In this document: positions 1 to 47,817 of the stretch, piece by piece
Numbering within the stretch: position 1 is the first letter of the stretch
Layout: every line of letters begins with the position of its first letter
Source of the DNA: a virus
Lineage: Duplodnaviria > Caudoviricetes
IMG/VR virus record: IMGVR_UViG_3300026196_000007
Span: 1-47,817 of that record
DNA length: 47,817 nt
Reading direction: 5' to 3' (one strand)
The notes under the pieces: generated by a model
The model's input: the letters and a program-made list of their open reading frames with translations, nothing else
Told to the model about the DNA's origin: nothing
Databases searched by the model: none
Made by a program: the position numbers and the translations under genes

Positions 1-12
1 GCGCGAAACACC
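1..12. repeat. 12-nt terminal direct repeat GCGCGAAACACC (left copy), probable cos cohesive end
   Basis: Identical to 47806-47817. Across the joined ends the flanks show dyad symmetry (TGTCGAG / CTCGGCA). Lies just upstream of the small terminase. Confidence 0.75.
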
Positions 13-44
13 CTCGGCACAAAATCCCCAGGGAGGACCCAAGA

Positions 45-605
45 TCACCTGGCAGTAGCAATCGCTTTCCTCAGTGCCGGCCCGAACTTACGAGGGAACA
101 CGGCCTGCGCCCTGCTGATACCGCGCTCGTAGAATGGGAAGATGGGACTGTACCTGCGCACGTTAGTACCAGTAGCAATAAAGGTAGACTTGCCCTTGCC
201 TGATCGCTTAAACGTAAACACCCTACCACTGCTCTTGACTGTGTACACACCTTTCCTCTTGAGTGCTCCTTTGGGCAGGTTGCCAAACTTGTTCTCGGCT
301 GCTGGGGTTGGAGCTGGCTTTCTTCCGTGGATCGTCCCCCCAGTTATCTGTGTGCGTAGGTATGCTGCTTGGATCGGCGCCAGATATACCTGTGATACTA
401 GCCTGGACCTTGTCGCCCTTATATATCGGGGTGCATTGACTGTGAACGCTGTCGGCCTGTCGATAGATTGTTTAATGAGCTGCTTTTCGACCTTGGCCAC
501 ATCAATGGCAGTATCCGACAACGCAATCATGGTGGCATACCTTACCTGCTTTTCCATGCTCTCGCTGATCTTCATAAACCGAGATGTGTCTATTTTTATA
601 TCCAT
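45..605 (-). CDS. Phage virion morphogenesis / tail-completion-like basic protein
   Basis: 186 aa, basic, with the IDRPTAFT motif typical of phage neck/tail-completion proteins; precedes terminase on the circular map. Confidence 0.5.
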   Translation of the reverse strand: MDIKIDTSRFMKISESMEKQVRYATMIALSDTAIDVAKVEKQLIKQSIDRPTAFTVNAPRYIRATRSRLVSQVYLAPIQAAYLRTQITGGTIHGRKPAPTPAAENKFGNLPKGALKRKGVYTVKSSGRVFTFKRSGKGKSTFIATGTNVRRYSPIFPFYERGISRAQAVFPRKFGPALRKAIATAR

Positions 606-663
606 ACCTAATTAATACCACAAAAACGTAATGAACCGCAAGGATCCCTTTTCTCGGCCTTCT

Positions 664-698
664 GGGGGTTGTTTCAGGGGTAGCCTGAAACAACCCCC
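664..698. repeat. Perfect 15-bp inverted repeat
   Basis: GGGGGTTGTTTCAGG-ggtag-CCTGAAACAACCCCC. Confidence 0.9.
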
Positions 699-700
699 TT

Positions 701-774
701 GCGACAATGACAGTTGCGACAGTAGGTGGTTTATCTGTGCTATGTGTCGCAAGTGTCGCGGATGTCGCGGTCGC
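701..774. repeat. Short repeat array GCGACA x2 / TGTCGC x3, candidate origin iterons
   Basis: GCGACA at 701 and 716; TGTCGC at 745, 754 and 763 (9-bp period); partial GTCGC at 770. Confidence 0.55.
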
Positions 775-840
775 AGCTACACCAGAATCATAAAGCCAAC
801 AACGAAAAAGTACAAGGAGGTATTAAAATCACTTGTTCAA

Positions 841-1300
841 ACACCCCCATGCATGTAAATTAATAGTCGTAGCCAGGTGGGCACCTCCCAGTTGTGCAGA
901 CGGGGGTCAGTGGGGGGTGCTTATCTGGCTTTTTTTAGGCTTTTTTTATTCAGCGTTTTTTCGGCCACGCTTGTTCCACCAAGCACGAAAATAACCTGTG
1001 CAGAGTTTGTGGAAAAGATCGGTTGTGGCGTCTCTACCCCAGACGCCCCAAGGGGATAAACGAGGTTGGTGGGTTGTGAGGCTCACCAAACGCACGAAAG
1101 ATTCGCCGACCACGGGATTACGGTGGGGCAGGGACAAGGCCAAGTCTCAAACATTGGCACCTCGATAAATCACAACCGGCACCTCTGAAGAGATTTTGGC
1201 TTTTTTCTTAGGCCATTTTCACTTTTTTGGGGGTTTTGGCTTTTACCCCATGCCAAACTGCACTTCATATACGGTGCAGAAGAACGGGGTGGGGTGGACT
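841..1300 (+). ncRNA. Candidate structured non-coding element, copy 1
   Basis: G-U-containing 20-bp stem 871-890/911-930; shares motifs and covarying stems with 21249-21690. Confidence 0.6.
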
Positions 1301-1401
1301 ATGTCCAGAGATCAGGCAGAGAAAACTAGCGCCGGTTTCAATCAAGATTCTAACGACGCGGCACACAGTCCTGGAAAAATCAAAACCACAAAGGAAATCA
1401 A

Positions 1402-1818
1402 ATGGTAAACAAGGTAATTTTAATCGGAAACCTAGGTGCAGATCCGGAAGTGCGCCACACCACAAACGGTGCAACAGTCGCCACGTTTACAGTCGCAACC
1501 ACCGAGCAGTGGAAGGGCGCCGACGGGAATAAGCAGGAGCAGACAGAGTGGCACCGGGTAGTGGCTTGGAAAAGGCTGGCTGAGATATGCGGCGAGTATC
1601 TTGCCAAGGGTGCGAAGGTCTACATCGAGGGTAAGCTACAGACCAGGAAGTGGCAGGCCCAGGATGGAACCGACCGGTATACCACCGAGATCGTTGCCAG
1701 GGAAATGAAGATGCTGTCCGGGAAGGGTGATAGTGGCAGAGCACAATCGTCAAACACTCAAAGAGATAGCCCTGCTCAAGGCCCTACGCCCAGTACGGGA
1801 GAGGATGTCCCGTTTTAA
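1402..1818 (+). CDS. ssb: Single-stranded DNA-binding protein
   Basis: [33 protein letters not shown] and acidic C-terminal DVPF. Confidence 0.97.
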
Positions 1819-1840
1819 TTCCCGCGCTGTTATAACCCCC

Positions 1841-1876
1841 AAAAAAGGCCCCTTACCTAGTGCAAGGGGCCTTTTT
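1841..1876. terminator. Bidirectional intrinsic terminator
   Basis: AAAAAAGGCCCCTT-loop-AAGGGGCCTTTTT between convergent genes. Confidence 0.85.
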
Positions 1877-2004
1877 ATTATTGTTTATATGAGTTGTTTT
1901 GGTAAAAACCCAGCCCCTTGTGGGTCGGGAACTTGAAGGTTTCGACTCTTTGCGTTTTCAAATGGCAAAACAATGTGCCGAAACCATCCAAAACATGAAT
2001 AATC

Positions 2005-2211
2005 TTAAAAAAGCGAGCCCTGCACAGGAGGCTTTCTTCTGTCAGGCTCTCGTTTAACTTCTACCTCCTTCTTGGTGTAATATCGACATTCTTTGCATCT
2101 GCTTCTTCCTGACTCCTGGATAGAGATGCAATGGCGGATGTTCCCGCTCTCCTCCATATCTTTGCCGTAAGCATTCGGGCAGTATTGTGGGGTCATTTTT
2201 CGCCGCATCAA
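2005..2211 (-). CDS. Hypothetical Cys-containing protein
   Basis: 68 aa; start overlaps the upstream stop. Confidence 0.55.
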   Translation of the reverse strand: MMRRKMTPQYCPNAYGKDMEESGNIRHCISIQESGRSRCKECRYYTKKEVEVKREPDRRKPPVQGSLF

Positions 2212-2540
2212 AATGCCTTCCCACCATGCCGGTACTCACGGTTGGCGTTAAATTCAATTTTCGCAACCAGAGCCTCGGCCACCTCCCATCCCCTGGCCGC
2301 AGCCATATCCATTATCCTGATGATAACATCGGCAAGCTCAACCTCGCACGCGGAAAATTCTGGCAATTTGTTGTCTGGCCCATTGCCGGCGCGTAATGCC
2401 TCAAGAGCCTCTGAGAGTTCGGAATGGCAAAGAGCTATCAACTCACCATCGTTTCGTTCGCCCTCCCACCACCCCTTGGCTATGGCATTCTCGTGAACAG
2501 CGTTCGCAATAGTATTGAATGCAGTTACAAATTCATTCAT
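2208..2540 (-). CDS. MazG-like NTP pyrophosphohydrolase
   Basis: IALCHSELSEALEA and EVELADVIIRIMD motifs; own RBS and start (MNEF) inside the longer 2208-2963 ORF. Confidence 0.85.
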   Translation of the reverse strand: MNEFVTAFNTIANAVHENAIAKGWWEGERNDGELIALCHSELSEALEALRAGNGPDNKLPEFSACEVELADVIIRIMDMAAARGWEVAEALVAKIEFNANREYRHGGKAF

Positions 2541-2822
2541 GTTTTCCCCTTGTTGGTCGTTAGACCACTCAAGACTTTCGGCCCACTCAATCAAGTCTTT
2601 CTTTGATGTAAATTTCTTCTTCCGGAGATTCATTACATAAGCAACCTGACCGAAACCGAAAATCATAAAAAGAATGCCAGTCAGAAACGTCCACCACGTG
2701 CTTCCAATGCTTATATAAATACAGAACGCCAGGAAGCAAAACGTCACCATGTCAGAGAAAACACTCTGGAGAAACGACTCAGTTCTATCTATTACCGCAT
2801 ACTCTTTTTGTTCTTTTTTCAT
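2541..2822 (-). CDS. Small two-TM membrane protein, reads in frame into the MazG-like gene
   Basis: MKKEQ start at 2822, two hydrophobic segments, no stop before 2208. Confidence 0.55.
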
Positions 2823-2834
2823 ATCAACCCCAAT

Positions 2835-2899
2835 TGTTAACCAATAAATCGACGCGGATGCCGCAAACAGCGCGGAACCAGTTATTTTGGCGATTGGGT
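2835..2899 (+). mobile_element. attC-like site, degenerate R'
   Basis: TGTTAAC-CAATA-AATCGACG...AGTTATT-TTGGCG-ATTGGGT. Confidence 0.55.
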
Positions 2900-3028
2900 T
2901 AAAGAAGCCCCGCGAGGTTTGAAATCCCGTTAGCGACTCTCCGTTGGTTGTCCGGCCAATCACTGGTCACGCTGTCTATGATCTCAAGAAAAGAGTCAAA
3001 CTCGACCTGAGTCCGCAGAATTCACAGG

Positions 3029-3430
3029 TCATGATTTCCTTTCAATAACAACTACGTTCTCACCATCTAGCACAACGTCGGCTATTCTTGGCTTCCAGCG
3101 CATTGCCGCTCCATTGCGATTCAGTTTCACTTTGCGCCATGACCACAGCTCGCACGGTGCGTGTTTAAGCCATTCGTAGACGGCTTCGTTGCGCTCTTCC
3201 ATGAGCTTCTTAACGTGCTCTGAATAGGCCTGTCCGCATGACTGTACGGCGACGATTCCAGCCGTAGGGTCAATGCAGATAATGTCGATGAACCCGAACA
3301 GATCTTGTCGTATTCCAAACGCTCCGACGTTCCGGTTGAATCTTTCTACAATACCGCACAACCTGCCTTGTTCGCGCATTGCTTTGAGCGTTCTCTGTGT
3401 TGGGCTAATTCCTGCCATGTCTATTCCCAC
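3029..3430 (-). CDS. PD-(D/E)XK-like nuclease, possible Holliday junction resolvase
   Basis: SPTQRTL...QDLFGFIDIIC...VAVQ pattern. Confidence 0.55.
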   Translation of the reverse strand: MGIDMAGISPTQRTLKAMREQGRLCGIVERFNRNVGAFGIRQDLFGFIDIICIDPTAGIVAVQSCGQAYSEHVKKLMEERNEAVYEWLKHAPCELWSWRKVKLNRNGAAMRWKPRIADVVLDGENVVVIERKS

Positions 3431-3530
3431 TTGTTTACACGTTCCCGCGCAACTGCAAAATATGTTTCGTCAAGCTCAATGCCTATGAAGTTCCGGCCAA
3501 GGTTCTTGCAAGCTACGCCGGTTGTGCCTG
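3421..3530 (-). pseudogene. Orphan C-terminal fragment of an N6/N4 DNA methyltransferase
   Basis: SGTTGVACKNLGRNFIGIELDETYF duplicates the C-terminus of the 4067-4843 frame. Confidence 0.8.
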
Positions 3531-4112
3531 AACGCTGTGCCTGTACACTCTTGCAATCCAAGTATAAAAATCGTTCTCGCTCATTGTATGTTTTGCAAAG
3601 TTGCAATATTTACAACATGCAACAGTATTGCTACCAGTGTACCCTTTTGAATTGTTAACTCTATCTACCCCATTGCATTTGAGGATATGGTCAGACAATC
3701 GTTTTCTGGCGTTTGACTCGTTAAGTCTATCTTCAATCTCTTTTGAATGAGATAGCCCACAATATTTACAAGGGGATTTAGATAATAGAGAGAATTTTCT
3801 AAAACTAATAACATTACTAAAGCCCATTTTTTTATTTCTTCGCTTTAGATGGCTATATTGAACTCTAAGTAAGGCTTTTTCCCTATCTTCAAAAAGTCCG
3901 TACTGGTTCCCACGTCTTAGTAAAAATTCAGTGAGAAGACACCCGCAACTTTTAGATTTTTTACTAGAAAGATTATCGCCAACTACTATCTTGTTAGCCC
4001 CACAATCACATTTACACATCCATAGATGTTTTCCTCTGTGGTCTTTTCCTTCGTGCTGTATGACAACTAATCGCCCATACCTCTGCCCTGTCCTGTCTTT
4101 AAACGCTGGCAT
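3513..4112 (-). CDS. HNH-type homing endonuclease
   Basis: GQRYGRLVV, CKCDCG and SCGC N-domain; CKYCG...GVDRVNNSKGY...CCKYCNFAK; AT-rich. Confidence 0.8.
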   Translation of the reverse strand: MPAFKDRTGQRYGRLVVIQHEGKDHRGKHLWMCKCDCGANKIVVGDNLSSKKSKSCGCLLTEFLLRRGNQYGLFEDREKALLRVQYSHLKRRNKKMGFSNVISFRKFSLLSKSPCKYCGLSHSKEIEDRLNESNARKRLSDHILKCNGVDRVNNSKGYTGSNTVACCKYCNFAKHTMSENDFYTWIARVYRHSVQAQPA

Positions 4113-4843
4113 TCTATTGCACCATTTACCCTTTTAACTCCAATATTGTAATAATCTTTATCTAATTCGATCCCTATGAATCTACGGTTTAGATTAACAC
4201 ATGCAACACCAGTTGTAAAGCTACCAGCGCAGAAATCAAGTACCGTGTCGCACTTGTTGGTGTAGGTCTTGATTAGGTACTCCATCAAGGCTACTGGCTT
4301 TTGCGTTGGGTGCATCCTATTTCTTAAGTCTCTGTTGCATTCTATCAAGCTTGTTGGGTATCGTTTGCCTTTGTTCTGAGTTATATATCCTTCTTTTGTC
4401 CCAGTCTTCCCGAAAACCTCATTATCATTATACTTGCGTGTAATTGTATATGCCTTCCCGTCTGTAAACTGTGGGTTATAATTTGGAAGTTTTTTATAAA
4501 ACACAAGGATATTCTCGTGTTTCTTTAGCGGCATTTTGTTTGCATTTAGGTTTCCGGTACCCTGCTCCTTCACCCATAGCCACTCGTATCGCAGCATATT
4601 TAAATTACTAACGCCGAGCACTTTGTCAAAAGGAGTTTGCGCCATAAGTAAAATAGCACCGTTCGGCTTAATGATCCGCTTAAGTTGTTCCCACATCGGC
4701 GCAAGAGGAATAATCGAATCCCACTTACACGCTGTAGTTCCGTAAAGCTATGGAGGGTCTGCAAGAATCATATCCACTGATGAATCAGGGATAATTTTCA
4801 TTACATCAAGGCAGTCGCCGCAATGCAACTCAAATTCTTGCAA
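4067..4843 (-). pseudogene. N6-adenine/N4-cytosine DNA methyltransferase (beta class) with an in-frame TAG in the DPPY motif
   Basis: TTG start at 4843 after AAGGAG; HCGDCL...ADPP*LYGTT; HPTQKP; VLDFCAGS; TAG at 4748-4750. Confidence 0.8.
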
Positions 4844-4863
4844 ACCCAAATCTCCTTGTTTGC

Positions 4864-5355
4864 TCATATTAAATATCTACCAATATTTGATTTAATGTTC
4901 TCCCATTCTTCTTGGGTCATATCATTTTTGCACCTGTTCTCAAACCACGTCAAGAATTGTATATTGCGTAGCTCGTTCGTTCCCCCTTTTGCCTTGGGAT
5001 GAATATGATCAATAGATGGTTTTAAGTATGCTTCTTTCCCAGAATTGACCCATGTTTCATATATGGCATTAAATTGTCCACATGAATAAAAAAACAATAA
5101 ATAGTCTTGATACCATTCTGTAGAAACATCAAACCGCCCAGACCTGTTAGTTATGCAATCATTGAGCAGTTTTAGTTTTTCTATGTCATCAAATTGAGAT
5201 AACCACTCAGCAGTAACGGCAAACCGCGAGTGAGATGCCATATTCTTATATACTGATTCTTTGGGCATCTTCTTACCCTTAGACCATGTTTTGCGCCCCA
5301 TGCAAGCCTTACTAATATTGTCCCTGTGCCGTTGTGTAAATATTCTCTTTTTCAT
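4864..5355 (-). CDS. HNH endonuclease with NUMOD3-like N-terminus
   Basis: SIDHIHPKAKGG...NIQFLTWFENRCK; AT-rich. Confidence 0.85.
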   Translation of the reverse strand: MKKRIFTQRHRDNISKACMGRKTWSKGKKMPKESVYKNMASHSRFAVTAEWLSQFDDIEKLKLLNDCITNRSGRFDVSTEWYQDYLLFFYSCGQFNAIYETWVNSGKEAYLKPSIDHIHPKAKGGTNELRNIQFLTWFENRCKNDMTQEEWENIKSNIGRYLI

Positions 5356-5362
5356 ATGGGTA

Positions 5363-5391
5363 TATATACTCTATACTTGCAGACTTGTCAA
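5363..5391 (-). promoter_or_regulatory. Sigma70-type promoter for the HNH gene
   Basis: TTGACA-17bp-TATATA with the ATG about 7 nt downstream. Confidence 0.6.
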
Positions 5392-5395
5392 TAGA

Positions 5396-5569
5396 CTAAC
5401 AGCAAGTAAATGGCGGGTCGGGCAGTACCAGGTCAACGCTCCCGGCTTCAAGCGTTCCCATCAACTGGAGGCAATCCCCGTGCAGGAGTACAGGTTTATT
5501 AATAAGGTGTTTCATCGGATTGGCACCAGCGCCGGTGCCGGTGTCTTCTATGGTTTCATCTTTGTTCAT
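5396..5569 (-). pseudogene. Orphan N-terminal fragment of an N6/N4 DNA methyltransferase
   Basis: Manual translation: LLHGDCLQLMGTLEAGSVDLVLPDPPFTCC*; similarity ends at DPP. Confidence 0.8.
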
Positions 5570-5585
5570 TCTTTCATGCTCCTAG

Positions 5586-6530
5586 TTATGCCAGCCGGTG
5601 AGCTTGGCGGTTAACCACGTCCAGCCAGTCATGCCCTACCGTCACCGGCGTGAAAACCTGGACCGACAACTTGTTGATTACCGACAGTCTGTTGGCTAGT
5701 TTATATGCCGCCTTTTGTCCAGCAAAATTTTGGTCATTATCAGCAATTATTATGGCCTCTTTCACGGCTGGCGGCGGGATAAATGATTCCATCAGCGAGG
5801 TGCTCAGCGTTGCCCACACCGGTATTCCGAGATCGTCATGTGCAGCTATTGCCGTCTCTATCCCCTCAGCTACCCCTAATATACTGTCGCAATCGTAAAG
5901 CCTCACCGCACCCCCAACCATTTGCCCGATGCATGGCATGTGCATTTTTGGTGCTGCAACTGGTAGTTTGTTTCCTTCAGGTGTCAAATATATTCGCTGC
6001 ATTGTTACTGCTTTGTTGTCTGCCCCTGTAAATACTGCCAGCAATGCGTGTTCATTCTGCTTCGTCTCCACGTTCCAGCATTTTCGAGTATGCCTCAAGC
6101 ATCCCGGGATATCCTTCAACCCCCGGTTTGTAAGATATCGGTGCGCAACGTCACCACGTCTTATTGGTGCCGATTCAATAAATGTTTTCCTTAGCAAATC
6201 TGGAGACACCGGCTTTTCTTCCGGGACAGGATTCAGTTCGCAATTACCTACAATGCTCGCGACAGCCTCCATAGCTTCCCTTACATCGATGCCGAGCACC
6301 CTCATAACCAGGTCGATTCCGAACCCAGGACCACAGCCATTGCAATAATACGATCCCCTTTCCGCAACGTTCCTATCGACCCTGAACCTGTCAGATTTTT
6401 TAGATCCTGGTGAGCAGGCTGGGCATGGACCGTGACGTCCTGTTTCATTTACGTTTATCCCGAGTGACCTCCATACGCTTAGCCACTTTCCGCTGGCCGC
6501 TTTTTTAACCGCATCAAATTCTACGGCCAC
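5586..6530 (-). CDS. Phage primase (Zn ribbon + Toprim)
   Basis: HGPCPAC...DRF...CNGCG; VAEGIETA; IIADND. Confidence 0.9.
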   Translation of the reverse strand: MAVEFDAVKKAASGKWLSVWRSLGINVNETGRHGPCPACSPGSKKSDRFRVDRNVAERGSYYCNGCGPGFGIDLVMRVLGIDVREAMEAVASIVGNCELNPVPEEKPVSPDLLRKTFIESAPIRRGDVAHRYLTNRGLKDIPGCLRHTRKCWNVETKQNEHALLAVFTGADNKAVTMQRIYLTPEGNKLPVAAPKMHMPCIGQMVGGAVRLYDCDSILGVAEGIETAIAAHDDLGIPVWATLSTSLMESFIPPPAVKEAIIIADNDQNFAGQKAAYKLANRLSVINKLSVQVFTPVTVGHDWLDVVNRQAHRLA

Positions 6531-8061
6531 GATCTTTGCTCTTCGCTTTTTTGATATTCAGATGGATGATAAAGTTGATAAATGCGTCGTCAGGTTCGAT
6601 TGGGGAAACGTCGCTCACGTTCCGTGGCCATACTCCGGTACGTTCCCGGTATTTGTGCGCGGCCCACCCGTGCCTGTATCCTTTCTGCAGTTGATATGCC
6701 AGGCACATCCCATACCATCTCCTTTTGTCTGCCTTTGTCATCCCCTTCTTTCCGGATATTTCCTCAAGCGTCCCCTCCTGAACCTCTACTTTCCGCCCAA
6801 ATGAAGTAACTGGACTACCGCAGTCAGGGCAAACCTTAGACCCTTCAAACACCAGATGGCAAGCCGAGCATTTTGTTGGCCGCTTCTCCTTCTCTTTTTT
6901 CTCGACCTCTCTGTATGCTTTCTCGTTTCCTTCGAGCGTCCACTCGACGACATCAGTCAAATACCCGTGGTCCTCGATGCACCCTACATGGTCAAATATT
7001 TTGCAGTCTGGATACATGGATGATACTCTAAGTCCGCGGCCACATGCCTGGCGATAAAGTCCTAGCGATTTGGTGGGCCTGGCCATTACCACACATGAGA
7101 TGTTTGGGCAGTCCATTCCTTCCTGATACAGCGCAACATTGCAAAGCACCGTCAGTTCTCCGGATTGCATTTTTCGGAATACCAGATCCCTTTCGTCGTC
7201 GCTGGACCTGGCATCTAGGTGGGCTGCTGAGATTCCAACTCGCAGGAATTCTTCGCATACACTGATTGAGTGTTTCACCGTCAAACAGAAAACTATGGTA
7301 GGCCGTCCATCTGCTGCCCTGAGCCAGTTATCTACTATATCGCCGGTTATCTTTTTGGTGTTCGTTCTCGCTTCAATTCCCTTTATATCATAATCTCCCC
7401 GAACTATTTTAACCCCGCTCGTGTCAACTGTTGAAGGAGCATAGTACCTTGGTGTGGCTAGATGGCCGGCTTCAACTAGCTCCTTAACACCGATCACATC
7501 CACAATCTTTTCGTAAATATTCCCCAGCGGCTTGCCATCAGACCTCATCGGTGTAGCGGTACACCCAATAATAACTCGGTCATGGTACATCTCCAGGGTT
7601 TCCATGTACACTTTTCCCAGCGACCTGTGACATTCGTCGATAAGGACAACCTGCGCATCGACAAAAAACCGGCTGTTTTCGAGTTTAATCCTTCTTGAGT
7701 ATGTTTGGTATGTCCCGACCTGCACTTTTTTATGCATCTCTGAGTCGACACCCGCCATAATCACTCCGGCATCAATCCCGAACTTTAGTAGCGTTTCCCT
7801 CATCTGTGCGACCAGGTTCCTCCGGTGTACCAGCCATAGTACCCGGCATCCCTTTGAAATAGATAGGCGAATAATCTCTGCCATTATCCAACTTTTACCA
7901 GCTCCAGTAGGCAATGCCAGTATGATTTTTTTGAATCCACTTGCAACCACGTTCCTTGCCTCGTCGACGGCTCGCTGCTGGTAGTCTCGCAACACTGGCA
8001 TGTCACTCAAAACAGCCTCTCTTGTTCTCATTTCGGCGCCTGTAAACTTGTAGGCAATCAC
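6514..8061 (-). CDS. Superfamily 2 DEAD/DEAH-box helicase with C-terminal Zn finger
   Basis: LPTGAGKS, DECH, TATP, QACGRGLR, CxxC...CPDCG. Confidence 0.93.
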   Translation of the reverse strand: MIAYKFTGAEMRTREAVLSDMPVLRDYQQRAVDEARNVVASGFKKIILALPTGAGKSWIMAEIIRLSISKGCRVLWLVHRRNLVAQMRETLLKFGIDAGVIMAGVDSEMHKKVQVGTYQTYSRRIKLENSRFFVDAQVVLIDECHRSLGKVYMETLEMYHDRVIIGCTATPMRSDGKPLGNIYEKIVDVIGVKELVEAGHLATPRYYAPSTVDTSGVKIVRGDYDIKGIEARTNTKKITGDIVDNWLRAADGRPTIVFCLTVKHSISVCEEFLRVGISAAHLDARSSDDERDLVFRKMQSGELTVLCNVALYQEGMDCPNISCVVMARPTKSLGLYRQACGRGLRVSSMYPDCKIFDHVGCIEDHGYLTDVVEWTLEGNEKAYREVEKKEKEKRPTKCSACHLVFEGSKVCPDCGSPVTSFGRKVEVQEGTLEEISGKKGMTKADKRRWYGMCLAYQLQKGYRHGWAAHKYRERTGVWPRNVSDVSPIEPDDAFINFIIHLNIKKAKSKDRGRRI

Positions 8062-8082
8062 AGTTGTTTCCCCTTGTAAAAT

Positions 8083-8808
8083 TTAAACGTAAACAGGCAC
8101 CCCGGCAACCTCTTGTACCAGTCGCTTAAATAACGCCTCATCGCTGTGAGCTCCGGACAGGTGCAGCAATCGCACCTCGCGCAGCCTGGCCATTTTGCTC
8201 TTTCTGATCAATTCGACCACCCGCTCGATGCTCATATGGTGCTGATATATCCTGTTTGCAAGCGTTTTGTTGGTTGTGCCTGAATCAACGGCCTCATGCA
8301 ATAGTTTCTCAGAAAAATTGGCCTCGATCATGAGAATTGAACAGTCCGGAAAGGTGTGATCCGAAAATCCTGTATCGGTGATGAATATCAGTTGATCGTC
8401 ACCATCTTCGATCATATACCCCGTGCAGTCGTAGTCTTCATCGTGGCGGAGGGGGAATCCGTAGACCCTCCAGAAAATGGTCCTGGCAAAATCATGCTTC
8501 AAACCTTGCCCGTTCAGAATCACGTTAATCTTGTGAGAAAGGGACCGTTCTGGCACATTTAACCGGCTGGCAGTGGTTGCATTTGCAATCACCGGTATAC
8601 CGGCAAGCAACACCTCCCTGACCGCAAGACAATGGTCCCGGTGAGCGTGGGAAATACAACAAGCTTTGATGCGAGCTATGTCGAAATTGAGCGCCGCCTT
8701 GATATCTCGCCATTTTATCCCACACTCAATCAGGAGTTCGTGTTTGCCAGAGGATAGGTGGTAGCAGTTACCTTTGCTGCCACTCGCTATGGTCTTTACT
8801 TGGATCAT
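8083..8808 (-). CDS. Metallo-beta-lactamase-fold nuclease
   Basis: SGSKGN, SHAHRDH, TDTG, IEAN, HMS and LLHLS motifs. Confidence 0.9.
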   Translation of the reverse strand: MIQVKTIASGSKGNCYHLSSGKHELLIECGIKWRDIKAALNFDIARIKACCISHAHRDHCLAVREVLLAGIPVIANATTASRLNVPERSLSHKINVILNGQGLKHDFARTIFWRVYGFPLRHDEDYDCTGYMIEDGDDQLIFITDTGFSDHTFPDCSILMIEANFSEKLLHEAVDSGTTNKTLANRIYQHHMSIERVVELIRKSKMARLREVRLLHLSGAHSDEALFKRLVQEVAGVPVYV

Positions 8809-8838
8809 GGTTTACCCTTTTTGCAAATTTAAACCTAT

Positions 8839-8886
8839 GGCCAACAAAGGTTTCAACCGGACGAGCCGGTTAAACCAGCGTTAGCC
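8839..8886 (+). mobile_element. attC-like site
   Basis: GGCCAAC-AAAGG-TTTCAACC-GGACGAGCC-GGTTAAA-CCAGC-GTTAGCC. Confidence 0.8.
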
Positions 8887-9255
8887 GGCGTATTCTTCAT
8901 CTCCGTACATGTTCTTGCAGTTCCCTCTTAAAACCTTCTGCCCAAACTCTCCGAATCCGACTTCAACGAAGTCCCAAGGGTTACTCCCATCGCCATAGTT
9001 TGATTTTTCAAGCTCAACCACGAAGCGGTCCCGCAACTCGTCGCAAGCCTCGCTCTCGGCCCACCCTTTTTTAGAGCCATCTGGCAGCATTACCACTGTG
9101 GTTTTGTTGTTAATTAACGGTGGCCCAACGACAAACATTTTCCCGTCCTCGCCAGGTAGCGACTCGATGAAACGCGATATTCTGTCAACTTCTTCTTTGC
9201 TCCATGTTGTGGCCACTATAGCGTTGTTGTTTTCGACCCCCATCCTATCCTCCAA
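8881..9255 (-). CDS. Hypothetical protein
   Basis: 124 aa; stop codon lies in the attC R' box. Confidence 0.7.
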   Translation of the reverse strand: MEDRMGVENNNAIVATTWSKEEVDRISRFIESLPGEDGKMFVVGPPLINNKTTVVMLPDGSKKGWAESEACDELRDRFVVELEKSNYGDGSNPWDFVEVGFGEFGQKVLRGNCKNMYGDEEYAG

Positions 9256-9278
9256 GTATTTTGTTAAGAGTTTTCATT

Positions 9279-9680
9279 TTAATCTCCAACACTCAAGTCT
9301 ACATCAGGAACAATCACAGATGGCTTAAAAATCACCTTATAGCGGTACGTACTTACACTTGACGATTCTAGTTGTTCAACAAAATAACTCACATTGTCAG
9401 ACAGGCCGAGAAAGTGCTTCTTGAAAGTCGTGTCGCTGGTCTTGCACGTAACCTCAAGTTGGTTTCCTTGATCCTCTATTGAACACCTCCCTTCGATTGA
9501 CAATAAATACGTGTCTGTGATTCCATTAAAGAACACAACACGTCTTTCAATCTGAAACATCTCGGCGGCTTTTGAGAGGTTACGTGAGGCAACCTGCGAA
9601 TCAGTGCTACAGCCAGAAAAAAAAGCTAACAAAAAAATCAAGCTGACTGCTAGAAGTACTGTGGTTTTTGTGTTTTTCAT
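9279..9680 (-). CDS. Phage lipoprotein
   Basis: Signal peptide with lipobox FSGC. Confidence 0.75.
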   Translation of the reverse strand: MKNTKTTVLLAVSLIFLLAFFSGCSTDSQVASRNLSKAAEMFQIERRVVFFNGITDTYLLSIEGRCSIEDQGNQLEVTCKTSDTTFKKHFLGLSDNVSYFVEQLESSSVSTYRYKVIFKPSVIVPDVDLSVGD

Positions 9681-9750
9681 TTTCTATTCCTTTTTTATTG
9701 GTTTTACCGCTGTCCTTATGGTAGCAGCTTATTAAGCCATTATGATGTCC

Positions 9751-10281
9751 CTACAGTGATCCGTCTTCGTATCCTGCGCGGTAGCCGCATTTCGGGCAGA
9801 TCGTGACACCTCTAAATCGGTAATCAGTGCCGTCTTGCGTTCCTTCGCTCCATGTCTTTTCCAGAATGAAGGTGGTGCCGGTTTCATCTTCGGAAAGATC
9901 AACTTGGCATCCTTCGGGACTGCTGCAGTGATAACACTCTCCGCCACTAATGGCATATCCCGCGGTGGTTGCCCCGATCCTGTGAACCACCCGCGCAGTC
10001 CACGGATACGTCTGCCTGTACCCACCCGTCCAATCACAGAATGGTCGCCACCCGTCATAGTTCAGCCACTTGCAAAATTTAAACATTGTCCAGTAAAGCG
10101 ACCACCAGTGAAGGTTTGGCCAAAAGTATTTCCTGTGAAACTCAGATGTTTCGGGAGTCCAACAATCATTTCTCCGCGGTATCCAGCGTATACCGAACGA
10201 ACCTTCAGCAATCATTTTCCAAAATAACCAACGCCGAGGCCGCACAAAAATCCAACCGTAGCAGTAAAATAATGCCGTCAT
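9751..10281 (-). CDS. Hypothetical Trp-rich protein with two CxxC motifs
   Basis: 176 aa, RBS upstream, CYHC and CPKC. Confidence 0.65.
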   Translation of the reverse strand: MTALFYCYGWIFVRPRRWLFWKMIAEGSFGIRWIPRRNDCWTPETSEFHRKYFWPNLHWWSLYWTMFKFCKWLNYDGWRPFCDWTGGYRQTYPWTARVVHRIGATTAGYAISGGECYHCSSPEGCQVDLSEDETGTTFILEKTWSEGTQDGTDYRFRGVTICPKCGYRAGYEDGSL

Positions 10282-10306
10282 CTTTTCCCTCCGTGGCCCG
10301 AACGCA

Positions 10307-10355
10307 TCATAACCAAACGTTCGAGCCTATTCAGGCTCAACTAAAGCCGTTATAT
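10307..10355 (+). mobile_element. attC-like site
   Basis: TCATAAC-CAAAC-GTTCGAGC-CTATTCAG-GCTCAAC-TAAAGCC-GTTATAT. Confidence 0.75.
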
Positions 10356-10356
10356 G

Positions 10357-10527
10357 CTACCAGCAGCCTATTGTATCTCTGTATGCCTGCTCAGCTGCGT
10401 CATGTGCTTCTTGCTCATGCTCTGCATATATGTCTCGCACCTGCTCCCTATATTCCTTATCAGAAATTCCACCATTTTCTAATTCTTCTTCAACCTGTTG
10501 TATCGCTTTATCTACCCAGTGCAACAT
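10357..10527 (-). CDS. Hypothetical 56-aa protein (not in ORF track)
   Basis: Manual translation MLHWVDKAIQQVEEELENGG...DTIGCW*; GAGG RBS; fills the space between two attC-like sites. Confidence 0.6.
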   Translation of the reverse strand: MLHWVDKAIQQVEEELENGGISDKEYREQVRDIYAEHEQEAHDAAEQAYRDTIGCW

Positions 10528-10554
10528 AATTTAATCCTCATTGTTAAGCCTTGC

Positions 10555-10615
10555 ATATAACAAGCGCATAAAGTCAGACTCCGCTTCGCTACGCTGCTTA
10601 TGCAAGTCGTTATTC
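10555..10615 (+). mobile_element. attC-like site
   Basis: ATATAAC-AAGCG-CATAAAGT-CAGACTCCGCTTCGCTACGCT-GCTTATG-CAAGTC-GTTATTC. Confidence 0.85.
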
Positions 10616-10807
10616 TTCAACCAATTCAAGCTGTTTAAGCTCGTCAATTTTGGCGTTACGTTCTTCTTGTGTGTCGAATTTAAGTATGCCGTTTTCATCT
10701 CCCAGCAAAGACCATTTCCGGCCCGAGAGAACTTCAATACAGAACTTTGTTTCAACCTTCTTTGCGGTCAAGAAAGATTGTGTCTTTTTGCGTAATTTAA
10801 TTTGCAT
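10610..10807 (-). CDS. Hypothetical protein
   Basis: 65 aa; start in the R'' box of one attC-like site and stop in the R' box of the next. Confidence 0.6.
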   Translation of the reverse strand: MQIKLRKKTQSFLTAKKVETKFCIEVLSGRKWSLLGDENGILKFDTQEERNAKIDELKQLELVEE

Positions 10808-10889
10808 AACAAAACCTTAGAGCGGACAGGGAGAAGTGTGGCGGCATGCCCGTCCGCTTTGGGGCCTGCCGGTTAAACCGACGTTATGT
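10804..10889 (+). mobile_element. attC-like site with mismatched L boxes, possibly chimeric
   Basis: GCATAAC-AAAAC-CTTAGAGC-GGACAGG...CCTGCC-GGTTAAA-CCGAC-GTTATGT. Confidence 0.6.
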
Positions 10890-10908
10890 TTCTAAACCTT
10901 CTACCTCC

Positions 10909-10939
10909 AAAAGCCTCCCAACATTACGCTGGGAGGCTT
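10909..10939 (-). terminator. Intrinsic terminator-like hairpin
   Basis: AAGCCTCCCA / TGGGAGGCTT 10-bp stem ending in a short T run on the minus strand. Confidence 0.55.
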
Positions 10940-11065
10940 GCTTTTACATAGTGCATTTAGCACTGGCCGGCGCCGATCACATTTTATTAAATTCTAAATT
11001 AACTTTGTGCTTCTGGCATGGATCACGCATTAAAATCACCTCCTTTGCGGCGTAGTATGGGTTTA

Positions 11066-11154
11066 ACATAACCAGTCAGTCAACCGGACTGGAATAACGG
11101 TTGCGGCCTTACGGTATTACTCCGGTGGCCAGCCGGTTACTTCAAACGTTGGCT
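11066..11154 (+). mobile_element. attC-like site
   Basis: ACATAAC-CAGTC-AGTCAACC-GGACTGG...CCAGCC-GGTTACT-TCAAAC-GTTGGCT. Confidence 0.85.
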
Positions 11155-11166
11155 CCGACGCTGCGC

Positions 11167-11211
11167 ATCCAACCAAGTCTTACACCGGGCAGGCCGGTGA
11201 AGCGCCTAAAC
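11167..11211 (+). mobile_element. attC-like site, R' decayed
   Basis: ATCCAAC-CAAGT-CTTACACC-GGGCAGGCC-GGTGAAG, then CCTAAAC instead of a GTT box. Confidence 0.55.
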
Positions 11212-11439
11212 TTCTTCGACATTGACCGAGAATCCGCCGCTATCAATATGACTTTCACCGGCCTCAATACTGACATTGTCCACATCCACGCCGATAAGTT
11301 TATCTGTCCCGCCGTTTCCCGCGTAACTGGAGATATATGCGTCTTTAAAGGCGGCATCCTCGGCTTCTTCTGGGTTTTCTGCGTCAACTTCAACAGAAAC
11401 AAAAACTGGGAACGGGATAGTAACTCGATACTTTTTCAT
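11206..11439 (-). CDS. Hypothetical acidic protein
   Basis: 77 aa, GAGG RBS. Confidence 0.7.
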   Translation of the reverse strand: MKKYRVTIPFPVFVSVEVDAENPEEAEDAAFKDAYISSYAGNGGTDKLIGVDVDNVSIEAGESHIDSGGFSVNVEEV

Positions 11440-11468
11440 TTTTTACCTCATCGCTAAATTTTAATTTA

Positions 11469-11528
11469 CCCCAACAAGGGGCTTCACCAGGACTCCGCTA
11501 CGCTCCGCCGGTGATCCTCGCGTTATGC
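11469..11528 (+). mobile_element. attC-like site
   Basis: CCCCAAC-AAGGG-GCTTCACC-AGGACTCCGCTACGCTCCGCC-GGTGATC-CTCGC-GTTATGC. Confidence 0.75.
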
Positions 11529-11743
11529 TTCGGAGATATTACCATCACCGCGAGCAATTTCGACAATAGAATCAAGCTGGTCAGCAAGAGACCGCCCACC
11601 TGAGTCTACATTTTGCTCTTTTCCTTCAGGAGGGAGAACAGACCAACCCCCATAGCCGTTTTCAATCCACAAGGAAACTTGCCACCCATCCGGCAAACTC
11701 TTAGCGGCATTTTGGATTGAGTCATACAGCTTGGCGTTACTCA
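11523..11743 (-). CDS. Hypothetical protein (start uncertain)
   Basis: 3' part of ORF 11523-11822; possible GTG start overlapping the end of recT; stop lies in R'. Confidence 0.55.
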
Positions 11744-12840
11744 CCACCAATAAAAGGTGGCTCGTCAGGTAGACTTTCTCCACCATCGATGGAACCTCCT
11801 TCTGGCTCCGCATCGGGGCCATGGGCTGACTGAATCACCTCGCCGGTATCGGTATCGACCTGCTCACTTACATCAACTGTATCGAATTCCGCATCGACGA
11901 CCTGACCGCCATGGTCGTTGCCAACACCTTGTTCTTCCTTCGGCATACGCAACTCTTTAGAATTGGCGTTTTCGGCATACACCCCTTGAAACTCGCCGCT
12001 GGAAAACGCTTGTTCGCTGGCCGATAGCCGCCTGTAATCATCGTCTATCCTCTGGCTATCGACGGGGATAGACCCATATGCGGCCCGGACCAGGGTCTTT
12101 AAAACCATCTCATCCTTCCACCCTTCAATGGAAAGCTTTCCCCCGGTCTTTTTTCCGTTAACCCACTCGTCCTTTTCACCACCCCAGAATTCCGGGCTGG
12201 CGTATTTCGGCTTACGCTTGAGCACGTCGGCAATCGACATGACTTTGAGCTGATTCTTTACCGGGCTCGAAAACACTTTGTAATAGAACCCGCCGACGAT
12301 TTCTCCCCGGTCAAACTCGTTTGTAATTTCAAACTCATACGACTCGCCCCTGTTTGCAGCAGATCGCTTGATGGACTTGAACTTGTCGTTGGAATAAACA
12401 ACCTCGATTATGATATCCTCTGGGACCTCAGACTCCACCCCGTATTTGATCGCCTTCAACCTGATCCCGTTGTACCCGAGAATGAAAGTGATATCCCACT
12501 GGTTGGTCTTGTTGTTTTTGTAAGGGATAGGGAAGATGTGGTTTTTCTCGCACGGATCCAAGCCCACACGAGCGTTTGATATGACATCAAGAGCCAGCTT
12601 TTCCATATTAATATACTTCCAATCGTACGGAAGCGGTTCCTTGTTAACATTCCTCTTCTGTTCTGCGGCCTGGATCACCTCGTTAATCTTGATGCAATAA
12701 TTCTGCACCAGCCGTTGCTGGAACGCTGTCAGCGCAATCTCACCGGAACCGGTCTGAAAGCGATCAATAACGTTGTGCATGAACCTTACCTGCAGTGTTT
12801 TTTCAGGAGATACGATTACTTGGTTGTTTTCTTCGCTCAT
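11737..12840 (-). CDS. recT: RecT-family single-strand annealing protein
   Basis: GLDP...IPYKN...GYNG, VYSNDKF, GEIVGGF, EMVLKT; acidic tail; sits with the MBL nuclease and AAA ATPase. Confidence 0.85.
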   Translation of the reverse strand: MSEENNQVIVSPEKTLQVRFMHNVIDRFQTGSGEIALTAFQQRLVQNYCIKINEVIQAAEQKRNVNKEPLPYDWKYINMEKLALDVISNARVGLDPCEKNHIFPIPYKNNKTNQWDITFILGYNGIRLKAIKYGVESEVPEDIIIEVVYSNDKFKSIKRSAANRGESYEFEITNEFDRGEIVGGFYYKVFSSPVKNQLKVMSIADVLKRKPKYASPEFWGGEKDEWVNGKKTGGKLSIEGWKDEMVLKTLVRAAYGSIPVDSQRIDDDYRRLSASEQAFSSGEFQGVYAENANSKELRMPKEEQGVGNDHGGQVVDAEFDTVDVSEQVDTDTGEVIQSAHGPDAEPEGGSIDGGESLPDEPPFIGGE

Positions 12841-12888
12841 GGTTTTTTCCTTTTTTTTGTCAGTTATTGTTGCCCGTTGTCAGCGGCG

Positions 12889-13131
12889 TTATATTTTAAT
12901 CCAGTACCATCTTTTGCAACCGGCTATCAGTTCAGCCTCTGTCATATCGCCAAGGCACGGGACGACGCCCCCGGCGACAATTTCATATTTCTGTAATTCA
13001 TCTTTGAGTAATTCATTATCACCCTCGAAAATCCAATACTCGCCAGTAACATGGGTGCAATTATCAATAAGGAACTGATTGGTTTCTGACGTCTTAACAA
13101 GCGAGGTCAAAAATTCCATGTCTGCCTCCAA
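12889..13131 (-). CDS. Hypothetical protein
   Basis: 80 aa; stop within GTTATAT at 12888. Confidence 0.6.
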   Translation of the reverse strand: MEADMEFLTSLVKTSETNQFLIDNCTHVTGEYWIFEGDNELLKDELQKYEIVAGGVVPCLGDMTEAELIAGCKRWYWIKI

Positions 13132-13132
13132 A

Positions 13133-13225
13133 ATATAACAATCGGTTCAACGCAGATGGCGGGATCTGCTGTTTAATTTTTATTCGCGTTCGGTGGCCCG
13201 CCACTGGTTAACCGAAGAGTTGTGC
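13133..13225 (+). mobile_element. attC-like site
   Basis: ATATAAC-AATCG-GTTCAACG-CAGATGGCGGG...CCCGCCACT-GGTTAAC-CGAAGA-GTTGTGC. Confidence 0.8.
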
Positions 13226-13285
13226 CACCATAAAATCATCAAGCTTTGGTATTAATGTTTCCATGGCTCGGCGTTGGGGTTTCAA

Positions 13286-13597
13286 TCACACACCAATCTC
13301 CCGCCGCAAGATGATCATGGCCGCAATGTAGTTGATTGCCCCAAGTAGATCCTCAATCGCGCGGTCATCATCTGGACAATTTAGTGCCTCAAGGATCTTT
13401 TTTCTCGCCTGGAAGGCCGGGCCACCTGGCCCACACTCCCGGCCGCCCGTCATAATAGGTTGTTCGAGGAATGGCCGGCCATTTGCGTGGCGCTGTTTTC
13501 CTTTCCCCTTGGCTGCTTGGTCTAGCGCTTCGCCAAGCACAGCGGCGAGGGGCGCATAATCTTCGTCTTTTGACTCAATGGCTTCTGCGGTTATCAT
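13286..13597 (-). CDS. Phage hypothetical helical protein
   Basis: QAAKGKGKQRHA...QARKKILE...DLLGAINY; likely start MITAE. Confidence 0.7.
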   Translation of the reverse strand: MITAEAIESKDEDYAPLAAVLGEALDQAAKGKGKQRHANGRPFLEQPIMTGGRECGPGGPAFQARKKILEALNCPDDDRAIEDLLGAINYIAAMIILRREIGV

Positions 13598-13643
13598 AAA
13601 AATTACTCCCCAAGTAGTTAAAGTGGAGGTGAGAACCAGACAA

Positions 13644-15596
13644 TCAGTCAAGTTCAACTCGTAATGCCTTGTCCTGCTCGGACACATAAAGGAAAATCAT
13701 CTGCCCGCCGTACTCTGGCCAGCTGGTCACCTCACCAGCCCGGTCAACGAAGAGCGGTGGGGCAAAACCGTAGAAATCTGACATGATGTCAATGAAGTCG
13801 ATACTGCCCTGGACCTTGGAAGCATCGTTGATCGACCCGTAAGAAACGCCGTCAACAGTTGGGTAGCACACTTCCTTGTCGTCGCCCGAAATGATAGGCT
13901 CGAAAAGGCGGAACTTGAAAATATTGAAGTGTTTGTTCACCTCTTTTTCAAGCAGGCTGTGCTTTTCTCGAATGAACATCTCGGCAAGATACATATTGTT
14001 GTCCGCTGTATTTGATTTCGCCCTGAGATCGTCCAGCTCAGTTTGGTATCTTGCTATCCGCGCCCTTATCTCCTCGTTGGCTTCAATTGCGGATATCTTC
14101 TTGTTTGCGGCGGCAGCCTCTTCTCGGTACGCTGTGATTTGCTCGGTGATGGCCGTTCTCTTTTCTTCAAGACCTTTGGCGCTGGCGTCCTTTCCCGCAA
14201 GTTCTATCTCAGAATCGACCCTGGCTATATCCTCCTGAGCGTCAGCATGCTCCTTTGATCTCGTCTCTGTGTTTTTGATCGAAAATATTTCTTTGTCGAG
14301 CACTTCGATTTTATTGTCGAGTTCTTCTTTTTCCCTTGCAAGGTCATCTCGCCTTGAGCCGACAGCCACAAGCTCTTCGCTGGCCTTTTTCACGGCAGTC
14401 CTCGCCCTGAATCCCTCCTCTGCTATGGACTCTAGCTCGTTTGATTTTAAAACATTGAATTCGGACTCGGCGGGGCCTATGGGGTGGTCCTTCCCGCAAT
14501 GGGGGCATGTTACGACTTCATGTGTGTATGATTTGCCTTTTGCGACAGTCCACGCGACGGCGGCGGCGCTCAGCTTCGCCTTCTCCTCTGAAATCATCTT
14601 CTTAATGTTGATGATGTTAGATGCGGCAACCGCCATCTCTGAGCTTACGCGGTCACTCTCCCTTACAGTCACTCGCCGCCGGTCTTCTATTTCGGCCAAG
14701 ACGGTTTCCCTTGATCGCTCCTCTTCCAAACGGATGTTTTCAAGGTTGACCAGAAGTCCTGATTTCTTCTGCCTGAGTTCATTTAAATACTGGTCATTGG
14801 TCAATCCGGCGCGCTGTATTTCAAGCTTACTCGCAGCTTCCGTACAGTTCTTGGCAATATGCATTAATGCCTGCAGAGATTTGTCCCCTGGATCAACGAT
14901 TGAGGCCTGTGCTTCTGAAATCTTGATTTCATTTTCAAGGATATCCTTATCGGCTTTATCCCTAGATTCTTTGAAGTGCCTCTTTGAGGCACAAGCTCCT
15001 TCCCTCAGAATTATCCCTGAGATAGGAGAATATTTACTTCCAGGTCCGGCATTCTCAATTATCATTTCGTCTGTCACGCCCTTCGACAAATCAAGGAGTA
15101 TGCTCCGGCGCTCCTCCTGGTTCATTTTTTCGGCCATATGATGAATATTTGTCAGCATAATGAATGCCTTTTCATCGACCATTGACGAGATGAATCCGGA
15201 GAACTCTTTTGGCGTTTTTTTGAAGTCGTTGATAAAAAAGTTCGTATTGTGGCCTGTAAGCACTTTTCCCTTGCTGCCCCGTGGCTTGGTCCACTTCTCT
15301 GTGGCCACACGCTTTACGGTTGTCTTTACACCGTCGATCAAGTAGACAGCCTCGACTGATGTCTCCAGGTTGTGAATCTCTTCCCAGGTTGACGGGTCCC
15401 GTGGCTTCCAATCGAACACAGTGTTTCCAGCGTTGTCTTTCCCAAACCATAGCCAGGTGCAGCTGTTGGCCAGAGTAGTCTTCCCGACCTTGTTGTCGCC
15501 ATATATGCGGGCATTCTTGCCATCTAATTCTATGGTTAGGTCCTTCACGCCCTGGAAATTATGCAAACGGAGTGAAATAAGTTCCATTTTTTTCAT
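13644..15596 (-). CDS. Rad50/SMC-like AAA ATPase
   Basis: LHNFQG, GDNKVGKTT Walker A, long coiled coil with central CPHC hook, PLFVD Walker B. Confidence 0.88.
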   Translation of the reverse strand: MKKMELISLRLHNFQGVKDLTIELDGKNARIYGDNKVGKTTLANSCTWLWFGKDNAGNTVFDWKPRDPSTWEEIHNLETSVEAVYLIDGVKTTVKRVATEKWTKPRGSKGKVLTGHNTNFFINDFKKTPKEFSGFISSMVDEKAFIMLTNIHHMAEKMNQEERRSILLDLSKGVTDEMIIENAGPGSKYSPISGIILREGACASKRHFKESRDKADKDILENEIKISEAQASIVDPGDKSLQALMHIAKNCTEAASKLEIQRAGLTNDQYLNELRQKKSGLLVNLENIRLEEERSRETVLAEIEDRRRVTVRESDRVSSEMAVAASNIINIKKMISEEKAKLSAAAVAWTVAKGKSYTHEVVTCPHCGKDHPIGPAESEFNVLKSNELESIAEEGFRARTAVKKASEELVAVGSRRDDLAREKEELDNKIEVLDKEIFSIKNTETRSKEHADAQEDIARVDSEIELAGKDASAKGLEEKRTAITEQITAYREEAAAANKKISAIEANEEIRARIARYQTELDDLRAKSNTADNNMYLAEMFIREKHSLLEKEVNKHFNIFKFRLFEPIISGDDKEVCYPTVDGVSYGSINDASKVQGSIDFIDIMSDFYGFAPPLFVDRAGEVTSWPEYGGQMIFLYVSEQDKALRVELD

Positions 15597-15679
15597 GGTT
15601 TTTCCTTTACAGCGGTTTATTCTTGAAGATCAAAGCCCTGTCCCTGCAATAATTTCGGCATTTATCTCCCTCTCAATAA

Positions 15680-15744
15680 ATATAACAAAGCGTTAGAGAA
15701 TCGACGCGCACAACAGCCGCGCGCGTCTCAACTCATCGTTATTT
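15680..15744 (+). mobile_element. attC-like site
   Basis: ATATAAC-AAAGC-GTTAGAGA...TCTCAAC-TCATC-GTTATTT. Confidence 0.8.
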
Positions 15745-15960
15745 GTCGGCCAATTTGTTTAGAATTTCACCAAGACGCACATATTGTGCCTCGATGTTTT
15801 GGTTAGCAGTTTTCCAATAATCAACCAGCTCAGGGGGTATGTCTGGCCTTTTTAATGCCGCCGTTCTCTCCTTCCCCACGCTCCAATACATGGTCGAAAG
15901 GCCGATTAAGCAAACAAGAAAACATGCAGAGACGCCTACACAAAATCCAATCCAGAACAT
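15739..15960 (-). CDS. Small membrane-anchored protein
   Basis: 73 aa, N-terminal TM, AAGGAG RBS, stop in R'. Confidence 0.7.
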   Translation of the reverse strand: MFWIGFCVGVSACFLVCLIGLSTMYWSVGKERTAALKRPDIPPELVDYWKTANQNIEAQYVRLGEILNKLADK

Positions 15961-15983
15961 AACATTCTCCTTTTTGTTTATTC

Positions 15984-16068
15984 AAACAACAATTCGCTAC
16001 AGTGGATGCTGAGAACTCAGCGGTTTTGATTCAGCGTCAGTGGCGCACCACTGAGCTTTCCGTTAGAT
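15984..16068 (+). mobile_element. attC-like site
   Basis: AAACAAC-AATTC-GCTACAGT-GGATGC...GCACC-ACTGAGC-TTTCC-GTTAGAT. Confidence 0.8.
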
Positions 16069-16554
16069 TGCCTTTAAACAATCTTTGTTCATTACAAACA
16101 CTGTTTCACAGTCCCATCCATATAGAGATTTAGGATTAGTGAACCTTGTGTCATTCTCTCCATTTTCTGTTAAGTGGATAGCGTCGTATTTTCCCGCCAA
16201 TCTTTCAAAATCAATCCAAGGGAACATATCCTCTCCCTCCCAAGGAAGGCGAAGCATGTCTTCAACAGAATCAATTCTCAAAAGACTCCCTACAAACTCA
16301 AGATTGAAGCATTTGCATGTATCTCCATAGCTCTCTGCCTCACACCAGTCTTTCCAGCCAAAACAAGGACCCACAGGGCTTGTCCACAACCCGCCTTTTG
16401 GCTTATTCCTGCGAGGCGAGTTGGTTACTGGTAAAACCAGTTCTTTTTTAAACTCCAAACTACCGTAGTGAACCAACTCAAGTCTAACCAAACGCTCAAT
16501 AGGACTTGCGGAGTTTATCGGTTTTTCAGTGCTTATGGCTTCTGTCGTGTCCAT
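16063..16554 (-). CDS. Phage hypothetical protein, possibly ADP-ribosyltransferase-like fold
   Basis: HYG...NKPKGGLWTSP...YDAIHLT...LYGWDCET; first ~24 aa encoded by the attC-like site. Confidence 0.6.
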   Translation of the reverse strand: MDTTEAISTEKPINSASPIERLVRLELVHYGSLEFKKELVLPVTNSPRRNKPKGGLWTSPVGPCFGWKDWCEAESYGDTCKCFNLEFVGSLLRIDSVEDMLRLPWEGEDMFPWIDFERLAGKYDAIHLTENGENDTRFTNPKSLYGWDCETVFVMNKDCLKAI

Positions 16555-16611
16555 TAGTTTATCCTCGTTATTGGGCTTTGCATCCGCAATCCCATTAGCT
16601 CAACGTCATCT
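16482..16611 (+). mobile_element. Long attC-like site (R' GTC variant) containing a gene start
   Basis: GTCTAAC-CAAAC-GCTCAATA-GGACTTGCGGA...TCCGCAATCC-CATTAGC-TCAAC-GTCATCT. Confidence 0.8.
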
Positions 16612-16863
16612 GGCTTTGTTTTTCTCATGGTTTCTCAAGCTCTGTTCGGCATACCTCACAATGTCACCAAGGGTATTTGTCTCCGTCGGCTGTGATTCAG
16701 ACCACAGAACCCACCCTTCGTCGGTCCGCAATACTATGCGGCTGTATTCGTAGGAAATAACAGCGTCAGATAACCCGGCGCTCAACCCGGATGGAACATT
16801 GTGCGGTGCTGGCGCTGGCGGTGGTTTCTTAAATGTCGGTGGTGGATTGCTTCCTTTCTTCAT
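16606..16863 (-). CDS. Hypothetical protein
   Basis: Likely start MKKGSNPPP after GGAGGAG; stop in R'. Confidence 0.6.
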   Translation of the reverse strand: MKKGSNPPPTFKKPPPAPAPHNVPSGLSAGLSDAVISYEYSRIVLRTDEGWVLWSESQPTETNTLGDIVRYAEQSLRNHEKNKAR

Positions 16864-16901
16864 GTCTCCTCCCTTGGTTCCGGCGAGCTTAGTCGTTGGC
16901 C
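16768..16901 (+). mobile_element. Long attC-like site, imperfect L pairing
   Basis: AGATAAC-CCGGC-GCTCAACC-CGGATGGAAC...GTTCC-GGCGAGC-TTAGTC-GTTGGCC. Confidence 0.6.
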
Positions 16902-16925
16902 TGCATGAAATCCATGCGTCCTTCT

Positions 16926-17105
16926 TCATTGATCCTCATTACGACAAGGCATCTCGACGGGCTCTTTCCCCAAGCCCTGGGGTGTTTTGCTTGCGACCAT
17001 GTTTTCCAAGACCGAGGCCATAGATTTCTCCTCGACTGCAGCAATTAAGCGGAGCTTGGATAGTGTTTTTTTCCAAATCTTGATAGTCACAAATTCATTC
17101 TTCAT
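16926..17105 (-). CDS. 59-aa ribbon-helix-helix-like regulator (not in ORF track)
   Basis: Manual translation MKNEFVTIKIWKKTLSKLRLIAAVEEKSMASVLENMV... Confidence 0.65.
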   Translation of the reverse strand: MKNEFVTIKIWKKTLSKLRLIAAVEEKSMASVLENMVASKTPQGLGKEPVEMPCRNEDQ

Positions 17106-17111
17106 GTAGTT

Positions 17112-17140
17112 AATTTACACCTTGCAAGTAAAGAAGTCAA
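17112..17140 (-). promoter_or_regulatory. Sigma70-type promoter
   Basis: TTGACT-17bp-TAAATT, 6 nt before the ATG at 17105. Confidence 0.65.
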
Positions 17141-17158
17141 CAGTAAATATAAACCTAT

Positions 17159-17206
17159 GGCCAACAAAGGTTTCAACCGGACGAGACGGTTAAACCAGCG
17201 TTACAC
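17159..17206 (+). mobile_element. attC-like site, near-identical to 8839-8886
   Basis: 17150-17203 matches 8830-8883 at 53 of 54 positions. Confidence 0.8.
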
Positions 17207-17971
17207 TGACAATATCGCACGACCAATAATCTCCGGTATCTGCGGGATCACGGCGTTTCCGAGCTTGTTAATTCTGTCCACCTTATTGGGTAGCCCATCA
17301 ACCACTCTAGCCATTCCGGGTTCAATCCAGAGCTGCACATTTTCTTTCTCTGCCCCACTCCCACTATCTTGTCCAGTTTGTCCTTGGCCGCAGATCCACC
17401 GCCCAACCCAACCGGCCCCCCTCCCGGCAAACCGCGACTGCACGGAGTAGGCCACAATATAGCATCGGTCGCGCACTTGAGGGGAGCCAACGACATGACC
17501 TGGTATACAATGCCATTCTGCATCGTACCCGAGCGCGGCAAGGGAGTTAAGCACTTCCGCAAGTCCGTCAGCGCACAGCCTAGCGACATTTTCCGCAAGC
17601 ACGAATTTCGGGTTAGCTTCTTCGACAAGCCTACGCATCTCTCGCCAGAGGGAGCTTTGTTTCCCTTTAAGCCCTTCCATTTTCCCTGCCCTACTAATGT
17701 CTTGACAGGGGAACCCTCCGCAAATAACGTCAACTGCTTCTGGTAAGTCTGCTGCATGTAATTGCCTCACGTCTTCAAATATCGGCACATCAGGCCAGTG
17801 CTTTGCTAATACCTTGCGCGGAAAAGGTTCGATTTCACAAAAGGCTATCGTCCTAAATCCACCTGTCCGTTCCAATCCAAGAGAAAAACCTCCAATGCCG
17901 CTAAATAGATCAAGCACTGTATAACAAGGCGCTACACAAGGATTTGCTAACATGTCGGCATTTTCGGCCAT
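17201..17971 (-). CDS. dcm: C5-cytosine DNA methyltransferase
   Basis: LDLFSGIGG, GGFPCQD, ENV, RDRCYIV, LGNAV. Confidence 0.93.
   Translation of the reverse strand: MAENADMLANPCVAPCYTVLDLFSGIGGFSLGLERTGGFRTIAFCEIEPFPRKVLAKHWPDVPIFEDVRQLHAADLPEAVDVICGGFPCQDISRAGKMEGLKGKQSSLWREMRRLVEEANPKFVLAENVARLCADGLAEVLNSLAALGYDAEWHCIPGHVVGSPQVRDRCYIVAYSVQSRFAGRGAGWVGRWICGQGQTGQDSGSGAEKENVQLWIEPGMARVVDGLPNKVDRINKLGNAVIPQIPEIIGRAILSV
17248..17757 (-). CDS. Nested alternative-frame ORF inside dcm
   Basis: 169 aa open frame ending LNPEWLEWLMGYPIRWT. Confidence 0.45.
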   Translation of the reverse strand: MQQTYQKQLTLFAEGSPVKTLVGQGKWKGLKGNKAPSGERCVGLSKKLTRNSCLRKMSLGCALTDLRKCLTPLPRSGTMQNGIVYQVMSLAPLKCATDAILWPTPCSRGLPGGGPVGLGGGSAAKDKLDKIVGVGQRKKMCSSGLNPEWLEWLMGYPIRWTELTSSETP

Positions 17972-18048
17972 CTTCTCACTTCCCTATTTCATCTTTAATT
18001 CATACTCACAGGTTCTAAGCCGCAAACCTGTGAGCTAAGGCGTTATTT
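17919..18048 (+). mobile_element. Long attC-like site containing the dcm start
   Basis: GTATAAC-AAGGC-GCTACACA-AGGATTTGC...GCAAACC-TGTGAGC-TAAGGC-GTTATTT. Confidence 0.85.
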
Positions 18049-18540
18049 GTCAACAGAAAACAGTGCAGCGGTCCCTACCCTTCGGCTTAACACACAACTT
18101 GAGCCGGACAGAGATGCTTTGCGAAATCCATTGGTGCCCCCGTATTCAGGATCAACAGCGGCACCAGTGTTACTGTCCTTGCTCAGCTTTTCCCACTCGG
18201 ATTGCGGTTTTTTCGGCGGGGTTCGTCCGCCGAGGTCTTTGAGCAACGCCTCGTCCACCACCGCCGCCACTTGCCGCCGCAGGTGCCTCGACAGGGTGGA
18301 ACGGTTAACGCCATATTTGCTCGCCATCGCCGTGACCCCGAGCCGTTGTCCAGTCTGTTTGATTGTGTATATGATTCCGGTCCCTGATGGCCGTAGAGCC
18401 TGGTCTGTGAGCCGTTGAGGCCGATCCAACGCTTTCCAACGGTAGTACAATGTGTGGTAAGGGAGGCCGTATTCCTTGGCAAAGTTTTTAAGCAAGTCAG
18501 TCTTCCCTTTGTATGATACTCGTATTCTCTTGGCTACCAT
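18043..18540 (-). CDS. Hypothetical protein with HTH-like segments
   Basis: AKEYGLPYHTLYYR and ASKYGVNRSTLSRH. Confidence 0.6.
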   Translation of the reverse strand: MVAKRIRVSYKGKTDLLKNFAKEYGLPYHTLYYRWKALDRPQRLTDQALRPSGTGIIYTIKQTGQRLGVTAMASKYGVNRSTLSRHLRRQVAAVVDEALLKDLGGRTPPKKPQSEWEKLSKDSNTGAAVDPEYGGTNGFRKASLSGSSCVLSRRVGTAALFSVDK

Positions 18541-18547
18541 AATCTTT

Positions 18548-18790
18548 TCACCTTGGGTTTTTACAAAGAAAGAAATCGGCCCAAGTCGGGCTAGGTATTT
18601 TGCTTAAAGCCTGTTTTTCATCTTCAGAAACCATAACAAGCCCTGGGCGGCCCCTTTTTCCAAGTTCGCACGAGTTAATTTTGCCCCCTCCAGCACGGGC
18701 AAGTTTTATTATAGTCGAGTGGCTGCGTTTCAAGCGCTTTGCTGCGGTATAAGTGGCAACAGTCCGCCCGTCTAGTTTTATTTTTTTCAA
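18548..18790 (-). CDS. Hypothetical basic protein, HTH-like
   Basis: AAKRLKRSHSTIIKL. Confidence 0.5.
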   Translation of the reverse strand: MKKIKLDGRTVATYTAAKRLKRSHSTIIKLARAGGGKINSCELGKRGRPGLVMVSEDEKQALSKIPSPTWADFFLCKNPR

Positions 18791-18965
18791 TTTTCTTTAG
18801 TCATCCCACTCCTCGCGAAAAAGGATCTCAATACACTCCAGAAAACCTACGAAACAGATTACTGCGAACGCTGCTTCCATATCATCTCTCCTTTAATTTC
18901 CGCCACCACTTTAAGCCGGTGGCTGATTATTTCATCCAGTCTCAACGGCGGGGTGCGCGTTATCT

Positions 18966-19646
18966 CTAAGGTAGCCACTGCCACCATCTGCCGCCATGCC
19001 CCGGATAGTCAAGGCATGTCCAATATGTATCGTTATGCCTCCCTGTTTGGTGTTTATGCCAATGGCCGAAAAACCACTGAGCCGGTTTATATTTCTCTAA
19101 TATCCGGTCAAGGGCTATTCTGTTGCTGTCACGATGCTTTCCTTCACTGCCAACAACATCAAAAGATCCCGGGCAAGTGTGGCTTATAATAATGTCAACC
19201 CTTTCCTCTATAGCCATAGCCATCTCAAACTCAGGCAAGCTGATATTTTCTTCGGAATACCAATCATGCCCCGGGGTTCGCATGTTCTTGTCAATTGAAT
19301 CAGCCCCACCGATAAATAAGACATTCCTGCCATCAGGCAGAGTTAAAACGCTGCCCCTTGATGCGTGGTAGACACCTTCGTACATTTCGTGTATAAGGCC
19401 ATCCTGGGTAAGCAATTGGTGCTCCTCATGATTGCCATCACACCAATACACATTTGCTCCGTTAGGCTTAACACCACGTAACATCCATATTTTCTGTCTT
19501 CCATATAACACAGGCTTGGGGACCTCCATTTTCGGCCACCAGCCAAAATCACCGCATTGCAAAACAATTTCCGGTTTCTTCTTTGTTAACAGAGTATTGA
19601 GTCTCGCCCAATCTCCATGGATATCTCCAACTATCAAGGTTTTCAT
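18966..19646 (-). CDS. Calcineurin-like metallophosphoesterase
   Basis: GDIHG, GDFG, GNHE, SHTCP, FGHWH. Confidence 0.92.
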   Translation of the reverse strand: MKTLIVGDIHGDWARLNTLLTKKKPEIVLQCGDFGWWPKMEVPKPVLYGRQKIWMLRGVKPNGANVYWCDGNHEEHQLLTQDGLIHEMYEGVYHASRGSVLTLPDGRNVLFIGGADSIDKNMRTPGHDWYSEENISLPEFEMAMAIEERVDIIISHTCPGSFDVVGSEGKHRDSNRIALDRILEKYKPAQWFFGHWHKHQTGRHNDTYWTCLDYPGHGGRWWQWLP

Positions 19647-19999
19647 AATTTTAACCAAACCAATGGCTTGCCTGCATCTTCGCGAGCGGCACAAGGCGCT
19701 CCACCACAGAGGATCGTTGCCGGACAATCTGACATATTGGCGGCAGCCTTGAAGGCCAGCTCTCGATTATAACCGCACGGGACCCTGACCAAGCCTCCAC
19801 CTGGCATGGTAAAAACGACATCAAACTGTTTTTGCGGAAGGGGTATTGGGTCGATGAGGCGAAGTGGAACACAGGATGTTTCGCCGTCCTCTGCCTCTAT
19901 TACAGCCATGTTGCGGCTATAAGACTTGATCCGGTAAGTTGTCATCGAGTAGGGGTTTGCTTTAACCCGCATCCCGTTTGCTGCGTCTTCGTAAGTCAT
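19643..19999 (-). CDS. Hypothetical protein
   Basis: 118 aa, GAGG RBS, stop overlaps the next start. Confidence 0.6.
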   Translation of the reverse strand: MTYEDAANGMRVKANPYSMTTYRIKSYSRNMAVIEAEDGETSCVPLRLIDPIPLPQKQFDVVFTMPGGGLVRVPCGYNRELAFKAAANMSDCPATILCGGAPCAAREDAGKPLVWLKL

Positions 20000-20202
20000 T
20001 TTCGGTCCTCAACGGTTATTTCAGGGTCACGTCCTGCGGCACAGGTCAGTATTGCGAGTATTCCTGGGACGGTCAGCAAAAGCATGATTATTGTGGGTGT
20101 CATTTTTCTCTCCTCCCTGGCTAGCCCGTGGCCAGCCGCTCACGTCAATGTTGTAGTGGGCCATCAAGTGGCTCGTCCGCTTGATGGCGGCGTTAGGCCT
20201 CA

Positions 20203-20400
20203 TCAGTCAGCGTCCAGCGCCGCCTGAATGCACTGCTTCATTCCGTCCCAGTACTTTATGTAGGCGTCTACGTCAACATCGCCACGCGGAAATATCCCAA
20301 GCTCGCAAGCCTTCTTTACTGCGGCATGAAGCATTTGATCGCTGGCAACGCGGCTTTGTTCGGTGTTCGTGGTGTCGTCAGTCATTGTCTTTGTCTCCAA
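20203..20400 (-). CDS. Hypothetical protein
   Basis: 65 aa, same strand as its neighbours. Confidence 0.55.
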   Translation of the reverse strand: METKTMTDDTTNTEQSRVASDQMLHAAVKKACELGIFPRGDVDVDAYIKYWDGMKQCIQAALDAD

Positions 20401-20432
20401 GTTTGGCGGCTGCCTGCCGCACAGCTTTAGCG

Positions 20433-20636
20433 TTATAGATCCTTCACACTCATCGTATTATCCACCCCGCTTTGTTTCATCAATTCCCGCAGGAACGCCG
20501 CCTGCACCCTTGTCGGCCTCCGCTGCCCGGATTCGATCCTTGATATCTCTGTGTTAAAAATCCCCATTTTCTCGGCAAGCTGTGCTTGGGTTAGACCCAG
20601 GCCCAGTCGGGCTTGTTTGAATTCTTTGTTGGTCAT
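20433..20636 (-). CDS. XRE/Cro-like HTH regulator
   Basis: FKQARLGLGLTQAQLAEKMG...ISRIESG.R.P. Confidence 0.9.
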   Translation of the reverse strand: MTNKEFKQARLGLGLTQAQLAEKMGIFNTEISRIESGQRRPTRVQAAFLRELMKQSGVDNTMSVKDL

Positions 20637-20673
20637 TTTATCCCCTGGTTAAAATCTCGTCCTCTTGATTGAA

Positions 20674-20702
20674 AAGGTACACCATTGGTTAACCCCGCGC
20701 AA
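20674..20702 (-). promoter_or_regulatory. Putative sigma70 promoter for the HTH gene
   Basis: TTGCGC-17bp-TACCTT with a GGTTAACC palindrome in the spacer. Confidence 0.4.
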
Positions 20703-20844
20703 GCGGAAAATGCACAAAAAAATAGCCGACCACAGATTTACCATGGTCGGCCAGAAACAAATAGCGCGTTGTCGTCCACCAGGCCACCGTTTAGGACGCG
20801 CTAAAAAACACTCTGCCTGCGGTGGCGGGCAAGGAAATGAGGCA

Positions 20845-21012
20845 CTACATTAAACCACACCAATCCTCGTAATCGGTCATTTCGTCTGTATCTATAACAG
20901 ACAACCTCTTCAGGCAATTGCCGCAAACAAATTCCGGGCGGCGATCTTCGGCCAGGGCCATAATCCCGTTGCATACCGGGCAAAACATGATTGTACCCTC
21001 AATGTCAGGCAT
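20845..21012 (-). CDS. Small zinc-ribbon protein
   Basis: CPVC...CGNC; GGAGGAG RBS. Confidence 0.65.
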   Translation of the reverse strand: MPDIEGTIMFCPVCNGIMALAEDRRPEFVCGNCLKRLSVIDTDEMTDYEDWCGLM

Positions 21013-21212
21013 GAACTCTCCTCCGTAATTGTTTAGCACAGTTTAACTTACTATGCAAACAATGTGCATAAAAATAGCTCACAGGCAAGCGTGTCACGGT
21101 GAGATCAGCGAGAGCCGGTCCATGACGATCTTATGAGTTTCGGGACTGCCCAGGATTTATAACTCGAGCTTGCCGGATTAAAGGGGGCCTCAACATGGGT
21201 ATCATTTTTTTC

Positions 21213-21241
21213 TTGAACATAATGTCTTATCGTGGTATCAT
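21213..21241 (+). promoter_or_regulatory. Sigma70 promoter with extended -10 upstream of the non-coding element
   Basis: TTGAAC-17bp-TATCAT preceded by TGn; predicted start coincides with the first stem. Confidence 0.7.
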
Positions 21242-21248
21242 TTTATCA

Positions 21249-21690
21249 CCCAGAACAAGATAATAAACTAGCTTTATCTAACCCCTTTAAGGGGGTACCG
21301 TTGTCTTGTTCTGGGGAACGTCTTCATTGGTACTCTTTTAAAGGGGTTTTTTATTCAGAATTTTTCGCCCCGGCAATGCACTGGCCCAAGAAATAACCTG
21401 TGTAGCAGTTAGTGCTAAATACCATGGTATCGCGTTTTCCCCCCGAACGCACTTTTGATAAACGGGCTTTGATGTGGCAAATAATCGGCGGTGTCCGGTT
21501 CAGGTGACTGCGACCTTTCTAAACGGCAGAGCACAGGTGGTATGGTCCACTTTAAAAAAACAGCCCGATAAACGATACCTGGAGCCGACTCGGCTGGCCT
21601 CTATACCCTGATCGGGGCCGTTGTTCTTCGATGAGAGCTTGTTTAACAGCTTTTATTTAGGAGCCACAAAAACGGGGGTGGGGGTGCTTT
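21249..21690 (+). ncRNA. Candidate structured non-coding element, copy 2
   Basis: No ORF in the track; interleaved G-U-containing stems; motifs and covarying stems shared with 841-1300. Confidence 0.65.
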
Positions 21691-21729
21691 GCCCTGTGGA
21701 ATACCAGCGATGGTAGCCATTTTTTAATG

Positions 21730-22185
21730 TCAGACATAAACCCTCGTTATTAATGGGGATCTTGACAACATGCCGGGCGATACCTCCTGCGATTCCGCCC
21801 GCAGCAAGTGAATACCGGCAAACCTAAACGCTGCAAACACCAGCTCTGAGCAAAACCATTTATCATTCGGAGGCATGTGGCGCCGGGAGATGAACCTGGC
21901 TACCGACCAGTAGTCGTACCCCGCACCGACCCTCGACCTGGCGAATCCTATCACCTCATTCCAGGCCGCAGCTGTAGCAGATGGCACGGCGTAAATTTCA
22001 ACTCCATCCCAACTATCAAGCCCCCTTTTTATCCTGACACCGGCCCCGAGCCCTTGCCAAGCCTCGATGATATCCCCATTAGGCAGCAAAAGCGCAGCGT
22101 GGGAATATTTCGACCTTGTTTGCCACCGAATCAAAGCGGAGATTACCCCTTTGCCTCTAAACAGGAGGAGGCATGGCTCATCCAT
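21730..22185 (-). CDS. Permuted papain-like NlpC/P60 amidase (YiiX/YebB-like)
   Basis: SKYSHAAL...G.GYD...WFCSELV (His before Cys); likely start MDEP. Confidence 0.85.
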   Translation of the reverse strand: MDEPCLLLFRGKGVISALIRWQTRSKYSHAALLLPNGDIIEAWQGLGAGVRIKRGLDSWDGVEIYAVPSATAAAWNEVIGFARSRVGAGYDYWSVARFISRRHMPPNDKWFCSELVFAAFRFAGIHLLRAESQEVSPGMLSRSPLITRVYV

Positions 22186-22597
22186 TGCGCAACATCTCCG
22201 CAATCTCAAGTGCCCTGCCGGGTGAGTCGTGCCGTGCCCATTTGGAGTCAAGCATCTCGATAGAGGCACCTAGGAAATCACCGGTTTCAATCATCGAGAT
22301 GGTCTTTTCGAATCCTGCGAGGCCATCAATCCCCATTTGATAGGCCATGTCGAGGAGGGCGATCTTCCTGGTCGGGGCGAGCCCGGCAAACCACGGCCAC
22401 CTTGCACTCATAGATAGCTGGAGCTTCCTGATCCTAAACCCCGCAAGGTACCTAGCCTCATCCTCTGGCATCCCAGCGTCGAGGTTGTATCCGTACCCTA
22501 TGGTTAGTTTGCCAGAGGGGCACCTATAAGCATGCTTTCGGTAACCCTCGTGGCGGGTAATTAGGGTCAACGCCCTTTCGCACATATTAGCACTCAT
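22178..22597 (-). CDS. Endolysin, phage lysozyme (GH24-like)
   Basis: HEGYR..AYRC..GKLTIGYG; DMAYQMG; MLDSKWAR. Confidence 0.92.
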   Translation of the reverse strand: MSANMCERALTLITRHEGYRKHAYRCPSGKLTIGYGYNLDAGMPEDEARYLAGFRIRKLQLSMSARWPWFAGLAPTRKIALLDMAYQMGIDGLAGFEKTISMIETGDFLGASIEMLDSKWARHDSPGRALEIAEMLRNG

Positions 22598-22799
22598 TTT
22601 CTACCACCTCAACGCACCCGTGGGGGCACGATCCTGTAAAATTATTAATCCTTACTGAGTGCTCGTTCCCAGCGGAATCGCTCAGGAGGATTGGGCCGTT
22701 CAGGGCTATCTGTGCCCACATCTCTAGGTCTACCGTCCGGCAGGGCTTCTTGCACAACGTTTTGCTGCACCGGCTGTGATGAATGATGATTTTCTTCAT
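22587..22799 (-). CDS. Ferredoxin-like protein B
   Basis: KIII...C-x4-C-x3-C...SCPHGCV. Confidence 0.5.
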   Translation of the reverse strand: MKKIIIHHSRCSKTLCKKPCRTVDLEMWAQIALNGPILLSDSAGNEHSVRINNFTGSCPHGCVEVVENEC

Positions 22800-22806
22800 A
22801 TTCGCC

Positions 22807-23007
22807 TCATCGAAACTCAATTGCTCCGCGTGGGCAGGCTTCGACTATAGCGTTAATACGTGCTGAGTTTTCGGCTACAGCCCATTGACCTACCAGTATT
22901 GACCCGTTCTCCATCAGATATCCGTATAGCTCCCGATCCGCTGCTTTGCACTGTAGAGCACACTGTTTCATGCACAGTCTTTGGTCTATCACAATTTTCT
23001 GCTGCAT
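22807..23007 (-). CDS. Ferredoxin-like protein A
   Basis: KIVIDQRLC-x3-C-x3-C...EACPRGAI. Confidence 0.6.
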   Translation of the reverse strand: MQQKIVIDQRLCMKQCALQCKAADRELYGYLMENGSILVGQWAVAENSARINAIVEACPRGAIEFR

Positions 23008-23108
23008 TTTTGCACCACCTCAGAATTTGCTCAAGCATCGGTCTTGAGATCGGAATACTCTTCCCAGTCATTTTATCCAAGATAGCATATCGGGAGAATT
23101 CTGGCATG

Positions 23109-23777
23109 TCAATAACTCAAATTGATAGTGGCTGTATGATTAACTGTATCAAGCTTCATCGTCCCGGTGATTTTGAAATCAGCAGGAGGTAATGGTGGCT
23201 GGGCCTCAACAGCTGGAATAACCACGGCAACGCTCGGCGCTGACTCATTCCCGCCCAAATCAACCGCTGAGACTGTAGCGCTGATCTCCCCGGTGGGCAT
23301 ATCAACAGCGGTGTAGTTTTTGTTCCCACTTGAGTCTGTGGATGGCAGCCCAGCGTCGATGGCCCCACCATTGACCCTGATGACGTAACCGCGCAGATCT
23401 GATTCTGGCCGCTTTTCCCAGGTAAAAACAACCGTGGTTCCTTCCCTTACAGCTGACAAACCATCAGGAGAGCCAGGCGTCGGATCGGCTATAATCTCAT
23501 TGCTGTATGGCGAGACATCTTCGCCTCGCTCGGCTGTTATTGAATAGTATTGCTTACCGTCGGGTAGCTTTCTGGCATCAAAGTACATGCGGCCATCTGC
23601 TGATACTTTGGGCAGTCCGCACGGGATCGATTCGGTATACACTCCTGCTGCTGATCCGTGGTGGATCGTGTATCCGGTGATCCCCTCGTCTGTATTTGGT
23701 ATCCAACTAGATGTCAAATCTGCTCCAACTGCAGTAGTTGTCGACATCAGCACAAGAATAAAAAGTAATCTGGTCAT
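23109..23777 (-). CDS. Secreted protein with two fibronectin type III-like domains
   Basis: Signal peptide; W...GY.I...VSAVD.GGNESAPS pattern, present twice. Confidence 0.8.
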   Translation of the reverse strand: MTRLLFILVLMSTTTAVGADLTSSWIPNTDEGITGYTIHHGSAAGVYTESIPCGLPKVSADGRMYFDARKLPDGKQYYSITAERGEDVSPYSNEIIADPTPGSPDGLSAVREGTTVVFTWEKRPESDLRGYVIRVNGGAIDAGLPSTDSSGNKNYTAVDMPTGEISATVSAVDLGGNESAPSVAVVIPAVEAQPPLPPADFKITGTMKLDTVNHTATINLSY

Positions 23778-23856
23778 GATTTTTCCTCATGTCTCTTCAT
23801 AAGCTCAATGGTCTCGGTGGCTTGATAATCGGCTACACCATAGAACTGCCTGGAGA

Positions 23857-24357
23857 TCATCTCAACAATGCAGCAAGCTGCTCGTCAGTTGACTTAAGGA
23901 TTATTCCCTTCATAACGTCCCAACACTGAGGCGCTGTCGGATCAACCACAGAAACCATGCCCAGCTCATTTGCTCGTCGCGTGTATGCTGCAATCAACAA
24001 ATCAACCAGTGCCTGCTGCTTCCAGTTCATCCCAGACTTAAACCCTGTAATTGTGATCTTGGGGTCTTTCCTTACTGCGGTTACGGAAGCGATTTGCAAC
24101 TCATATTTTTCCTTTTCAGATAAGTTCAAGATGCTGCTTCTGGTTGTTTCCTCAAACGCCGGGAAGGTCAGTCCAAGCTCTTTGATCTTAGCATTACACT
24201 CTTCTTGTGTCCCACAAAAGACATTTTGAACTGTAACTGTTTCACGGTCTGATTGCTCAAATACGTTTATTATATTATCGTTTCCATATATGAGACGCCA
24301 GCAATCTATGGCTGGGATCTTCTTAACGACAAGCTGTGATTCTTTTATATCTACCAT
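23857..24357 (-). CDS. Hypothetical protein
   Basis: 166 aa, AAGGAG RBS. Confidence 0.7.
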   Translation of the reverse strand: MVDIKESQLVVKKIPAIDCWRLIYGNDNIINVFEQSDRETVTVQNVFCGTQEECNAKIKELGLTFPAFEETTRSSILNLSEKEKYELQIASVTAVRKDPKITITGFKSGMNWKQQALVDLLIAAYTRRANELGMVSVVDPTAPQCWDVMKGIILKSTDEQLAALLR

Positions 24358-24367
24358 TACGGCTCCT

Positions 24368-25522
24368 TTATGTATTCAAGGTTAATGTTACGCCTTGAGC
24401 TACTAGGCTGTTATAGGCTGTATCCGACGCTGATGTTCTTGCTGGTGCGTTACCTGTTATAATCATAACTTTCTCGTTTTCCCAGGTAGCAAGAGCTGAA
24501 TCAATAATGATATTATCTACATCGCTAGAAGATAATGACATTGAATTTCCATTAATGTAAAAATATCTTTGTCCGTTTTCTGGTGTTCTCCTTGTATAGC
24601 CATTGAAAGCGTTTAAGTTACCATTAAGGATTATAAGTGTAGCACTAGCAGGGAAAACTAAGGTACCAGTGAAAGTGTTTGAGTGACCATTAAGGTCTAT
24701 ATATGTAACACCAGCAGGAAAAACTAAGGTCCCATTGAAAGCGTTTGAGTTACCATAAAGGATTATAGTTGTAACACCATCAGGGAAAACTAATGGTCCA
24801 TTGAAAGCGTTTGAGTGACCAGCAATTTTTATATATGTAACACCAGCAGGAAAAACTAAGGTCCCATTGAAAGTGTTTAAGTGACCATAAAGGTTTATAT
24901 ATGTAACACCCGACCCAAAACTTAACGCACCCCCAAGATGTGAACTAGTATTGCTCTGATATATACTGGTTAGAACGCTACCATCAACAGCCTTTACAGT
25001 ACACCTATGATTAGCTGTTGCATATGTATGTGTCCACGCCTGGTCAGATGTACCAGCGTAACTGTTGCTTGTGTCATCGCCCCAATCAATGTAGATCTTG
25101 TCTGTATCTGATTTAGTCTTCCACGTTCCGGCCAATGTTTCCGCAGCATTTGCATCAAATCCAAATACCTCAACCAGAGGTGTGTATGTAGATCCAAGGA
25201 ATGTGCAAGCCTTTGTTAAATCTCCAGATGTGGCCGCTGTGCTGTAAAAAACAACGGTCTCAGCATTGCCAACGCAAGCTGTTTTGTTCAGCCGTGCGCT
25301 GGCAAGAGCGAGAGTCCTTGCTGCAGCAGGTGTCCTTGCTGTAGATGGATCGGAAAACAAAATATCCCTTATTATCGGGTCGTAGCTGGTGTAGTCACCG
25401 GCTGACAGCGAACCTGACACAACTCCTGTGCTGTCCACGACCAGCATTATGCCATTGGTAGGCAACGTAGTGTTTCTTCCAGCCCTAAACCCAAGACCGA
25501 TTGATCCTCCGAAAAGGCTCAT
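24368..25522 (-). CDS. Putative receptor-binding/surface protein with a PKD-like segment and 22-aa solenoid repeats
   Basis: YIDWGD...HTYA; five copies of LVFPAGVTYIxLxGxSNxFNGT. Confidence 0.65.
   Translation of the reverse strand: MSLFGGSIGLGFRAGRNTTLPTNGIMLVVDSTGVVSGSLSAGDYTSYDPIIRDILFSDPSTARTPAAARTLALASARLNKTACVGNAETVVFYSTAATSGDLTKACTFLGSTYTPLVEVFGFDANAAETLAGTWKTKSDTDKIYIDWGDDTSNSYAGTSDQAWTHTYATANHRCTVKAVDGSVLTSIYQSNTSSHLGGALSFGSGVTYINLYGHLNTFNGTLVFPAGVTYIKIAGHSNAFNGPLVFPDGVTTIILYGNSNAFNGTLVFPAGVTYIDLNGHSNTFTGTLVFPASATLIILNGNLNAFNGYTRRTPENGQRYFYINGNSMSLSSSDVDNIIIDSALATWENEKVMIITGNAPARTSASDTAYNSLVAQGVTLTLNT
24600..24910. repeat. 66-bp coding tandem repeat, about 5 copies
   Basis: ccattgaaag...tgtaacacc unit recurs every 66 nt. 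Confidence 0.9.
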
Positions 25523-25779
25523 TTCATGAAGCTCCAGGTTCCGCCGTTAATCGTTACAGAAGTACCAGCCGGTAGTAAAAACTGGTCTCCGTCTGAGAAT
25601 GTAAATGCTACCGGGTCTGATCCTGGCACGGTAAACTCAAGCTCTCCTCCAACGTGACACCAGGCTGCGACCACATCGGTAACGGTGCCAGTGTCGATCC
25701 CGGTATAATCAGGATGCAGGACGAATCCCTGGAAACGAGTTGTAGTTCCGTAGCTCAAAATAGGGGCCATCATTTCCAT
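25519..25779 (-). CDS. Hypothetical beta-rich protein
   Basis: 86 aa, start and stop overlap neighbours. Confidence 0.65.
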   Translation of the reverse strand: MEMMAPILSYGTTTRFQGFVLHPDYTGIDTGTVTDVVAAWCHVGGELEFTVPGSDPVAFTFSDGDQFLLPAGTSVTINGGTWSFMK

Positions 25780-26507
25780 TATAGTATCCTCCGGCCATCC
25801 AGAAAGACGACCTGTCCGTTATCGTTTATCGCCAATTCGAGATCGGCTATTGAAATCCATACTCGCCCATTTTTTCCGTGATCAGGACCCCAGCTTTGCT
25901 GTAGCCACAGCTTTGTGGAACTAAACCACCAGCGGCTAATTTCAATGCTTGCCCCGCACAGGCAATGCCCACCTTCCTGCTTGCCTATATACCTGACCCT
26001 GCCTGTCCTGTCTGGGCGCGACATGCCAGATAGCCAGCGAAGGGCAAAAACCGGGGGTCTATAATAGCTCCAACTGCGCAACAGGTCATTGATATCCTCT
26101 GCGTTACGCCATCCAGATATGAGGCCCTTGTTTTTGAGTACTGTCAATCCAGCGTCCAGCGTTGTTCCTTCATAACAGGGGGAGGCCCCAGGACGTGCCG
26201 AACCAGGAAATGGGTCAATGTCCTGCGCTGGGTAATAGATATTGTTCACGCACCAGGGCAGATTTGTTGTATCCGGGTCCAAGGAGCAGGCGGGCGTCAT
26301 CAACTCATGGGCTAAGCCCATTGAAACGCAGCAGCCCTCCTTACCCTGATTGAGGGCCTTTACACTGCTCCACTCGCGGGATACTGGTCGCCGAGTGTCA
26401 GCAAGCAGCGCGGAAACGCTCGGCGTGGGAATGCGGTCTTCTGGTGGGACTAGGATCAACCCTAGTCGCCGATCAATAACATCACTGCCGTCTCGGAGGA
26501 GAAACAT
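25779..26507 (-). CDS. Papain-like (C1) cysteine peptidase
   Basis: NQGKEGCCV, GGHCL, QQSWGPDHGKNG. Confidence 0.8.
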   Translation of the reverse strand: MFLLRDGSDVIDRRLGLILVPPEDRIPTPSVSALLADTRRPVSREWSSVKALNQGKEGCCVSMGLAHELMTPACSLDPDTTNLPWCVNNIYYPAQDIDPFPGSARPGASPCYEGTTLDAGLTVLKNKGLISGWRNAEDINDLLRSWSYYRPPVFALRWLSGMSRPDRTGRVRYIGKQEGGHCLCGASIEISRWWFSSTKLWLQQSWGPDHGKNGRVWISIADLELAINDNGQVVFLDGRRIL

Positions 26508-26698
26508 TATAGGTACCCGACGTGCTTACGCAGCATATAGGAATTACACGAGTCACAGATGGTAACGCGGATGTTTAACGGAAAGTGGTTCTTCTCAAAT
26601 CGAACACAATCAAGCCGGACAGCATGACATATGTCACATGCCCCAGTCCCGATGTTGGTCACTTTCTCGTCAACAGCTTGTCGTTGTAGTATGCTCAT
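26507..26698 (-). CDS. Small CxxC...CxxC protein
   Basis: Likely start MSILQ; CDIC and CDSC. Confidence 0.55.
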   Translation of the reverse strand: MSILQRQAVDEKVTNIGTGACDICHAVRLDCVRFEKNHFPLNIRVTICDSCNSYMLRKHVGYL

Positions 26699-26931
26699 TT
26701 TAACAACCCCCTTATTTTTTCGATAAGACCTGACCCGATTAACCCGGCAACCAGAATAGCTAAGGCTACGGCTAGCGCCTTTAACGTGCTCCATTTGATG
26801 TCCTCAAGCCTGGCCATAACCCGCATGGCTGACCGAACGAAATCATGGTCCTCTTTGTGATCATGAGTGGCGCAGGGGCACTCCTCGTAAGGACACTTTT
26901 TTGCCTCTTCGTTGTGTGCCAAGTCTGCCAT
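26695..26931 (-). CDS. Small membrane protein, holin/antiholin candidate
   Basis: C-terminal TM segment; late operon. Confidence 0.5.
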   Translation of the reverse strand: MADLAHNEEAKKCPYEECPCATHDHKEDHDFVRSAMRVMARLEDIKWSTLKALAVALAILVAGLIGSGLIEKIRGLLK

Positions 26932-26933
26932 GT

Positions 26934-27260
26934 TTATTCGCCGCTTTTAGCTGATAATTCAGCTTTTAATTTTTCAACCTCGGACTCAAGTTCGATTTTC
27001 AGCCTATCAATTTTCACCTTTTCAAACATAACTTTTTGATAAACCCTGAATCCAACCCACCCCAGCGTCGAAATAAGCGGCATGACAAGGTTTGCCCCGT
27101 CTCGCACCTTCGCGACAAACACTTCGCCGTACTGGGTAATATCCTCTGCTGAAACCCCTTTGTGGCTGAGATACATACAACCGATGACAAAGGCAACTAC
27201 AAGCCAATACTCGCCGCTTTTAAGGCTTGATTTTAGTTGTTCACTCACTGGGCACCTCAC
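26934..27260 (-). CDS. Holin-like protein
   Basis: KSGEYW followed by two hydrophobic segments and a charged coiled-coil tail. Confidence 0.55.
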   Translation of the reverse strand: MRCPVSEQLKSSLKSGEYWLVVAFVIGCMYLSHKGVSAEDITQYGEVFVAKVRDGANLVMPLISTLGWVGFRVYQKVMFEKVKIDRLKIELESEVEKLKAELSAKSGE

Positions 27261-27939
27261 TTGGTATTTCTTCAGTTACTTCCTCTGGCTCTTCCTCGGG
27301 CACGACCTGCTCAGTCCCACCAACCTGTCCATTGTTGTTGGTCAGTGTGGGGTTATCCCCGGTAGTGGATGTAAGATTGTGGTTTTCAGAATGAATCTCT
27401 GTATGGTCAGCCTGGATGTTGCCGTTATCCCCCATGGAATACTGGTTACTATCCCCGGTCCGCTCAGCAAGCCGTCCGACCATCTTTGCAGCGGATACCC
27501 AAGGAATCCCAACGGTGATAAGCTCGCGGAAAGTCTTAACCCCCTCCATGCCAATATCGTAACCAGTTACAGCCTTGACCACGGCCCGGATGTTGGCAGA
27601 GGTTTTGTCGTCAATATCACGGATCATGACCGCACCCATAGCAATCATGATCCCAGCGGCTTTGGGGTCTTCCCCTTCACTGGGGGTCATCATGTCTTTG
27701 ATACTTTCGGCCTTTGCCTTCTGAGCCTCGGCAGCGTACCGGGCAACCTCTTTGACGGCTGCGTAATACTCACTGTTCGGATCACCAATCGCTGTGTCGT
27801 CAATCGTGGAAGTGACCTTGCCATCTTGGTCGTAAGTGGTCTGAACGGTCCCGACCTTTACAGTTTGCAAACCGCCGGCACAAGCGCTTAAACTCAACCC
27901 CGCCGCTAACACAGCGGCTACTGTCCTTAAACTTTTCAC
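27241..27939 (-). CDS. Lipoprotein
   Basis: Signal peptide with lipobox LSAC; acidic tail. Confidence 0.75.
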   Translation of the reverse strand: MKSLRTVAAVLAAGLSLSACAGGLQTVKVGTVQTTYDQDGKVTSTIDDTAIGDPNSEYYAAVKEVARYAAEAQKAKAESIKDMMTPSEGEDPKAAGIMIAMGAVMIRDIDDKTSANIRAVVKAVTGYDIGMEGVKTFRELITVGIPWVSAAKMVGRLAERTGDSNQYSMGDNGNIQADHTEIHSENHNLTSTTGDNPTLTNNNGQVGGTEQVVPEEEPEEVTEEIPSEVPSE

Positions 27940-27955
27940 GCTCCCTCCTTTTTGT

Positions 27956-29869
27956 TTACTGCTGTATAACTGATCCAGACGACGCCTGAATTATAAACCC
28001 TGTAGGGCTCTGCAACACTTTGTTTAACCCGCCGGGGGGCGGTTCTGGATCTGGATCCGGATCTGGATCTGGATCTGGATCTGGGGGCGGCGGTGGATCT
28101 GGGGGCGGTGCTGATGCATTTATTTCAAATGCGCCAGTATCAGAAACAGCCCCCCTTGTACTTCCTGCTAAGTCTACTGGTACCACACTTACTGGTACTT
28201 TGTTAAGCAAAATTGACGATGAGGTGGGATATCCAAATAAACTGCTGGATATAGTTGTTATTAGATTGCCACAACCCTCTGTCGCCGCGTCTAAGCCTTG
28301 TGAACTGTCAAGTTTTTTTGAGTACCAGTTGGGGAAAGGGAATCCTTTGTGGACGTAGTTATTAAGGTATGAACAACCCGCCACTGTATGCCCATAAACA
28401 ACGTCATAATGATTGTTTAGAAATGAGTTCCCATAAGTGTTCCCGAACACCGTCCTCGGCGAGTTTATGTTTGATGCTTGCCCATCATTCATGATTAGCG
28501 CCCACCAGTAGTTACCTATAGCTTGAGTATCTGTGATGCCTGAAGCAATAGCTGTCTGCCCATTCATGAATGTGTTGTTGAGCAAGATAAGATGTTCATA
28601 TGTGCCTGCAAATATAGAAACTCCGCCCCAAAGATTAGTGCCCCCGTAGTTTGTTTGGTCCCTAAGTTCGAAGAGATTGTTTACGAGCGCCCAGTTTTTA
28701 CCTTTGTACCCAGAGGCCATCCCTGAAAATATGCCCTGGTAATGCAGATTAGTTGCCTTTACACCATAAAAAATGAGGTTATCAACATCGGCAGTCTGAG
28801 CGGCTGTTGATACAGGCACTTGTATTACGTCAGCATGTGCGGTGCTGGAGCATGACGCTGTACTCGAATAGCAACCATTATCAACATCGCTCACAGTGGC
28901 GTTTATAACAAAAGAAGGGTCTTGATAAGCATCATCGGATATACGCTCAATTCGATCCCCTCGCGATAGGACCGCCCCAGTAACAGCCATGTCAAGATCA
29001 TGTACATAGTTATTGGTGTACCACGCAGTCTTTCCTCGCTTCGCCAGGGGGTTCGTTCCTGTAGAAGTTCTTCCTGCTCCATACACGTCGCAGTCGTCAA
29101 GCCAAATATATATTGGCGCGGTTTTGCCAATTACATAGGAGAACCTTCCTAAACTCCTTAGTGTCAGATGCTTGAACTTTCCAAGGGTTGTGCTGAGTGC
29201 TGTTCCTGATCCGTTTATGACTATTGAGCTTCTGGCTTTGTCCGGGGCTCCAGCAAATGTAAGCCACTCACCAGTAGTCAACACAGTACCAGTACTGGAC
29301 CCAAACTGATAGGTTCCAGGCTCGTAATAGACCGTTGCTCCATCCGACTTTCCACCATTCGCTGCCTGGATAGCTGAAATAGCCGCCCCGGTTGTCGAGA
29401 ATGGTTTTGTCCTGTTATTTATGGCTGCCGTGCTGTTATTTCCGGTTGTACTAACCCACGCAACAGGATCTGCCAAAGTTCCAGTAGCATTAACAACCAT
29501 ATTTACAGGGCCATGAACTCGTGACCCGCCATCTTTTCCATACGCCGTTGCTGTTACACTGAAGGTCCCGTTGGTCGTAAATTCCGATGCCGACAACGCC
29601 ACCCAGTATTCCCAGACACCGGTCCTATCATTAAACGCCATTGAGGATGTAGTTTTCGTCCCCCCTGAGTAGCCTTGCCCAGAAAACGAGAAAACCACCC
29701 TGTCTATTCCGGGCTTAGAAAAAGCCACCATGCCGATCTTCATGGTGCTGTTGTAATTAAGCCTTTGATAAGGTACAAGATCAAGCCGCCCCGCAGGGGT
29801 TACCGCGCCAAAAGCAATATTTGGGAGTAAGCTTATTAGCAGGGCGATTAACAGTTTATTGACATTCAT
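27956..29869 (-). CDS. Secreted beta-helix-like protein with a Pro-Asp linker
   Basis: Signal peptide MNVNKLLIALL...AFG; YYEPGTY, HADVIQ, DTGAFE; (PD)n near the C-terminus. Confidence 0.7.
   Translation of the reverse strand: MNVNKLLIALLISLLPNIAFGAVTPAGRLDLVPYQRLNYNSTMKIGMVAFSKPGIDRVVFSFSGQGYSGGTKTTSSMAFNDRTGVWEYWVALSASEFTTNGTFSVTATAYGKDGGSRVHGPVNMVVNATGTLADPVAWVSTTGNNSTAAINNRTKPFSTTGAAISAIQAANGGKSDGATVYYEPGTYQFGSSTGTVLTTGEWLTFAGAPDKARSSIVINGSGTALSTTLGKFKHLTLRSLGRFSYVIGKTAPIYIWLDDCDVYGAGRTSTGTNPLAKRGKTAWYTNNYVHDLDMAVTGAVLSRGDRIERISDDAYQDPSFVINATVSDVDNGCYSSTASCSSTAHADVIQVPVSTAAQTADVDNLIFYGVKATNLHYQGIFSGMASGYKGKNWALVNNLFELRDQTNYGGTNLWGGVSIFAGTYEHLILLNNTFMNGQTAIASGITDTQAIGNYWWALIMNDGQASNINSPRTVFGNTYGNSFLNNHYDVVYGHTVAGCSYLNNYVHKGFPFPNWYSKKLDSSQGLDAATEGCGNLITTISSSLFGYPTSSSILLNKVPVSVVPVDLAGSTRGAVSDTGAFEINASAPPPDPPPPPDPDPDPDPDPDPEPPPGGLNKVLQSPTGFIIQASSGSVIQQ
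28030..28110. repeat. 6-bp microsatellite encoding PPPDPPPPPDPDPDPDPDPEPPP
   Basis: (GGATCT)n-type run. Confidence 0.9.
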
Positions 29870-31208
29870 ATGCTTTATAATCCCCGGTTCCGTTATTATC
29901 TTGCTCAGTCCAGATGCCGGAGATATTAGAGTCCCCTGGAGTTCCTGTCGTTGTTTCCGTGTAAAGCCCAACGGACGAGGATATAAACCCTTGCCCTATT
30001 GCATAAACAGCCCCGGTACCACCAGTAAAACAAACAACTGCTGTCCTCGAATTGTTAGCTGGTATAGTGGCCGGAGAAGAAAATGTAAACTGTTTATATT
30101 CTGTAACGTCGGTTAGGGTAGCAGCATCAAGAGTGTTGTCCGCTGTCGCCTGCAGGTCGTCGGGAGGCCCTTCAGCGGTCTCTGACGCCGAACTATAAAT
30201 ATACGTTGCTACTGTTCCTGTAGCCCCAGAGGCCGAGGTTCTTAAATACAAGTCCAAGGTGTCAAGTTGGTGAGATGCCCCGGTTGTGTTGTTTAAAACA
30301 ACTGCAAGACATTGCCCTGTTGTTATAAACCAACCACTACTAAATGTCGCACCGCCAGAGTTATACAAATAAGCGTCTGAACACCCCACAGTTCCCGCTG
30401 TAAATGAACCGTTGCAAGTCCACCTGCCAGCTCCAGCGGCGACAAAAGAAACATTACCAGTTGACTCTGAAAGATACCAACCAGGGGAGCCATCTGGGTC
30501 TGGGTCTGCATCCTGTATTGTGTACGTTGAACCACCAGTCTGAATCTGGTCTATTTGTTGCTGTATATTTGACTTGGCCCCGTCAAGCGTTGCTACTTCT
30601 GAGGCGTCTACTGTACCAGGCCACCCAGAAATATCGTTGAACGCTGATGTGCCAGAAACCAGATTAAACCTCTCCCCATATTCATTGCAGTACCATGAGG
30701 AGCCCTCATAGCTGTAAGTAAACGGGTTACCACCGTCTGTACAAGTAGGGAGGGATGACTGAACATTGTATTTCCAAGTATCAACATAAGGGACTGTAAG
30801 CGTGCCTGATACTGTCAACGATCCAGTTAGATCATAAGTTCCTGCCTCGTCAAATGTTCCCCCTCCGCCAGTACCAAACTGAGTTACCCAGGCCCCCGCC
30901 TCACATAGTTTGATCCGTTGCCCCGTTGCCGCGTCTGAATCAATCCAGATATCGTCGTTTGTGCAAGCTCCGGGGTCGTCAGTCTGATTGAAGACTCCAA
31001 TCGTGCCTTCAACTTTACCATCATTTAAAGCGTTGAGGTTGTCAATCAGCTTGCCCACTTCAACGCCCCATGTGGTATTGGTAGCGCTCTGTTGATCGAT
31101 CGCCACCCCAGCATTGACGGGAGTGTCAATTCTCTCGAATTTCTTATGCTCGCCGGCACAGGCTGATAATAGCAGCCCTGCCGCAACCAGTACAAGCAAG
31201 TTTCTCAT
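29856..31208 (-). CDS. Fibre-like protein with a lipoprotein signal peptide
   Basis: LLLSAC lipobox; DIWIDS, G-rich hinge and LDGAKSNIQQQID fibre-type motifs. Confidence 0.65.
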   Translation of the reverse strand: MRNLLVLVAAGLLLSACAGEHKKFERIDTPVNAGVAIDQQSATNTTWGVEVGKLIDNLNALNDGKVEGTIGVFNQTDDPGACTNDDIWIDSDAATGQRIKLCEAGAWVTQFGTGGGGTFDEAGTYDLTGSLTVSGTLTVPYVDTWKYNVQSSLPTCTDGGNPFTYSYEGSSWYCNEYGERFNLVSGTSAFNDISGWPGTVDASEVATLDGAKSNIQQQIDQIQTGGSTYTIQDADPDPDGSPGWYLSESTGNVSFVAAGAGRWTCNGSFTAGTVGCSDAYLYNSGGATFSSGWFITTGQCLAVVLNNTTGASHQLDTLDLYLRTSASGATGTVATYIYSSASETAEGPPDDLQATADNTLDAATLTDVTEYKQFTFSSPATIPANNSRTAVVCFTGGTGAVYAIGQGFISSSVGLYTETTTGTPGDSNISGIWTEQDNNGTGDYKAYECQ

Positions 31209-31567
31209 CTACCAGCCTCCTGTTGCATGTTATGGCGCAAAATCTCCGCCCGGTAAGGATCAAAAGTAACAATAATGTCAAGTGGCAACCGAATGAACGT
31301 GTCGTCGTCGAGAATCAGGTATTGACACGCTTTTGGCAAGGCGGGTTCCGTAGCTACGATCTCAATGACGGTAGACATTTTTTGAAGCATAGCCCCAACT
31401 TGCCCATGGTCTAGCTTTGATATTGTTGATGTAAGTGCCTCAAGGGCTCTTATCTTCTCGGCGTCTCTGTCGTGGGGCAAAAAACCGTCGCTGACAACAT
31501 TCTCAACCCTGGTAGGTTTGCGCGCTCCGCTTCGCCAATATTCAACCCAGTATGTCCTCTTCATCAA
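31205..31567 (-). CDS. Hypothetical protein
   Basis: 120 aa, start and stop overlap neighbours. Confidence 0.65.
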   Translation of the reverse strand: MMKRTYWVEYWRSGARKPTRVENVVSDGFLPHDRDAEKIRALEALTSTISKLDHGQVGAMLQKMSTVIEIVATEPALPKACQYLILDDDTFIRLPLDIIVTFDPYRAEILRHNMQQEAGR

Positions 31568-32373
31568 GTCACCTTAATAGCATAAAACCCTGACATAAAC
31601 GAGGGCCTGTTCTCGGTCTGGGTTGGAGAACCGGTGCCCGTGTTTGGGGGATCAATAAGGTGGGAGTGGGCCTTGCCTGTACCAGATGACCCAGTTTTGA
31701 CCGTGATAGTGTTTGTGGCCCCTACAGTGTCGAATCCTGTATTCAGGTCAAATGTTTTCGTGGCCCATCGAACCTGATCATGATCATGAGGGCCATTCTC
31801 ATCCGAGGTAAGCGAATGCCCCTGCGAATTAAACGCCGCAATGTTTACTGCATGTTGATGGCTACTAGTATTGCTGCCTCCAACAGCCCCGGCAACATTA
31901 GACCCCATGAGGAATCTGGCATCAGTCAGCTTAGGCAGATACCTACCAGCACCATCGAAGAATTGGCTGCCAGAAACATTCAAAGCCGCCCCGTTGCAAA
32001 CCCAGAACCCTTGAGGGTTAAGGTAGGCGTTTGCACCCGCCGAGGTATTGGTTATCCCTGGGATAAACTCGTCTGTTGCTAAACTCCCTGTAAAATATCC
32101 CGGCAGCAGAAAAATTACTGTACCAGCTGGGACTCCCCCCGACGCAGGGGATCTCTGCAGGATATGCCTGACGTTGCCAGGATCGGTTGCCGGGGCCACA
32201 ATATCAGGTGGAGACGCTGCTACTCCACTATCGACGCTAGTTTGGTAAAAATAGAGTACCCCCCCAGCGCAAACTATAGAGATGTCGCCATCCGTCCATA
32301 ATCCCCCGGAAACTGCATCCAGTGAATCAGCCTCCCCCGTAATAGAAGAAAATTTCCATCCTTGAACACTCAT
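31564..32373 (-). CDS. Tail fibre protein with tail-collar domain
   Basis: VPAGTVI...GFWVCNG...LPKL...FLMG; HxH repeats; ENRPSF. Confidence 0.85.
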   Translation of the reverse strand: MSVQGWKFSSITGEADSLDAVSGGLWTDGDISIVCAGGVLYFYQTSVDSGVAASPPDIVAPATDPGNVRHILQRSPASGGVPAGTVIFLLPGYFTGSLATDEFIPGITNTSAGANAYLNPQGFWVCNGAALNVSGSQFFDGAGRYLPKLTDARFLMGSNVAGAVGGSNTSSHQHAVNIAAFNSQGHSLTSDENGPHDHDQVRWATKTFDLNTGFDTVGATNTITVKTGSSGTGKAHSHLIDPPNTGTGSPTQTENRPSFMSGFYAIKVT

Positions 32374-33230
32374 CTTGCCTCCCTAAATACAAAGCTACAG
32401 TCGGAGTATGCGCCAGGCTTGTGGTTGCCCTCGGGCATCACATCGAGAGAGCCATACATTACAAAATCAGAATTTGTTAAACTGTCCATGAAACTTACCA
32501 TTACAGGCTTTCGCCCGTTGTCCATAGCAAAGGTTTTCATAAAGTTGTAAAAATACGGGTTACGTTTAAGTGTCACTGACCCGGAGAAGACCCTGAGCCT
32601 GCCAAGATCAAGATAATATGTAGCCCCGTTTGCAAGCTGGTCGTAGACGCTGAGATCGATCAATCCCTCCTTTAGCGAGTCAACACCGGGCACATGGATT
32701 GGAACGCCAACGCTGAGAGTCCCAGCTGATATGGGTATGGGGTTGCTCGCACTTTTCCTAAGTTCTATGGTTATTGTCACCGGCGTGGAAAACTGAACAA
32801 ATGAAACCCACAACGCTCTCCCTGTTGTTGTCTCCTGTCCCCAATTATACTCTACGTTCAGCGCCGGCTGAGCCTTGACCCATTCGACACCCCCCGAAAC
32901 GCCAGAATCTAAAACAGTGTCTGGGTCAAGAGGCGTATCCGCATCAAGCAAAACATCGCTTGCCCCTCCTCCTGGCCAAACAACATTCTGCCAGGAGATT
33001 CCGTTCGGGTCGCTTATCTTTACGTCAACATCATCCGCAAAAACATTGACTAGGCCGAGCCCCCCAGAAACCCCAGAAACCCCTACTGTAAGTGTCGCCG
33101 CTGTTACCGAAGCGTCGGCAACCTCCCAACGCTTCTTTGGGCTTGTGTTTAAAAGTCTGCTCGCCGGATAAGCGGGATTAGAACTGGACGCAGTAACCGA
33201 CTTTATGATGTTGGATATCAGTATTTTCAA
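32370..33230 (-). CDS. Minor tail protein
   Basis: 286 aa in the tail-tip block after the tape measure. Confidence 0.6.
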   Translation of the reverse strand: MKILISNIIKSVTASSSNPAYPASRLLNTSPKKRWEVADASVTAATLTVGVSGVSGGLGLVNVFADDVDVKISDPNGISWQNVVWPGGGASDVLLDADTPLDPDTVLDSGVSGGVEWVKAQPALNVEYNWGQETTTGRALWVSFVQFSTPVTITIELRKSASNPIPISAGTLSVGVPIHVPGVDSLKEGLIDLSVYDQLANGATYYLDLGRLRVFSGSVTLKRNPYFYNFMKTFAMDNGRKPVMVSFMDSLTNSDFVMYGSLDVMPEGNHKPGAYSDCSFVFREAR

Positions 33231-34681
33231 GCCATACCCCCACGCCCCTCAGTAATACATCGCCCAGAAGAGATGTCCCACGTTATTGCGGTAGCCCGGC
33301 ACCAAACATCGACATCGCCAGGGGTACTGTAATCTGTAAACTCAATACGCTGACCCAATTTAGGGACCACCTCTATCGGAGTTTTAACCGCTATTATGGG
33401 CATCTCCAGGATTGTTTTTACGTTGCCAACCAGAATATCCTGATAGCTGTATCTTGTTGCGCAGATAGGATCAACCTGGTATCCAACTTCTGCAAAAGGA
33501 TATGTACTGTCCTTTTTCAGTTCCCAGTCTTCAATGTTTACATTAAAAGTGCGCTCTTCGTCAACTTCCCAATCGGGATCACACTCGAACTCGCCAACTT
33601 TTTTCCAGATGCTGTTATTTTCGTCCCAGCATAACACTTTTCCGGCTATGGGAGTTTTAGCAAGCGAAGATGCGTGAGTGCTATCAACAGACCTGATTTT
33701 GAACCTATCTATCTCTTTGTAAACAGAAAAGTCAAATTGCAGCCACACTTGACCAGAGGCGAATGTTCCCTCCCAGTATGTTGTGTCTGTGTACCCGCTA
33801 ACTGTAGTGTCATCTGCGTAATTATCGAATGCGCTTGACGCTGGGTGTCCGCTGATTGCACTGCTGGCGCTTGACGATCCACCAGGTGATACCTGGTCTT
33901 TCTCGTCACCATCAACGTAAAGCCTCAACTCAGCTATTGCGCATGTCGATGTTGACCCCTGGGTATCTGTAAAAAGGAACCTGTATTTTTTGATTCTTGG
34001 GCGGTATTTTGATGTGTATTCTTTATATGGTGCCGAGTAAATGTACTCTGGCTCGTACATATCAAACTCGGTCAGGTCGAGGGTGCTTCCTGCATCCTGG
34101 AGCATATTAACAAGATAGAGCGTGCTCCCCTCGATATATGCCAGGTGAGATGAGCTTGATGCCATGGTGTCGATAGCATCTGTAACCAGCGCACCATCTT
34201 CCGTGTCAAACTCTACGTAAGCAGAGCCTGCATCTGTGTCGTCCAGTGTTAATCCTAGTTGAGTAGCACACTTTGCCATTTCTGTTTTCACTGTCCCAAG
34301 GAAGGATTGCGAAGGCCATTTTTGTTCATATTGCGGCCCATAAAGGTTGAACACAGCCCTTGATCTTGTTTGTCTTCCTAGATATGCAGTGCCCTCAACC
34401 ATAACAACGGCGTCAGGCTCTCCTGTCGTTGCCGACTTAACCGAGAATGTCCACACCCGTGGAAGCGGGAATGAAACGTCTTTGAAGGCTGTCATCAACA
34501 CTTCCATATCGCCATACGATAGCCGGCAAAACCCACCATGCTCGGTAGATGGAGATATTTTCATTTCAGATATACTGGCGATATACCCATCATAAAAATG
34601 TTCGATATCGTGCCACTGGTCACTTAGATAAAGCGTTGTTGTTCCTGCTGTCAGAGTAACCAGTAACACTATGGCCTCCAC
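33227..34681 (-). CDS. Tail hub-like protein with an inserted discoidin-like domain
   Basis: Follows the tape measure; SASS..SGHPASSAFD...W...VWLQFDF. Confidence 0.65.
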   Translation of the reverse strand: MEAIVLLVTLTAGTTTLYLSDQWHDIEHFYDGYIASISEMKISPSTEHGGFCRLSYGDMEVLMTAFKDVSFPLPRVWTFSVKSATTGEPDAVVMVEGTAYLGRQTRSRAVFNLYGPQYEQKWPSQSFLGTVKTEMAKCATQLGLTLDDTDAGSAYVEFDTEDGALVTDAIDTMASSSSHLAYIEGSTLYLVNMLQDAGSTLDLTEFDMYEPEYIYSAPYKEYTSKYRPRIKKYRFLFTDTQGSTSTCAIAELRLYVDGDEKDQVSPGGSSSASSAISGHPASSAFDNYADDTTVSGYTDTTYWEGTFASGQVWLQFDFSVYKEIDRFKIRSVDSTHASSLAKTPIAGKVLCWDENNSIWKKVGEFECDPDWEVDEERTFNVNIEDWELKKDSTYPFAEVGYQVDPICATRYSYQDILVGNVKTILEMPIIAVKTPIEVVPKLGQRIEFTDYSTPGDVDVWCRATAITWDISSGRCITEGRGGMA

Positions 34682-37600
34682 ACTGTGCGCGATCCAAGCT
34701 GACCGCGTTGTGATTTTGCTACTACATGAGCATCAACTGTAGGCATTATCTGTGTGGCAATCTGCTTACCGTCAACGTAGAAATTGTTAACGACCTGCAT
34801 GTCTTTTAGAGCCAAAATATCATCGTGCATCTTCTTGAGCGTGTCAGGCCCTGCGTGTAATGGTGTTATAGCTTCCGGCTTCCCAGCCTCTCCGACAACA
34901 TGCAACCCGCCTCTTAGCGACGGGATCAACGTTGAACTGCCAAAAACACCCCCGGCAGCATGAATCCCTATCCTGCTTCCGATTGATCCACCAACATCAA
35001 ATCCACCTGCGAACTGGCTAGTATCTGTGTTTATTGCAGAGTGTGAAGCAACAGTCATCGTTGTACCCATCACATTAACCTTGATATTGAGAGGTGTATT
35101 GCTCAAGGCATTTATAGCGGTAGTCATCCCGGAAACAGCGTCAGCAGCTCCCCCTGTTGTTGCGATCAGTGCGGTGATGGCGGTGTCTGCATCGTCACTG
35201 CTTAATCCAAGGCCTTCCAGTGTCCCACGTAGTTGGCCGAGCGCCTGATGGTTACCGTTTGCGGCCCGGGCAGCAAGATCAGTAACGCTGGTAGATGTCT
35301 GCATTGATACATCATATCCAGTAGCCGAATCTAGGAACGAATCAACGCTTGCAGCGCTTCCATCCATCTGCGTTCCCAACTGAGCTATTGCGTCTCCGAA
35401 TTGGTTGGCGAGGATGTCAAGTATCCCGGCAGCCTCTCTAGTTGCGTTGGCAAAAATCTTGTTCATGTCCAGCGATACGGGGTTGATCCCCAGCGATTGA
35501 TTCCCAGGCTTGGTTGGATCTTGCGCGAATAATTGCTGATGTTTGCGGATGTCGTTTTCCTGGTCCCAGCCGTAATCTCTTGTCTGGATATTGATTCCGG
35601 TCTGCTTCCCGGTGAATATCTCCTGCGCATGGCTCGTGTCGATGAACTGTGCAGCGGTGATTACAGCGGCCAGCGCGGCCCCCCATGGACCAGCAGCAGA
35701 TAGCCCTGCAGATAGCCCTGACGTAGTTTCTGCACCAATCCCAGACACAACGGTTGTTGTTCCTGATGTGCTTGCAGCCTCGGCCGCCAAGCTTGCCTTT
35801 ATTGCTGCCAGCGCTTGAGCTGTCTGATATGATTCGTAAAGCCCCGTAACACCGTTATATAACGAATAAGCACTCAGACCACCCTGTAGTGCCGTCCCCC
35901 AGTTTGCATCACCACTGGCAATCTGTTGATATGTATTATACAGACCATACGCGCCACCGACGGCACCGAGCGCTGAACCACCAACACTGGTGATCGCTGT
36001 CGGGCCTGTGTTGGGGCCGCCGTTTATCGCTGTGGTAATTCCTGTTGTGATTTTCTGGGCCGCACCTGTCCCCCCGATCTTATTTGCAGCTGCAGATGCG
36101 AGCGAACCAACCGCTGAACTGCTCCCTCCACCTGATCCTCCGCCGCTATTACTCAGTGCGCTGACAATTCCACCGACAATTCCATCGAATCCTGACCCGC
36201 CTGAACCAGAAAAAACGCTGGCGATCTCAGATGCTGCCCACTGGAAAATAAGGTCTGCTATCCAATCCGTGAAAGCCTTGAGCATCCGGTTGAGCATCGA
36301 GTCCCAAACGTCGCCAAGAGATTCGAAGTCACCGGTAAAAATATCGTATACCCCATCACGCCAGCCGTCTCGAAGCGCTCCGAACACCTCAAACCCAACC
36401 TGCCCCATGGTGGCCATGTCATCCTGCATCGAGATTGCGCCAGCACTAAAACCATCAAAGAAATCGTTGCCAGCCTTGGCGGCTTCAACCATAGCTGCGC
36501 GCTGTTCTTTGAGCGATTCTTTTGAGTTGTAAACAGCCTCCCTGAGATTCTCTTCAGTCATTGCGCCGGATTCATTCACGGCATTAAGCGCGGCTTGCTC
36601 GTCTTGCGCTTCTTGCAGCCTCTGCGCTTTTTCTTCGAGCAGATCGTTAATAGCTTTTAAGTCTTTAGCATCTCTTGCGCCCGACTTGGCACCGTTTTTG
36701 GAAACCTCAGCAGTATATTGTGACACCGCTTCACGCGCCGCGTCGTATTGCCTTTTTGCTTCTGCTACTTTGCCATTGCTTTCCTGTAGCCGAGTCTGAA
36801 ATGCGGTTACAGCCTCCATCCCATCTGAAAACCTTTGGTCAAGGCCCACCATGACCGCACTATATTCGTCAAGCCCTGTAGTTGCATACTCCTTGTTGAG
36901 GTCTCGCATACCGTCGGCAGCGTCTTGAGCTGAATTTATCCAATCCGCTGTGGCCTGGCTGCCATCTTTTGAGGCGTCGATGTAATTCCGCATCGACGCC
37001 AGTATTTCCTGGAGCGCTGCGTTTTGTTCTGTCCTGATCGCTGTCGCGGCAGCTTTTACATTTGTTGTTAGTTTTTTATGGGATGCGCCCGCCTTGGTGC
37101 TGGCTTCTTCAAGCTTCCCCATATCATTAGATGCGGAAACATTAGACGATCCTAAATCATCAACAGAAACCACCAAATTATTAATATCAAACCCGACACC
37201 AGAAAGGCCGCCCAAGTAATCATTAACACTCTGAGTTGTGGCAATCTGGTTGTTTACCTTTTCAAGAGACTGCTCTAAATATGCAGCGCCACCGGTAGCG
37301 GCAACGTTAAGGATTGACCCGAAGTCTGTTATCTTCCCTCCAGCAGAGCTGATCTGCGACTCAAGTTCAGCAGCTTTTTTCTTGAGAGACTCAAGGTCAT
37401 CTTTTGCAGGTGTAAGCCATGCCCCTGTGTTCCAATCTCTTTTACCGGTGACGACGTCCCACATATTTTGCGAAGCATCGCCAAACTCACGAGATGTTGA
37501 AACCAAGGATCCTAGGTTGAGGTTGTATTGTTTAAGCTGCGAGTTGATTGTAGCCAGAGCAGCAGTTAAAGCAGCAGCCTGCGGACCACCTACAAGCAGC

Positions 37601-38568
37601 GCAGTCCCAATTATACCCCAGTCGCCCGATTCAAAACCAAGAAGATTACCGACTTCACCTGCCACGTTAGCAATTGGCACTACTATTCCGGCAATTTCTT
37701 CGGCAGCTTTAATGGCACCTGCCGCCATGTCTGAAAAGGTTGTAACAAGGCCGTCTCTGTTTGTTTCTAACTTTACAGCGAGATCGTCAAGGGCAGATCC
37801 GAGTGAGCGCGTTGCATCGCTTTGCTGATTAACTTGGTCGATCAGGTCCTTACCAGCATTCTTTAGGTGCGCCATCGACTGGGCGACCGTCTTCGGCATG
37901 CTCTCGGCTTCTTCTTTCAGCTTCTCTGCTGACGCTGCGAATGCGTTGTAAATTACCGCTGTGGTAAGTTTTCCCTCTTTGGCCCAGTTGCGTAACTCGC
38001 CTATGTCTATTTGCAAGTAATCTGTCAAAACCTTGACAGCCCTGGCGTTTGATTCCATTACGGATCTGAACTCATCCCCGCCTAACCGATTACTAGCCAG
38101 GGCCTGGCCGAACTGGATTGCAAACGCGGCAGCCTCTTCCGTAGACTGTCCGGCGACAACCATGCTTCGCGAAATAGCGTCGGTGAACTCTAAGGTTTGC
38201 TTTTGGGTAATGTTGAATCGTTCTGTTGAGCGGGCGACTCGGGCGAAGAGATCTGCTTGTGCCTCGTATGATGTGCGGACGTTGTTTGCGCTGGTGTAAA
38301 GAGCGGCCTGTACAGCCTCTAATTCTTCTGTGGATTCTGTAACGAGTTGGAGCTTGCCACGGAGTAGCGTGTAGGTATCTGCTATTTCGAGTATTTCACG
38401 AGCGGCACCGGCTGCGAAAACCCCGGCGAATGCGGTGCGAAGTCCAGAAAAAGAACGGGTTAACTTTTCAGTTCCCCTGGATACTTCCGACTCTGTTTTA
38501 GACCAAGCGCGGGTAAAATCTGAAGTATCGCCGCCGATGGTAATTACGATATCCGATCTACCCGCCAT
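34669..38568 (-). CDS. Tape measure protein
   Basis: 1299 aa, Ala-rich helical; QFGQALAS.RL.GDEFRSVME...EGKLT motif. Confidence 0.95.
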   Translation of the reverse strand: MAGRSDIVITIGGDTSDFTRAWSKTESEVSRGTEKLTRSFSGLRTAFAGVFAAGAAREILEIADTYTLLRGKLQLVTESTEELEAVQAALYTSANNVRTSYEAQADLFARVARSTERFNITQKQTLEFTDAISRSMVVAGQSTEEAAAFAIQFGQALASNRLGGDEFRSVMESNARAVKVLTDYLQIDIGELRNWAKEGKLTTAVIYNAFAASAEKLKEEAESMPKTVAQSMAHLKNAGKDLIDQVNQQSDATRSLGSALDDLAVKLETNRDGLVTTFSDMAAGAIKAAEEIAGIVVPIANVAGEVGNLLGFESGDWGIIGTALLVGGPQAAALTAALATINSQLKQYNLNLGSLVSTSREFGDASQNMWDVVTGKRDWNTGAWLTPAKDDLESLKKKAAELESQISSAGGKITDFGSILNVAATGGAAYLEQSLEKVNNQIATTQSVNDYLGGLSGVGFDINNLVVSVDDLGSSNVSASNDMGKLEEASTKAGASHKKLTTNVKAAATAIRTEQNAALQEILASMRNYIDASKDGSQATADWINSAQDAADGMRDLNKEYATTGLDEYSAVMVGLDQRFSDGMEAVTAFQTRLQESNGKVAEAKRQYDAAREAVSQYTAEVSKNGAKSGARDAKDLKAINDLLEEKAQRLQEAQDEQAALNAVNESGAMTEENLREAVYNSKESLKEQRAAMVEAAKAGNDFFDGFSAGAISMQDDMATMGQVGFEVFGALRDGWRDGVYDIFTGDFESLGDVWDSMLNRMLKAFTDWIADLIFQWAASEIASVFSGSGGSGFDGIVGGIVSALSNSGGGSGGGSSSAVGSLASAAANKIGGTGAAQKITTGITTAINGGPNTGPTAITSVGGSALGAVGGAYGLYNTYQQIASGDANWGTALQGGLSAYSLYNGVTGLYESYQTAQALAAIKASLAAEAASTSGTTTVVSGIGAETTSGLSAGLSAAGPWGAALAAVITAAQFIDTSHAQEIFTGKQTGINIQTRDYGWDQENDIRKHQQLFAQDPTKPGNQSLGINPVSLDMNKIFANATREAAGILDILANQFGDAIAQLGTQMDGSAASVDSFLDSATGYDVSMQTSTSVTDLAARAANGNHQALGQLRGTLEGLGLSSDDADTAITALIATTGGAADAVSGMTTAINALSNTPLNIKVNVMGTTMTVASHSAINTDTSQFAGGFDVGGSIGSRIGIHAAGGVFGSSTLIPSLRGGLHVVGEAGKPEAITPLHAGPDTLKKMHDDILALKDMQVVNNFYVDGKQIATQIMPTVDAHVVAKSQRGQLGSRTVWRP

Positions 38569-38878
38569 TGGTTATTTCCTTGTAGATTACTTCAATTTGT
38601 AAAATTCGGTCAAAATCCTCTCGGCATCCGCCAGCCGCACCGATTGCAGCCTCAATACTGGCGATTGCCAACTGACCGGTGTTCGGATCTCTCCCGGTTG
38701 TGTGTGCGTATTGCCATGCGAGCCAGGCCATTTCATTAACCGGGGCAATCTCTTCCGGCTTTGGGCAAGTGTCGCATGGGACCGGCTCTTCATCTTCTCG
38801 GCAGCCGTCTATACACTGTCTGCAACTCTTAACTCTTCCTGGGGTGAGGTACCACTCACACCAGGCTCGGAGTTTTTT
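38558..38878 (-). CDS. -1 frameshift extension of the tail assembly chaperone (gpT-like)
   Basis: Slippery A AAA AAC at 38872-38878; -1 frame open to TAG at 38558. Confidence 0.8.
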   Translation of the reverse strand, partial: KKLRAWCEWYLTPGRVKSCRQCIDGCREDEEPVPCDTCPKPEEIAPVNEMAWLAWQYAHTTGRDPNTGQLAIASIEAAIGAAGGCREDFDRILQIEVIYKEITNGG

Positions 38879-39249
38879 TCGGCTTCCTCCTCACGCTTGG
38901 AAAATGCCACTTCAGCAGCGCCTATACACAGCCAGGCCAACTCCCGGTCATATTCATAGGCCATGCGCTTATTTGATTCGTTGCAGGCGAGGACCTCTCC
39001 AGTGTCCATGTCGGTAACAGGAGATCCATCTGAACTCTCCCACGATGTTACCATTTTGCAAAAAAGTTCAGACATGAATTTCTCACGGTTTAGCTCTCCG
39101 CTTGCCTCCCCGCCCCTTCCTATAACTTTGGTGTGGCTGTCCCGGATTGCGGCTTTTTCGCTGGCCGAAATTTGGGTGACATGCAGACGTAACCCGCCTG
39201 CGTCCACGACAATATTGGTCGCTCGACTTGTCCTAATCTTAAAACCCAT
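38809..39249 (-). CDS. Tail assembly chaperone (gpG-like)
   Basis: Between tail tube and tape measure; AGGAG RBS before MGFK. Confidence 0.8.
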   Translation of the reverse strand: MGFKIRTSRATNIVVDAGGLRLHVTQISASEKAAIRDSHTKVIGRGGEASGELNREKFMSELFCKMVTSWESSDGSPVTDMDTGEVLACNESNKRMAYEYDRELAWLCIGAAEVAFSKREEEAEKNSEPGVSGTSPQEELRVADSV

Positions 39250-39325
39250 AATATCTCCTGTGGCGGTGGTTAAAATGCCCGTCAGCCCTCCACCGCCAAG
39301 GCGGAGAGCATCGGGGCAAGCAAAA

Positions 39326-40489
39326 TTATCTGAATGTGATGGTGAGCGAATCCTCGCCGACTGTGGCAAGCGCCTTGAGCCCGATTGCTGATTCAACGGT
39401 GGGGTCAGCATTTGTAAGCTTTGGAAATTCAAGCTCGGTGCGAGGCATGTTGATCTCACATATTGATCCGGCCACGTTGCCAACAATCAACGAAACATCT
39501 GCTGCCGTGTTGGTATCGCCGAAGTAAAAATCCTCAAGGTCAGCCTGGCGCAGGACCTTTGTCGCCGTTCCGTTGATATCACGCTTTGTCCCGGCATACT
39601 CAACCGGGTATGCGTCCTCTGTGATTTCTTCGATGTAGCTGATCGGATCTGTGATATCGAGCGAAAATCCTTTGAGCACTTTGTTCACAGAGTCAAAAAC
39701 CAGATATGCTTTCCGCATTTCAAGCGGTGTCCCGACTTTCGTCCCGGTTGGCAGCCATGGCCGGCAGGTGGCACCGTCAGTTAAGCCGTGCTCAAGCCCG
39801 GTTGTCAGTGTCAATTCGTCGGCGTCGTAATCAACAGACTCGATAATGTAACCTGTCGTGTTGTCGTAAACCGTTTCAGTGGTGTCGACAAACTCAACAA
39901 GAGATCCGGCTTTATACCGTTTAGCGGTTCCTGTAGCCAGGGTGATAACGTCGTCTGCAATGGTGTGTGCCCCAGACGTTAACGCTGTTCCGCACCATCC
40001 CAGCTCTGCGAATTGGCCGGAGAATGTTACCATGGCTCCACCAGCTCCAGTCTCGACAACCGGCTTCATGCTGGTTACAACACAGCCCCTGGCCCAGAGT
40101 AAAGAATCGTCAATTTTCCTATAAAGAGTGAAACTCGATTTATCAACGGTCTGCGAGTAAACAACCGATACCCCGGAATTTACCGTTTTTGCGCCCATCA
40201 ACGAAGTAAACAGTGCATCACCGTCAGGGGCAACGCCGAGTGATCCGGATGGACGAAGATACATGGGGATGGTGAACTCGCCGGGATTCCACCGGCCCTG
40301 AAAACGCTCGGTAACATCTCTGGAGTCAATAATCTCCTCGGAGTCGGCAAAGTTAGGGCTCTGCGAGATATCGACATATCCGGCTGGGACAAGAAACGCG
40401 CCTGCTACAGGTGCCTGTCTAGTTCCGGCTGTGGTTTCTATAACCGCGAATACTTCCTGCGCCCTGGGATTTTGAATAGTGGTAGCCAT
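39326..40489 (-). CDS. Major tail tube protein
   Basis: 387 aa acidic beta-rich protein at the expected syntenic position. Confidence 0.8.
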   Translation of the reverse strand: MATTIQNPRAQEVFAVIETTAGTRQAPVAGAFLVPAGYVDISQSPNFADSEEIIDSRDVTERFQGRWNPGEFTIPMYLRPSGSLGVAPDGDALFTSLMGAKTVNSGVSVVYSQTVDKSSFTLYRKIDDSLLWARGCVVTSMKPVVETGAGGAMVTFSGQFAELGWCGTALTSGAHTIADDVITLATGTAKRYKAGSLVEFVDTTETVYDNTTGYIIESVDYDADELTLTTGLEHGLTDGATCRPWLPTGTKVGTPLEMRKAYLVFDSVNKVLKGFSLDITDPISYIEEITEDAYPVEYAGTKRDINGTATKVLRQADLEDFYFGDTNTAADVSLIVGNVAGSICEINMPRTELEFPKLTNADPTVESAIGLKALATVGEDSLTITFR

Positions 40490-40500
40490 GATTCACCTCG

Positions 40501-40923
40501 TTATAAAGGGCTTCCCGGGGCTCCGGGAGTGGTTAAAACGTATACAGTATAGTTCAGGGCGATTGACCCGAACTCCTTCTCAGCCTCGTTTGACAATACC
40601 TTCTCAGTCTCTGACAAATCTGTACCGCGCGAAATACCGCTCAAATACGGATCTGCCGCAATAGCCGTCTCGATGAGAACCGCCATATTATCAAGTGCTT
40701 TGTCAACATCAGTAGATGATTTGACACGACCCTCAATAATACAATTGACCTCTCTCTGTTGCGTCTGCATGTCTGGCCGCAAGTCGCAAGCTTCTTTCTG
40801 CGTGTAGACGCAAATGCAATCAACACCTGTCGGATATACCCGCCCAGGATAAACAGGGACAGATACCGCAGCGTTCAGTATCGCCACAACCTTATCCCTA
40901 ACCTGTGTCCTGACGTGGCTCAT
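40501..40923 (-). CDS. Tail terminator protein
   Basis: MSHVRTQVRD...LD......IE.AIAAD pattern; synteny. Confidence 0.75.
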   Translation of the reverse strand: MSHVRTQVRDKVVAILNAAVSVPVYPGRVYPTGVDCICVYTQKEACDLRPDMQTQQREVNCIIEGRVKSSTDVDKALDNMAVLIETAIAADPYLSGISRGTDLSETEKVLSNEAEKEFGSIALNYTVYVLTTPGAPGSPL

Positions 40924-41228
40924 GTCCGTAATACCAACCTTGTCATGCCCGTTCCGTCCGGCTGCGGGTAAACTATGGTGTAGGTAACACCGCCAATCAC
41001 CGCAGTATCTCCGATTTCAACTGATACTACATCTGCAGTGGCGCAATCAAATACCGGCTTGAACCCGGTTGCCACTCCGGAAACATAGTTCTTGCTTCCC
41101 TGCAACAAACTCATGGGCGTGTCAATCTCAACCCAATCCTGAGACAGGATGCCTAAGACTTCGCCGTTGTTGATTGTGGCTACAACGGCGAAGTCATTCT
41201 CATCAAAGAAGGTTGTTACATCTTCCAT
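40920..41228 (-). CDS. Head-tail joining protein (gpFII-like)
   Basis: FFDENDFA...PDGTGMTRLVL. Confidence 0.75.
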   Translation of the reverse strand: MEDVTTFFDENDFAVVATINNGEVLGILSQDWVEIDTPMSLLQGSKNYVSGVATGFKPVFDCATADVVSVEIGDTAVIGGVTYTIVYPQPDGTGMTRLVLRT

Positions 41229-41617
41229 TAACCGTAATATTCCATAGCAACGGTGAACTTTCCTGCTGTCAATGCTGCAACCGCTACCGTAAGAGTCATG
41301 CCGGTCCCGGTGGTGGCAACCTTTATTGACGTGGCCGCAGTGTTAACCGGCACAGTATCAAGCAGGGCATTACTGGAAAAGCTGCCAACCGCAGTGGCCG
41401 TAAGAACGTCAGCGGCACCTACGATCTTAAGCGCTAGAGTGGCAGAACCATCACTGGTCACGGCTGTGTTGATATGTACCTTGCCGGTAGTTACAATGGC
41501 ACCAGCCGGCAGGCTATCACCACGAAGGGCAATAGCACCGACAGCGCCACCATCACGGGAAAAATCGTACTCGAAATATGCTACTTTTTTGACTGGTTCA
41601 AGTCCTTTCCTGATCAT
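41228..41617 (-). CDS. Capsid decoration/cement-like protein
   Basis: 129 aa, Ala/Thr/Val-rich, directly after the capsid gene. Confidence 0.55.
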   Translation of the reverse strand: MIRKGLEPVKKVAYFEYDFSRDGGAVGAIALRGDSLPAGAIVTTGKVHINTAVTSDGSATLALKIVGAADVLTATAVGSFSSNALLDTVPVNTAATSIKVATTGTGMTLTVAVAALTAGKFTVAMEYYG

Positions 41618-41620
41618 GAC

Positions 41621-43588
41621 TTACGCTCCTGCGTTTTTGACCATCTCTTTCGAGCTGATTGCTTTTGCTACCGCGTCGATGCGGACTTTGTACTCTACAC
41701 CGTCAACGTCCCATCCCTTCTTTTGCTCCATATACGGGGTACGGTTCCCGTTCAGGAAGAACAGTCGGACGTTCCGTCGTTTATTGGCGCTCATGAAGTA
41801 GTATGCCGTGGTGCTGGACGCATCCAACCTGGCATCGTAAACGCGGATATACTTATCCCCGCCATACGGGTTGGTGCGGGTGGTTGCTGTATCTGCAACT
41901 GCGAAGTTGTTCGAGTTGAAGAAGATTTCAGCAGCGCCCTTGATCGTCCACGGTGCGACAAAATACCGCAGCTTGACGTTGAGCAACTGTTTTGATTTGA
42001 TGTTTTTCTGAAGGCCAGCAAGTTTCTCGGCCTCGGCCAGGGTAACCTCACTGACGACAGCTGCAGTCCCAAGGTTGGCATGGGTAGCATGGAACAGCGC
42101 CACACCATCAGCCATTGCAGAGTTCGCCGTCAGCACACCATAGGCCAAATCGCCTATCTTGCGAGAACAGGACTCGCCCATGGTCATATGGGTATCAACC
42201 AACGCCCCGAGATCATCATTGATGATAACGGTTCGGGTGATTGCAGCCAGCTTGCCATAGGTTGCGATCTGGAAAGTCTCAGCCTTGTCAATACGCTCCC
42301 CGTATTTATAGCCGGTGTCGTTGACAATCTGGTCCAGGTCGTCGAACTCGCTGACCGAGGCGATTGTGTTGGTTTTGAAATCAGAAACACTGCCGGTTCC
42401 GTCTGCCCAGATTTCCCATGTCTCCTCGGCCTTGTTCCAGCCCTCAAACAGCGACTTGTTGGCCACGTTTGACATCAGGGTTGGAAGATCACTTGCAACC
42501 ATGGCCCGACCTACCATCTTCAGCGGATTCCCACCGATAGACTGGCCAGCTTTGCGCAGGCACTCTCTAGCAACTTCCTTCAGGCTGTAGCCGATAAATT
42601 CGTGGCCAGCACGTCTCGCCTCGTCCTCTTTCCATCCGACTGAGGTGATAGCGTTTGATACTCCACGCTCGCCATCAAGCGGTAGGCCTGCCCGGATGAA
42701 TAAACCAACGCCTGCGGCTGTTCGGAACTTATCAAGTTCGTCGACTCCGGTTTCAATGCGTCCTGAAGGTGAAAAACCTGGGCTGGTCTTTTCAGATCGT
42801 GCCTGGATCTCGTCAAGCACTGCTGCCCTGGCGCTATCGATGGTCACACCCGGGGTCGAAAGTATGGCAGATCGTTTCTCAACTGCAATCCCGTGCCGTT
42901 CGCATAGGTCGGTGATCTCTGTTGCCAGTTTAAAGCCTTCGGCGCGAATTGCGCCCTCGTCAACTACGGGCTCACTGCGGATCGGATCAGGGGCTGCAAC
43001 GGGAGTAACCCCGGTGTCCCCGGTTTTCTTGTCAGCCATAGGTTTCTCCAATTGCTGAATTTTAGTAGATTGCGCCTCACTGCGCATTTTTGCCAACTCA
43101 TCCGCGCCAATCGGCGTGGTACTTCCTTCTTTCGGTTTCCACTTGGTCACGACTCTTACCGGCCCAACAAAAGTGCGACCTTCAACAACCGCTGTTTGGC
43201 CTTCAGGGACAACGATGGGCTCGCCGACGTCGACTCGTCCGACACTTACATCGGTGATATGCCGCTCTTCTACCTTGAGCCAGATATCGTTTACCTCTTC
43301 TGACCGTGAGAAATGGAAATCTCCGACCAGAGTGTCGCCGGCTACTCTAAGATTGCGAACAGACCCAATAACAGAACTGGAATCACGACGGCTGTGGTTA
43401 TCGAGTAGCGGTACCTGGGAGTTTTTTGGAATCTGCGCACCGCTCATCAGGAGAACTGTTGGCAGCACCTCCCATGTGCGATAGTCCATCTCCATCACGG
43501 GATTCTCGCTCGCAAGGATTCCGCTGACAGTACGTTTTTCGCTATCCACGGTACCCATAGGGGCGGCACGATATAACATCTCAATCAT
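41621..43588 (-). CDS. Prohead protease - major capsid protein fusion
   Basis: N-terminal PLLDNH, VSVG and PIGAD protease motifs; C-terminal TYGK...ITR..IINDDLGA and VDGVEYKVRID capsid motifs. Confidence 0.88.
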   Translation of the reverse strand: MIEMLYRAAPMGTVDSEKRTVSGILASENPVMEMDYRTWEVLPTVLLMSGAQIPKNSQVPLLDNHSRRDSSSVIGSVRNLRVAGDTLVGDFHFSRSEEVNDIWLKVEERHITDVSVGRVDVGEPIVVPEGQTAVVEGRTFVGPVRVVTKWKPKEGSTTPIGADELAKMRSEAQSTKIQQLEKPMADKKTGDTGVTPVAAPDPIRSEPVVDEGAIRAEGFKLATEITDLCERHGIAVEKRSAILSTPGVTIDSARAAVLDEIQARSEKTSPGFSPSGRIETGVDELDKFRTAAGVGLFIRAGLPLDGERGVSNAITSVGWKEDEARRAGHEFIGYSLKEVARECLRKAGQSIGGNPLKMVGRAMVASDLPTLMSNVANKSLFEGWNKAEETWEIWADGTGSVSDFKTNTIASVSEFDDLDQIVNDTGYKYGERIDKAETFQIATYGKLAAITRTVIINDDLGALVDTHMTMGESCSRKIGDLAYGVLTANSAMADGVALFHATHANLGTAAVVSEVTLAEAEKLAGLQKNIKSKQLLNVKLRYFVAPWTIKGAAEIFFNSNNFAVADTATTRTNPYGGDKYIRVYDARLDASSTTAYYFMSANKRRNVRLFFLNGNRTPYMEQKKGWDVDGVEYKVRIDAVAKAISSKEMVKNAGA

Positions 43589-45093
43589 TTCTTTTTCCCT
43601 CCCGCCACTACAGCCGGATTGGTTTGTAACGCTTTGCTTGTTGCTAACATATCAAGGCCACGCTCAACCCGCATTTCCTTGAACTCTTTGGCCTCATTCA
43701 ATACTTCCTCAGCGTCTCGTCCACGGGCGGCAATGATCTCCTGCGGGCTGAACAGCAGGTTATCAACCAGGTCGATGTGGCCACGGCTCTCACGCAAGAG
43801 ATCAAGCGGCTCGACCCCCGGTGGCTGCCATACTCCGGCTTGCCAATGGCGTGGATCGTCCAGGTAACCAGGCATATCGACTTTCCCGCTCAGGTAAAGA
43901 GCATCAAAAAAACCTCTATTTACCTGTGTTCCGAACTGGCGGCAATGCCTTTTAATTACTGGGCGGTTGAACTTGGCAAAATCGTTGCGGACAGTTCGCA
44001 TCGTGTTGTAATTAAGTCCGCCATAATCACCTGAAAGCATCTCATATGGGACATTAACGCTGATTGCGAGCATTTGGAGCAGCAGTTTAGTCGTCGGTGT
44101 AAAAGTTTCACCTGGAACGTCGGCAGTGTTTATATTTACCTTTTCCCCAGCCTTCAGGAACTCGATAATTGCGTTGTCAAGGGTGAGGGTGCTGTCCTCA
44201 TTGGTTCCTTTCTTCCACGTCGCGGCATCGTCGGTCTCAACAAACGCCAACCATTTAGCAGCCATCTTAGCGCGATCTATATTCGCTCCTAAGTACTCCT
44301 GGAGATCGTCAGCAAGAAGAATCGCCGGGGTGAAAGGTGTTACCCCACGCAACTGCCCAGGCTGAAGCAGCTTAAACCCATGGATTACATCAGCAGCAAG
44401 TATACGCTTGGCTTTATTTGTTCCTGACCACTTATTGAGCCCATCGGGGACCATAAAATGATATGCGACGACGCGCCCGGTCCTGCGGTTAAACTCAACA
44501 CCCTGGTCAAGCAACGTGTCACGGTCGGTAGCCTTGCTGTAATCGCTATTTAGCCAGTCTGATTGATACATTTGGAGCGTATATGGCAAGTATAAGCCTG
44601 GGGTTTTGTCCCATACCTTGACAATTATGCTCTCGCCGGCCATTACATCCTGACGCTTCCAGACCTGCTCAATCTCGTGATAGTGTGATTTCCCGGCAGC
44701 ATCCGCCTCGTCCATCCACCACTTGCGAGCGTCCTCAATCTGCTGTCGAGCGCGTTTATCTGGCTCAAGCTTTCCGCCCTTACCGGTGCCACGCATCACT
44801 TGCGATTGAAACGTGATACCCTCGCCGACGGTGAAATCGACCAGGTTATTTACCGCACGAGCAAAATAAGCAAAATCGTTGACGAGCTGTGCTGTTCGGT
44901 TACGAATTACCTCGCTGCCGCTGCGGATCAATGAATTTATATCAGTGTCGATTGGCCGCCAATCGCCAGACGCACGAAGGTTTTTAGCTGCTGCAAACTG
45001 GCGAATCTGGTCGACCTTAATCCGATCAGCAAGCCTCTTGGCCTCAACACCTGGAGCAAACACACCGATAGCCCTGTCGAGCCAATTAAGCAT
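43585..45093 (-). CDS. Portal protein, lambda family
   Basis: VGEGI, GVEF, PGQLRGV, VPYEMLSGDY...NY; likely start MLNW. Confidence 0.92.
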   Translation of the reverse strand: MLNWLDRAIGVFAPGVEAKRLADRIKVDQIRQFAAAKNLRASGDWRPIDTDINSLIRSGSEVIRNRTAQLVNDFAYFARAVNNLVDFTVGEGITFQSQVMRGTGKGGKLEPDKRARQQIEDARKWWMDEADAAGKSHYHEIEQVWKRQDVMAGESIIVKVWDKTPGLYLPYTLQMYQSDWLNSDYSKATDRDTLLDQGVEFNRRTGRVVAYHFMVPDGLNKWSGTNKAKRILAADVIHGFKLLQPGQLRGVTPFTPAILLADDLQEYLGANIDRAKMAAKWLAFVETDDAATWKKGTNEDSTLTLDNAIIEFLKAGEKVNINTADVPGETFTPTTKLLLQMLAISVNVPYEMLSGDYGGLNYNTMRTVRNDFAKFNRPVIKRHCRQFGTQVNRGFFDALYLSGKVDMPGYLDDPRHWQAGVWQPPGVEPLDLLRESRGHIDLVDNLLFSPQEIIAARGRDAEEVLNEAKEFKEMRVERGLDMLATSKALQTNPAVVAGGKKK

Positions 45094-45325
45094 ATCGTCT
45101 CCCAGGTTTAGCGAGGATTCGTTTGCAAGCTGATCCGGTAACATTGGATCTTTCTTCTTGTAATTCCTTCAAGTAAGTTCGGAGTGATTCAAGATCGACG
45201 CGCTGTGATTCGCGCCCGGTTGTGCTACTGGAAATTGAGTACTTCTGGCTCTGCAAAGTACGCCGTATTGACGCCTGGACAAGAGCAATTTCAGCGGTAT
45301 ACTCTTCTGCAGTCTCGAAATACAT
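45086..45325 (-). CDS. Head completion protein (gpW-like)
   Basis: 79 aa between terminase and portal; QKYSI...R.DL..L. Confidence 0.75.
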   Translation of the reverse strand: MYFETAEEYTAEIALVQASIRRTLQSQKYSISSSTTGRESQRVDLESLRTYLKELQEERSNVTGSACKRILAKPGRRYA

Positions 45326-47248
45326 TTACCACCTTTTGCGTCGTGGGGGTGGAGCGTGTCGAACACGCGGGGCTATCTCTTCTTGCCTTTTATTCTCGCG
45401 CAGGCCCATGATCTCTATTGCGGCAAGACCATACACGCTTAAATCCCAATCATGATTTGCTTTTCCATCAGGACATTGCCAGTAACCACGCTCGTCCTGG
45501 TACTCAGCACACATCTGCGTGGCATAATCGCTGGTAATGTCAGCATGTAGTGTAATTCCCCCGGGATCGCCAAGCTCAATGTTAAGTTTTGCAGATAATT
45601 CAGATTTATACAGTGTTACGTTTAGTTTGTAAAGTAATAATCCACCCGGAATAGCAATTTTTTTGCCGGTACGTCTGGAGGGCATGTACTCAAGCCTGGT
45701 TACATCCCATGGGCTTGCCTGCTTCTGTACCCCTTTTAATGGCGAAAATAGTGGATTTTTCTTGCAAAAAACGTAGACTTCCTGCGTTCTTGTATGCTTA
45801 GGGTGGTTTGGATTTGTGCCACCGCCTGAGTCAATCCACCCTGAAATAACTCTGTGCTTCATTCCGTTGGCATCGAGCCAATCCTTGCCAGAGATACCAA
45901 CAAGATGCTGGAATTTTTCGACAAACCCTCGATCTATAACGGTTGTCCTCAGATCAGAACCCCAACCACACGCCCAAACTTGATACCTGAATCCATATCT
46001 CTGAGTATCAACGAGCATTACCAAACACTGTGTGTCAACCGGGACCACACCCCGCGGTTGGTGCGGATCAATCAGCCTGAGTATGTAGTCCTCTGCACGG
46101 TCCGCCTGCTCATGGTGGTCGTCATCGGCTTCAATACCGTTGTGCCATGCTATTCTATCCGTTACCACCCCGGCGTCTTTCTTCAGTTTGTATGTGGCTA
46201 TCTCCCGTAAAGTGACATCAGAGCATTCCCACGCCCGGTGGATAAATCCAACTGTAGCCGGCCTTTCAACGTCATCACCCTTTACAGCAAACCAATCAGC
46301 TTTTTTTATAGCCAACATCCTATCAATTTCATCCCATATCGTCCCGCACTCGTTGCAAGCATATCCGATATCAGATGTCGATATCGATTCGACTGTGGAG
46401 CCTTCAGGTATTTCAAGGTGGTCCTCATCCATTTTTATCATTGTGCTGCAGTGGGGGCATTTGACTCGGTTTTCCCACACCTGCTGACATGACTCGACTC
46501 CTGGCCTAATAAATTTACCAGCGGGGGTGGAGCAAAAAAAGTTCTTCGACCTGCCCAAGAATGTACGGGAGCGCTTACGAATCATGGTGATAGGATCGGT
46601 TTCCTTGCCAACCTGCGACGCGTACTTGTCAACCTCATCGCCGAAACATGCCTGGGCCGACCACGTTGCCATTGATTGTGGAGATCCTGACCACGCCGGG
46701 CGAATAACCTTGCCATTGTTAAGCTTTATCCGAGAAAGTGCAGTGTCGTCCTTCCTGGATGACAGTAACCGCTTTAGTCGTGGCGTGTTCCTAAACATAG
46801 GGATCATTTTTTGGTCAATTATGTTCTTTGCCGATTCTTCGGACGGCATGAGACAGAAAATGTCACCATTAAGGATATCCGCGCTCCACCCCAAACAATT
46901 ATTAAGCGTCATGGTCTTTCCGGACTGATCAACCCCGCAAAACCAGACTTCCCTGGTCCATGGTTGTGTAAACGTGTCCATAATCTTGAGAGTGTGCGCA
47001 GCATATTCCTTCCGCCACGGGCCCACATGCGCACCATCGGTAACCTGCCGGTAACGAATTGCCCAATCAGATCCTGGTATTCGTGGAGCAATTTTGACAA
47101 ACTTTCGGATCTTAGCCGGTATTTTTACCACATCCATACGCTCAGACGTTACCGATTTCCCGGAAAGTTGAGCCTTTACCGCTGCGGGAAGTACTGAAAG
47201 CAGTTCAATCGTCTTCGTCGTCATCGTCAGGCCCGGTGTACACGTCAT
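45326..47248 (-). CDS. Terminase large subunit, lambda GpA family
   Basis: QSGKT Walker A, DEVD, STP, CPHC/CNEC, VDTQ, IDSGG, NHDWD. Confidence 0.93.
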   Translation of the reverse strand: MTCTPGLTMTTKTIELLSVLPAAVKAQLSGKSVTSERMDVVKIPAKIRKFVKIAPRIPGSDWAIRYRQVTDGAHVGPWRKEYAAHTLKIMDTFTQPWTREVWFCGVDQSGKTMTLNNCLGWSADILNGDIFCLMPSEESAKNIIDQKMIPMFRNTPRLKRLLSSRKDDTALSRIKLNNGKVIRPAWSGSPQSMATWSAQACFGDEVDKYASQVGKETDPITMIRKRSRTFLGRSKNFFCSTPAGKFIRPGVESCQQVWENRVKCPHCSTMIKMDEDHLEIPEGSTVESISTSDIGYACNECGTIWDEIDRMLAIKKADWFAVKGDDVERPATVGFIHRAWECSDVTLREIATYKLKKDAGVVTDRIAWHNGIEADDDHHEQADRAEDYILRLIDPHQPRGVVPVDTQCLVMLVDTQRYGFRYQVWACGWGSDLRTTVIDRGFVEKFQHLVGISGKDWLDANGMKHRVISGWIDSGGGTNPNHPKHTRTQEVYVFCKKNPLFSPLKGVQKQASPWDVTRLEYMPSRRTGKKIAIPGGLLLYKLNVTLYKSELSAKLNIELGDPGGITLHADITSDYATQMCAEYQDERGYWQCPDGKANHDWDLSVYGLAAIEIMGLRENKRQEEIAPRVRHAPPPRRKRW

Positions 47249-47747
47249 AAATTGCGTTATCTATCTGGATCCCAGCCAGATCGTTGAACGATGGGACAAC
47301 CACAGCATCAACGATCAGCTCTGATGTCATGGCTGCAAGGGACCTGTCGCCACGGCAGACATCAACCACATCGTCACCGGCAATAACCGAATAATGCTGC
47401 AAGTTTTCCTTGAGCACGGCAAGCAGCGTCGCGATAGCTGAACAATGGTCGAGATGCTTGACCCATCGCCGGTCCTCGTTTCGGTCTGCCTTCTCTAGCT
47501 TGGCAACCTTTAATTCAAGTTCCCTCAGTTCCAGCTCGTTCTTACTGCGCTGTGTATCGTCGTCAGCAGATCCACGTTGCTGGCCGCTGGCAAGGCCTCG
47601 AAGGTGGCGGATATAATTCACCCGGCTAGCATCAATGTCGTAGCCACCATTGCCCTTACTAGGCGGGAGTATGCCGTCCCTGAGAAGATCACGGACTCGC
47701 CTGGTCGACAAGTCAAGGTGCGCTGCTAATTCAATTTGTGTAGCCAT
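47205..47747 (-). CDS. Terminase small subunit, Nu1-like
   Basis: MATQIELAAHLDLSTRRVRDL winged HTH; YI.HLR; coiled coil. Confidence 0.9.
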   Translation of the reverse strand: MATQIELAAHLDLSTRRVRDLLRDGILPPSKGNGGYDIDASRVNYIRHLRGLASGQQRGSADDDTQRSKNELELRELELKVAKLEKADRNEDRRWVKHLDHCSAIATLLAVLKENLQHYSVIAGDDVVDVCRGDRSLAAMTSELIVDAVVVPSFNDLAGIQIDNAIYDVYTGPDDDDEDD

Positions 47748-47805
47748 TTACCTCCTGGAAGCGGAACGCGTCGAAGTTTTTCGTTGTATTGACGTTTTTG
47801 TCGAG

Positions 47806-47817
47806 GCGCGAAACACC
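47806..47817. repeat. 12-nt terminal direct repeat (right copy), probable cos end
   Basis: Identical to 1-12. Confidence 0.75.

Follow-up and report, generated by a model that had tools for sequence, protein, structure and literature searches.

A lambda-like phage of 47.8 kb, whose host probably belongs to the Desulfobulbales and is presumed to be sulfate-reducing, carries two copies of a folded, non-coding element of roughly 450 bases, at 841–1300 (copy 1) and 21249–21690 (copy 2), both on the + strand of the window (the whole stretch of 47,817 nucleotides analysed). Both are likely to be made as + strand RNAs of about 450–480 bases. That they act as pre-primers—made by RNA polymerase, re-annealing to their own template, and like ColE1 RNA II in this respect without being homologous to it—strikes us as an evenly balanced proposition. 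A bolder reading would add them to the RNA-primed origins as a third, independent class, with no earlier example from a lambda-like phage. The folded RNA would display, through the G run of the SL-A loop, the P0 loop and the J0/1 linker, a discontinuous copy of the 30–45 bases from the G tract on and clamp its own template; it would replace the initiator of related phages, and its two copies would be alternative origins, each with an address sequence of its own that covaries. Taken as one claim, this falls short of probable in our judgement, and we offer it tentatively.

Two copies of one fold

Judged from sequence and predicted structure (Table 1), the copies are paralogous, having diverged from one folded unit; overall identity is low, and five helices are common to both. 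The motifs and stems P1, P2 and P3 that the first-pass annotation had cited were all confirmed in place in both copies. AAATAACCTGTG begins at 989 and 21391; TTTTTTATTCAG, also conserved, at 942 (to 953 in copy 1) and 21347; the GATAAA linkers at 1055/21457 and 1164/21567; and the G tracts at 1283/21671. The similar spacing that had been noted holds too: from AAATAACCTGTG to the first GATAAA is 54 nt in each copy, and the interior of P3 is 103 and 104 nt. As for the supposedly compensatory nature of the stems, 17 of 45 hand-aligned pairs are altered on both sides and none is broken, in a comparison of two sequences only, which is too few for a formal covariation test. When only the 5' half of copy 2 is used to build a covariance model (R2), that model finds copy 1 with a rough E-value of 1.3e-6, as its sole other match in the 47.8 kb.

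Table 1. Features of the two elements and their surroundings (positions in the window)
Feature	Position	Strand	Remarks
Weak candidate sigma70 promoter	833..861	+	TTGTTC-17-TAAATT; found by eye, missed by consensus scan
5' leader, copy 1	843..853	+	Can pair with SL-A loop (895–907); duplex −17.7 kcal/mol, shuffle p=0.021
SL-A, copy 1	871..930	+	20-bp stem, 4 G-U pairs, then U tract; mean pair probability 0.99, z −5.3; G run 902–906 in loop
P0 hairpin, copy 1	976..1012	+	8 bp, one bulge; loop with AAATAACCTGTG (989–1000)
Unpaired segments, copy 1	997..1020	+	TGTGCAGAG (997–1005), AGATC (1016–1020); recur behind G tract
Core junction, copy 1	1020..1178	+	P1 (1020–1026/1172–1178), P2 with C-rich loop (1028–1046), P3 (1061–1066/1159–1164); GATAAA 1055, ATAAA 1165
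G tract, copy 1	1283..1297	+	AAC-G4-T-G4-T-G2
Post-tract segment, copy 1	1298..1326	+	Putative hybrid/priming zone, p=0.010; TGTCCAGAG (1302–1310), 8/9 identical to P0 loop end; AGATC 1309–1313
ssb	1402..1818	+	PF00436; sole + strand gene with annotation
Terminator-like hairpin, bidirectional	1841..1877	both	z −3.5 and −4.0
Zn-ribbon/Toprim primase and SF2 helicase	5586..8061	−	
Sigma70-type promoter	21213..21241	+	TTGAAC-17-TATCAT, extended −10 TG; 9/12 consensus matches
5' leader, copy 2	21249..21264	+	16-bp helix with 21300–21315 in SL-A loop; 0/1000 shuffles as good
SL-A, copy 2	21280..21348	+	21-bp stem with G-U pairs, then U tract; z −5.9; G run 21313–21316 in loop
P0 hairpin, copy 2	21378..21415	+	8 bp; loop with AAATAACCTGTG (21391–21402)
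Repeated segments, copy 2	21397..21429	+	CCTGTG (21397), AATACCA (21418), ATGGTA (21424); same order behind G tract
Core junction, copy 2	21426..21579	+	P1, P2 (C-rich loop), P3 (21463–21468/21562–21567); pair probabilities 0.94–0.99; GATAAA 21457, ATAAA 21568
G tract, copy 2	21671..21686	+	AAC-G5-T-G5-T-G
Post-tract segment, copy 2	21687..21727	+	CCTGTG 21693, AATACCA 21700, ATGGTA 21710; p=0.0001; overlaps weak terminator-like hairpin (GCGA loop, U6; −9.4 kcal/mol, z only −0.8)

Anchor-preserving shuffles, 4000 per copy, seldom reproduce these stems. P3 of at least 6 bp arises in 0.2% (copy 1) and 0.5% (copy 2) of them, P1 of at least 6 together with P2 of at least 5 in 1% for each copy, a 5' stem of at least 18 bp in 1/4000 and 0/4000, and the joint P3, P1, P2 and P0 pattern in none of the 4000 for either copy. 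The copies fold with z of −2.98 and −2.34. The + strand gives better z-scores as RNA (−2.6 and −2.5 for copies 1 and 2) than as DNA (−2.2 and −0.8), the minus strand of copy 2 has a z of 0.2, and among 20 sampled 440-nt windows preference for folding of the + strand is strongest in the two elements.

Several features go beyond the first-pass annotation: the P0 hairpin of 8 bp that closes the AAATAACCTGTG loop in both copies (its pairing probability is low in nested folding, 0.27 and 0.05); the potential of the 5' leader for pairing with the long stem's loop; and the promoter and terminator-like hairpin that flank copy 2. SL-A runs straight into a U tract in both copies, leader–loop pairing competes with SL-A, and the multi-helix junction carries two AUAAA linkers. 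The consensus scan returned 2 promoter sites against 1.9 expected in shuffles, so it is position rather than number that counts as evidence: the copy 2 promoter, with a predicted start at about 21248, abuts the predicted 5' end of its element, and the G run follows 433 nt downstream. Copy 1 has only its weak site; an alternative start near 836 would make its leader as long as that of copy 2. Inspection by eye revealed no ORF of at least 20 aa shared by the copies, such as the conserved small hydrophobic one of a hok/sok-like type I toxin–antitoxin mRNA, and a simple consensus scan revealed no minus-strand promoter or terminator within either element that could belong to an RNA I-like antisense unit.

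Searches for known families and homologues

The earlier view of the elements as structured RNA of no assignable family is strengthened by the strand-biased fold, by the better z as RNA, by the promoter- and terminator-like sites that bracket copy 2, and by Rfam, which holds no relevant match to either copy: at E up to 10, copy 1 has none at all and copy 2 has three sub-threshold matches to miRNA hairpins. The MRB/PAGEV, ARRPOF and GEBRO motifs gave no covariance-model match at that threshold. The large RNAs GOLLD, ROOL and OLE gave none in Rfam, and ARAGORN finds no tRNA genes nearby or anywhere in the genome; group II introns (D5/D6), HEARO/omegaRNA and tmRNA were likewise unmatched in Rfam or by ARAGORN. 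Homology to ColE1 was rejected as well: the best hit of R2, which models the 5' half only, in NC_001371 has an E-value of 0.34 and lies outside RNA II, and Rfam RNAI has no match. Searching 72,556 plasmids with both copies by blastn yielded nothing, a result that covers known Frpo/ssi elements only indirectly. Pattern scans of sequence collections and covariance-model searches of related phages found no homologue outside this genome, which limits the present weight of the finding.

The G tract and the repeat behind it

The + strand is G-poor all along the genome, and G4-x-G4 tracts occur on it in the two elements only, with a single further one on the minus strand. Within 30 nt behind each tract, the P0 loop and the linker that follows it (J0/1) recur in order. 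This colinear repeat, as read from the sequence, is new relative to the earlier reading. The linker match is copy-specific—AGATC in copy 1, AATACCA in copy 2—and since cross pairings between the copies give p=0.052 and 0.58, it follows each copy's own sequence. In a targeted test the repeat scores p=0.010 in copy 1 (37/9480 genome windows equally high) and p=0.0001 in copy 2 (2/9480), values that are optimistic because the test was devised after the matches had been seen. Untargeted tests are positive in copy 2 only; in copy 1 a coverage test gives 36/91 (p=0.37, not significant), and gapped alignment, in which 925 of 2510 windows do as well, gives p=0.39.

Neighbouring genes and replication functions

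Copy 1 ends 100 nt before ssb and is likely to share a transcript with it; the hairpin beyond ssb closes both this unit and the leftward early operon. Two leftward operons each have one copy of the element 210–240 nt upstream, and no + strand gene lies downstream of copy 2. A cluster of TGTCGC repeats at 701–775 could be a protein-bound origin.

No initiator gene was recognised beside the helicase–primase or elsewhere in the genome (PHROGs, Pfam, tblastn); about one-third of the window's ORFs are without annotation and could hide one. Three phages with the same helicase–primase pair were inspected, and in two the helicase is immediately preceded by an initiator-like gene: an annotated RepL in HS1, and in G052 a DUF1376-like gene (cosine 0.89, a lead only). 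Neither protein matches the window by tblastn (best E 0.53), and neither G052 nor the stretch of HS1 examined contains a match to the RNA covariance model. PS-1, the third phage, has no annotated initiator beside its helicase and no such RNA in the stretch examined.

How the elements might act

If the elements are pre-primers, host RNA polymerase would transcribe each one rightward, and the RNA, folding as it is made, would expose the G run of the SL-A loop, the P0 loop and the J0/1 linker. While polymerase passes over the G tract, the exposed segments would base-pair with the C tract of the template and with the 15–30 template bases after it and keep the DNA from re-closing, possibly with the help of an RNA–DNA hybrid G-quadruplex. 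Termination or cleavage by RNase H would then supply a 3' end in the persistent R-loop; with SSB coating the displaced strand, a rightward fork would be started by host Pol I together with the phage helicase and primase. The 5' leader, by covering the SL-A loop, could serve as an on/off switch, and the two copies could be alternative origins, as in T4.

Paralogy, the conserved fold, strand bias, the copy 2 promoter, the split G tracts and the adjacent ssb count in favour of such priming, which gains indirect support from the repeat behind the G tract and the lack of a recognisable initiator. Counted against it are a possible terminator in copy 2, which would tend to release free RNA; the direction of the forks, which would oppose nearly all genes, and the scarcity of G on the + strand; the lack of an RNA I-like unit; the non-significant untargeted tests of the repeat in copy 1; PS-1, which in the regions examined has neither an annotated initiator beside the helicase nor this RNA; and the TGTCGC cluster and the unannotated ORFs, which leave room for a protein-bound origin and for a hidden initiator. 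The matches in the tail of copy 2, moreover, overlap a palindrome or hairpin. The G tract might also pair within the RNA, with the C-rich loop of P2 (p<0.001 in copy 1, p=0.16 in copy 2), and both copies' loops allow it. This would close a pseudoknot in a free, trans-acting large phage ncRNA, conceivably a scaffold or cage of the GOLLD/ROOL kind, or else a decoy aimed at host defence or at RNA-binding proteins—a reading we think rather unlikely. It suits copy 2's own promoter and terminator-like end and the multi-helix junction with its linkers, and has a precedent in GOLLD and ROOL, phage RNAs that have kissing loops and whose function is unknown (PMC12286853, in part), but it is at odds with the empty Rfam and tRNA searches and leaves the copy-specific repeat and the link to ssb unexplained.

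Nor do we find it at all likely that the elements are cis-regulatory leaders in which SL-A and its U tract form a terminator that the 5' leader works against, the rest binding a protein or ligand (SSB autoregulation, for example) or acting on the promoters of the divergent operons. The U runs directly after SL-A, the competing leader–loop pairing and the nearness of ssb and of the leftward operons would be in keeping with attenuation, yet copy 2 has no + strand gene to attenuate, the conserved core sits 3' of the attenuator-like part, and in copy 2 the minus strand, which would have to serve as leader for the leftward operons, has a poor fold. The folded ssDNA signal that the first-pass annotation had raised as an alternative, of the Frpo/ssi/sso type and read by RNA polymerase or primase when exposed on the + strand, is disfavoured and now looks quite improbable. 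Copy 2 folds as DNA no better than its shuffles (z −0.8) and better as RNA, the folded strand is the coding, non-template strand of ssb, a consensus scan of both strands finds no −35/−10 pair within the elements, and an ordinary duplex promoter abuts copy 2; to our knowledge, cos-type tailed phages also have no obligatory ssDNA stage. On its side are the similar size of plasmid Frpo elements and their position before ssb (PMC11541004, in part), the closeness of copy 1 to a genome end, and the statement in part of PMC5737381 that ssDNA and RNA motifs are not fully separable by bioinformatics. A decayed mobile element, or chance likeness between two intergenic regions, would accord with the low identity and the lack of outside homologues, but is scarcely credible beside the covariance-model match, the unbroken pairs and the stems that no shuffle reproduces jointly; group II intron and HEARO matches are missing from Rfam, and the 60 ORFs scanned include no transposase or reverse transcriptase.

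Comparison with known systems

Acting in trans, the elements would still represent an uncatalogued phage RNA of about 480 nt. Like GOLLD and ROOL, it would be a large multi-junction phage ncRNA of unknown function; it differs in being shorter, unmatched in Rfam and apparently rare, and in having no tRNA neighbours, where those large RNAs often lie beside tRNA islands. The Frpo/ssi elements are likewise folded and upstream of ssb, but the present ones are on the wrong strand for driving ssb, have no internal −35/−10 and fold better as RNA.

The pre-primer reading has other relatives. In T4, oriF and oriG are among several transcript-primed R-loop origins in one genome, with a requirement for SSB (PMC3016281, in part), but their R-loops depend on an AT-rich unwinding element rather than on a specific RNA fold. 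Mitochondrial CSB II (G5AG7) is likewise a pair of G runs with a single base between them, placed where a putative primer transcript ends (PMC4176368, in part), and its priming goes by way of a hybrid quadruplex (PMC4176368 and PMC3488243, both in part); the polymerase here is multi-subunit and bacterial and the upstream RNA large and folded. A site of the CSB II type is marked by termination and by a hybrid quadruplex that is K+-dependent and 7-deaza-GTP-sensitive; the likeness is one of sequence form only. MRB (pB1067)/PAGEV and ARRPOF are structured origins independent of Rep, of roughly 250–500 nt (PMC3035462 and PMC5737381, in part); ours differ in having no Rfam match and no detected RNA I of ~68 nt with its own terminator, and in belonging to a phage rather than a plasmid. 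In the relevant part of PMC3035462, the ColE1 and MRB plasmid families are the only ones described as using folded RNA in place of a Rep protein, and part of PMC5043065 terms the trigger of the persistent hybrid speculative even in ColE1. If the present elements work in this way, they allow the rule by which the template is re-annealed to be tested directly, through compensatory changes in the RNA loop and the downstream DNA; they also suggest how replication begins in helicase–primase phages that lack an initiator, and could provide origins for Desulfobulbales vectors.

The ColE1 RNA II pre-primer is about 550 nt long and has its own promoter, with an antisense RNA I of ~100 nt, itself equipped with a promoter and a terminator, over its 5' end, and an unpaired segment of the RNA pairs with the template strand near the origin. 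Its replication goes with a persistent hybrid, processing by RNase H and dependence on Pol I, and uses no Rep protein. ColE1 has G6 runs at 928–933 and 1175–1180, which we take to be those that pair with the template. The elements differ from it in showing no covariance-model or blastn similarity, no RNA I unit and no Rop, in being two and in a phage, and in their split G4-5-T-G4-5 tract with loop and linker repeats behind. They would resemble ColE1/pMB1 RNA II as candidate non-coding RNAs of ~500 nt with a promoter-like site of their own (weak in copy 1), alternative 5' pairings (predicted, here), a G run in an upstream loop and a G tract downstream, and no recognised initiator. Should they prime replication, an unrelated RNA fold would be doing a ColE1-like job in a tailed phage.

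Two diverged copies of one structured element

Copies 1 and 2, the two non-coding elements of ~450 nt on the + strand, are diverged copies of one and the same element, as the first-pass annotation had proposed: a covariance model of the 5′ half of copy 2 alone recovers copy 1 (39.7 bits, E = 1.3e-6) and matches nothing else in the genome, and a two-copy model finds no third copy there. The motifs and stems listed in that annotation are all where it placed them, and its claim that the stems differ in sequence yet keep pairing holds as well. Of 45 pairs aligned by hand, 22 are the same in the two copies, 6 carry a one-sided change, 17 a two-sided one, and none is broken; 9 of the 17 two-sided changes fall in SL-A, the long G-U-containing 5′ stem, whose register was chosen by hand. 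The helices common to both copies are SL-A (20/21 bp), P1, P2, P3 and P0 (8 bp), the last being an addition to the stems first noticed. When P0 and P2 are aligned by a fitted model, 6 of 13 pairs carry two-sided changes, versus one at most when the partners are slid.

Forcing the five helices gives a structure 3.5 kcal/mol (copy 1) or 1.9 kcal/mol (copy 2) above the minimum free energy. Both copies populate P1 well; copy 2 pairs strongly in P2 and P3 (pair probability 0.94), copy 1 moderately (0.58 and 0.53); and P0 is weak under nested folding (0.27 and 0.05). The joint pattern of stems arose in none of 4000 anchor-preserving shuffles of each copy, and P3 comprises 6 bp in both copies versus 4 bp at most in 36 chance loci of equal linker spacing. 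The element, we conclude, is real, structured, uncatalogued and present twice. A candidate pseudoknot in which CCTGTG of the P0 loop pairs with CACRGG of the P3 interior did not reach significance (p = 0.31 and 0.057) and was set aside.

Searches for relatives

The first-pass annotation could assign the element to no RNA family, and Rfam scans likewise gave no relevant match: none in the window at E up to 1, none in copy 1 at E up to 10, and generic hairpins only for copy 2. ARAGORN found no tRNA or tmRNA in the window. No homologue emerged elsewhere, either from pattern scans of viral, genome and metagenome contigs or from blastn of phages and plasmids, which returned only five matches of ~30 nt (E = 7). 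Diverged members are missed by exact patterns and could easily escape the other searches described here too. One viral scan gave no loci; a second, 26, none with the architecture by eye; a third, at least 118 in 54 of the 64 parts of the collection, none with a P3 of 6 bp or more; and a fourth, 36, with P3 of 4 bp or less. Four loci matched in genome contigs and three in metagenome contigs, two of the latter being the window's own record; none of the five that remain shows the stems.

R2, a covariance model confined to the 5′ 125 nt and built from two sequences, recovered both copies as a positive control. It found no true match in 97 terL/ssb loci, where the best E was 0.47, in 61 loci chosen by pattern, or in 51 virus records. 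Of these records, 50 are the sources of 50 of the 97 loci, six of them at least 90% complete, and one is the phage G052; three helicase-primase loci likewise gave no match. One pattern-selected locus, L162, scored E = 8e-4 and was rejected: its selection had used those very motifs, it has no P3, and by eye it looks like a P-loop ATPase gene. No published description of the element was found in the literature covered, which includes few subscription papers and no supplements such as the motif files of PMC5737381.

RNA, strand and transcript ends

Very probably, the element acts as RNA. Its + strand stems contain G-U pairs and no A-C pairs, and the fold z-scores of copies 1 and 2 (25 shuffles each) are −2.6 and −2.5 for + RNA, −2.5 and +0.2 for minus RNA, and −2.2 and −0.8 for + DNA. 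A TTGAAC-17-TATCAT site with an extended −10 lies 7 nt before the start of copy 2, and a weak GCGA-loop hairpin with U6 lies at its 3′ end; from these promoter-like and hairpin sites, its transcript would be ~480 nt long. The sole promoter candidate of copy 1 is weak and no terminator separates this copy from ssb, which makes copy 1 the probable leader of an ssb transcript that ends at a bidirectional hairpin (Table). In both copies, pairing of the 5′ leader with the SL-A loop is possible (p = 0.021 in copy 1, <0.001 in copy 2) and U runs directly follow SL-A, which suggests that the 5′ part might switch co-transcriptionally. The copies have no small ORF in common.

Genome setting and host

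The window, which is the entire contig, carries a virion module of lambda type (GpA terminase, portal, head-protease fusion, tape measure) and lysis genes. Its early module comprises RecT, an SbcC-like ATPase, an SF2 helicase, a Zn-ribbon/Toprim primase and methylases; of the 60 ORFs scanned, none was recognised as an integrase or a DNA polymerase. The terminase matches a Desulfobulbus propionicus protein at 60% and the named matches of SSB are mostly to Desulfobulbales, which together point to Desulfobulbales as the host. The ssb gene is the sole annotated gene that does not face left, and each operon boundary is occupied by one copy of the element: copy 1 is flanked by the first late gene and ssb, copy 2 by the end of the lysis genes and the first early gene. 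The gene at 45–605, used as a query, found no relatives. Of two DNA runs, one, the probable source run, covers the elements, without variants.

Features of the contig and of two compared phages
Feature	Position	Strand	Remark
Terminal dyad CGAGG..CCTCG	1–44 and 47800–47817		encloses the terminal overlap
7-base motif	33–39	minus	like lambda cosQ
First late gene	start 605
Perfect 15-bp inverted repeat	664–698		between late operon start and copy 1
TGTCGC hexamers	701, 716, 745, 754, 763		five, inverted and direct order
GGTATYAWWWT boxes	819–829, 21198–21208, 21234–21244		solely upstream of the elements
Copy 1	841–1300	+	G tract at 1283
ssb	1402–1818
Bidirectional hairpin	1841–1877		probable end of ssb transcript
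~90-nt segment	20345–20436		near-copies in other contigs
Strong terminator	20723–20753	minus	directly after first small early ORF
First early gene	start 21039
Extended −10 (TG-A-TAAAAT)	21234–21249	minus	overlaps + strand −10 of copy 2 (by eye)
Copy 2	21249–21690	+	G tract at 21671
CCTGTG, AATACCA, ATGGTA	21693, 21700, 21710		recurrences behind copy 2
Lysis genes	end 21730
134-aa ORF, phage G052	L294:9518–9922		before helicase
613-nt gap, Pseudomonas phage PS-1	L295:5874–6486		unannotated, before helicase-primase pair

The contig termini overlap by 12 nt and are probably cos ends, in which case copy 1 and ssb lie 0.8–1.8 kb from the end packaged last. The 7-base motif nearby resembles lambda cosQ. 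The repeats at 664–778 could be an operator, a late-control or an iteron-like cluster. The GGTATYAWWWT boxes (3 matches versus 0.34 expected, for a pattern derived from those same boxes) are a possible site for a regulator common to both elements, and the overlapping −10 sequences a possible bidirectional promoter for the early operon and copy 2 RNA. The minus-strand terminator suggests that the early operon may be under antitermination control. The ~90-nt segment, whose near-copies occur in both DNA runs amid unrelated flanks, looks like an integron attC-type cassette site.

A self-repeat behind the G tract

Each copy closes with a split G tract, G4-T-G4 in copy 1 and G5-T-G5 in copy 2, unique on the + strand and 384 or 361 nt, respectively, from the G run of the SL-A loop. 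Behind it, in copy 2, three upstream segments recur in order: CCTGTG of the P0 loop, AATACCA of J0/1 (the linker after P0), and ATGGTA. Upstream repeats cover 71 of the 91 bases of this tail versus 33 in shuffles (p = 0.001, untargeted); the same coverage in copy 1 is 36 of 91 (p = 0.37), and gapped alignment there gives p = 0.39. With its segments fixed by homologous position, copy 1 has TGTCCAGAG for TGTGCAGAG and AGATC for AGATC. This targeted test gives p = 0.010 for copy 1 and p = 0.0001 for copy 2, with 37 and 2 of 9480 genome windows, respectively, equally high. The linker sequence varies from copy to copy, in each case fitting the DNA downstream of that copy more closely than the DNA downstream of the other (cross pairings, p = 0.052 and 0.58). 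An RNA segment identical to the non-template strand is, of course, complementary to the template. Because the test was framed after the data had been inspected, we treat the self-repeat as a good hint, not proof.

Possible functions

Most likely the element works like ColE1 RNA II, without membership in the ColE1 family. Whether it is a pre-primer, re-annealing to its own template behind the G tract as the self-repeat hints, we rate as an even bet, since there are many counterpoints. The C-rich P2 loop can pair with the G tract in both copies, significantly in copy 1 only; a terminator would tend to free the RNA; and an antisense RNA I unit was looked for and not found. Forks moving rightward would run counter to nearly all transcription, there is no GC-skew switch at copy 2, the TGTCGC cluster (701–775) could be a protein-bound origin instead, and the closest relative of the helicase lacks the element.

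An RNA that acts in trans is the less probable reading though one to be taken seriously, and a cis-acting attenuator we consider improbable. A folded ssDNA signal is more improbable still: the DNA folding energies speak against it, the folded strand is the wrong one relative to ssb, and internal promoter hexamers are absent (compare passages of PMC11541004 and PMC4595007).

Replication genes and known systems

No replication initiator was recognised in the window. The three phages compared, HS1, G052 and PS-1, have the same helicase-primase pair as the window. In HS1 the gene immediately before the helicase is an annotated RepL, and in G052 it is a DUF1376-like lead; at this position the window has a metallo-beta-lactamase-fold gene, and neither HS1 RepL nor the G052 ORF has a match in it. 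The likeness of the G052 ORF to DUF1376/Lin1244_N/DUF6291 initiator-type domains is at lead level. Folding of the PS-1 gap is mild (z −2.2, 20 shuffles), and neither Rfam nor R2 matches it.

In ColE1, an upstream segment of the RNA pairs with the template near the origin, the same geometry as the self-repeat. The ColE1 record has two G6 runs, 247 nt apart, and no covariance-model match; a supposed likeness to ColE1 motifs was not upheld by it. The persistent hybrid, RNase H and Pol I steps are described in the ColE1 passages of PMC5043065, PMC8683028 and PMC5935869, from which the RNA-template pairing geometry is absent. At CSB II, a hybrid quadruplex halts transcription at the priming site (passages of PMC4176368 and PMC3488243; for the quadruplex also PMC3664831), and the G tracts of both copies are alike in form, in sequence form only. 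SSB is required on R-loop substrates in T4 (in part of PMC3016281); here, ssb lies behind copy 1.

Follow-up and report, generated by a model that had tools for sequence, protein, structure and literature searches.

The early region of a tailed phage genome raises the question of why sites with attC architecture should lie between phage genes that run on the strand opposite to that of ordinary cassette genes. The window, the whole stretch of DNA analysed here, is 47,817 nt from a member of the Caudoviricetes and looks like a complete genome (12-nt terminal overlap). A preliminary description had proposed an inverted, integrase-less cassette array of about 14 sites. The reading favoured here, with a probability of roughly 0.7, is that the attC sites between the early bottom-strand genes are swap points for the IntI of the host or of a co-infecting phage.

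Detection of attC sites

The strict scan pattern was AAC, 5 nt, an 8-nt L'', a loop, a 7-nt L', 5-6 nt and GTT, with perfect L pairing. Six sites were identified on the + strand of 2-21 kb and none on the - strand; there were none in 21-47.8 kb, and 100 dinucleotide shuffles of 2-21 kb each gave none. In all six the unpaired base is at position 4 of L'', in the left arm of the + strand as had been described, and each of the seven other positions gives no site. The aadA7 control (Qi 2023 Table S3) also has an 8-nt L'' with its unpaired fourth base on the left arm of the top strand, which upholds the use of this asymmetry as the mark of the usual cassette gene strand.

A covariance model, R1, was made from a training set of its own, 56 attC sites from bacterial genome loci, one of which is from a prophage contig (L089) and one of which is likely false. 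At E<=5 it matched 17 sequences, 14 of which are among the 15 sites noted earlier, all with their top strand on +; ten have E<=0.03 and those at 2835, 17159, 10555 and 16768 have E 0.1-3.8. The three other matches are weak: 5497 (E 0.91), 26076 (E 1.6) and 8839 on the - strand (E 4.4). Those at 5497 and 26076 were treated as chance; the latter is the only match in the virion region, which had been described as free of sites and has none by the strict scan. A PSSM-plus-pairing scorer based on the same alignment found 13 sites, all on +, compared with 0.27 per shuffled genome in 15 shuffles. Both the scorer and the covariance model miss the AT-rich sites of P12002L. The cluster of + strand sites is thus recovered by the covariance model as predicted, and a six-frame search of the phage genome found no tyrosine recombinase, IntI or resolvase, which agrees with the earlier failure to recognise a tyrosine recombinase.

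Complete R''/L''/L'/R' boxes are present at 12 sites. R' is altered or absent at 2835, 9624, 11167, 16482 and 18085. When the bottom strands were folded, the recombinogenic form lay no more than about 1.5 kcal/mol above the minimum in 6 of 18 candidates (8839, 10307, 10555, 13133, 15680 and 17159), and constrained folding placed it 2-9 kcal/mol above the minimum for most of the others.

Sites and genes of the early region

The first site (2835..2898, +; E 0.1) is degenerate, as the preliminary description had said of a few, with GAT as R' and 5/7 L pairs. Downstream of it is an in-frame fusion of a membrane ORF with a pyrophosphatase-like gene (2208-2822, -), and a lone G|TTAGAC at 2559..2565 (+) is the likely left boundary of a cassette at 2560-2892. 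The site at 8839..8886 (+, 48 bp, 7/7 L pairs, 38.8 bits) and that at 17159..17206 (+, 7/7 L pairs, E 0.13, also found by the scorer) are near twins, with divergence beginning just after G|TTA. The stop of an ORF of unknown function (phrog_11375; 8881..9255, -) is at the crossover of site 8839. The Phage_VG64/phrog_478 gene (9279..9680, -) starts within an overlooked site at 9624..9745 (+), which has 7/7 L pairs, an R' mutated to ATT and no covariance model match, and is probably inactive. None of 80 viral loci has an attC near its homologue of this gene, which here lies between attC-type sites, so the genesis of a cassette can be tested.

A 176-aa ORF (9751..10281, -) and a 56-aa ORF (10357..10527, -), neither with a family match, flank site 10307..10355 (+, 7/7 L pairs, 7-nt spacer, E 0.011). 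Site 10555..10615 (+, 6/7 L pairs, E 0.4, also found by the scorer) precedes a 65-aa ORF (10610..10807, -) that has its stop at the left crossover; its ATG falls within R'' of the following site, 10804..10889 (+, E 0.01), where the L box is degenerate (4 WC pairs and 1 wobble). The highest score of all, 49.7 bits, belongs to site 11066..11154 (+). It is the closing site of segment 10884-11148, where the RBS-like motifs have no ORF longer than about 20 aa next to them; a hairpin and then a T run were read by eye there on the - strand. The sequence at 11167..11214 (+), which had been listed as a site, has 7/7 L pairs but lacks the GTT of R', has no covariance model match and is a remnant. It is followed by a 77-aa ORF with a weak phrog_9348 match (11206..11439, -) and by site 11469..11528 (+, 6/7 L pairs, E 0.021), at the crossover of which ORF 11523-11822 stops.

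To the right of the RecT-like annealing protein gene of the backbone (11737..12840, -), a lone G|TTATAT at 12888..12894 (+) contains the stop of ORF 12889-13131 and is likely to be the left boundary of a cassette at 12889-13219. Site 13133..13225 (+, 6/7 L pairs, E 0.013) is followed by a 54-bp remnant that ends in G|TTGGGG at 13273. The three lone half sites at 2559, 12888 and 13273 had been overlooked. The SbcC-like ATPase gene (13644..15596, -) is again part of the backbone. Sites 15680..15744 (+, 31.4 bits) and 15984..16068 (+, 32.4 bits) have 7/7 L pairs each, and their crossovers are the stops of ORFs 15739-15960 and 16063-16554 (phrog_8582), respectively. The loop of site 16482..16611 (+, E 0.03), degenerate in that its R' is GTC with a TGA stop at the crossover, contains the RBS and ATG of ORF 16063-16554, and that of the weak site 16768..16901 (+, E 3.8, also found by the scorer) contains the start of ORF 16606-16863. 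A 59-aa ORF (16926..17140, -) has a sigma70-like site in its own segment (17140-17112), although promoter-like sites overall are no commoner than in shuffles. The gene for a C5 cytosine DNA methyltransferase (17201..17971, -) is a cassette gene with its stop at the left crossover and its start within site 17919..18048 (+, 7/7 L pairs, 130 bp, 29.5 bits), the crossover of which is the stop of ORF 18043-18540. This ORF reads through a remnant at 18085..18187 (+) that keeps R'', L'' and L' and has no R'. This and the lone G|TTATAG at 20432..20438 (+), with the stop of an HTH regulator gene (20433-20636), are the two half sites that had been noted. In total, 10 genes of this phage have their stop exactly at a crossover and five start within an attC site.

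All annotated genes of 2-21 kb are on the - strand, opposite to the attC top strand, as had been stated; in nine of the ten segments between attC sites the genes are on the bottom strand, and one is unclear. The canonical gene cassette, with its gene on the top strand and upstream of its own attC, is not seen here. A complete integron, which consists of intI with attI and Pc, is not present, as no IntI was found in the genome. Sites 8839-18048 form a single CALIN cluster, with at least two attC sites on one strand, less than 4 kb apart, and no intI; site 2835 lies 5.9 kb off. Of the proposed inverted array, the inversion holds and the continuity does not: core genes for a helicase, a primase, an MBL hydrolase, RecT and the SbcC-like ATPase also sit between attC sites, and excision of the stretches that hold them would do harm. 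In five backbone relatives (L001-L005) the SbcC, RecT and MBL genes are nearly adjacent, without attC. The region is therefore a set of short cassette runs in a replication backbone rather than one array.

Gene orientation in phages and bacteria

The viral sample, 432 segments between neighbouring attC sites, was composed of two pattern-selected sets and nine earlier loci. Genes are on the bottom strand in 247 segments and on the top strand in 25, with about one third (160) not classifiable by gene strand. For 198 bacterial segments the numbers are 144 top, 6 bottom and 48 unclear, such that 144 of the 150 classifiable segments have the usual gene strand; two of the six exceptions come from a prophage contig. 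In the clustered viral set, 88 of 116 clusters lean bottom, 8 lean top and 20 are tied. Inversion of the genes relative to attC is general among phages. The bacterial segments (198) and the viral ones (432), a small sample, have no cassette in common.

When 75 of 93 pairs of candidate ORFs were drawn, 22 of the 75 bottom-strand ORFs matched PHROGs, seven of them DNA methyltransferases, compared with none of the 75 top-strand ORFs. Of the 247 inverted viral segments, 106 have the stop exactly on the crossover, and a start lies within the attC body at 59 of 406 viral sites. These results bear on the idea that the sites are scars of antisense host cassettes, which lost their silent genes and left attC behind without function. 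Decayed sites are many in this phage (2835, 9624, 11167 and 18085), short remnant segments persist at 11149-11208, 13220-13273 and 18043-18187, core genes too sit directly downstream of attC sites, and IntI is reported to insert at GWT without evident preference for one orientation (Loot et al., bioRxiv 2022.09.11.507474). Scars are nevertheless improbable, given the lack of PHROG matches on the top strand, the starts within attC sites here and in the viral sample, and the movement of bottom-strand genes between phages as crossover-to-crossover units.

The hairpins could instead act in RNA, as terminators, in processing or in coupling the translation of the early transcript, with an ancestral or incidental likeness to attC. 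On the coding strand they do occupy the gaps between genes, several are terminator-like by score and some contain an RBS and start codon. Retention of the AAC and GTT boxes, the fixed spacers and the unpaired fourth base makes this very doubtful, as do the absence of any Rfam match at E<=1 and DNA breakpoints that coincide with the IntI crossover. An RNA side role may exist alongside recombination.

Module boundaries and exchange

The clearest transfer is a methyltransferase module of 1,041 bp common to two phages (L189 and L333), which is 98.6% identical from crossover to crossover and brings only its upstream attC. In viral pairs shared on the left, identity is lost 2-6 nt past the crossover in 19/19, and in those shared on the right it is lost within 1-4 nt in 7/10 (5/5 in the bacterial control), although the pairs are not independent events. 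Near-identical modules of different phages are thus mostly bounded by G|TT crossovers. Module boundaries at G|TT had been predicted for relatives of this phage; they are found in other phages of like layout, and this phage has no close relative.

It is unlikely, on this evidence, that the attC sites came via IntI and now serve mainly as homologous linkers for RecT-type annealing, with modules swapped by homology. A RecT-like gene does lie in the middle of the region. In the one near-identical pair of phages that differ by 1.7 kb (L162 and L187), the break lies where two attC sites of nearly the same sequence form a repeat, which homologous recombination would explain equally well. In the remaining 3/10 right-shared pairs identity runs 9-72 nt into the attC body, and the attC bodies of some left-shared pairs are hybrid (identity 0.7-0.9), which points to exchange within the hairpin. 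However, homology-driven exchange does not predict the 7/10 right-shared pairs in which identity is gone within 4 nt of the crossover and the attC bodies are unlike, and the conserved unpaired base and spacers are needed by IntI alone. Comparing own and neighbour attC over whole cassettes gave no significant difference (9 pairs, p=0.21).

The genesis of cassettes from empty attC circles was not supported. The lone crossover that it predicts between a gene start and its own attC is not enriched overall (68/243, compared with 153/637 in controls, p=0.22). Such crossovers were seen by eye at 2835, 10555 and 15984.

Relatives and host

No close relatives of this phage were found, and gain or loss of its own cassettes was not observed. 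The RecT identities are 43-51% in viral contigs and 39-63% in metagenomes, with the phage's own contig excluded; the helicase has a single match (60% identity), and the SbcC-like protein and ORF 16063 matched no relatives. INPHARED gave short matches only, the best 30 of 72 being all at the VG64 gene. Among the read sets listed, one run has this DNA, assembled as contigs and possibly its source, and none is of RNA; no joints were listed for that run, and contigs would not reveal rare circles. The host is likely to belong to the order that holds Desulfofustis, the SSB (about 70% identity) being the one protein that points there. IntI is above the cut-off in 63 of 101 genomes of that order. Of 301 genomes in the likely host order, 15 contain terminase relatives; 12 regions with such relatives, from eight of these genomes, have one attC and no common early region. 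Because there is no close relative, recombination of this phage's own cassettes has to be inferred, and cassette exchange with host IntI acting in trans is likely.

Proposed mechanism and relation to known systems

In the swap-point reading, a gene and its upstream attC would make up each unit, which would extend between successive G|TT crossovers. The TTA of the crossover is often supplied by a stop codon, and the RBS and start are sometimes inside the hairpin. The first cassettes would have entered the replication backbone via secondary GWT (attG-type) sites and later ones through attC x attC recombination, with decayed sites perhaps fixing some modules in place. The cargo is phage genes, in this and other phages often DNA-modification enzymes with a likely anti-restriction role. 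As for the inversion, the preferred view is that in a packed phage operon TAA|C insertion antisense to the operon may be the only gene-sparing position; the strand that recombines would then also be the non-template, and possibly the lagging-template, strand. GC skew on the + strand is uniformly negative, which is confounded by the coding strand, and two-strand arrays (G005) do not separate replication from transcription as the cause of polarity.

Phage CALINs, attC clusters without intI and often with DNA methyltransferases, are already published, and IntI1 recombined five of six tested sites from them, including attC1 and attC2 of PH101 with a preference for the bottom strand (Qi et al. 2023, PMC9892861). 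The supplementary table of that paper has 2-4 sites for each, compared with about 14 and remnants here. PH101 has four sites on + and genes on -, with attC1 and attC2 inverted relative to the annotated genes; ctTUS972, with five sites on - and genes on +, is inverted also, and TJE1 (three sites) has the normal orientation. The main text of Qi et al. (2023) describes both PH101 and TJE1 as typical, without reference to inversion. Literature searches, in which coverage of subscription papers was thin, found no paper describing it. Standard integron annotation disregards the gene strand, and would therefore miss it.

The sites share the attC anatomy reported for bacterial arrays and CALINs (Cury et al. 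2016, PMC4889954; Bouvier et al. 2009, PMC2727003), and likewise the first extrahelical base that sets the strand, the G|TT crossover and cassettes of a few hundred bp. Unlike in the bacterial systems so described, the gene is on the bottom strand with its own attC upstream and its stop at R' rather than R'', there is no intI, expression is presumably from phage promoters, and core genes interleave with the cassette runs. The polarity of attC is thought to make a captured gene face the integron promoter (Bouvier 2009, PMC2727003). SALINs, formed by GWT insertion outside integrons, fit the lone G|TT boundaries here, but as reported they are on bacterial chromosomes and show no evident preference for one orientation (Loot et al., bioRxiv 10.1101/2022.09.11.507474), whereas the phage sites are uniform and antisense.

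A phage-wide pool of opposite polarity would mean that host cassette machinery is used for the phages' own accessory genes. Variation of anti-restriction and other early functions is a plausible gain, and an inverted attC system would explain part of the mosaicism of phages by a defined mechanism. Tentatively, tailed phages might even run a mirror-image integron, in which attC is placed on phage genes at their stops and the resulting phage-only, modification-rich pool is shuffled by host or phage IntI. Polarity would then leave host cassettes silent in a phage array and phage cassettes silent in host integrons, and a route of cassette creation, a long-open question, would be visible.

Inverted-integrase integrons, of Treponema and others (Cury 2016), likewise have one reversed element; there it is intI that is reversed relative to attC, and here it is the genes. 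One phage contig (L219) has an intact IntI (TIGR02249, 479 bits, cut-off 265) beside an inverted array of nine attC sites; a lone crossover, placed where attI would be, lies in front of it. Compared with the Treponema type as described, the polarity of this intI to attC is the usual one, but it is co-oriented with the genes.

attC sites and cassette anatomy

The window carries a CALIN, a cluster of genuine attC sites without an intI gene, and its cassettes fail the canonical orientation test. A strict motif scan of both strands, with 100 shuffles as the control, identified six perfect attC sites, all on the + strand and all with the unpaired base at L'' position 4, as the preliminary description had it. 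None were found on the - strand, in the virion region, which had likewise been described as free of them, or in the shuffles. A covariance model made from 56 sites of 132 bacterial loci gathered by pattern matches 14 of the 15 sites first listed, all on the + strand. The site at 11167 is not among these matches and does not stand as a complete attC, its R' box being missing. A decayed attC at 9624-9745 extends the list, and lone G|TT half sites are present at 2559, 12888, 13273, and 20432. The strand convention was checked against bacterial arrays and against the aadA7 control in Qi 2023 Table S3 (PMC9892861), which agrees with the top-strand convention used. Strand choice is reported to be set by the first extrahelical base, the identity of the base mattering little (Bouvier 2009, PMC2727003). 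A search of the window for IntI, tyrosine recombinases, and resolvases found none, in line with the absence of a tyrosine recombinase noted before.

The stop codon occupies the three bases that directly follow a crossover in ten genes (8881, 10610, 11523, 12889, 15739, 16063, 16606, 17201, 18043, and 20433) and the start is inside the right-hand attC in five (9680, 10807, 16554, 16863, and 17971). Therefore, the unit cut by IntI would be a gene and the attC upstream of it. The attC runs (2560-2892, 8881-11522, 12889-13273, and 15739-18187) have core genes between them. Sequence comparison shows them to be insertions in a known replication backbone, since RecT and MBL are 2.9 kb apart in the window but 6 to 562 bp apart in five other phages that share its SbcC-RecT-MBL module, and attC are absent from all 27 loci of RecT or helicase relatives, many of these loci being short. 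The membrane-like ORF at 2208-2822 continues past the lone crossover of 2559 and into a pyrophosphatase-like gene, which still has an RBS and an ATG (2540) of its own. Cassette insertion is the apparent origin of this fusion.

Orientation in phages and bacteria

Two pattern scans yielded 125 and 128 viral loci, and 80 loci of each set were taken with flanks. Segments of 120 to 1,600 bp between same-strand attC were scored for the best ORF on each strand by codon model and RBS. For the viral segments (n=432), 247 are bottom strand, 25 top, and 160 unclear, against 6 bottom, 144 top, and 48 unclear for the bacterial segments (n=198). After clustering, 88 of 116 viral groups lean to the bottom strand, 8 to the top, and 20 tie. 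As an independent check, PHROG matches were found for 22 of 75 bottom-strand candidates versus 0 of 75 top-strand candidates; these include seven DNA methyltransferases, two PAPS-reductase-like proteins, a tRNA-guanine transglycosylase-like protein, and a Mom-like protein. The opposition of ORFs to the attC top strand, originally noted in the window, is therefore general among attC-bearing phage arrays, and the layout is recurrent and phage-specific.

Such arrays are found in a minority of phages: none of 80 viral loci chosen by homologues of gene 9279-9680 have attC nearby. Among published phage CALINs, our analysis places two, PH101 (NC_029094.1, 75919-77987; four sites by our own model) and ctTUS972 (MW202573, 2069-3738), as inverted relative to their annotated genes, whereas TJE1 is normal. 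A literature search found phage CALINs described and did not find the inversion of their genes described; the available part of PMC13323075 addresses integrase orientation only. In some phages there are two attC clusters on opposite strands (G005, the phage of locus L342, and loci L160, L220, and L284).

Module boundaries

Of 48 viral pairs with a common left flank, 26 have attC bodies of 80% identity or more, against 2 of 16 with a common right flank; the bacterial counts show the same pattern (8 of 12 against 0 of 8), and pairs sharing flanks are not independent events. The proposed module boundary at G|TT is borne out in other phages: in high-identity pairs, themselves not independent, identity ends 2 to 6 nt past the crossover on its right in all 19 left-shared pairs and 1 to 4 nt to its left in 7 of the 10 right-shared pairs, and a 1,041-bp methyltransferase module common to loci L189 and L333 is cut at the crossover on both sides. 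A whole-cassette version of the boundary test was not significant, and homologous recombination fits the difference between L162 and L187 equally well.

Of 133 genes that lie first outside a detected array, 37 end in TAA|C, versus 98 of 2,015 control genes. This excess fits entry of the attG type, at secondary GWT insertion sites, although some of these ends are probably undetected decayed attC sites.

Source of the integrase

The named homologues of the phage SSB at about 70% identity are mostly from the Desulfobulbales. Among 101 sampled genomes of this order, to which Desulfofustis belongs, 63 encode an IntI over the cut-off. The viral contig L219 (44% complete by CheckV) has nine attC sites and also encodes a full-length IntI (5319-11405); a lone crossover lies just before the intI RBS, at the attI position, and IntI is co-oriented with the inverted cassettes, the bottom-strand genes of which include a DHH phosphoesterase and a Mom-like protein. 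In its ORFs 5358-5726, 6704-7186, and 9814-10050, reading across the attC bottom strand gives recurrent PNV(E/K)-type tails, by which such arrays might be located at the protein level.

It is likely that IntI acts in trans on the window phage, with cassettes entering at attG sites such as those treated by Loot et al. (bioRxiv 10.1101/2022.09.11.507474) and perhaps conferring an anti-restriction benefit. IntI1 has been reported to recombine PH101 sites, with preference for the bottom strand (Qi 2023, PMC9892861). Inverted cassettes are also present in a 35-kb prophage contig of a Salinisphaera genome (L089 / L185, 364-741) with an intact IntI on another contig, a cultured system in which IntI action in trans could be tested. 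The polarity could arise because insertion at TAA|C would leave the upstream gene intact, or the bottom strand may be on the lagging template, which is reported to help folding (Loot 2017, PMC5371416). An empty-circle version of cassette genesis did not pass its own test.

The phage genome

The window spans the entire virus record. The phage is a lambda-like tailed phage, with annotated terminase, portal, capsid-protease, and tape measure genes at 34.7-47.7 kb. Its 5.6-15.6 kb region contains genes for a primase, a helicase, an MBL hydrolase, and RecT-like and SbcC-like proteins, and the genes of both regions are on the - strand. A CheckV completeness of 65% notwithstanding, the genome is probably complete, because its first 12 nt are also its last (1-12 and 47806-47817, in direct orientation), 59 to 70 bp upstream of the small terminase gene. 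In lambda biology a cos end is expected at such a place, and by this analogy the overlap is probably a cos end.

Within 3513-5569, two parts of an N4/N6 DNA methyltransferase (5396-5569 and 4067-4696) appear to be separated by an HNH/endonuclease VII-like gene (4864-5355), and a second HNH-like ORF follows (3513-4112); Rfam gave no match to an intron family. The SSB gene is the sole annotated gene on the + strand, every other being on the - strand. In the approximately 800 bp before it no gene was recognised, and a long inverted repeat lies near 665-700; this region (600-1820) is a possible origin or control region.

Follow-up and report, generated by a model that had tools for sequence, protein, structure and literature searches.

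Antiparallel integron-type cassettes in a phage genome, in which long attC sites probably provide the translation start of their own genes

A lambda-like phage genome carries rows of integron-type cassettes whose genes run antiparallel to their attC sites. The long sites probably supply the ribosome-binding site, the start codon and the first 17-32 amino acids of the adjoining gene, and the sites probably are, or once were, targets of a host IntI integrase. The window, by which we mean the whole stretch of 47,817 nucleotides that was analysed, belongs to a record classed as linear with a CheckV value of 65%, and its terminase matches in named phages are about 25% identical. Thirteen attC sites at 8839-18048 span 9.2 kb between core replication genes (Table 1) and form a CALIN, that is, an attC cluster without a neighbouring intI. 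A profile search of the genome gave no PF00589 match, and no integrase was found among the 60 ORFs examined; without an integrase, the array is not a complete integron with intI, attI and Pc. The search of Rfam returned no match at the gathering score. At all 13 sites the bottom strand is the gene strand, and the canonical layout, a gene on the top strand that ends near R'', is absent. Our reading is built on the geometry and orientation of the sites, the matches at cassette borders, the single ATG-plus-SD frame of each long site, the homologues that begin at R'' and the leader types shared with other phages, all of which can be read in the sequence.

Table 1. Positions of attC sites, genes and translation signals in the window
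Feature	Position	Strand	Details
Truncated site	20385..20438	-	R' arm and GGAG kept; a 61-aa ORF continues from a loop-type ATG (20385); by eye, unscored
attC site A	17919..18048	+	130 nt; R'' 17919-17925, R' 18042-18048; scanner score 13; matrix 26.9 (+) vs -2.1 (-)
Weak SD for dcm and family-position ATG	17981..17994	-	SD AGGGA 17985-17981; ATG 17992 in frame, cut by TAG at codon 3
dcm, C5 DNA methyltransferase, 256 aa	17201..17971	-	PF00145 from residue 17; ATG 17971 in site A loop; leader MAENADMLANPCVAPCY; stop TAA within R' of site B
attC site B	17159..17206	+	48 nt; by geometry and matrix
Cassette B	16926..17140	-	59-aa ORF; its stop overlaps ATG 16929 (ATGA)
sigma70-like promoter match, cassette B	17140-17112	-	TTGACT-17-TAAATT
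attC site C	16768..16901	+	134 nt; matrix 37.4 (+) vs 5.3 (-)
Signals in site C		-	SD GGGAGGAG 16873-16866; ATG 16863
Gene C (putative)	16606..16863	-	85 aa from loop ATG, 107 aa if from 16929; stop TGA in mutated R' of site D
attC site D	16482..16611	+	130 nt; R' GTC, not GTT; matrix 22.4 (+) vs -3.3 (-)
Signals in site D		-	SD GAGGA 16566-16562; ATG 16554
Gene D, phrog_8582	16063..16554	-	163 aa; N-terminal leader MDTTEAISTEKPINSASPIERLVR; TAA stop lies within R' of site E
attC site E	15984..16068	+	85 nt; gene E 15739-15960 with own SD and ATG after R''
attC site F	15680..15744	+	65 nt; array end, ahead of SbcC-like gene
attC site G	13133..13225	+	93 nt; gene G 12889-13119 with own SD and ATG
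Remnant site H	12860..12896	+	R' arm only, before recT; read by eye
attC site J	11469..11528	+	60 nt; gene J 11206-11439 with own SD and ATG
attC site K	11066..11154	+	89 nt; only short ORFs (30 and 17 codons) behind
attC site L	10804..10889	+	86 nt; ATG in R'' (10807); SD TAAGG in L''/spacer arm (10819-10815)
Gene L	10610..10807	-	65 aa; ATG within R'' of site L; TAA stop lies within R' of site M
attC site M	10555..10615	+	61 nt; gene M 10357-10527 with own SD and ATG
attC site N	10307..10355	+	49 nt; gene N 9751-10281 with own SD and ATG
Remnant site O	near 9739-9745		H-like; read by eye
attC site P	8839..8886	+	48 nt; copy of B; directly ahead of metallo-hydrolase gene

R'' ends in AAC and R' starts with GTT in 12 of the 13 sites, and the exception is site D, which has GTC in R'. 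A strict scanner that demands paired L'' and L' boxes, an extra base near position 4 of L'' and spacers of 5-7 nt passes eight of the 13 at a threshold of 9; its ninth match in the region, 15081-15220, falls inside the SbcC gene. An early version with fixed spacers recovered only four real sites and was discarded. The L boxes of site L pair poorly. When geometry alone is scored between 8800 and 18100, eight sites have the plus strand as top strand and none the minus strand, and 40 shuffles of this region average 0.35 sites with a maximum of 2. Beside intI genes, the strand that the scanner reports is the expected one for 95 sites and the opposite one for 8. For the aadA7 site, the geometry is given in Table S3 of PMC9892861. 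Orientation was also scored with a matrix built from 66 ordinary bacterial integron sites, which picked the true strand for 65 of them in a leave-one-out run. This matrix assigns the plus strand as top to 13 of 13 sites in the window, so the L'' and R'' names of the first-pass annotation are correct. The opposite reading, with the minus strand as top, is contradicted by the extra-helical bases. Strand skew was dropped as a test of orientation, since its signal was mixed and confounded by the skew of the whole genome.

The fold in which the R boxes are forced to pair is the minimum-energy fold or lies within 1.5 kcal/mol of it in eight of the 13 sites (B, E, F, G, L, M, N and P). A point against our reading is that, for the three long sites, A, C and D, the forced canonical hairpin lies 3.6-4.6 kcal/mol above the lowest-energy DNA fold, and their z-scores are -1.6, +1.4 and -1.0, within a range of +1.4 to -3.7 for all 13.

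The antiparallel layout prevails among 49 viral sites, of which 32 are inverted, one is normal, 13 are ambiguous and three have no ORF. The bacterial sites came from the neighbourhood of intI in two Methylobacter genomes and in the class to which a Desulfobulbaceae genome belongs; of the 83 scored, 64 are normal, seven inverted, seven ambiguous and five without an ORF. This tally is partly circular, its normal sites having served to build the matrix, and the orientation classes depend on ORF length. One narrow attC pattern had no match in the bacterial genomes. A wider pattern gave 14 scored viral matches (10 inverted, none normal, two ambiguous, two without an ORF); its 121 bacterial matches, 15 of them with an R' arm (three normal, three inverted, six ambiguous, three without an ORF), were set aside.

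According to the first-pass annotation, the three long sites contain on the minus strand an ATG in the variable loop, from which translation runs out through L'' and R'' into the next gene. We find the sites and their loop ATGs at the positions that it gave, and from each ATG the frame is free of stops across L'' and R'' and continues as an ORF of 163 (D), 85 (C) or 256 (A) amino acids, with leaders identical to the peptides that it quoted. The ribosome-binding sites that it called clear in the first two correspond to predicted SD:anti-SD energies of -5.9 (D) and -11.3 kcal/mol (C); that of A is -6.6 and less contiguous by eye. In dcm, the conserved VLDLFSG lies directly behind R'', beginning 1 nt after it (GTG 17917), as had been described. 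In each long site, a single ATG frame is open through L'' and R'', and in three of three this is the frame of the gene and has a predicted SD. Neither dcm nor genes C and D have an ATG with an SD after R''. When each loop was shuffled 1000 times, an in-frame ATG with an SD arose in 14%, 8% and 9% of cases, a joint frequency of about 0.001. Ordinary bacterial long sites have an ATG in 9 of 51 frames. In seven other viral inverted long sites, four of which come from one contig, an ATG with an SD occupies the gene frame in six and the other frames in 0 of 14. The start in site A is weak, and in the predicted mRNA fold its AUG is mostly paired (0.23 unpaired, compared with 0.65-0.66 for C and D). 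Amber read-through at site A was judged unlikely because the long core ORFs are open under table 11.

A loop start is not a general property of the sites. Three of the 13 have one, all of them long; at site L the ATG lies in R'', where the start of ORF 10610-10807 had already been placed, with a predicted SD of -3.8; and the remaining nine short sites supply no gene start. At eight of these nine, the gene or short ORF behind has its own SD and ATG after R''. Behind site K lie a 30-codon ORF, whose ATG falls in R'' and has a weak SD (-2.4), and a 17-codon ORF with a strong SD. Gene L has no Pfam or PHROG match, and site L is probably a composite of two sites. Promoter matches in the cassette B region number 14, compared with 15.3 in shuffles, which is no excess.

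If the leaders derive from the sites, homologues should align from R'' onwards with variable N-termini, and this is what the alignments give. No more than eight residues precede xxDLF in 97 of 119 scored dcm relatives. Six relatives, including four of the five closest, have differing leaders that end in PCY, as does dcm of the window; among 74 viral dcm loci, none has the PCY junction. In phage L518, A-type leaders ending in APCY and the D-type leader MNDKEAIKPETPTSSASPFERFVS head other genes, the latter with an identical ATG offset (-73), and site D is 74% identical over 129 nt to a site of this phage. The leader of gene C is proline-rich and ends in LSAGLS, and a C-type leader with LSAGL heads another gene in L522. 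Related leaders on unrelated genes in another phage are what portability predicts. The site families of the window occur with other cargo in L518, in which none of the window's cassette genes was found. For the putative gene C, no homologue was found by word search or in the Atlas. Some relatives of gene D have no attC, and others stand behind an inverted or a normal site; behind an ordinary-orientation site (L340, L368), gene D has its own ATG 23 nt past the site. At the DNA level, 3 of 119 gene-D loci have a matrix-scored site near the start (one inverted, two normal; background 4 of 357), and the attC origin of most leaders seen at the protein level is therefore presumptive. The proposal of a portable start module is supported in part by homologues and leaders, but only for the three loop-start sites of the 13, and with starts that are predicted. 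In the structure model of gene D, residues 1-20 have pLDDT values of 46 and 58 and the residues afterwards 77-98. No PDB sequence matched gene D; the best Foldseek E value was 0.1, with PARP-like rows, and Atlas feature matches of 0.83-0.86 to ADP-ribosyltransferase clusters offer a weak lead to a fold of that kind.

These observations bear on an explanation that we consider unlikely but worth weighing, namely that the sites are mostly dead, that genes without a start survive case by case where the purine-rich bottom strand happens to offer an SD and an ATG, and that no module is inherited. The bottom strands of attC sites are indeed purine-rich (PMC5027507), 24-35% of shuffled loops give an open in-frame ATG, site A has lost its first ATG and would use another, the leaders differ widely, and sites are mutated and truncated. 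However, across unrelated genes the D-type sites hold their ATG offset and have leaders that resemble each other, the members of the A family align with a shared ATG column, an ATG with an SD of -5 or below is limited to 1 of the 51 frames in ordinary bacterial long sites, and the border matches described below are fresh.

We think it improbable that the true starts lie outside the sites, at GTG 17917 for dcm, TTG 16476 for gene D and a coupled ATG 16929 for gene C. All three codons are in frame, the frame of gene C being open from 16929 upstream of site C; this ATG overlaps the stop of gene B (ATGA), and the pairing predicted for the AUG of site A would also favour a start elsewhere. Nevertheless, the SD energies of GTG 17917 and TTG 16476 are +0.9 and -2.2, both codons would lie inside the conserved first strand, and six dcm relatives keep an open leader ending in PCY.

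The borders of the cassettes indicate which gene belongs to which site. Each R' resembles the next R'', as in true integron cassettes: 29 of 33 variable core bases match across 11 neighbour pairs, two of them via remnant sites and with pairs spanning core genes omitted (permutation mean 15.9; 0 of 100,000 as high). Inside single sites, R' and R'' match at only 17 of 39 bases. In phage L518, 20 of 24 border bases match, a level reached in 131 of 20,000 permutations. The duplicated sites B and P (97% identity) are alike from R' to 14 nt beyond R'', on the gene side only. Because the extra-helical bases place the crossover in R', the body of the site would stay with the gene beside R'', which most likely sits in the same cassette, so that start and gene would move together. 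It is therefore likely that dcm, gene C and gene D each travel as a swappable cassette with its own translation start. The first-pass wording, in which the site serves the next gene, holds along the mRNA only; the adjoining gene is most likely the site's own cassette gene. Taken literally, that wording would mean that the attC belongs to the preceding gene, that recombination occurs at R'' and that any gene arriving behind the site borrows its loop start, which we regard as very improbable. In favour of this reading, the border matches are symmetric and do not distinguish the two ends, the arrays open with a gene that lacks a front site and close with a site before a core gene, and top-strand recombination at a low rate is possible (PMC5027507). 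Against this, extra-helical bases and arm matrices put the cut side at R' in 13 of 13 sites, the B/P copy continues on the side of the downstream gene, and the genes that lack a start are found, in the correct frame, behind long sites and the self-starting ones behind short sites; a low-depth contig that has 11148-11211 in common with the window and departs from it at R' of site K is weak evidence in the same direction.

It is scarcely credible that the repeats are homology linkers or targets of another enzyme, as the integrase-free genome, the lack of an IntI above cut-off in five related viral records and the near identity of B and P might suggest, because most sites have little sequence in common yet keep attC geometry, their arms resemble those of sites beside intI, and R'/R'' matching follows cassette logic.

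We therefore return to antiparallel cassettes with built-in starts. IntI, supplied by the host, would cut the bottom strand in R', over the TAA|C stop of the gene in front, and therefore the body of the site would remain ahead of its own gene. TAA-C stops and other attC sites would both admit a cassette, which would leave the resident gene unbroken and be translated from its own loop start. Because the bottom strand is purine-rich and is the mRNA strand, SD-like sequences would be favoured. The leader itself may be loose in sequence (it is predicted to be disordered), with frame and start as what is kept. Part of the array may be fossil, since site D is mutated, site L looks composite and several sites are truncated. 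The contigs of the source run include none in which a cassette is skipped, and no joint was found there. RecT was not found in 201 genomes of the sampled bacterial class, and its relatives L001-L005 have no clear attC array.

Textbook cassettes have attC behind the gene and often depend on the integron for expression. A front site on the opposite strand that carries a start would make the cassette self-translating and allow undamaging entry into a phage operon at a stop codon. If this is true, phages that are lytic or lack an integrase draw on host integrases to shuffle accessory genes, methyltransferases among them, and the layout accounts for odd variable N-termini (with ERLVR, APCY and LSAGL endings) in environmental phage proteins. 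More tentatively, and with somewhat less than even confidence, we suggest that phages may keep a pool of mirror-image cassettes in which reusable attC start modules have been fused to ordinary phage genes at precisely the codon where these natively start, and that host IntI may stack them at TAA-C stops in packed operons. The attC-free, inverted and normal forms would then have junctions that record cassette creation, with phages as a source of new cassettes. The creation of cassettes is a long-open question, and because gene D relatives occur in three contexts, with R'' at the native start position, it can be tested on real gene families.

CALINs in phage genomes, attC arrays without intI that often include DNA methyltransferases, have already been published (Qi et al., 2023; PMC9892861), and the array of the window resembles them in both respects. 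Five of six tested sites recombined with IntI1, with the bottom strand preferred, and the PH101 sites recombined on the bottom strand above the top (PMC9892861). However, the supplement of that paper lists 2-4 sites per phage, compared with 13 and remnants here, and in the window the genes are without exception antiparallel to their sites, three of them with a predicted start in the loop. Our re-check of the published phages found TJE1 normal, and PH101, which has long spacers, and attC1 of P12002L antiparallel to the neighbouring genes. The text of PMC9892861 calls PH101 typical and mentions neither the antiparallel layout nor the starts; a cultured phage thus has IntI1-active sites in the same strand relation. 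Searches of the open-access literature turned up no earlier account of phage cassettes in the inverted layout or of starts carried in the loop.

The window also resembles the cassettes of sedentary chromosomal integrons in site geometry, similar arms, R'/R'' matching and one small gene per cassette. Unlike the window, those integrons have an adjacent intI, their genes mostly lie on the top strand and are followed by the site, and bottom-strand ATGs with a strong SD are rare in them compared with the long sites here. IntI can place cassettes at attG sites (GWT), in DNA without attI (bioRxiv 10.1101/2022.09.11.507474); this was shown for bacterial chromosomes, whereas phage stop codons as targets are our own extension. 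Synthetic attC sites within coding sequences demonstrate that one sequence can both recombine and encode a peptide (Nivina et al., 2020; PMC7439510). Those are engineered internal linkers, whereas the window would be a natural N-terminal case that includes the SD and the start. A further parallel is ORF-11 of attI1, which, together with short ORFs in attC, aids translation (Hanau-Bercot, 2002; Jacquier, 2009; reviewed in PMC8876359). Here too, a cassette gene without translation signals of its own would obtain them from a recombination site. However, ORF-11 and the attC ORFs lie on the top strand and act by coupling or re-initiation on any following cassette (PMC8876359), whereas in the window the N-terminus encoded by the bottom strand would be fused to the site's own gene and remain with it.

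The record G000 is a single contig of 47,817 bp that makes up the entire window. Because of its PHROGs matches (terminase, portal, capsid-protease, tape measure, SSB, primase, helicase, metallo-hydrolase, RecT and SbcC-like), almost all on the minus strand, we regard it on gene content as a lambda-like tailed phage, in which the searches revealed no tyrosine recombinase. The record is classed as linear (CheckV estimate 65%), and its ends overlap by 12 nt directly upstream of terS, which likely marks a cos break in a complete genome. In three RecT relatives checked closely (L001, L003 and L005), SbcC, RecT and the hydrolase lie side by side or at most ~0.6 kb apart; in the window they are separated by small genes and sites (about 0.8 and 2.9 kb).

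Reading of positions 7800-19500 by eye identified 13 complete attC-like sites between 8839 and 18048, and remnants besides. A geometry-only scanner (threshold 10) applied to 8800-18100 returned eight matches with the top strand on plus, namely seven of the eye-read sites and one within the SbcC gene, and none with the top strand on minus; 40 shuffles gave a mean of 0.35, and the remaining 38.5 kb of the window gave 3 and 4. The orientation rule was tested independently on 63 intI-adjacent regions from the class of a Desulfobulbaceae genome, where intI is present in 118 of 201 genomes, and from two Methylobacter genomes; of the sites that the scanner located there, 95 had the expected strand and 8 the opposite one. 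In leave-one-out tests, an arm matrix built from 66 normal sites recovered the correct strand 65 times out of 66; it assigned the plus top strand to all 13 window sites. All of the cassette genes are on the minus strand; therefore, each is antiparallel to its own attC site, and the L'' and R'' naming of the first-pass annotation was correct.

Judged by their sequences, the window sites behave as cassette borders. Across 11 neighbour pairs (two using remnant sites, and pairs across core genes excluded), 29 of the 33 variable bases agree between R' of a site and R'' of the following site, a value reached in 0 of 100,000 permutations (mean 15.9); within single sites, R' and R'' match at 17/39. 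Of the 15 genes that lie in or border the arrays, 9 end in TAAC, the reverse of GTTA, versus 3 of 43 other genes. According to PMC5027507, the bottom strand is cut in R', within its AAC; therefore, the body of the site stays with the DNA beside R'', which in the window is the gene after the site along the mRNA. The duplicated sites B and P support this ownership, being 97% alike from the GTTA of R' through the site to 14 nt past R'', with no identity into the upstream gene. More weakly, a low-depth contig of the source run has 11148-11211 in common with the window and departs from it at R' of site K. From the cut position and the B/P copy, we infer that the start travels with its own gene. The earlier proposal that the site is a start module for the next gene is right in that the predicted start serves the gene that follows on the mRNA, but this gene most likely belongs to the same cassette, so that the start would not be lent to a neighbour.

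In sites A, C and D, a single frame with an ATG is open through R'', and in each case it is the frame of the gene. The predicted ribosome-binding sites (SD) of these loop ATGs are listed in the table; starts just past R'' are poor (GTG 17917, +0.9; TTG 16476, -2.2; TTG 16731, +0.1 kcal/mol). Shuffled A, C and D loops yield an ATG with an SD in 14%, 8% and 9%, and among the 51 frames of 17 normal bacterial long sites, 9 contain an open ATG and one a strong SD. Some observations count against loop starts: the first in-frame ATG of site A (17992), at which the ATG of three relatives also lines up, is cut by a TAG, and the substitute AUG is predicted to be paired; the frame of gene C, for which no homologue was found, is open from 16929 too. 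In site L the ATG is within R'' (SD -3.8), and site K is followed by short ORFs only. Loop-supplied starts are thus predicted for A, C and D; at eight shorter sites, an ATG with an SD of -3.9 to -10.0 is located after R''.

Coordinates of features, in the window unless another locus is named
Feature	Position	Strand	Remark
Site A (dcm)	17919-18048	+	loop ATG 17971 (-), SD -6.6 kcal/mol
Site C (gene C)	16768-16901	+	loop ATG 16863 (-), SD -11.3 kcal/mol
Site D (gene D)	16482-16611	+	loop ATG 16554 (-), SD -5.9 kcal/mol
Gene D (phrog_8582)	16063-16554	-
Contig ends	1-12, 47806-47817		12-nt overlap
Truncated site, R' arm only	20385-20438		SD and ATG retained, fused to gene; possible end state, start outliving recombination site
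Region copied in source run	20346-20436		diverged copy
Other truncated sites, R' arm only	about 20190, 12860-12896, about 11745, 9739-9745
66-nt tandem repeats	24600-24929		inside 384-aa ORF without PHROG or Pfam match
Short repeat run	28041-28100		inside 671-aa ORF without PHROG or Pfam match
Phage_VG64 family lipoprotein-like gene	9279-9680	-	lower array, not flanked by intact sites; PHROG label "recombination directionality factor"
Cassette K	10890-11065	-	no sizeable ORF; strong SD (-12.9) ahead of 17-codon ORF; hairpin near 10905-10940; possibly small-RNA or peptide cassette
ORF nested in dcm	17248-17757	-	169 aa, +1 frame
TTGACT-17 promoter-match cassettes	16926-17140; L298 3870-4050		each behind short site; could drive downstream cassettes
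L518 array	10715-14624		upstream of head genes; window array among replication genes
PH101 region	L527 30900-33000 (NC_029094 75.9-78.0 kb)		published attC antiparallel to neighbour genes; 4 sites, two nearly identical, flanks repeated
P12002L attC1	L525 near 30005		antiparallel to neighbour genes

Similarity among homologues had been expected to begin at R'' behind variable N-termini, and this pattern was observed for both dcm and gene D. At most 8 residues precede the first motif in 97 of 119 scored dcm relatives (self included). Six relatives, including four of the five closest (63-80% identity), have dissimilar leaders that all end in PCY, the translation of the L''-spacer and R''; the PCY junction was present in 0 of 74 viral dcm loci examined, which are more distant. 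Among 109 scored relatives of gene D, the N-termini are short in 44 (e.g., ME ahead of LIHYG) and longer in 65, and 24 end in arm-like strings under a loose pattern (e.g., VDRLVKLR). By eye, the Val from GTT in the closest arm-like relatives precedes the native Met position by two codons; therefore, R'' joins at the native start. In L478 and L493, DNA encoding the leader MNEAQRNE lies within inverted sites of 72 nt that head other genes. For the gene-D family itself, direct DNA support is thin, with a matrix-scored site at 3 of 119 loci: the site of L089 is inverted with a loop ATG, and those of L340 and L368 are normal and are followed by an ATG that belongs to the gene itself. About ten further loci have inverted repeats of a different type (by eye only). 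Leaders of the PALLIASVS and QADVMCS types in gene-D relatives (L094, L095, L103, L163, L339, L361, L362, L367, L369 and L376) derive from inverted repeats of a different class, which the arm matrix does not score. In the AlphaFold model of gene D, residues 1-20 have low confidence, and the first strand is lengthened by the residues that R'' encodes. Atlas feature matches (0.83-0.86) to AcrIF11/ART-PolyVal clusters and non-significant Foldseek rows for PARP domains suggest that the modelled protein may be a small ADP-ribosyltransferase-like protein.

The proposed portability of the module is supported by related leader types on unrelated genes in L518, a related phage fragment (portal 41%, capsid 42%) with nine matrix-scored sites, all antiparallel, and border matches of 20/24. 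One of these sites, of the D type, shares 74% identity with site D and keeps the ATG at -73 and a similar leader, with an unrelated gene behind it; the A-type sites of L518 end in APCY and precede another methyltransferase class and a gene of no assigned function. Searches with attC patterns retrieved 18 viral loci; of the 49 sites in them, 32 are inverted and 1 normal, and of 83 bacterial sites, 7 are inverted and 64 normal. These classes depend on ORF length and on a matrix trained on the bacterial normal set. An ATG with an SD is in the gene frame in 6 of 7 viral inverted long sites, four of the seven being from the L518 contig, and in 0 of 14 other frames.

We consider it probable that these are mirror-image cassettes and that a host integrase serves them. 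Viewed from the gene, the normal and inverted layouts would be the same circle, with GTTRRRY before the start and TAAC at the stop, and would differ in which end is cut. The normal layout would leave the site behind the gene and the window layout would leave it in front, so that the SD and ATG in the purine-rich bottom strand would stay attached. A cassette entering at a TAA-C stop, or at an R' already present, would leave the resident gene intact, and IntI can act on GWT sites (bioRxiv 10.1101/2022.09.11.507474). The present recombination activity of the window sites is uncertain because folding of the long sites is weak, D no longer has its GTT (the stop codon is kept), and several sites are truncated.

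The observation in the window is real, and our search of the open-access literature found no account of inverted phage cassettes with loop-borne starts. Several elements are known: phage CALINs, attC clusters without an integrase, have been published (PMC9892861), attI1 ORF-11 and short ORFs in attC are translation aids (reviewed in PMC8876359), and engineered attC peptide linkers exist (PMC7439510). On re-check, the TJE1 attC has the normal orientation. PH101 is called typical in the text of PMC9892861, the figure or Dryad file of which may show the strand, and on re-check its two IntI1-recombined sites have the top strand on plus among minus-strand genes.
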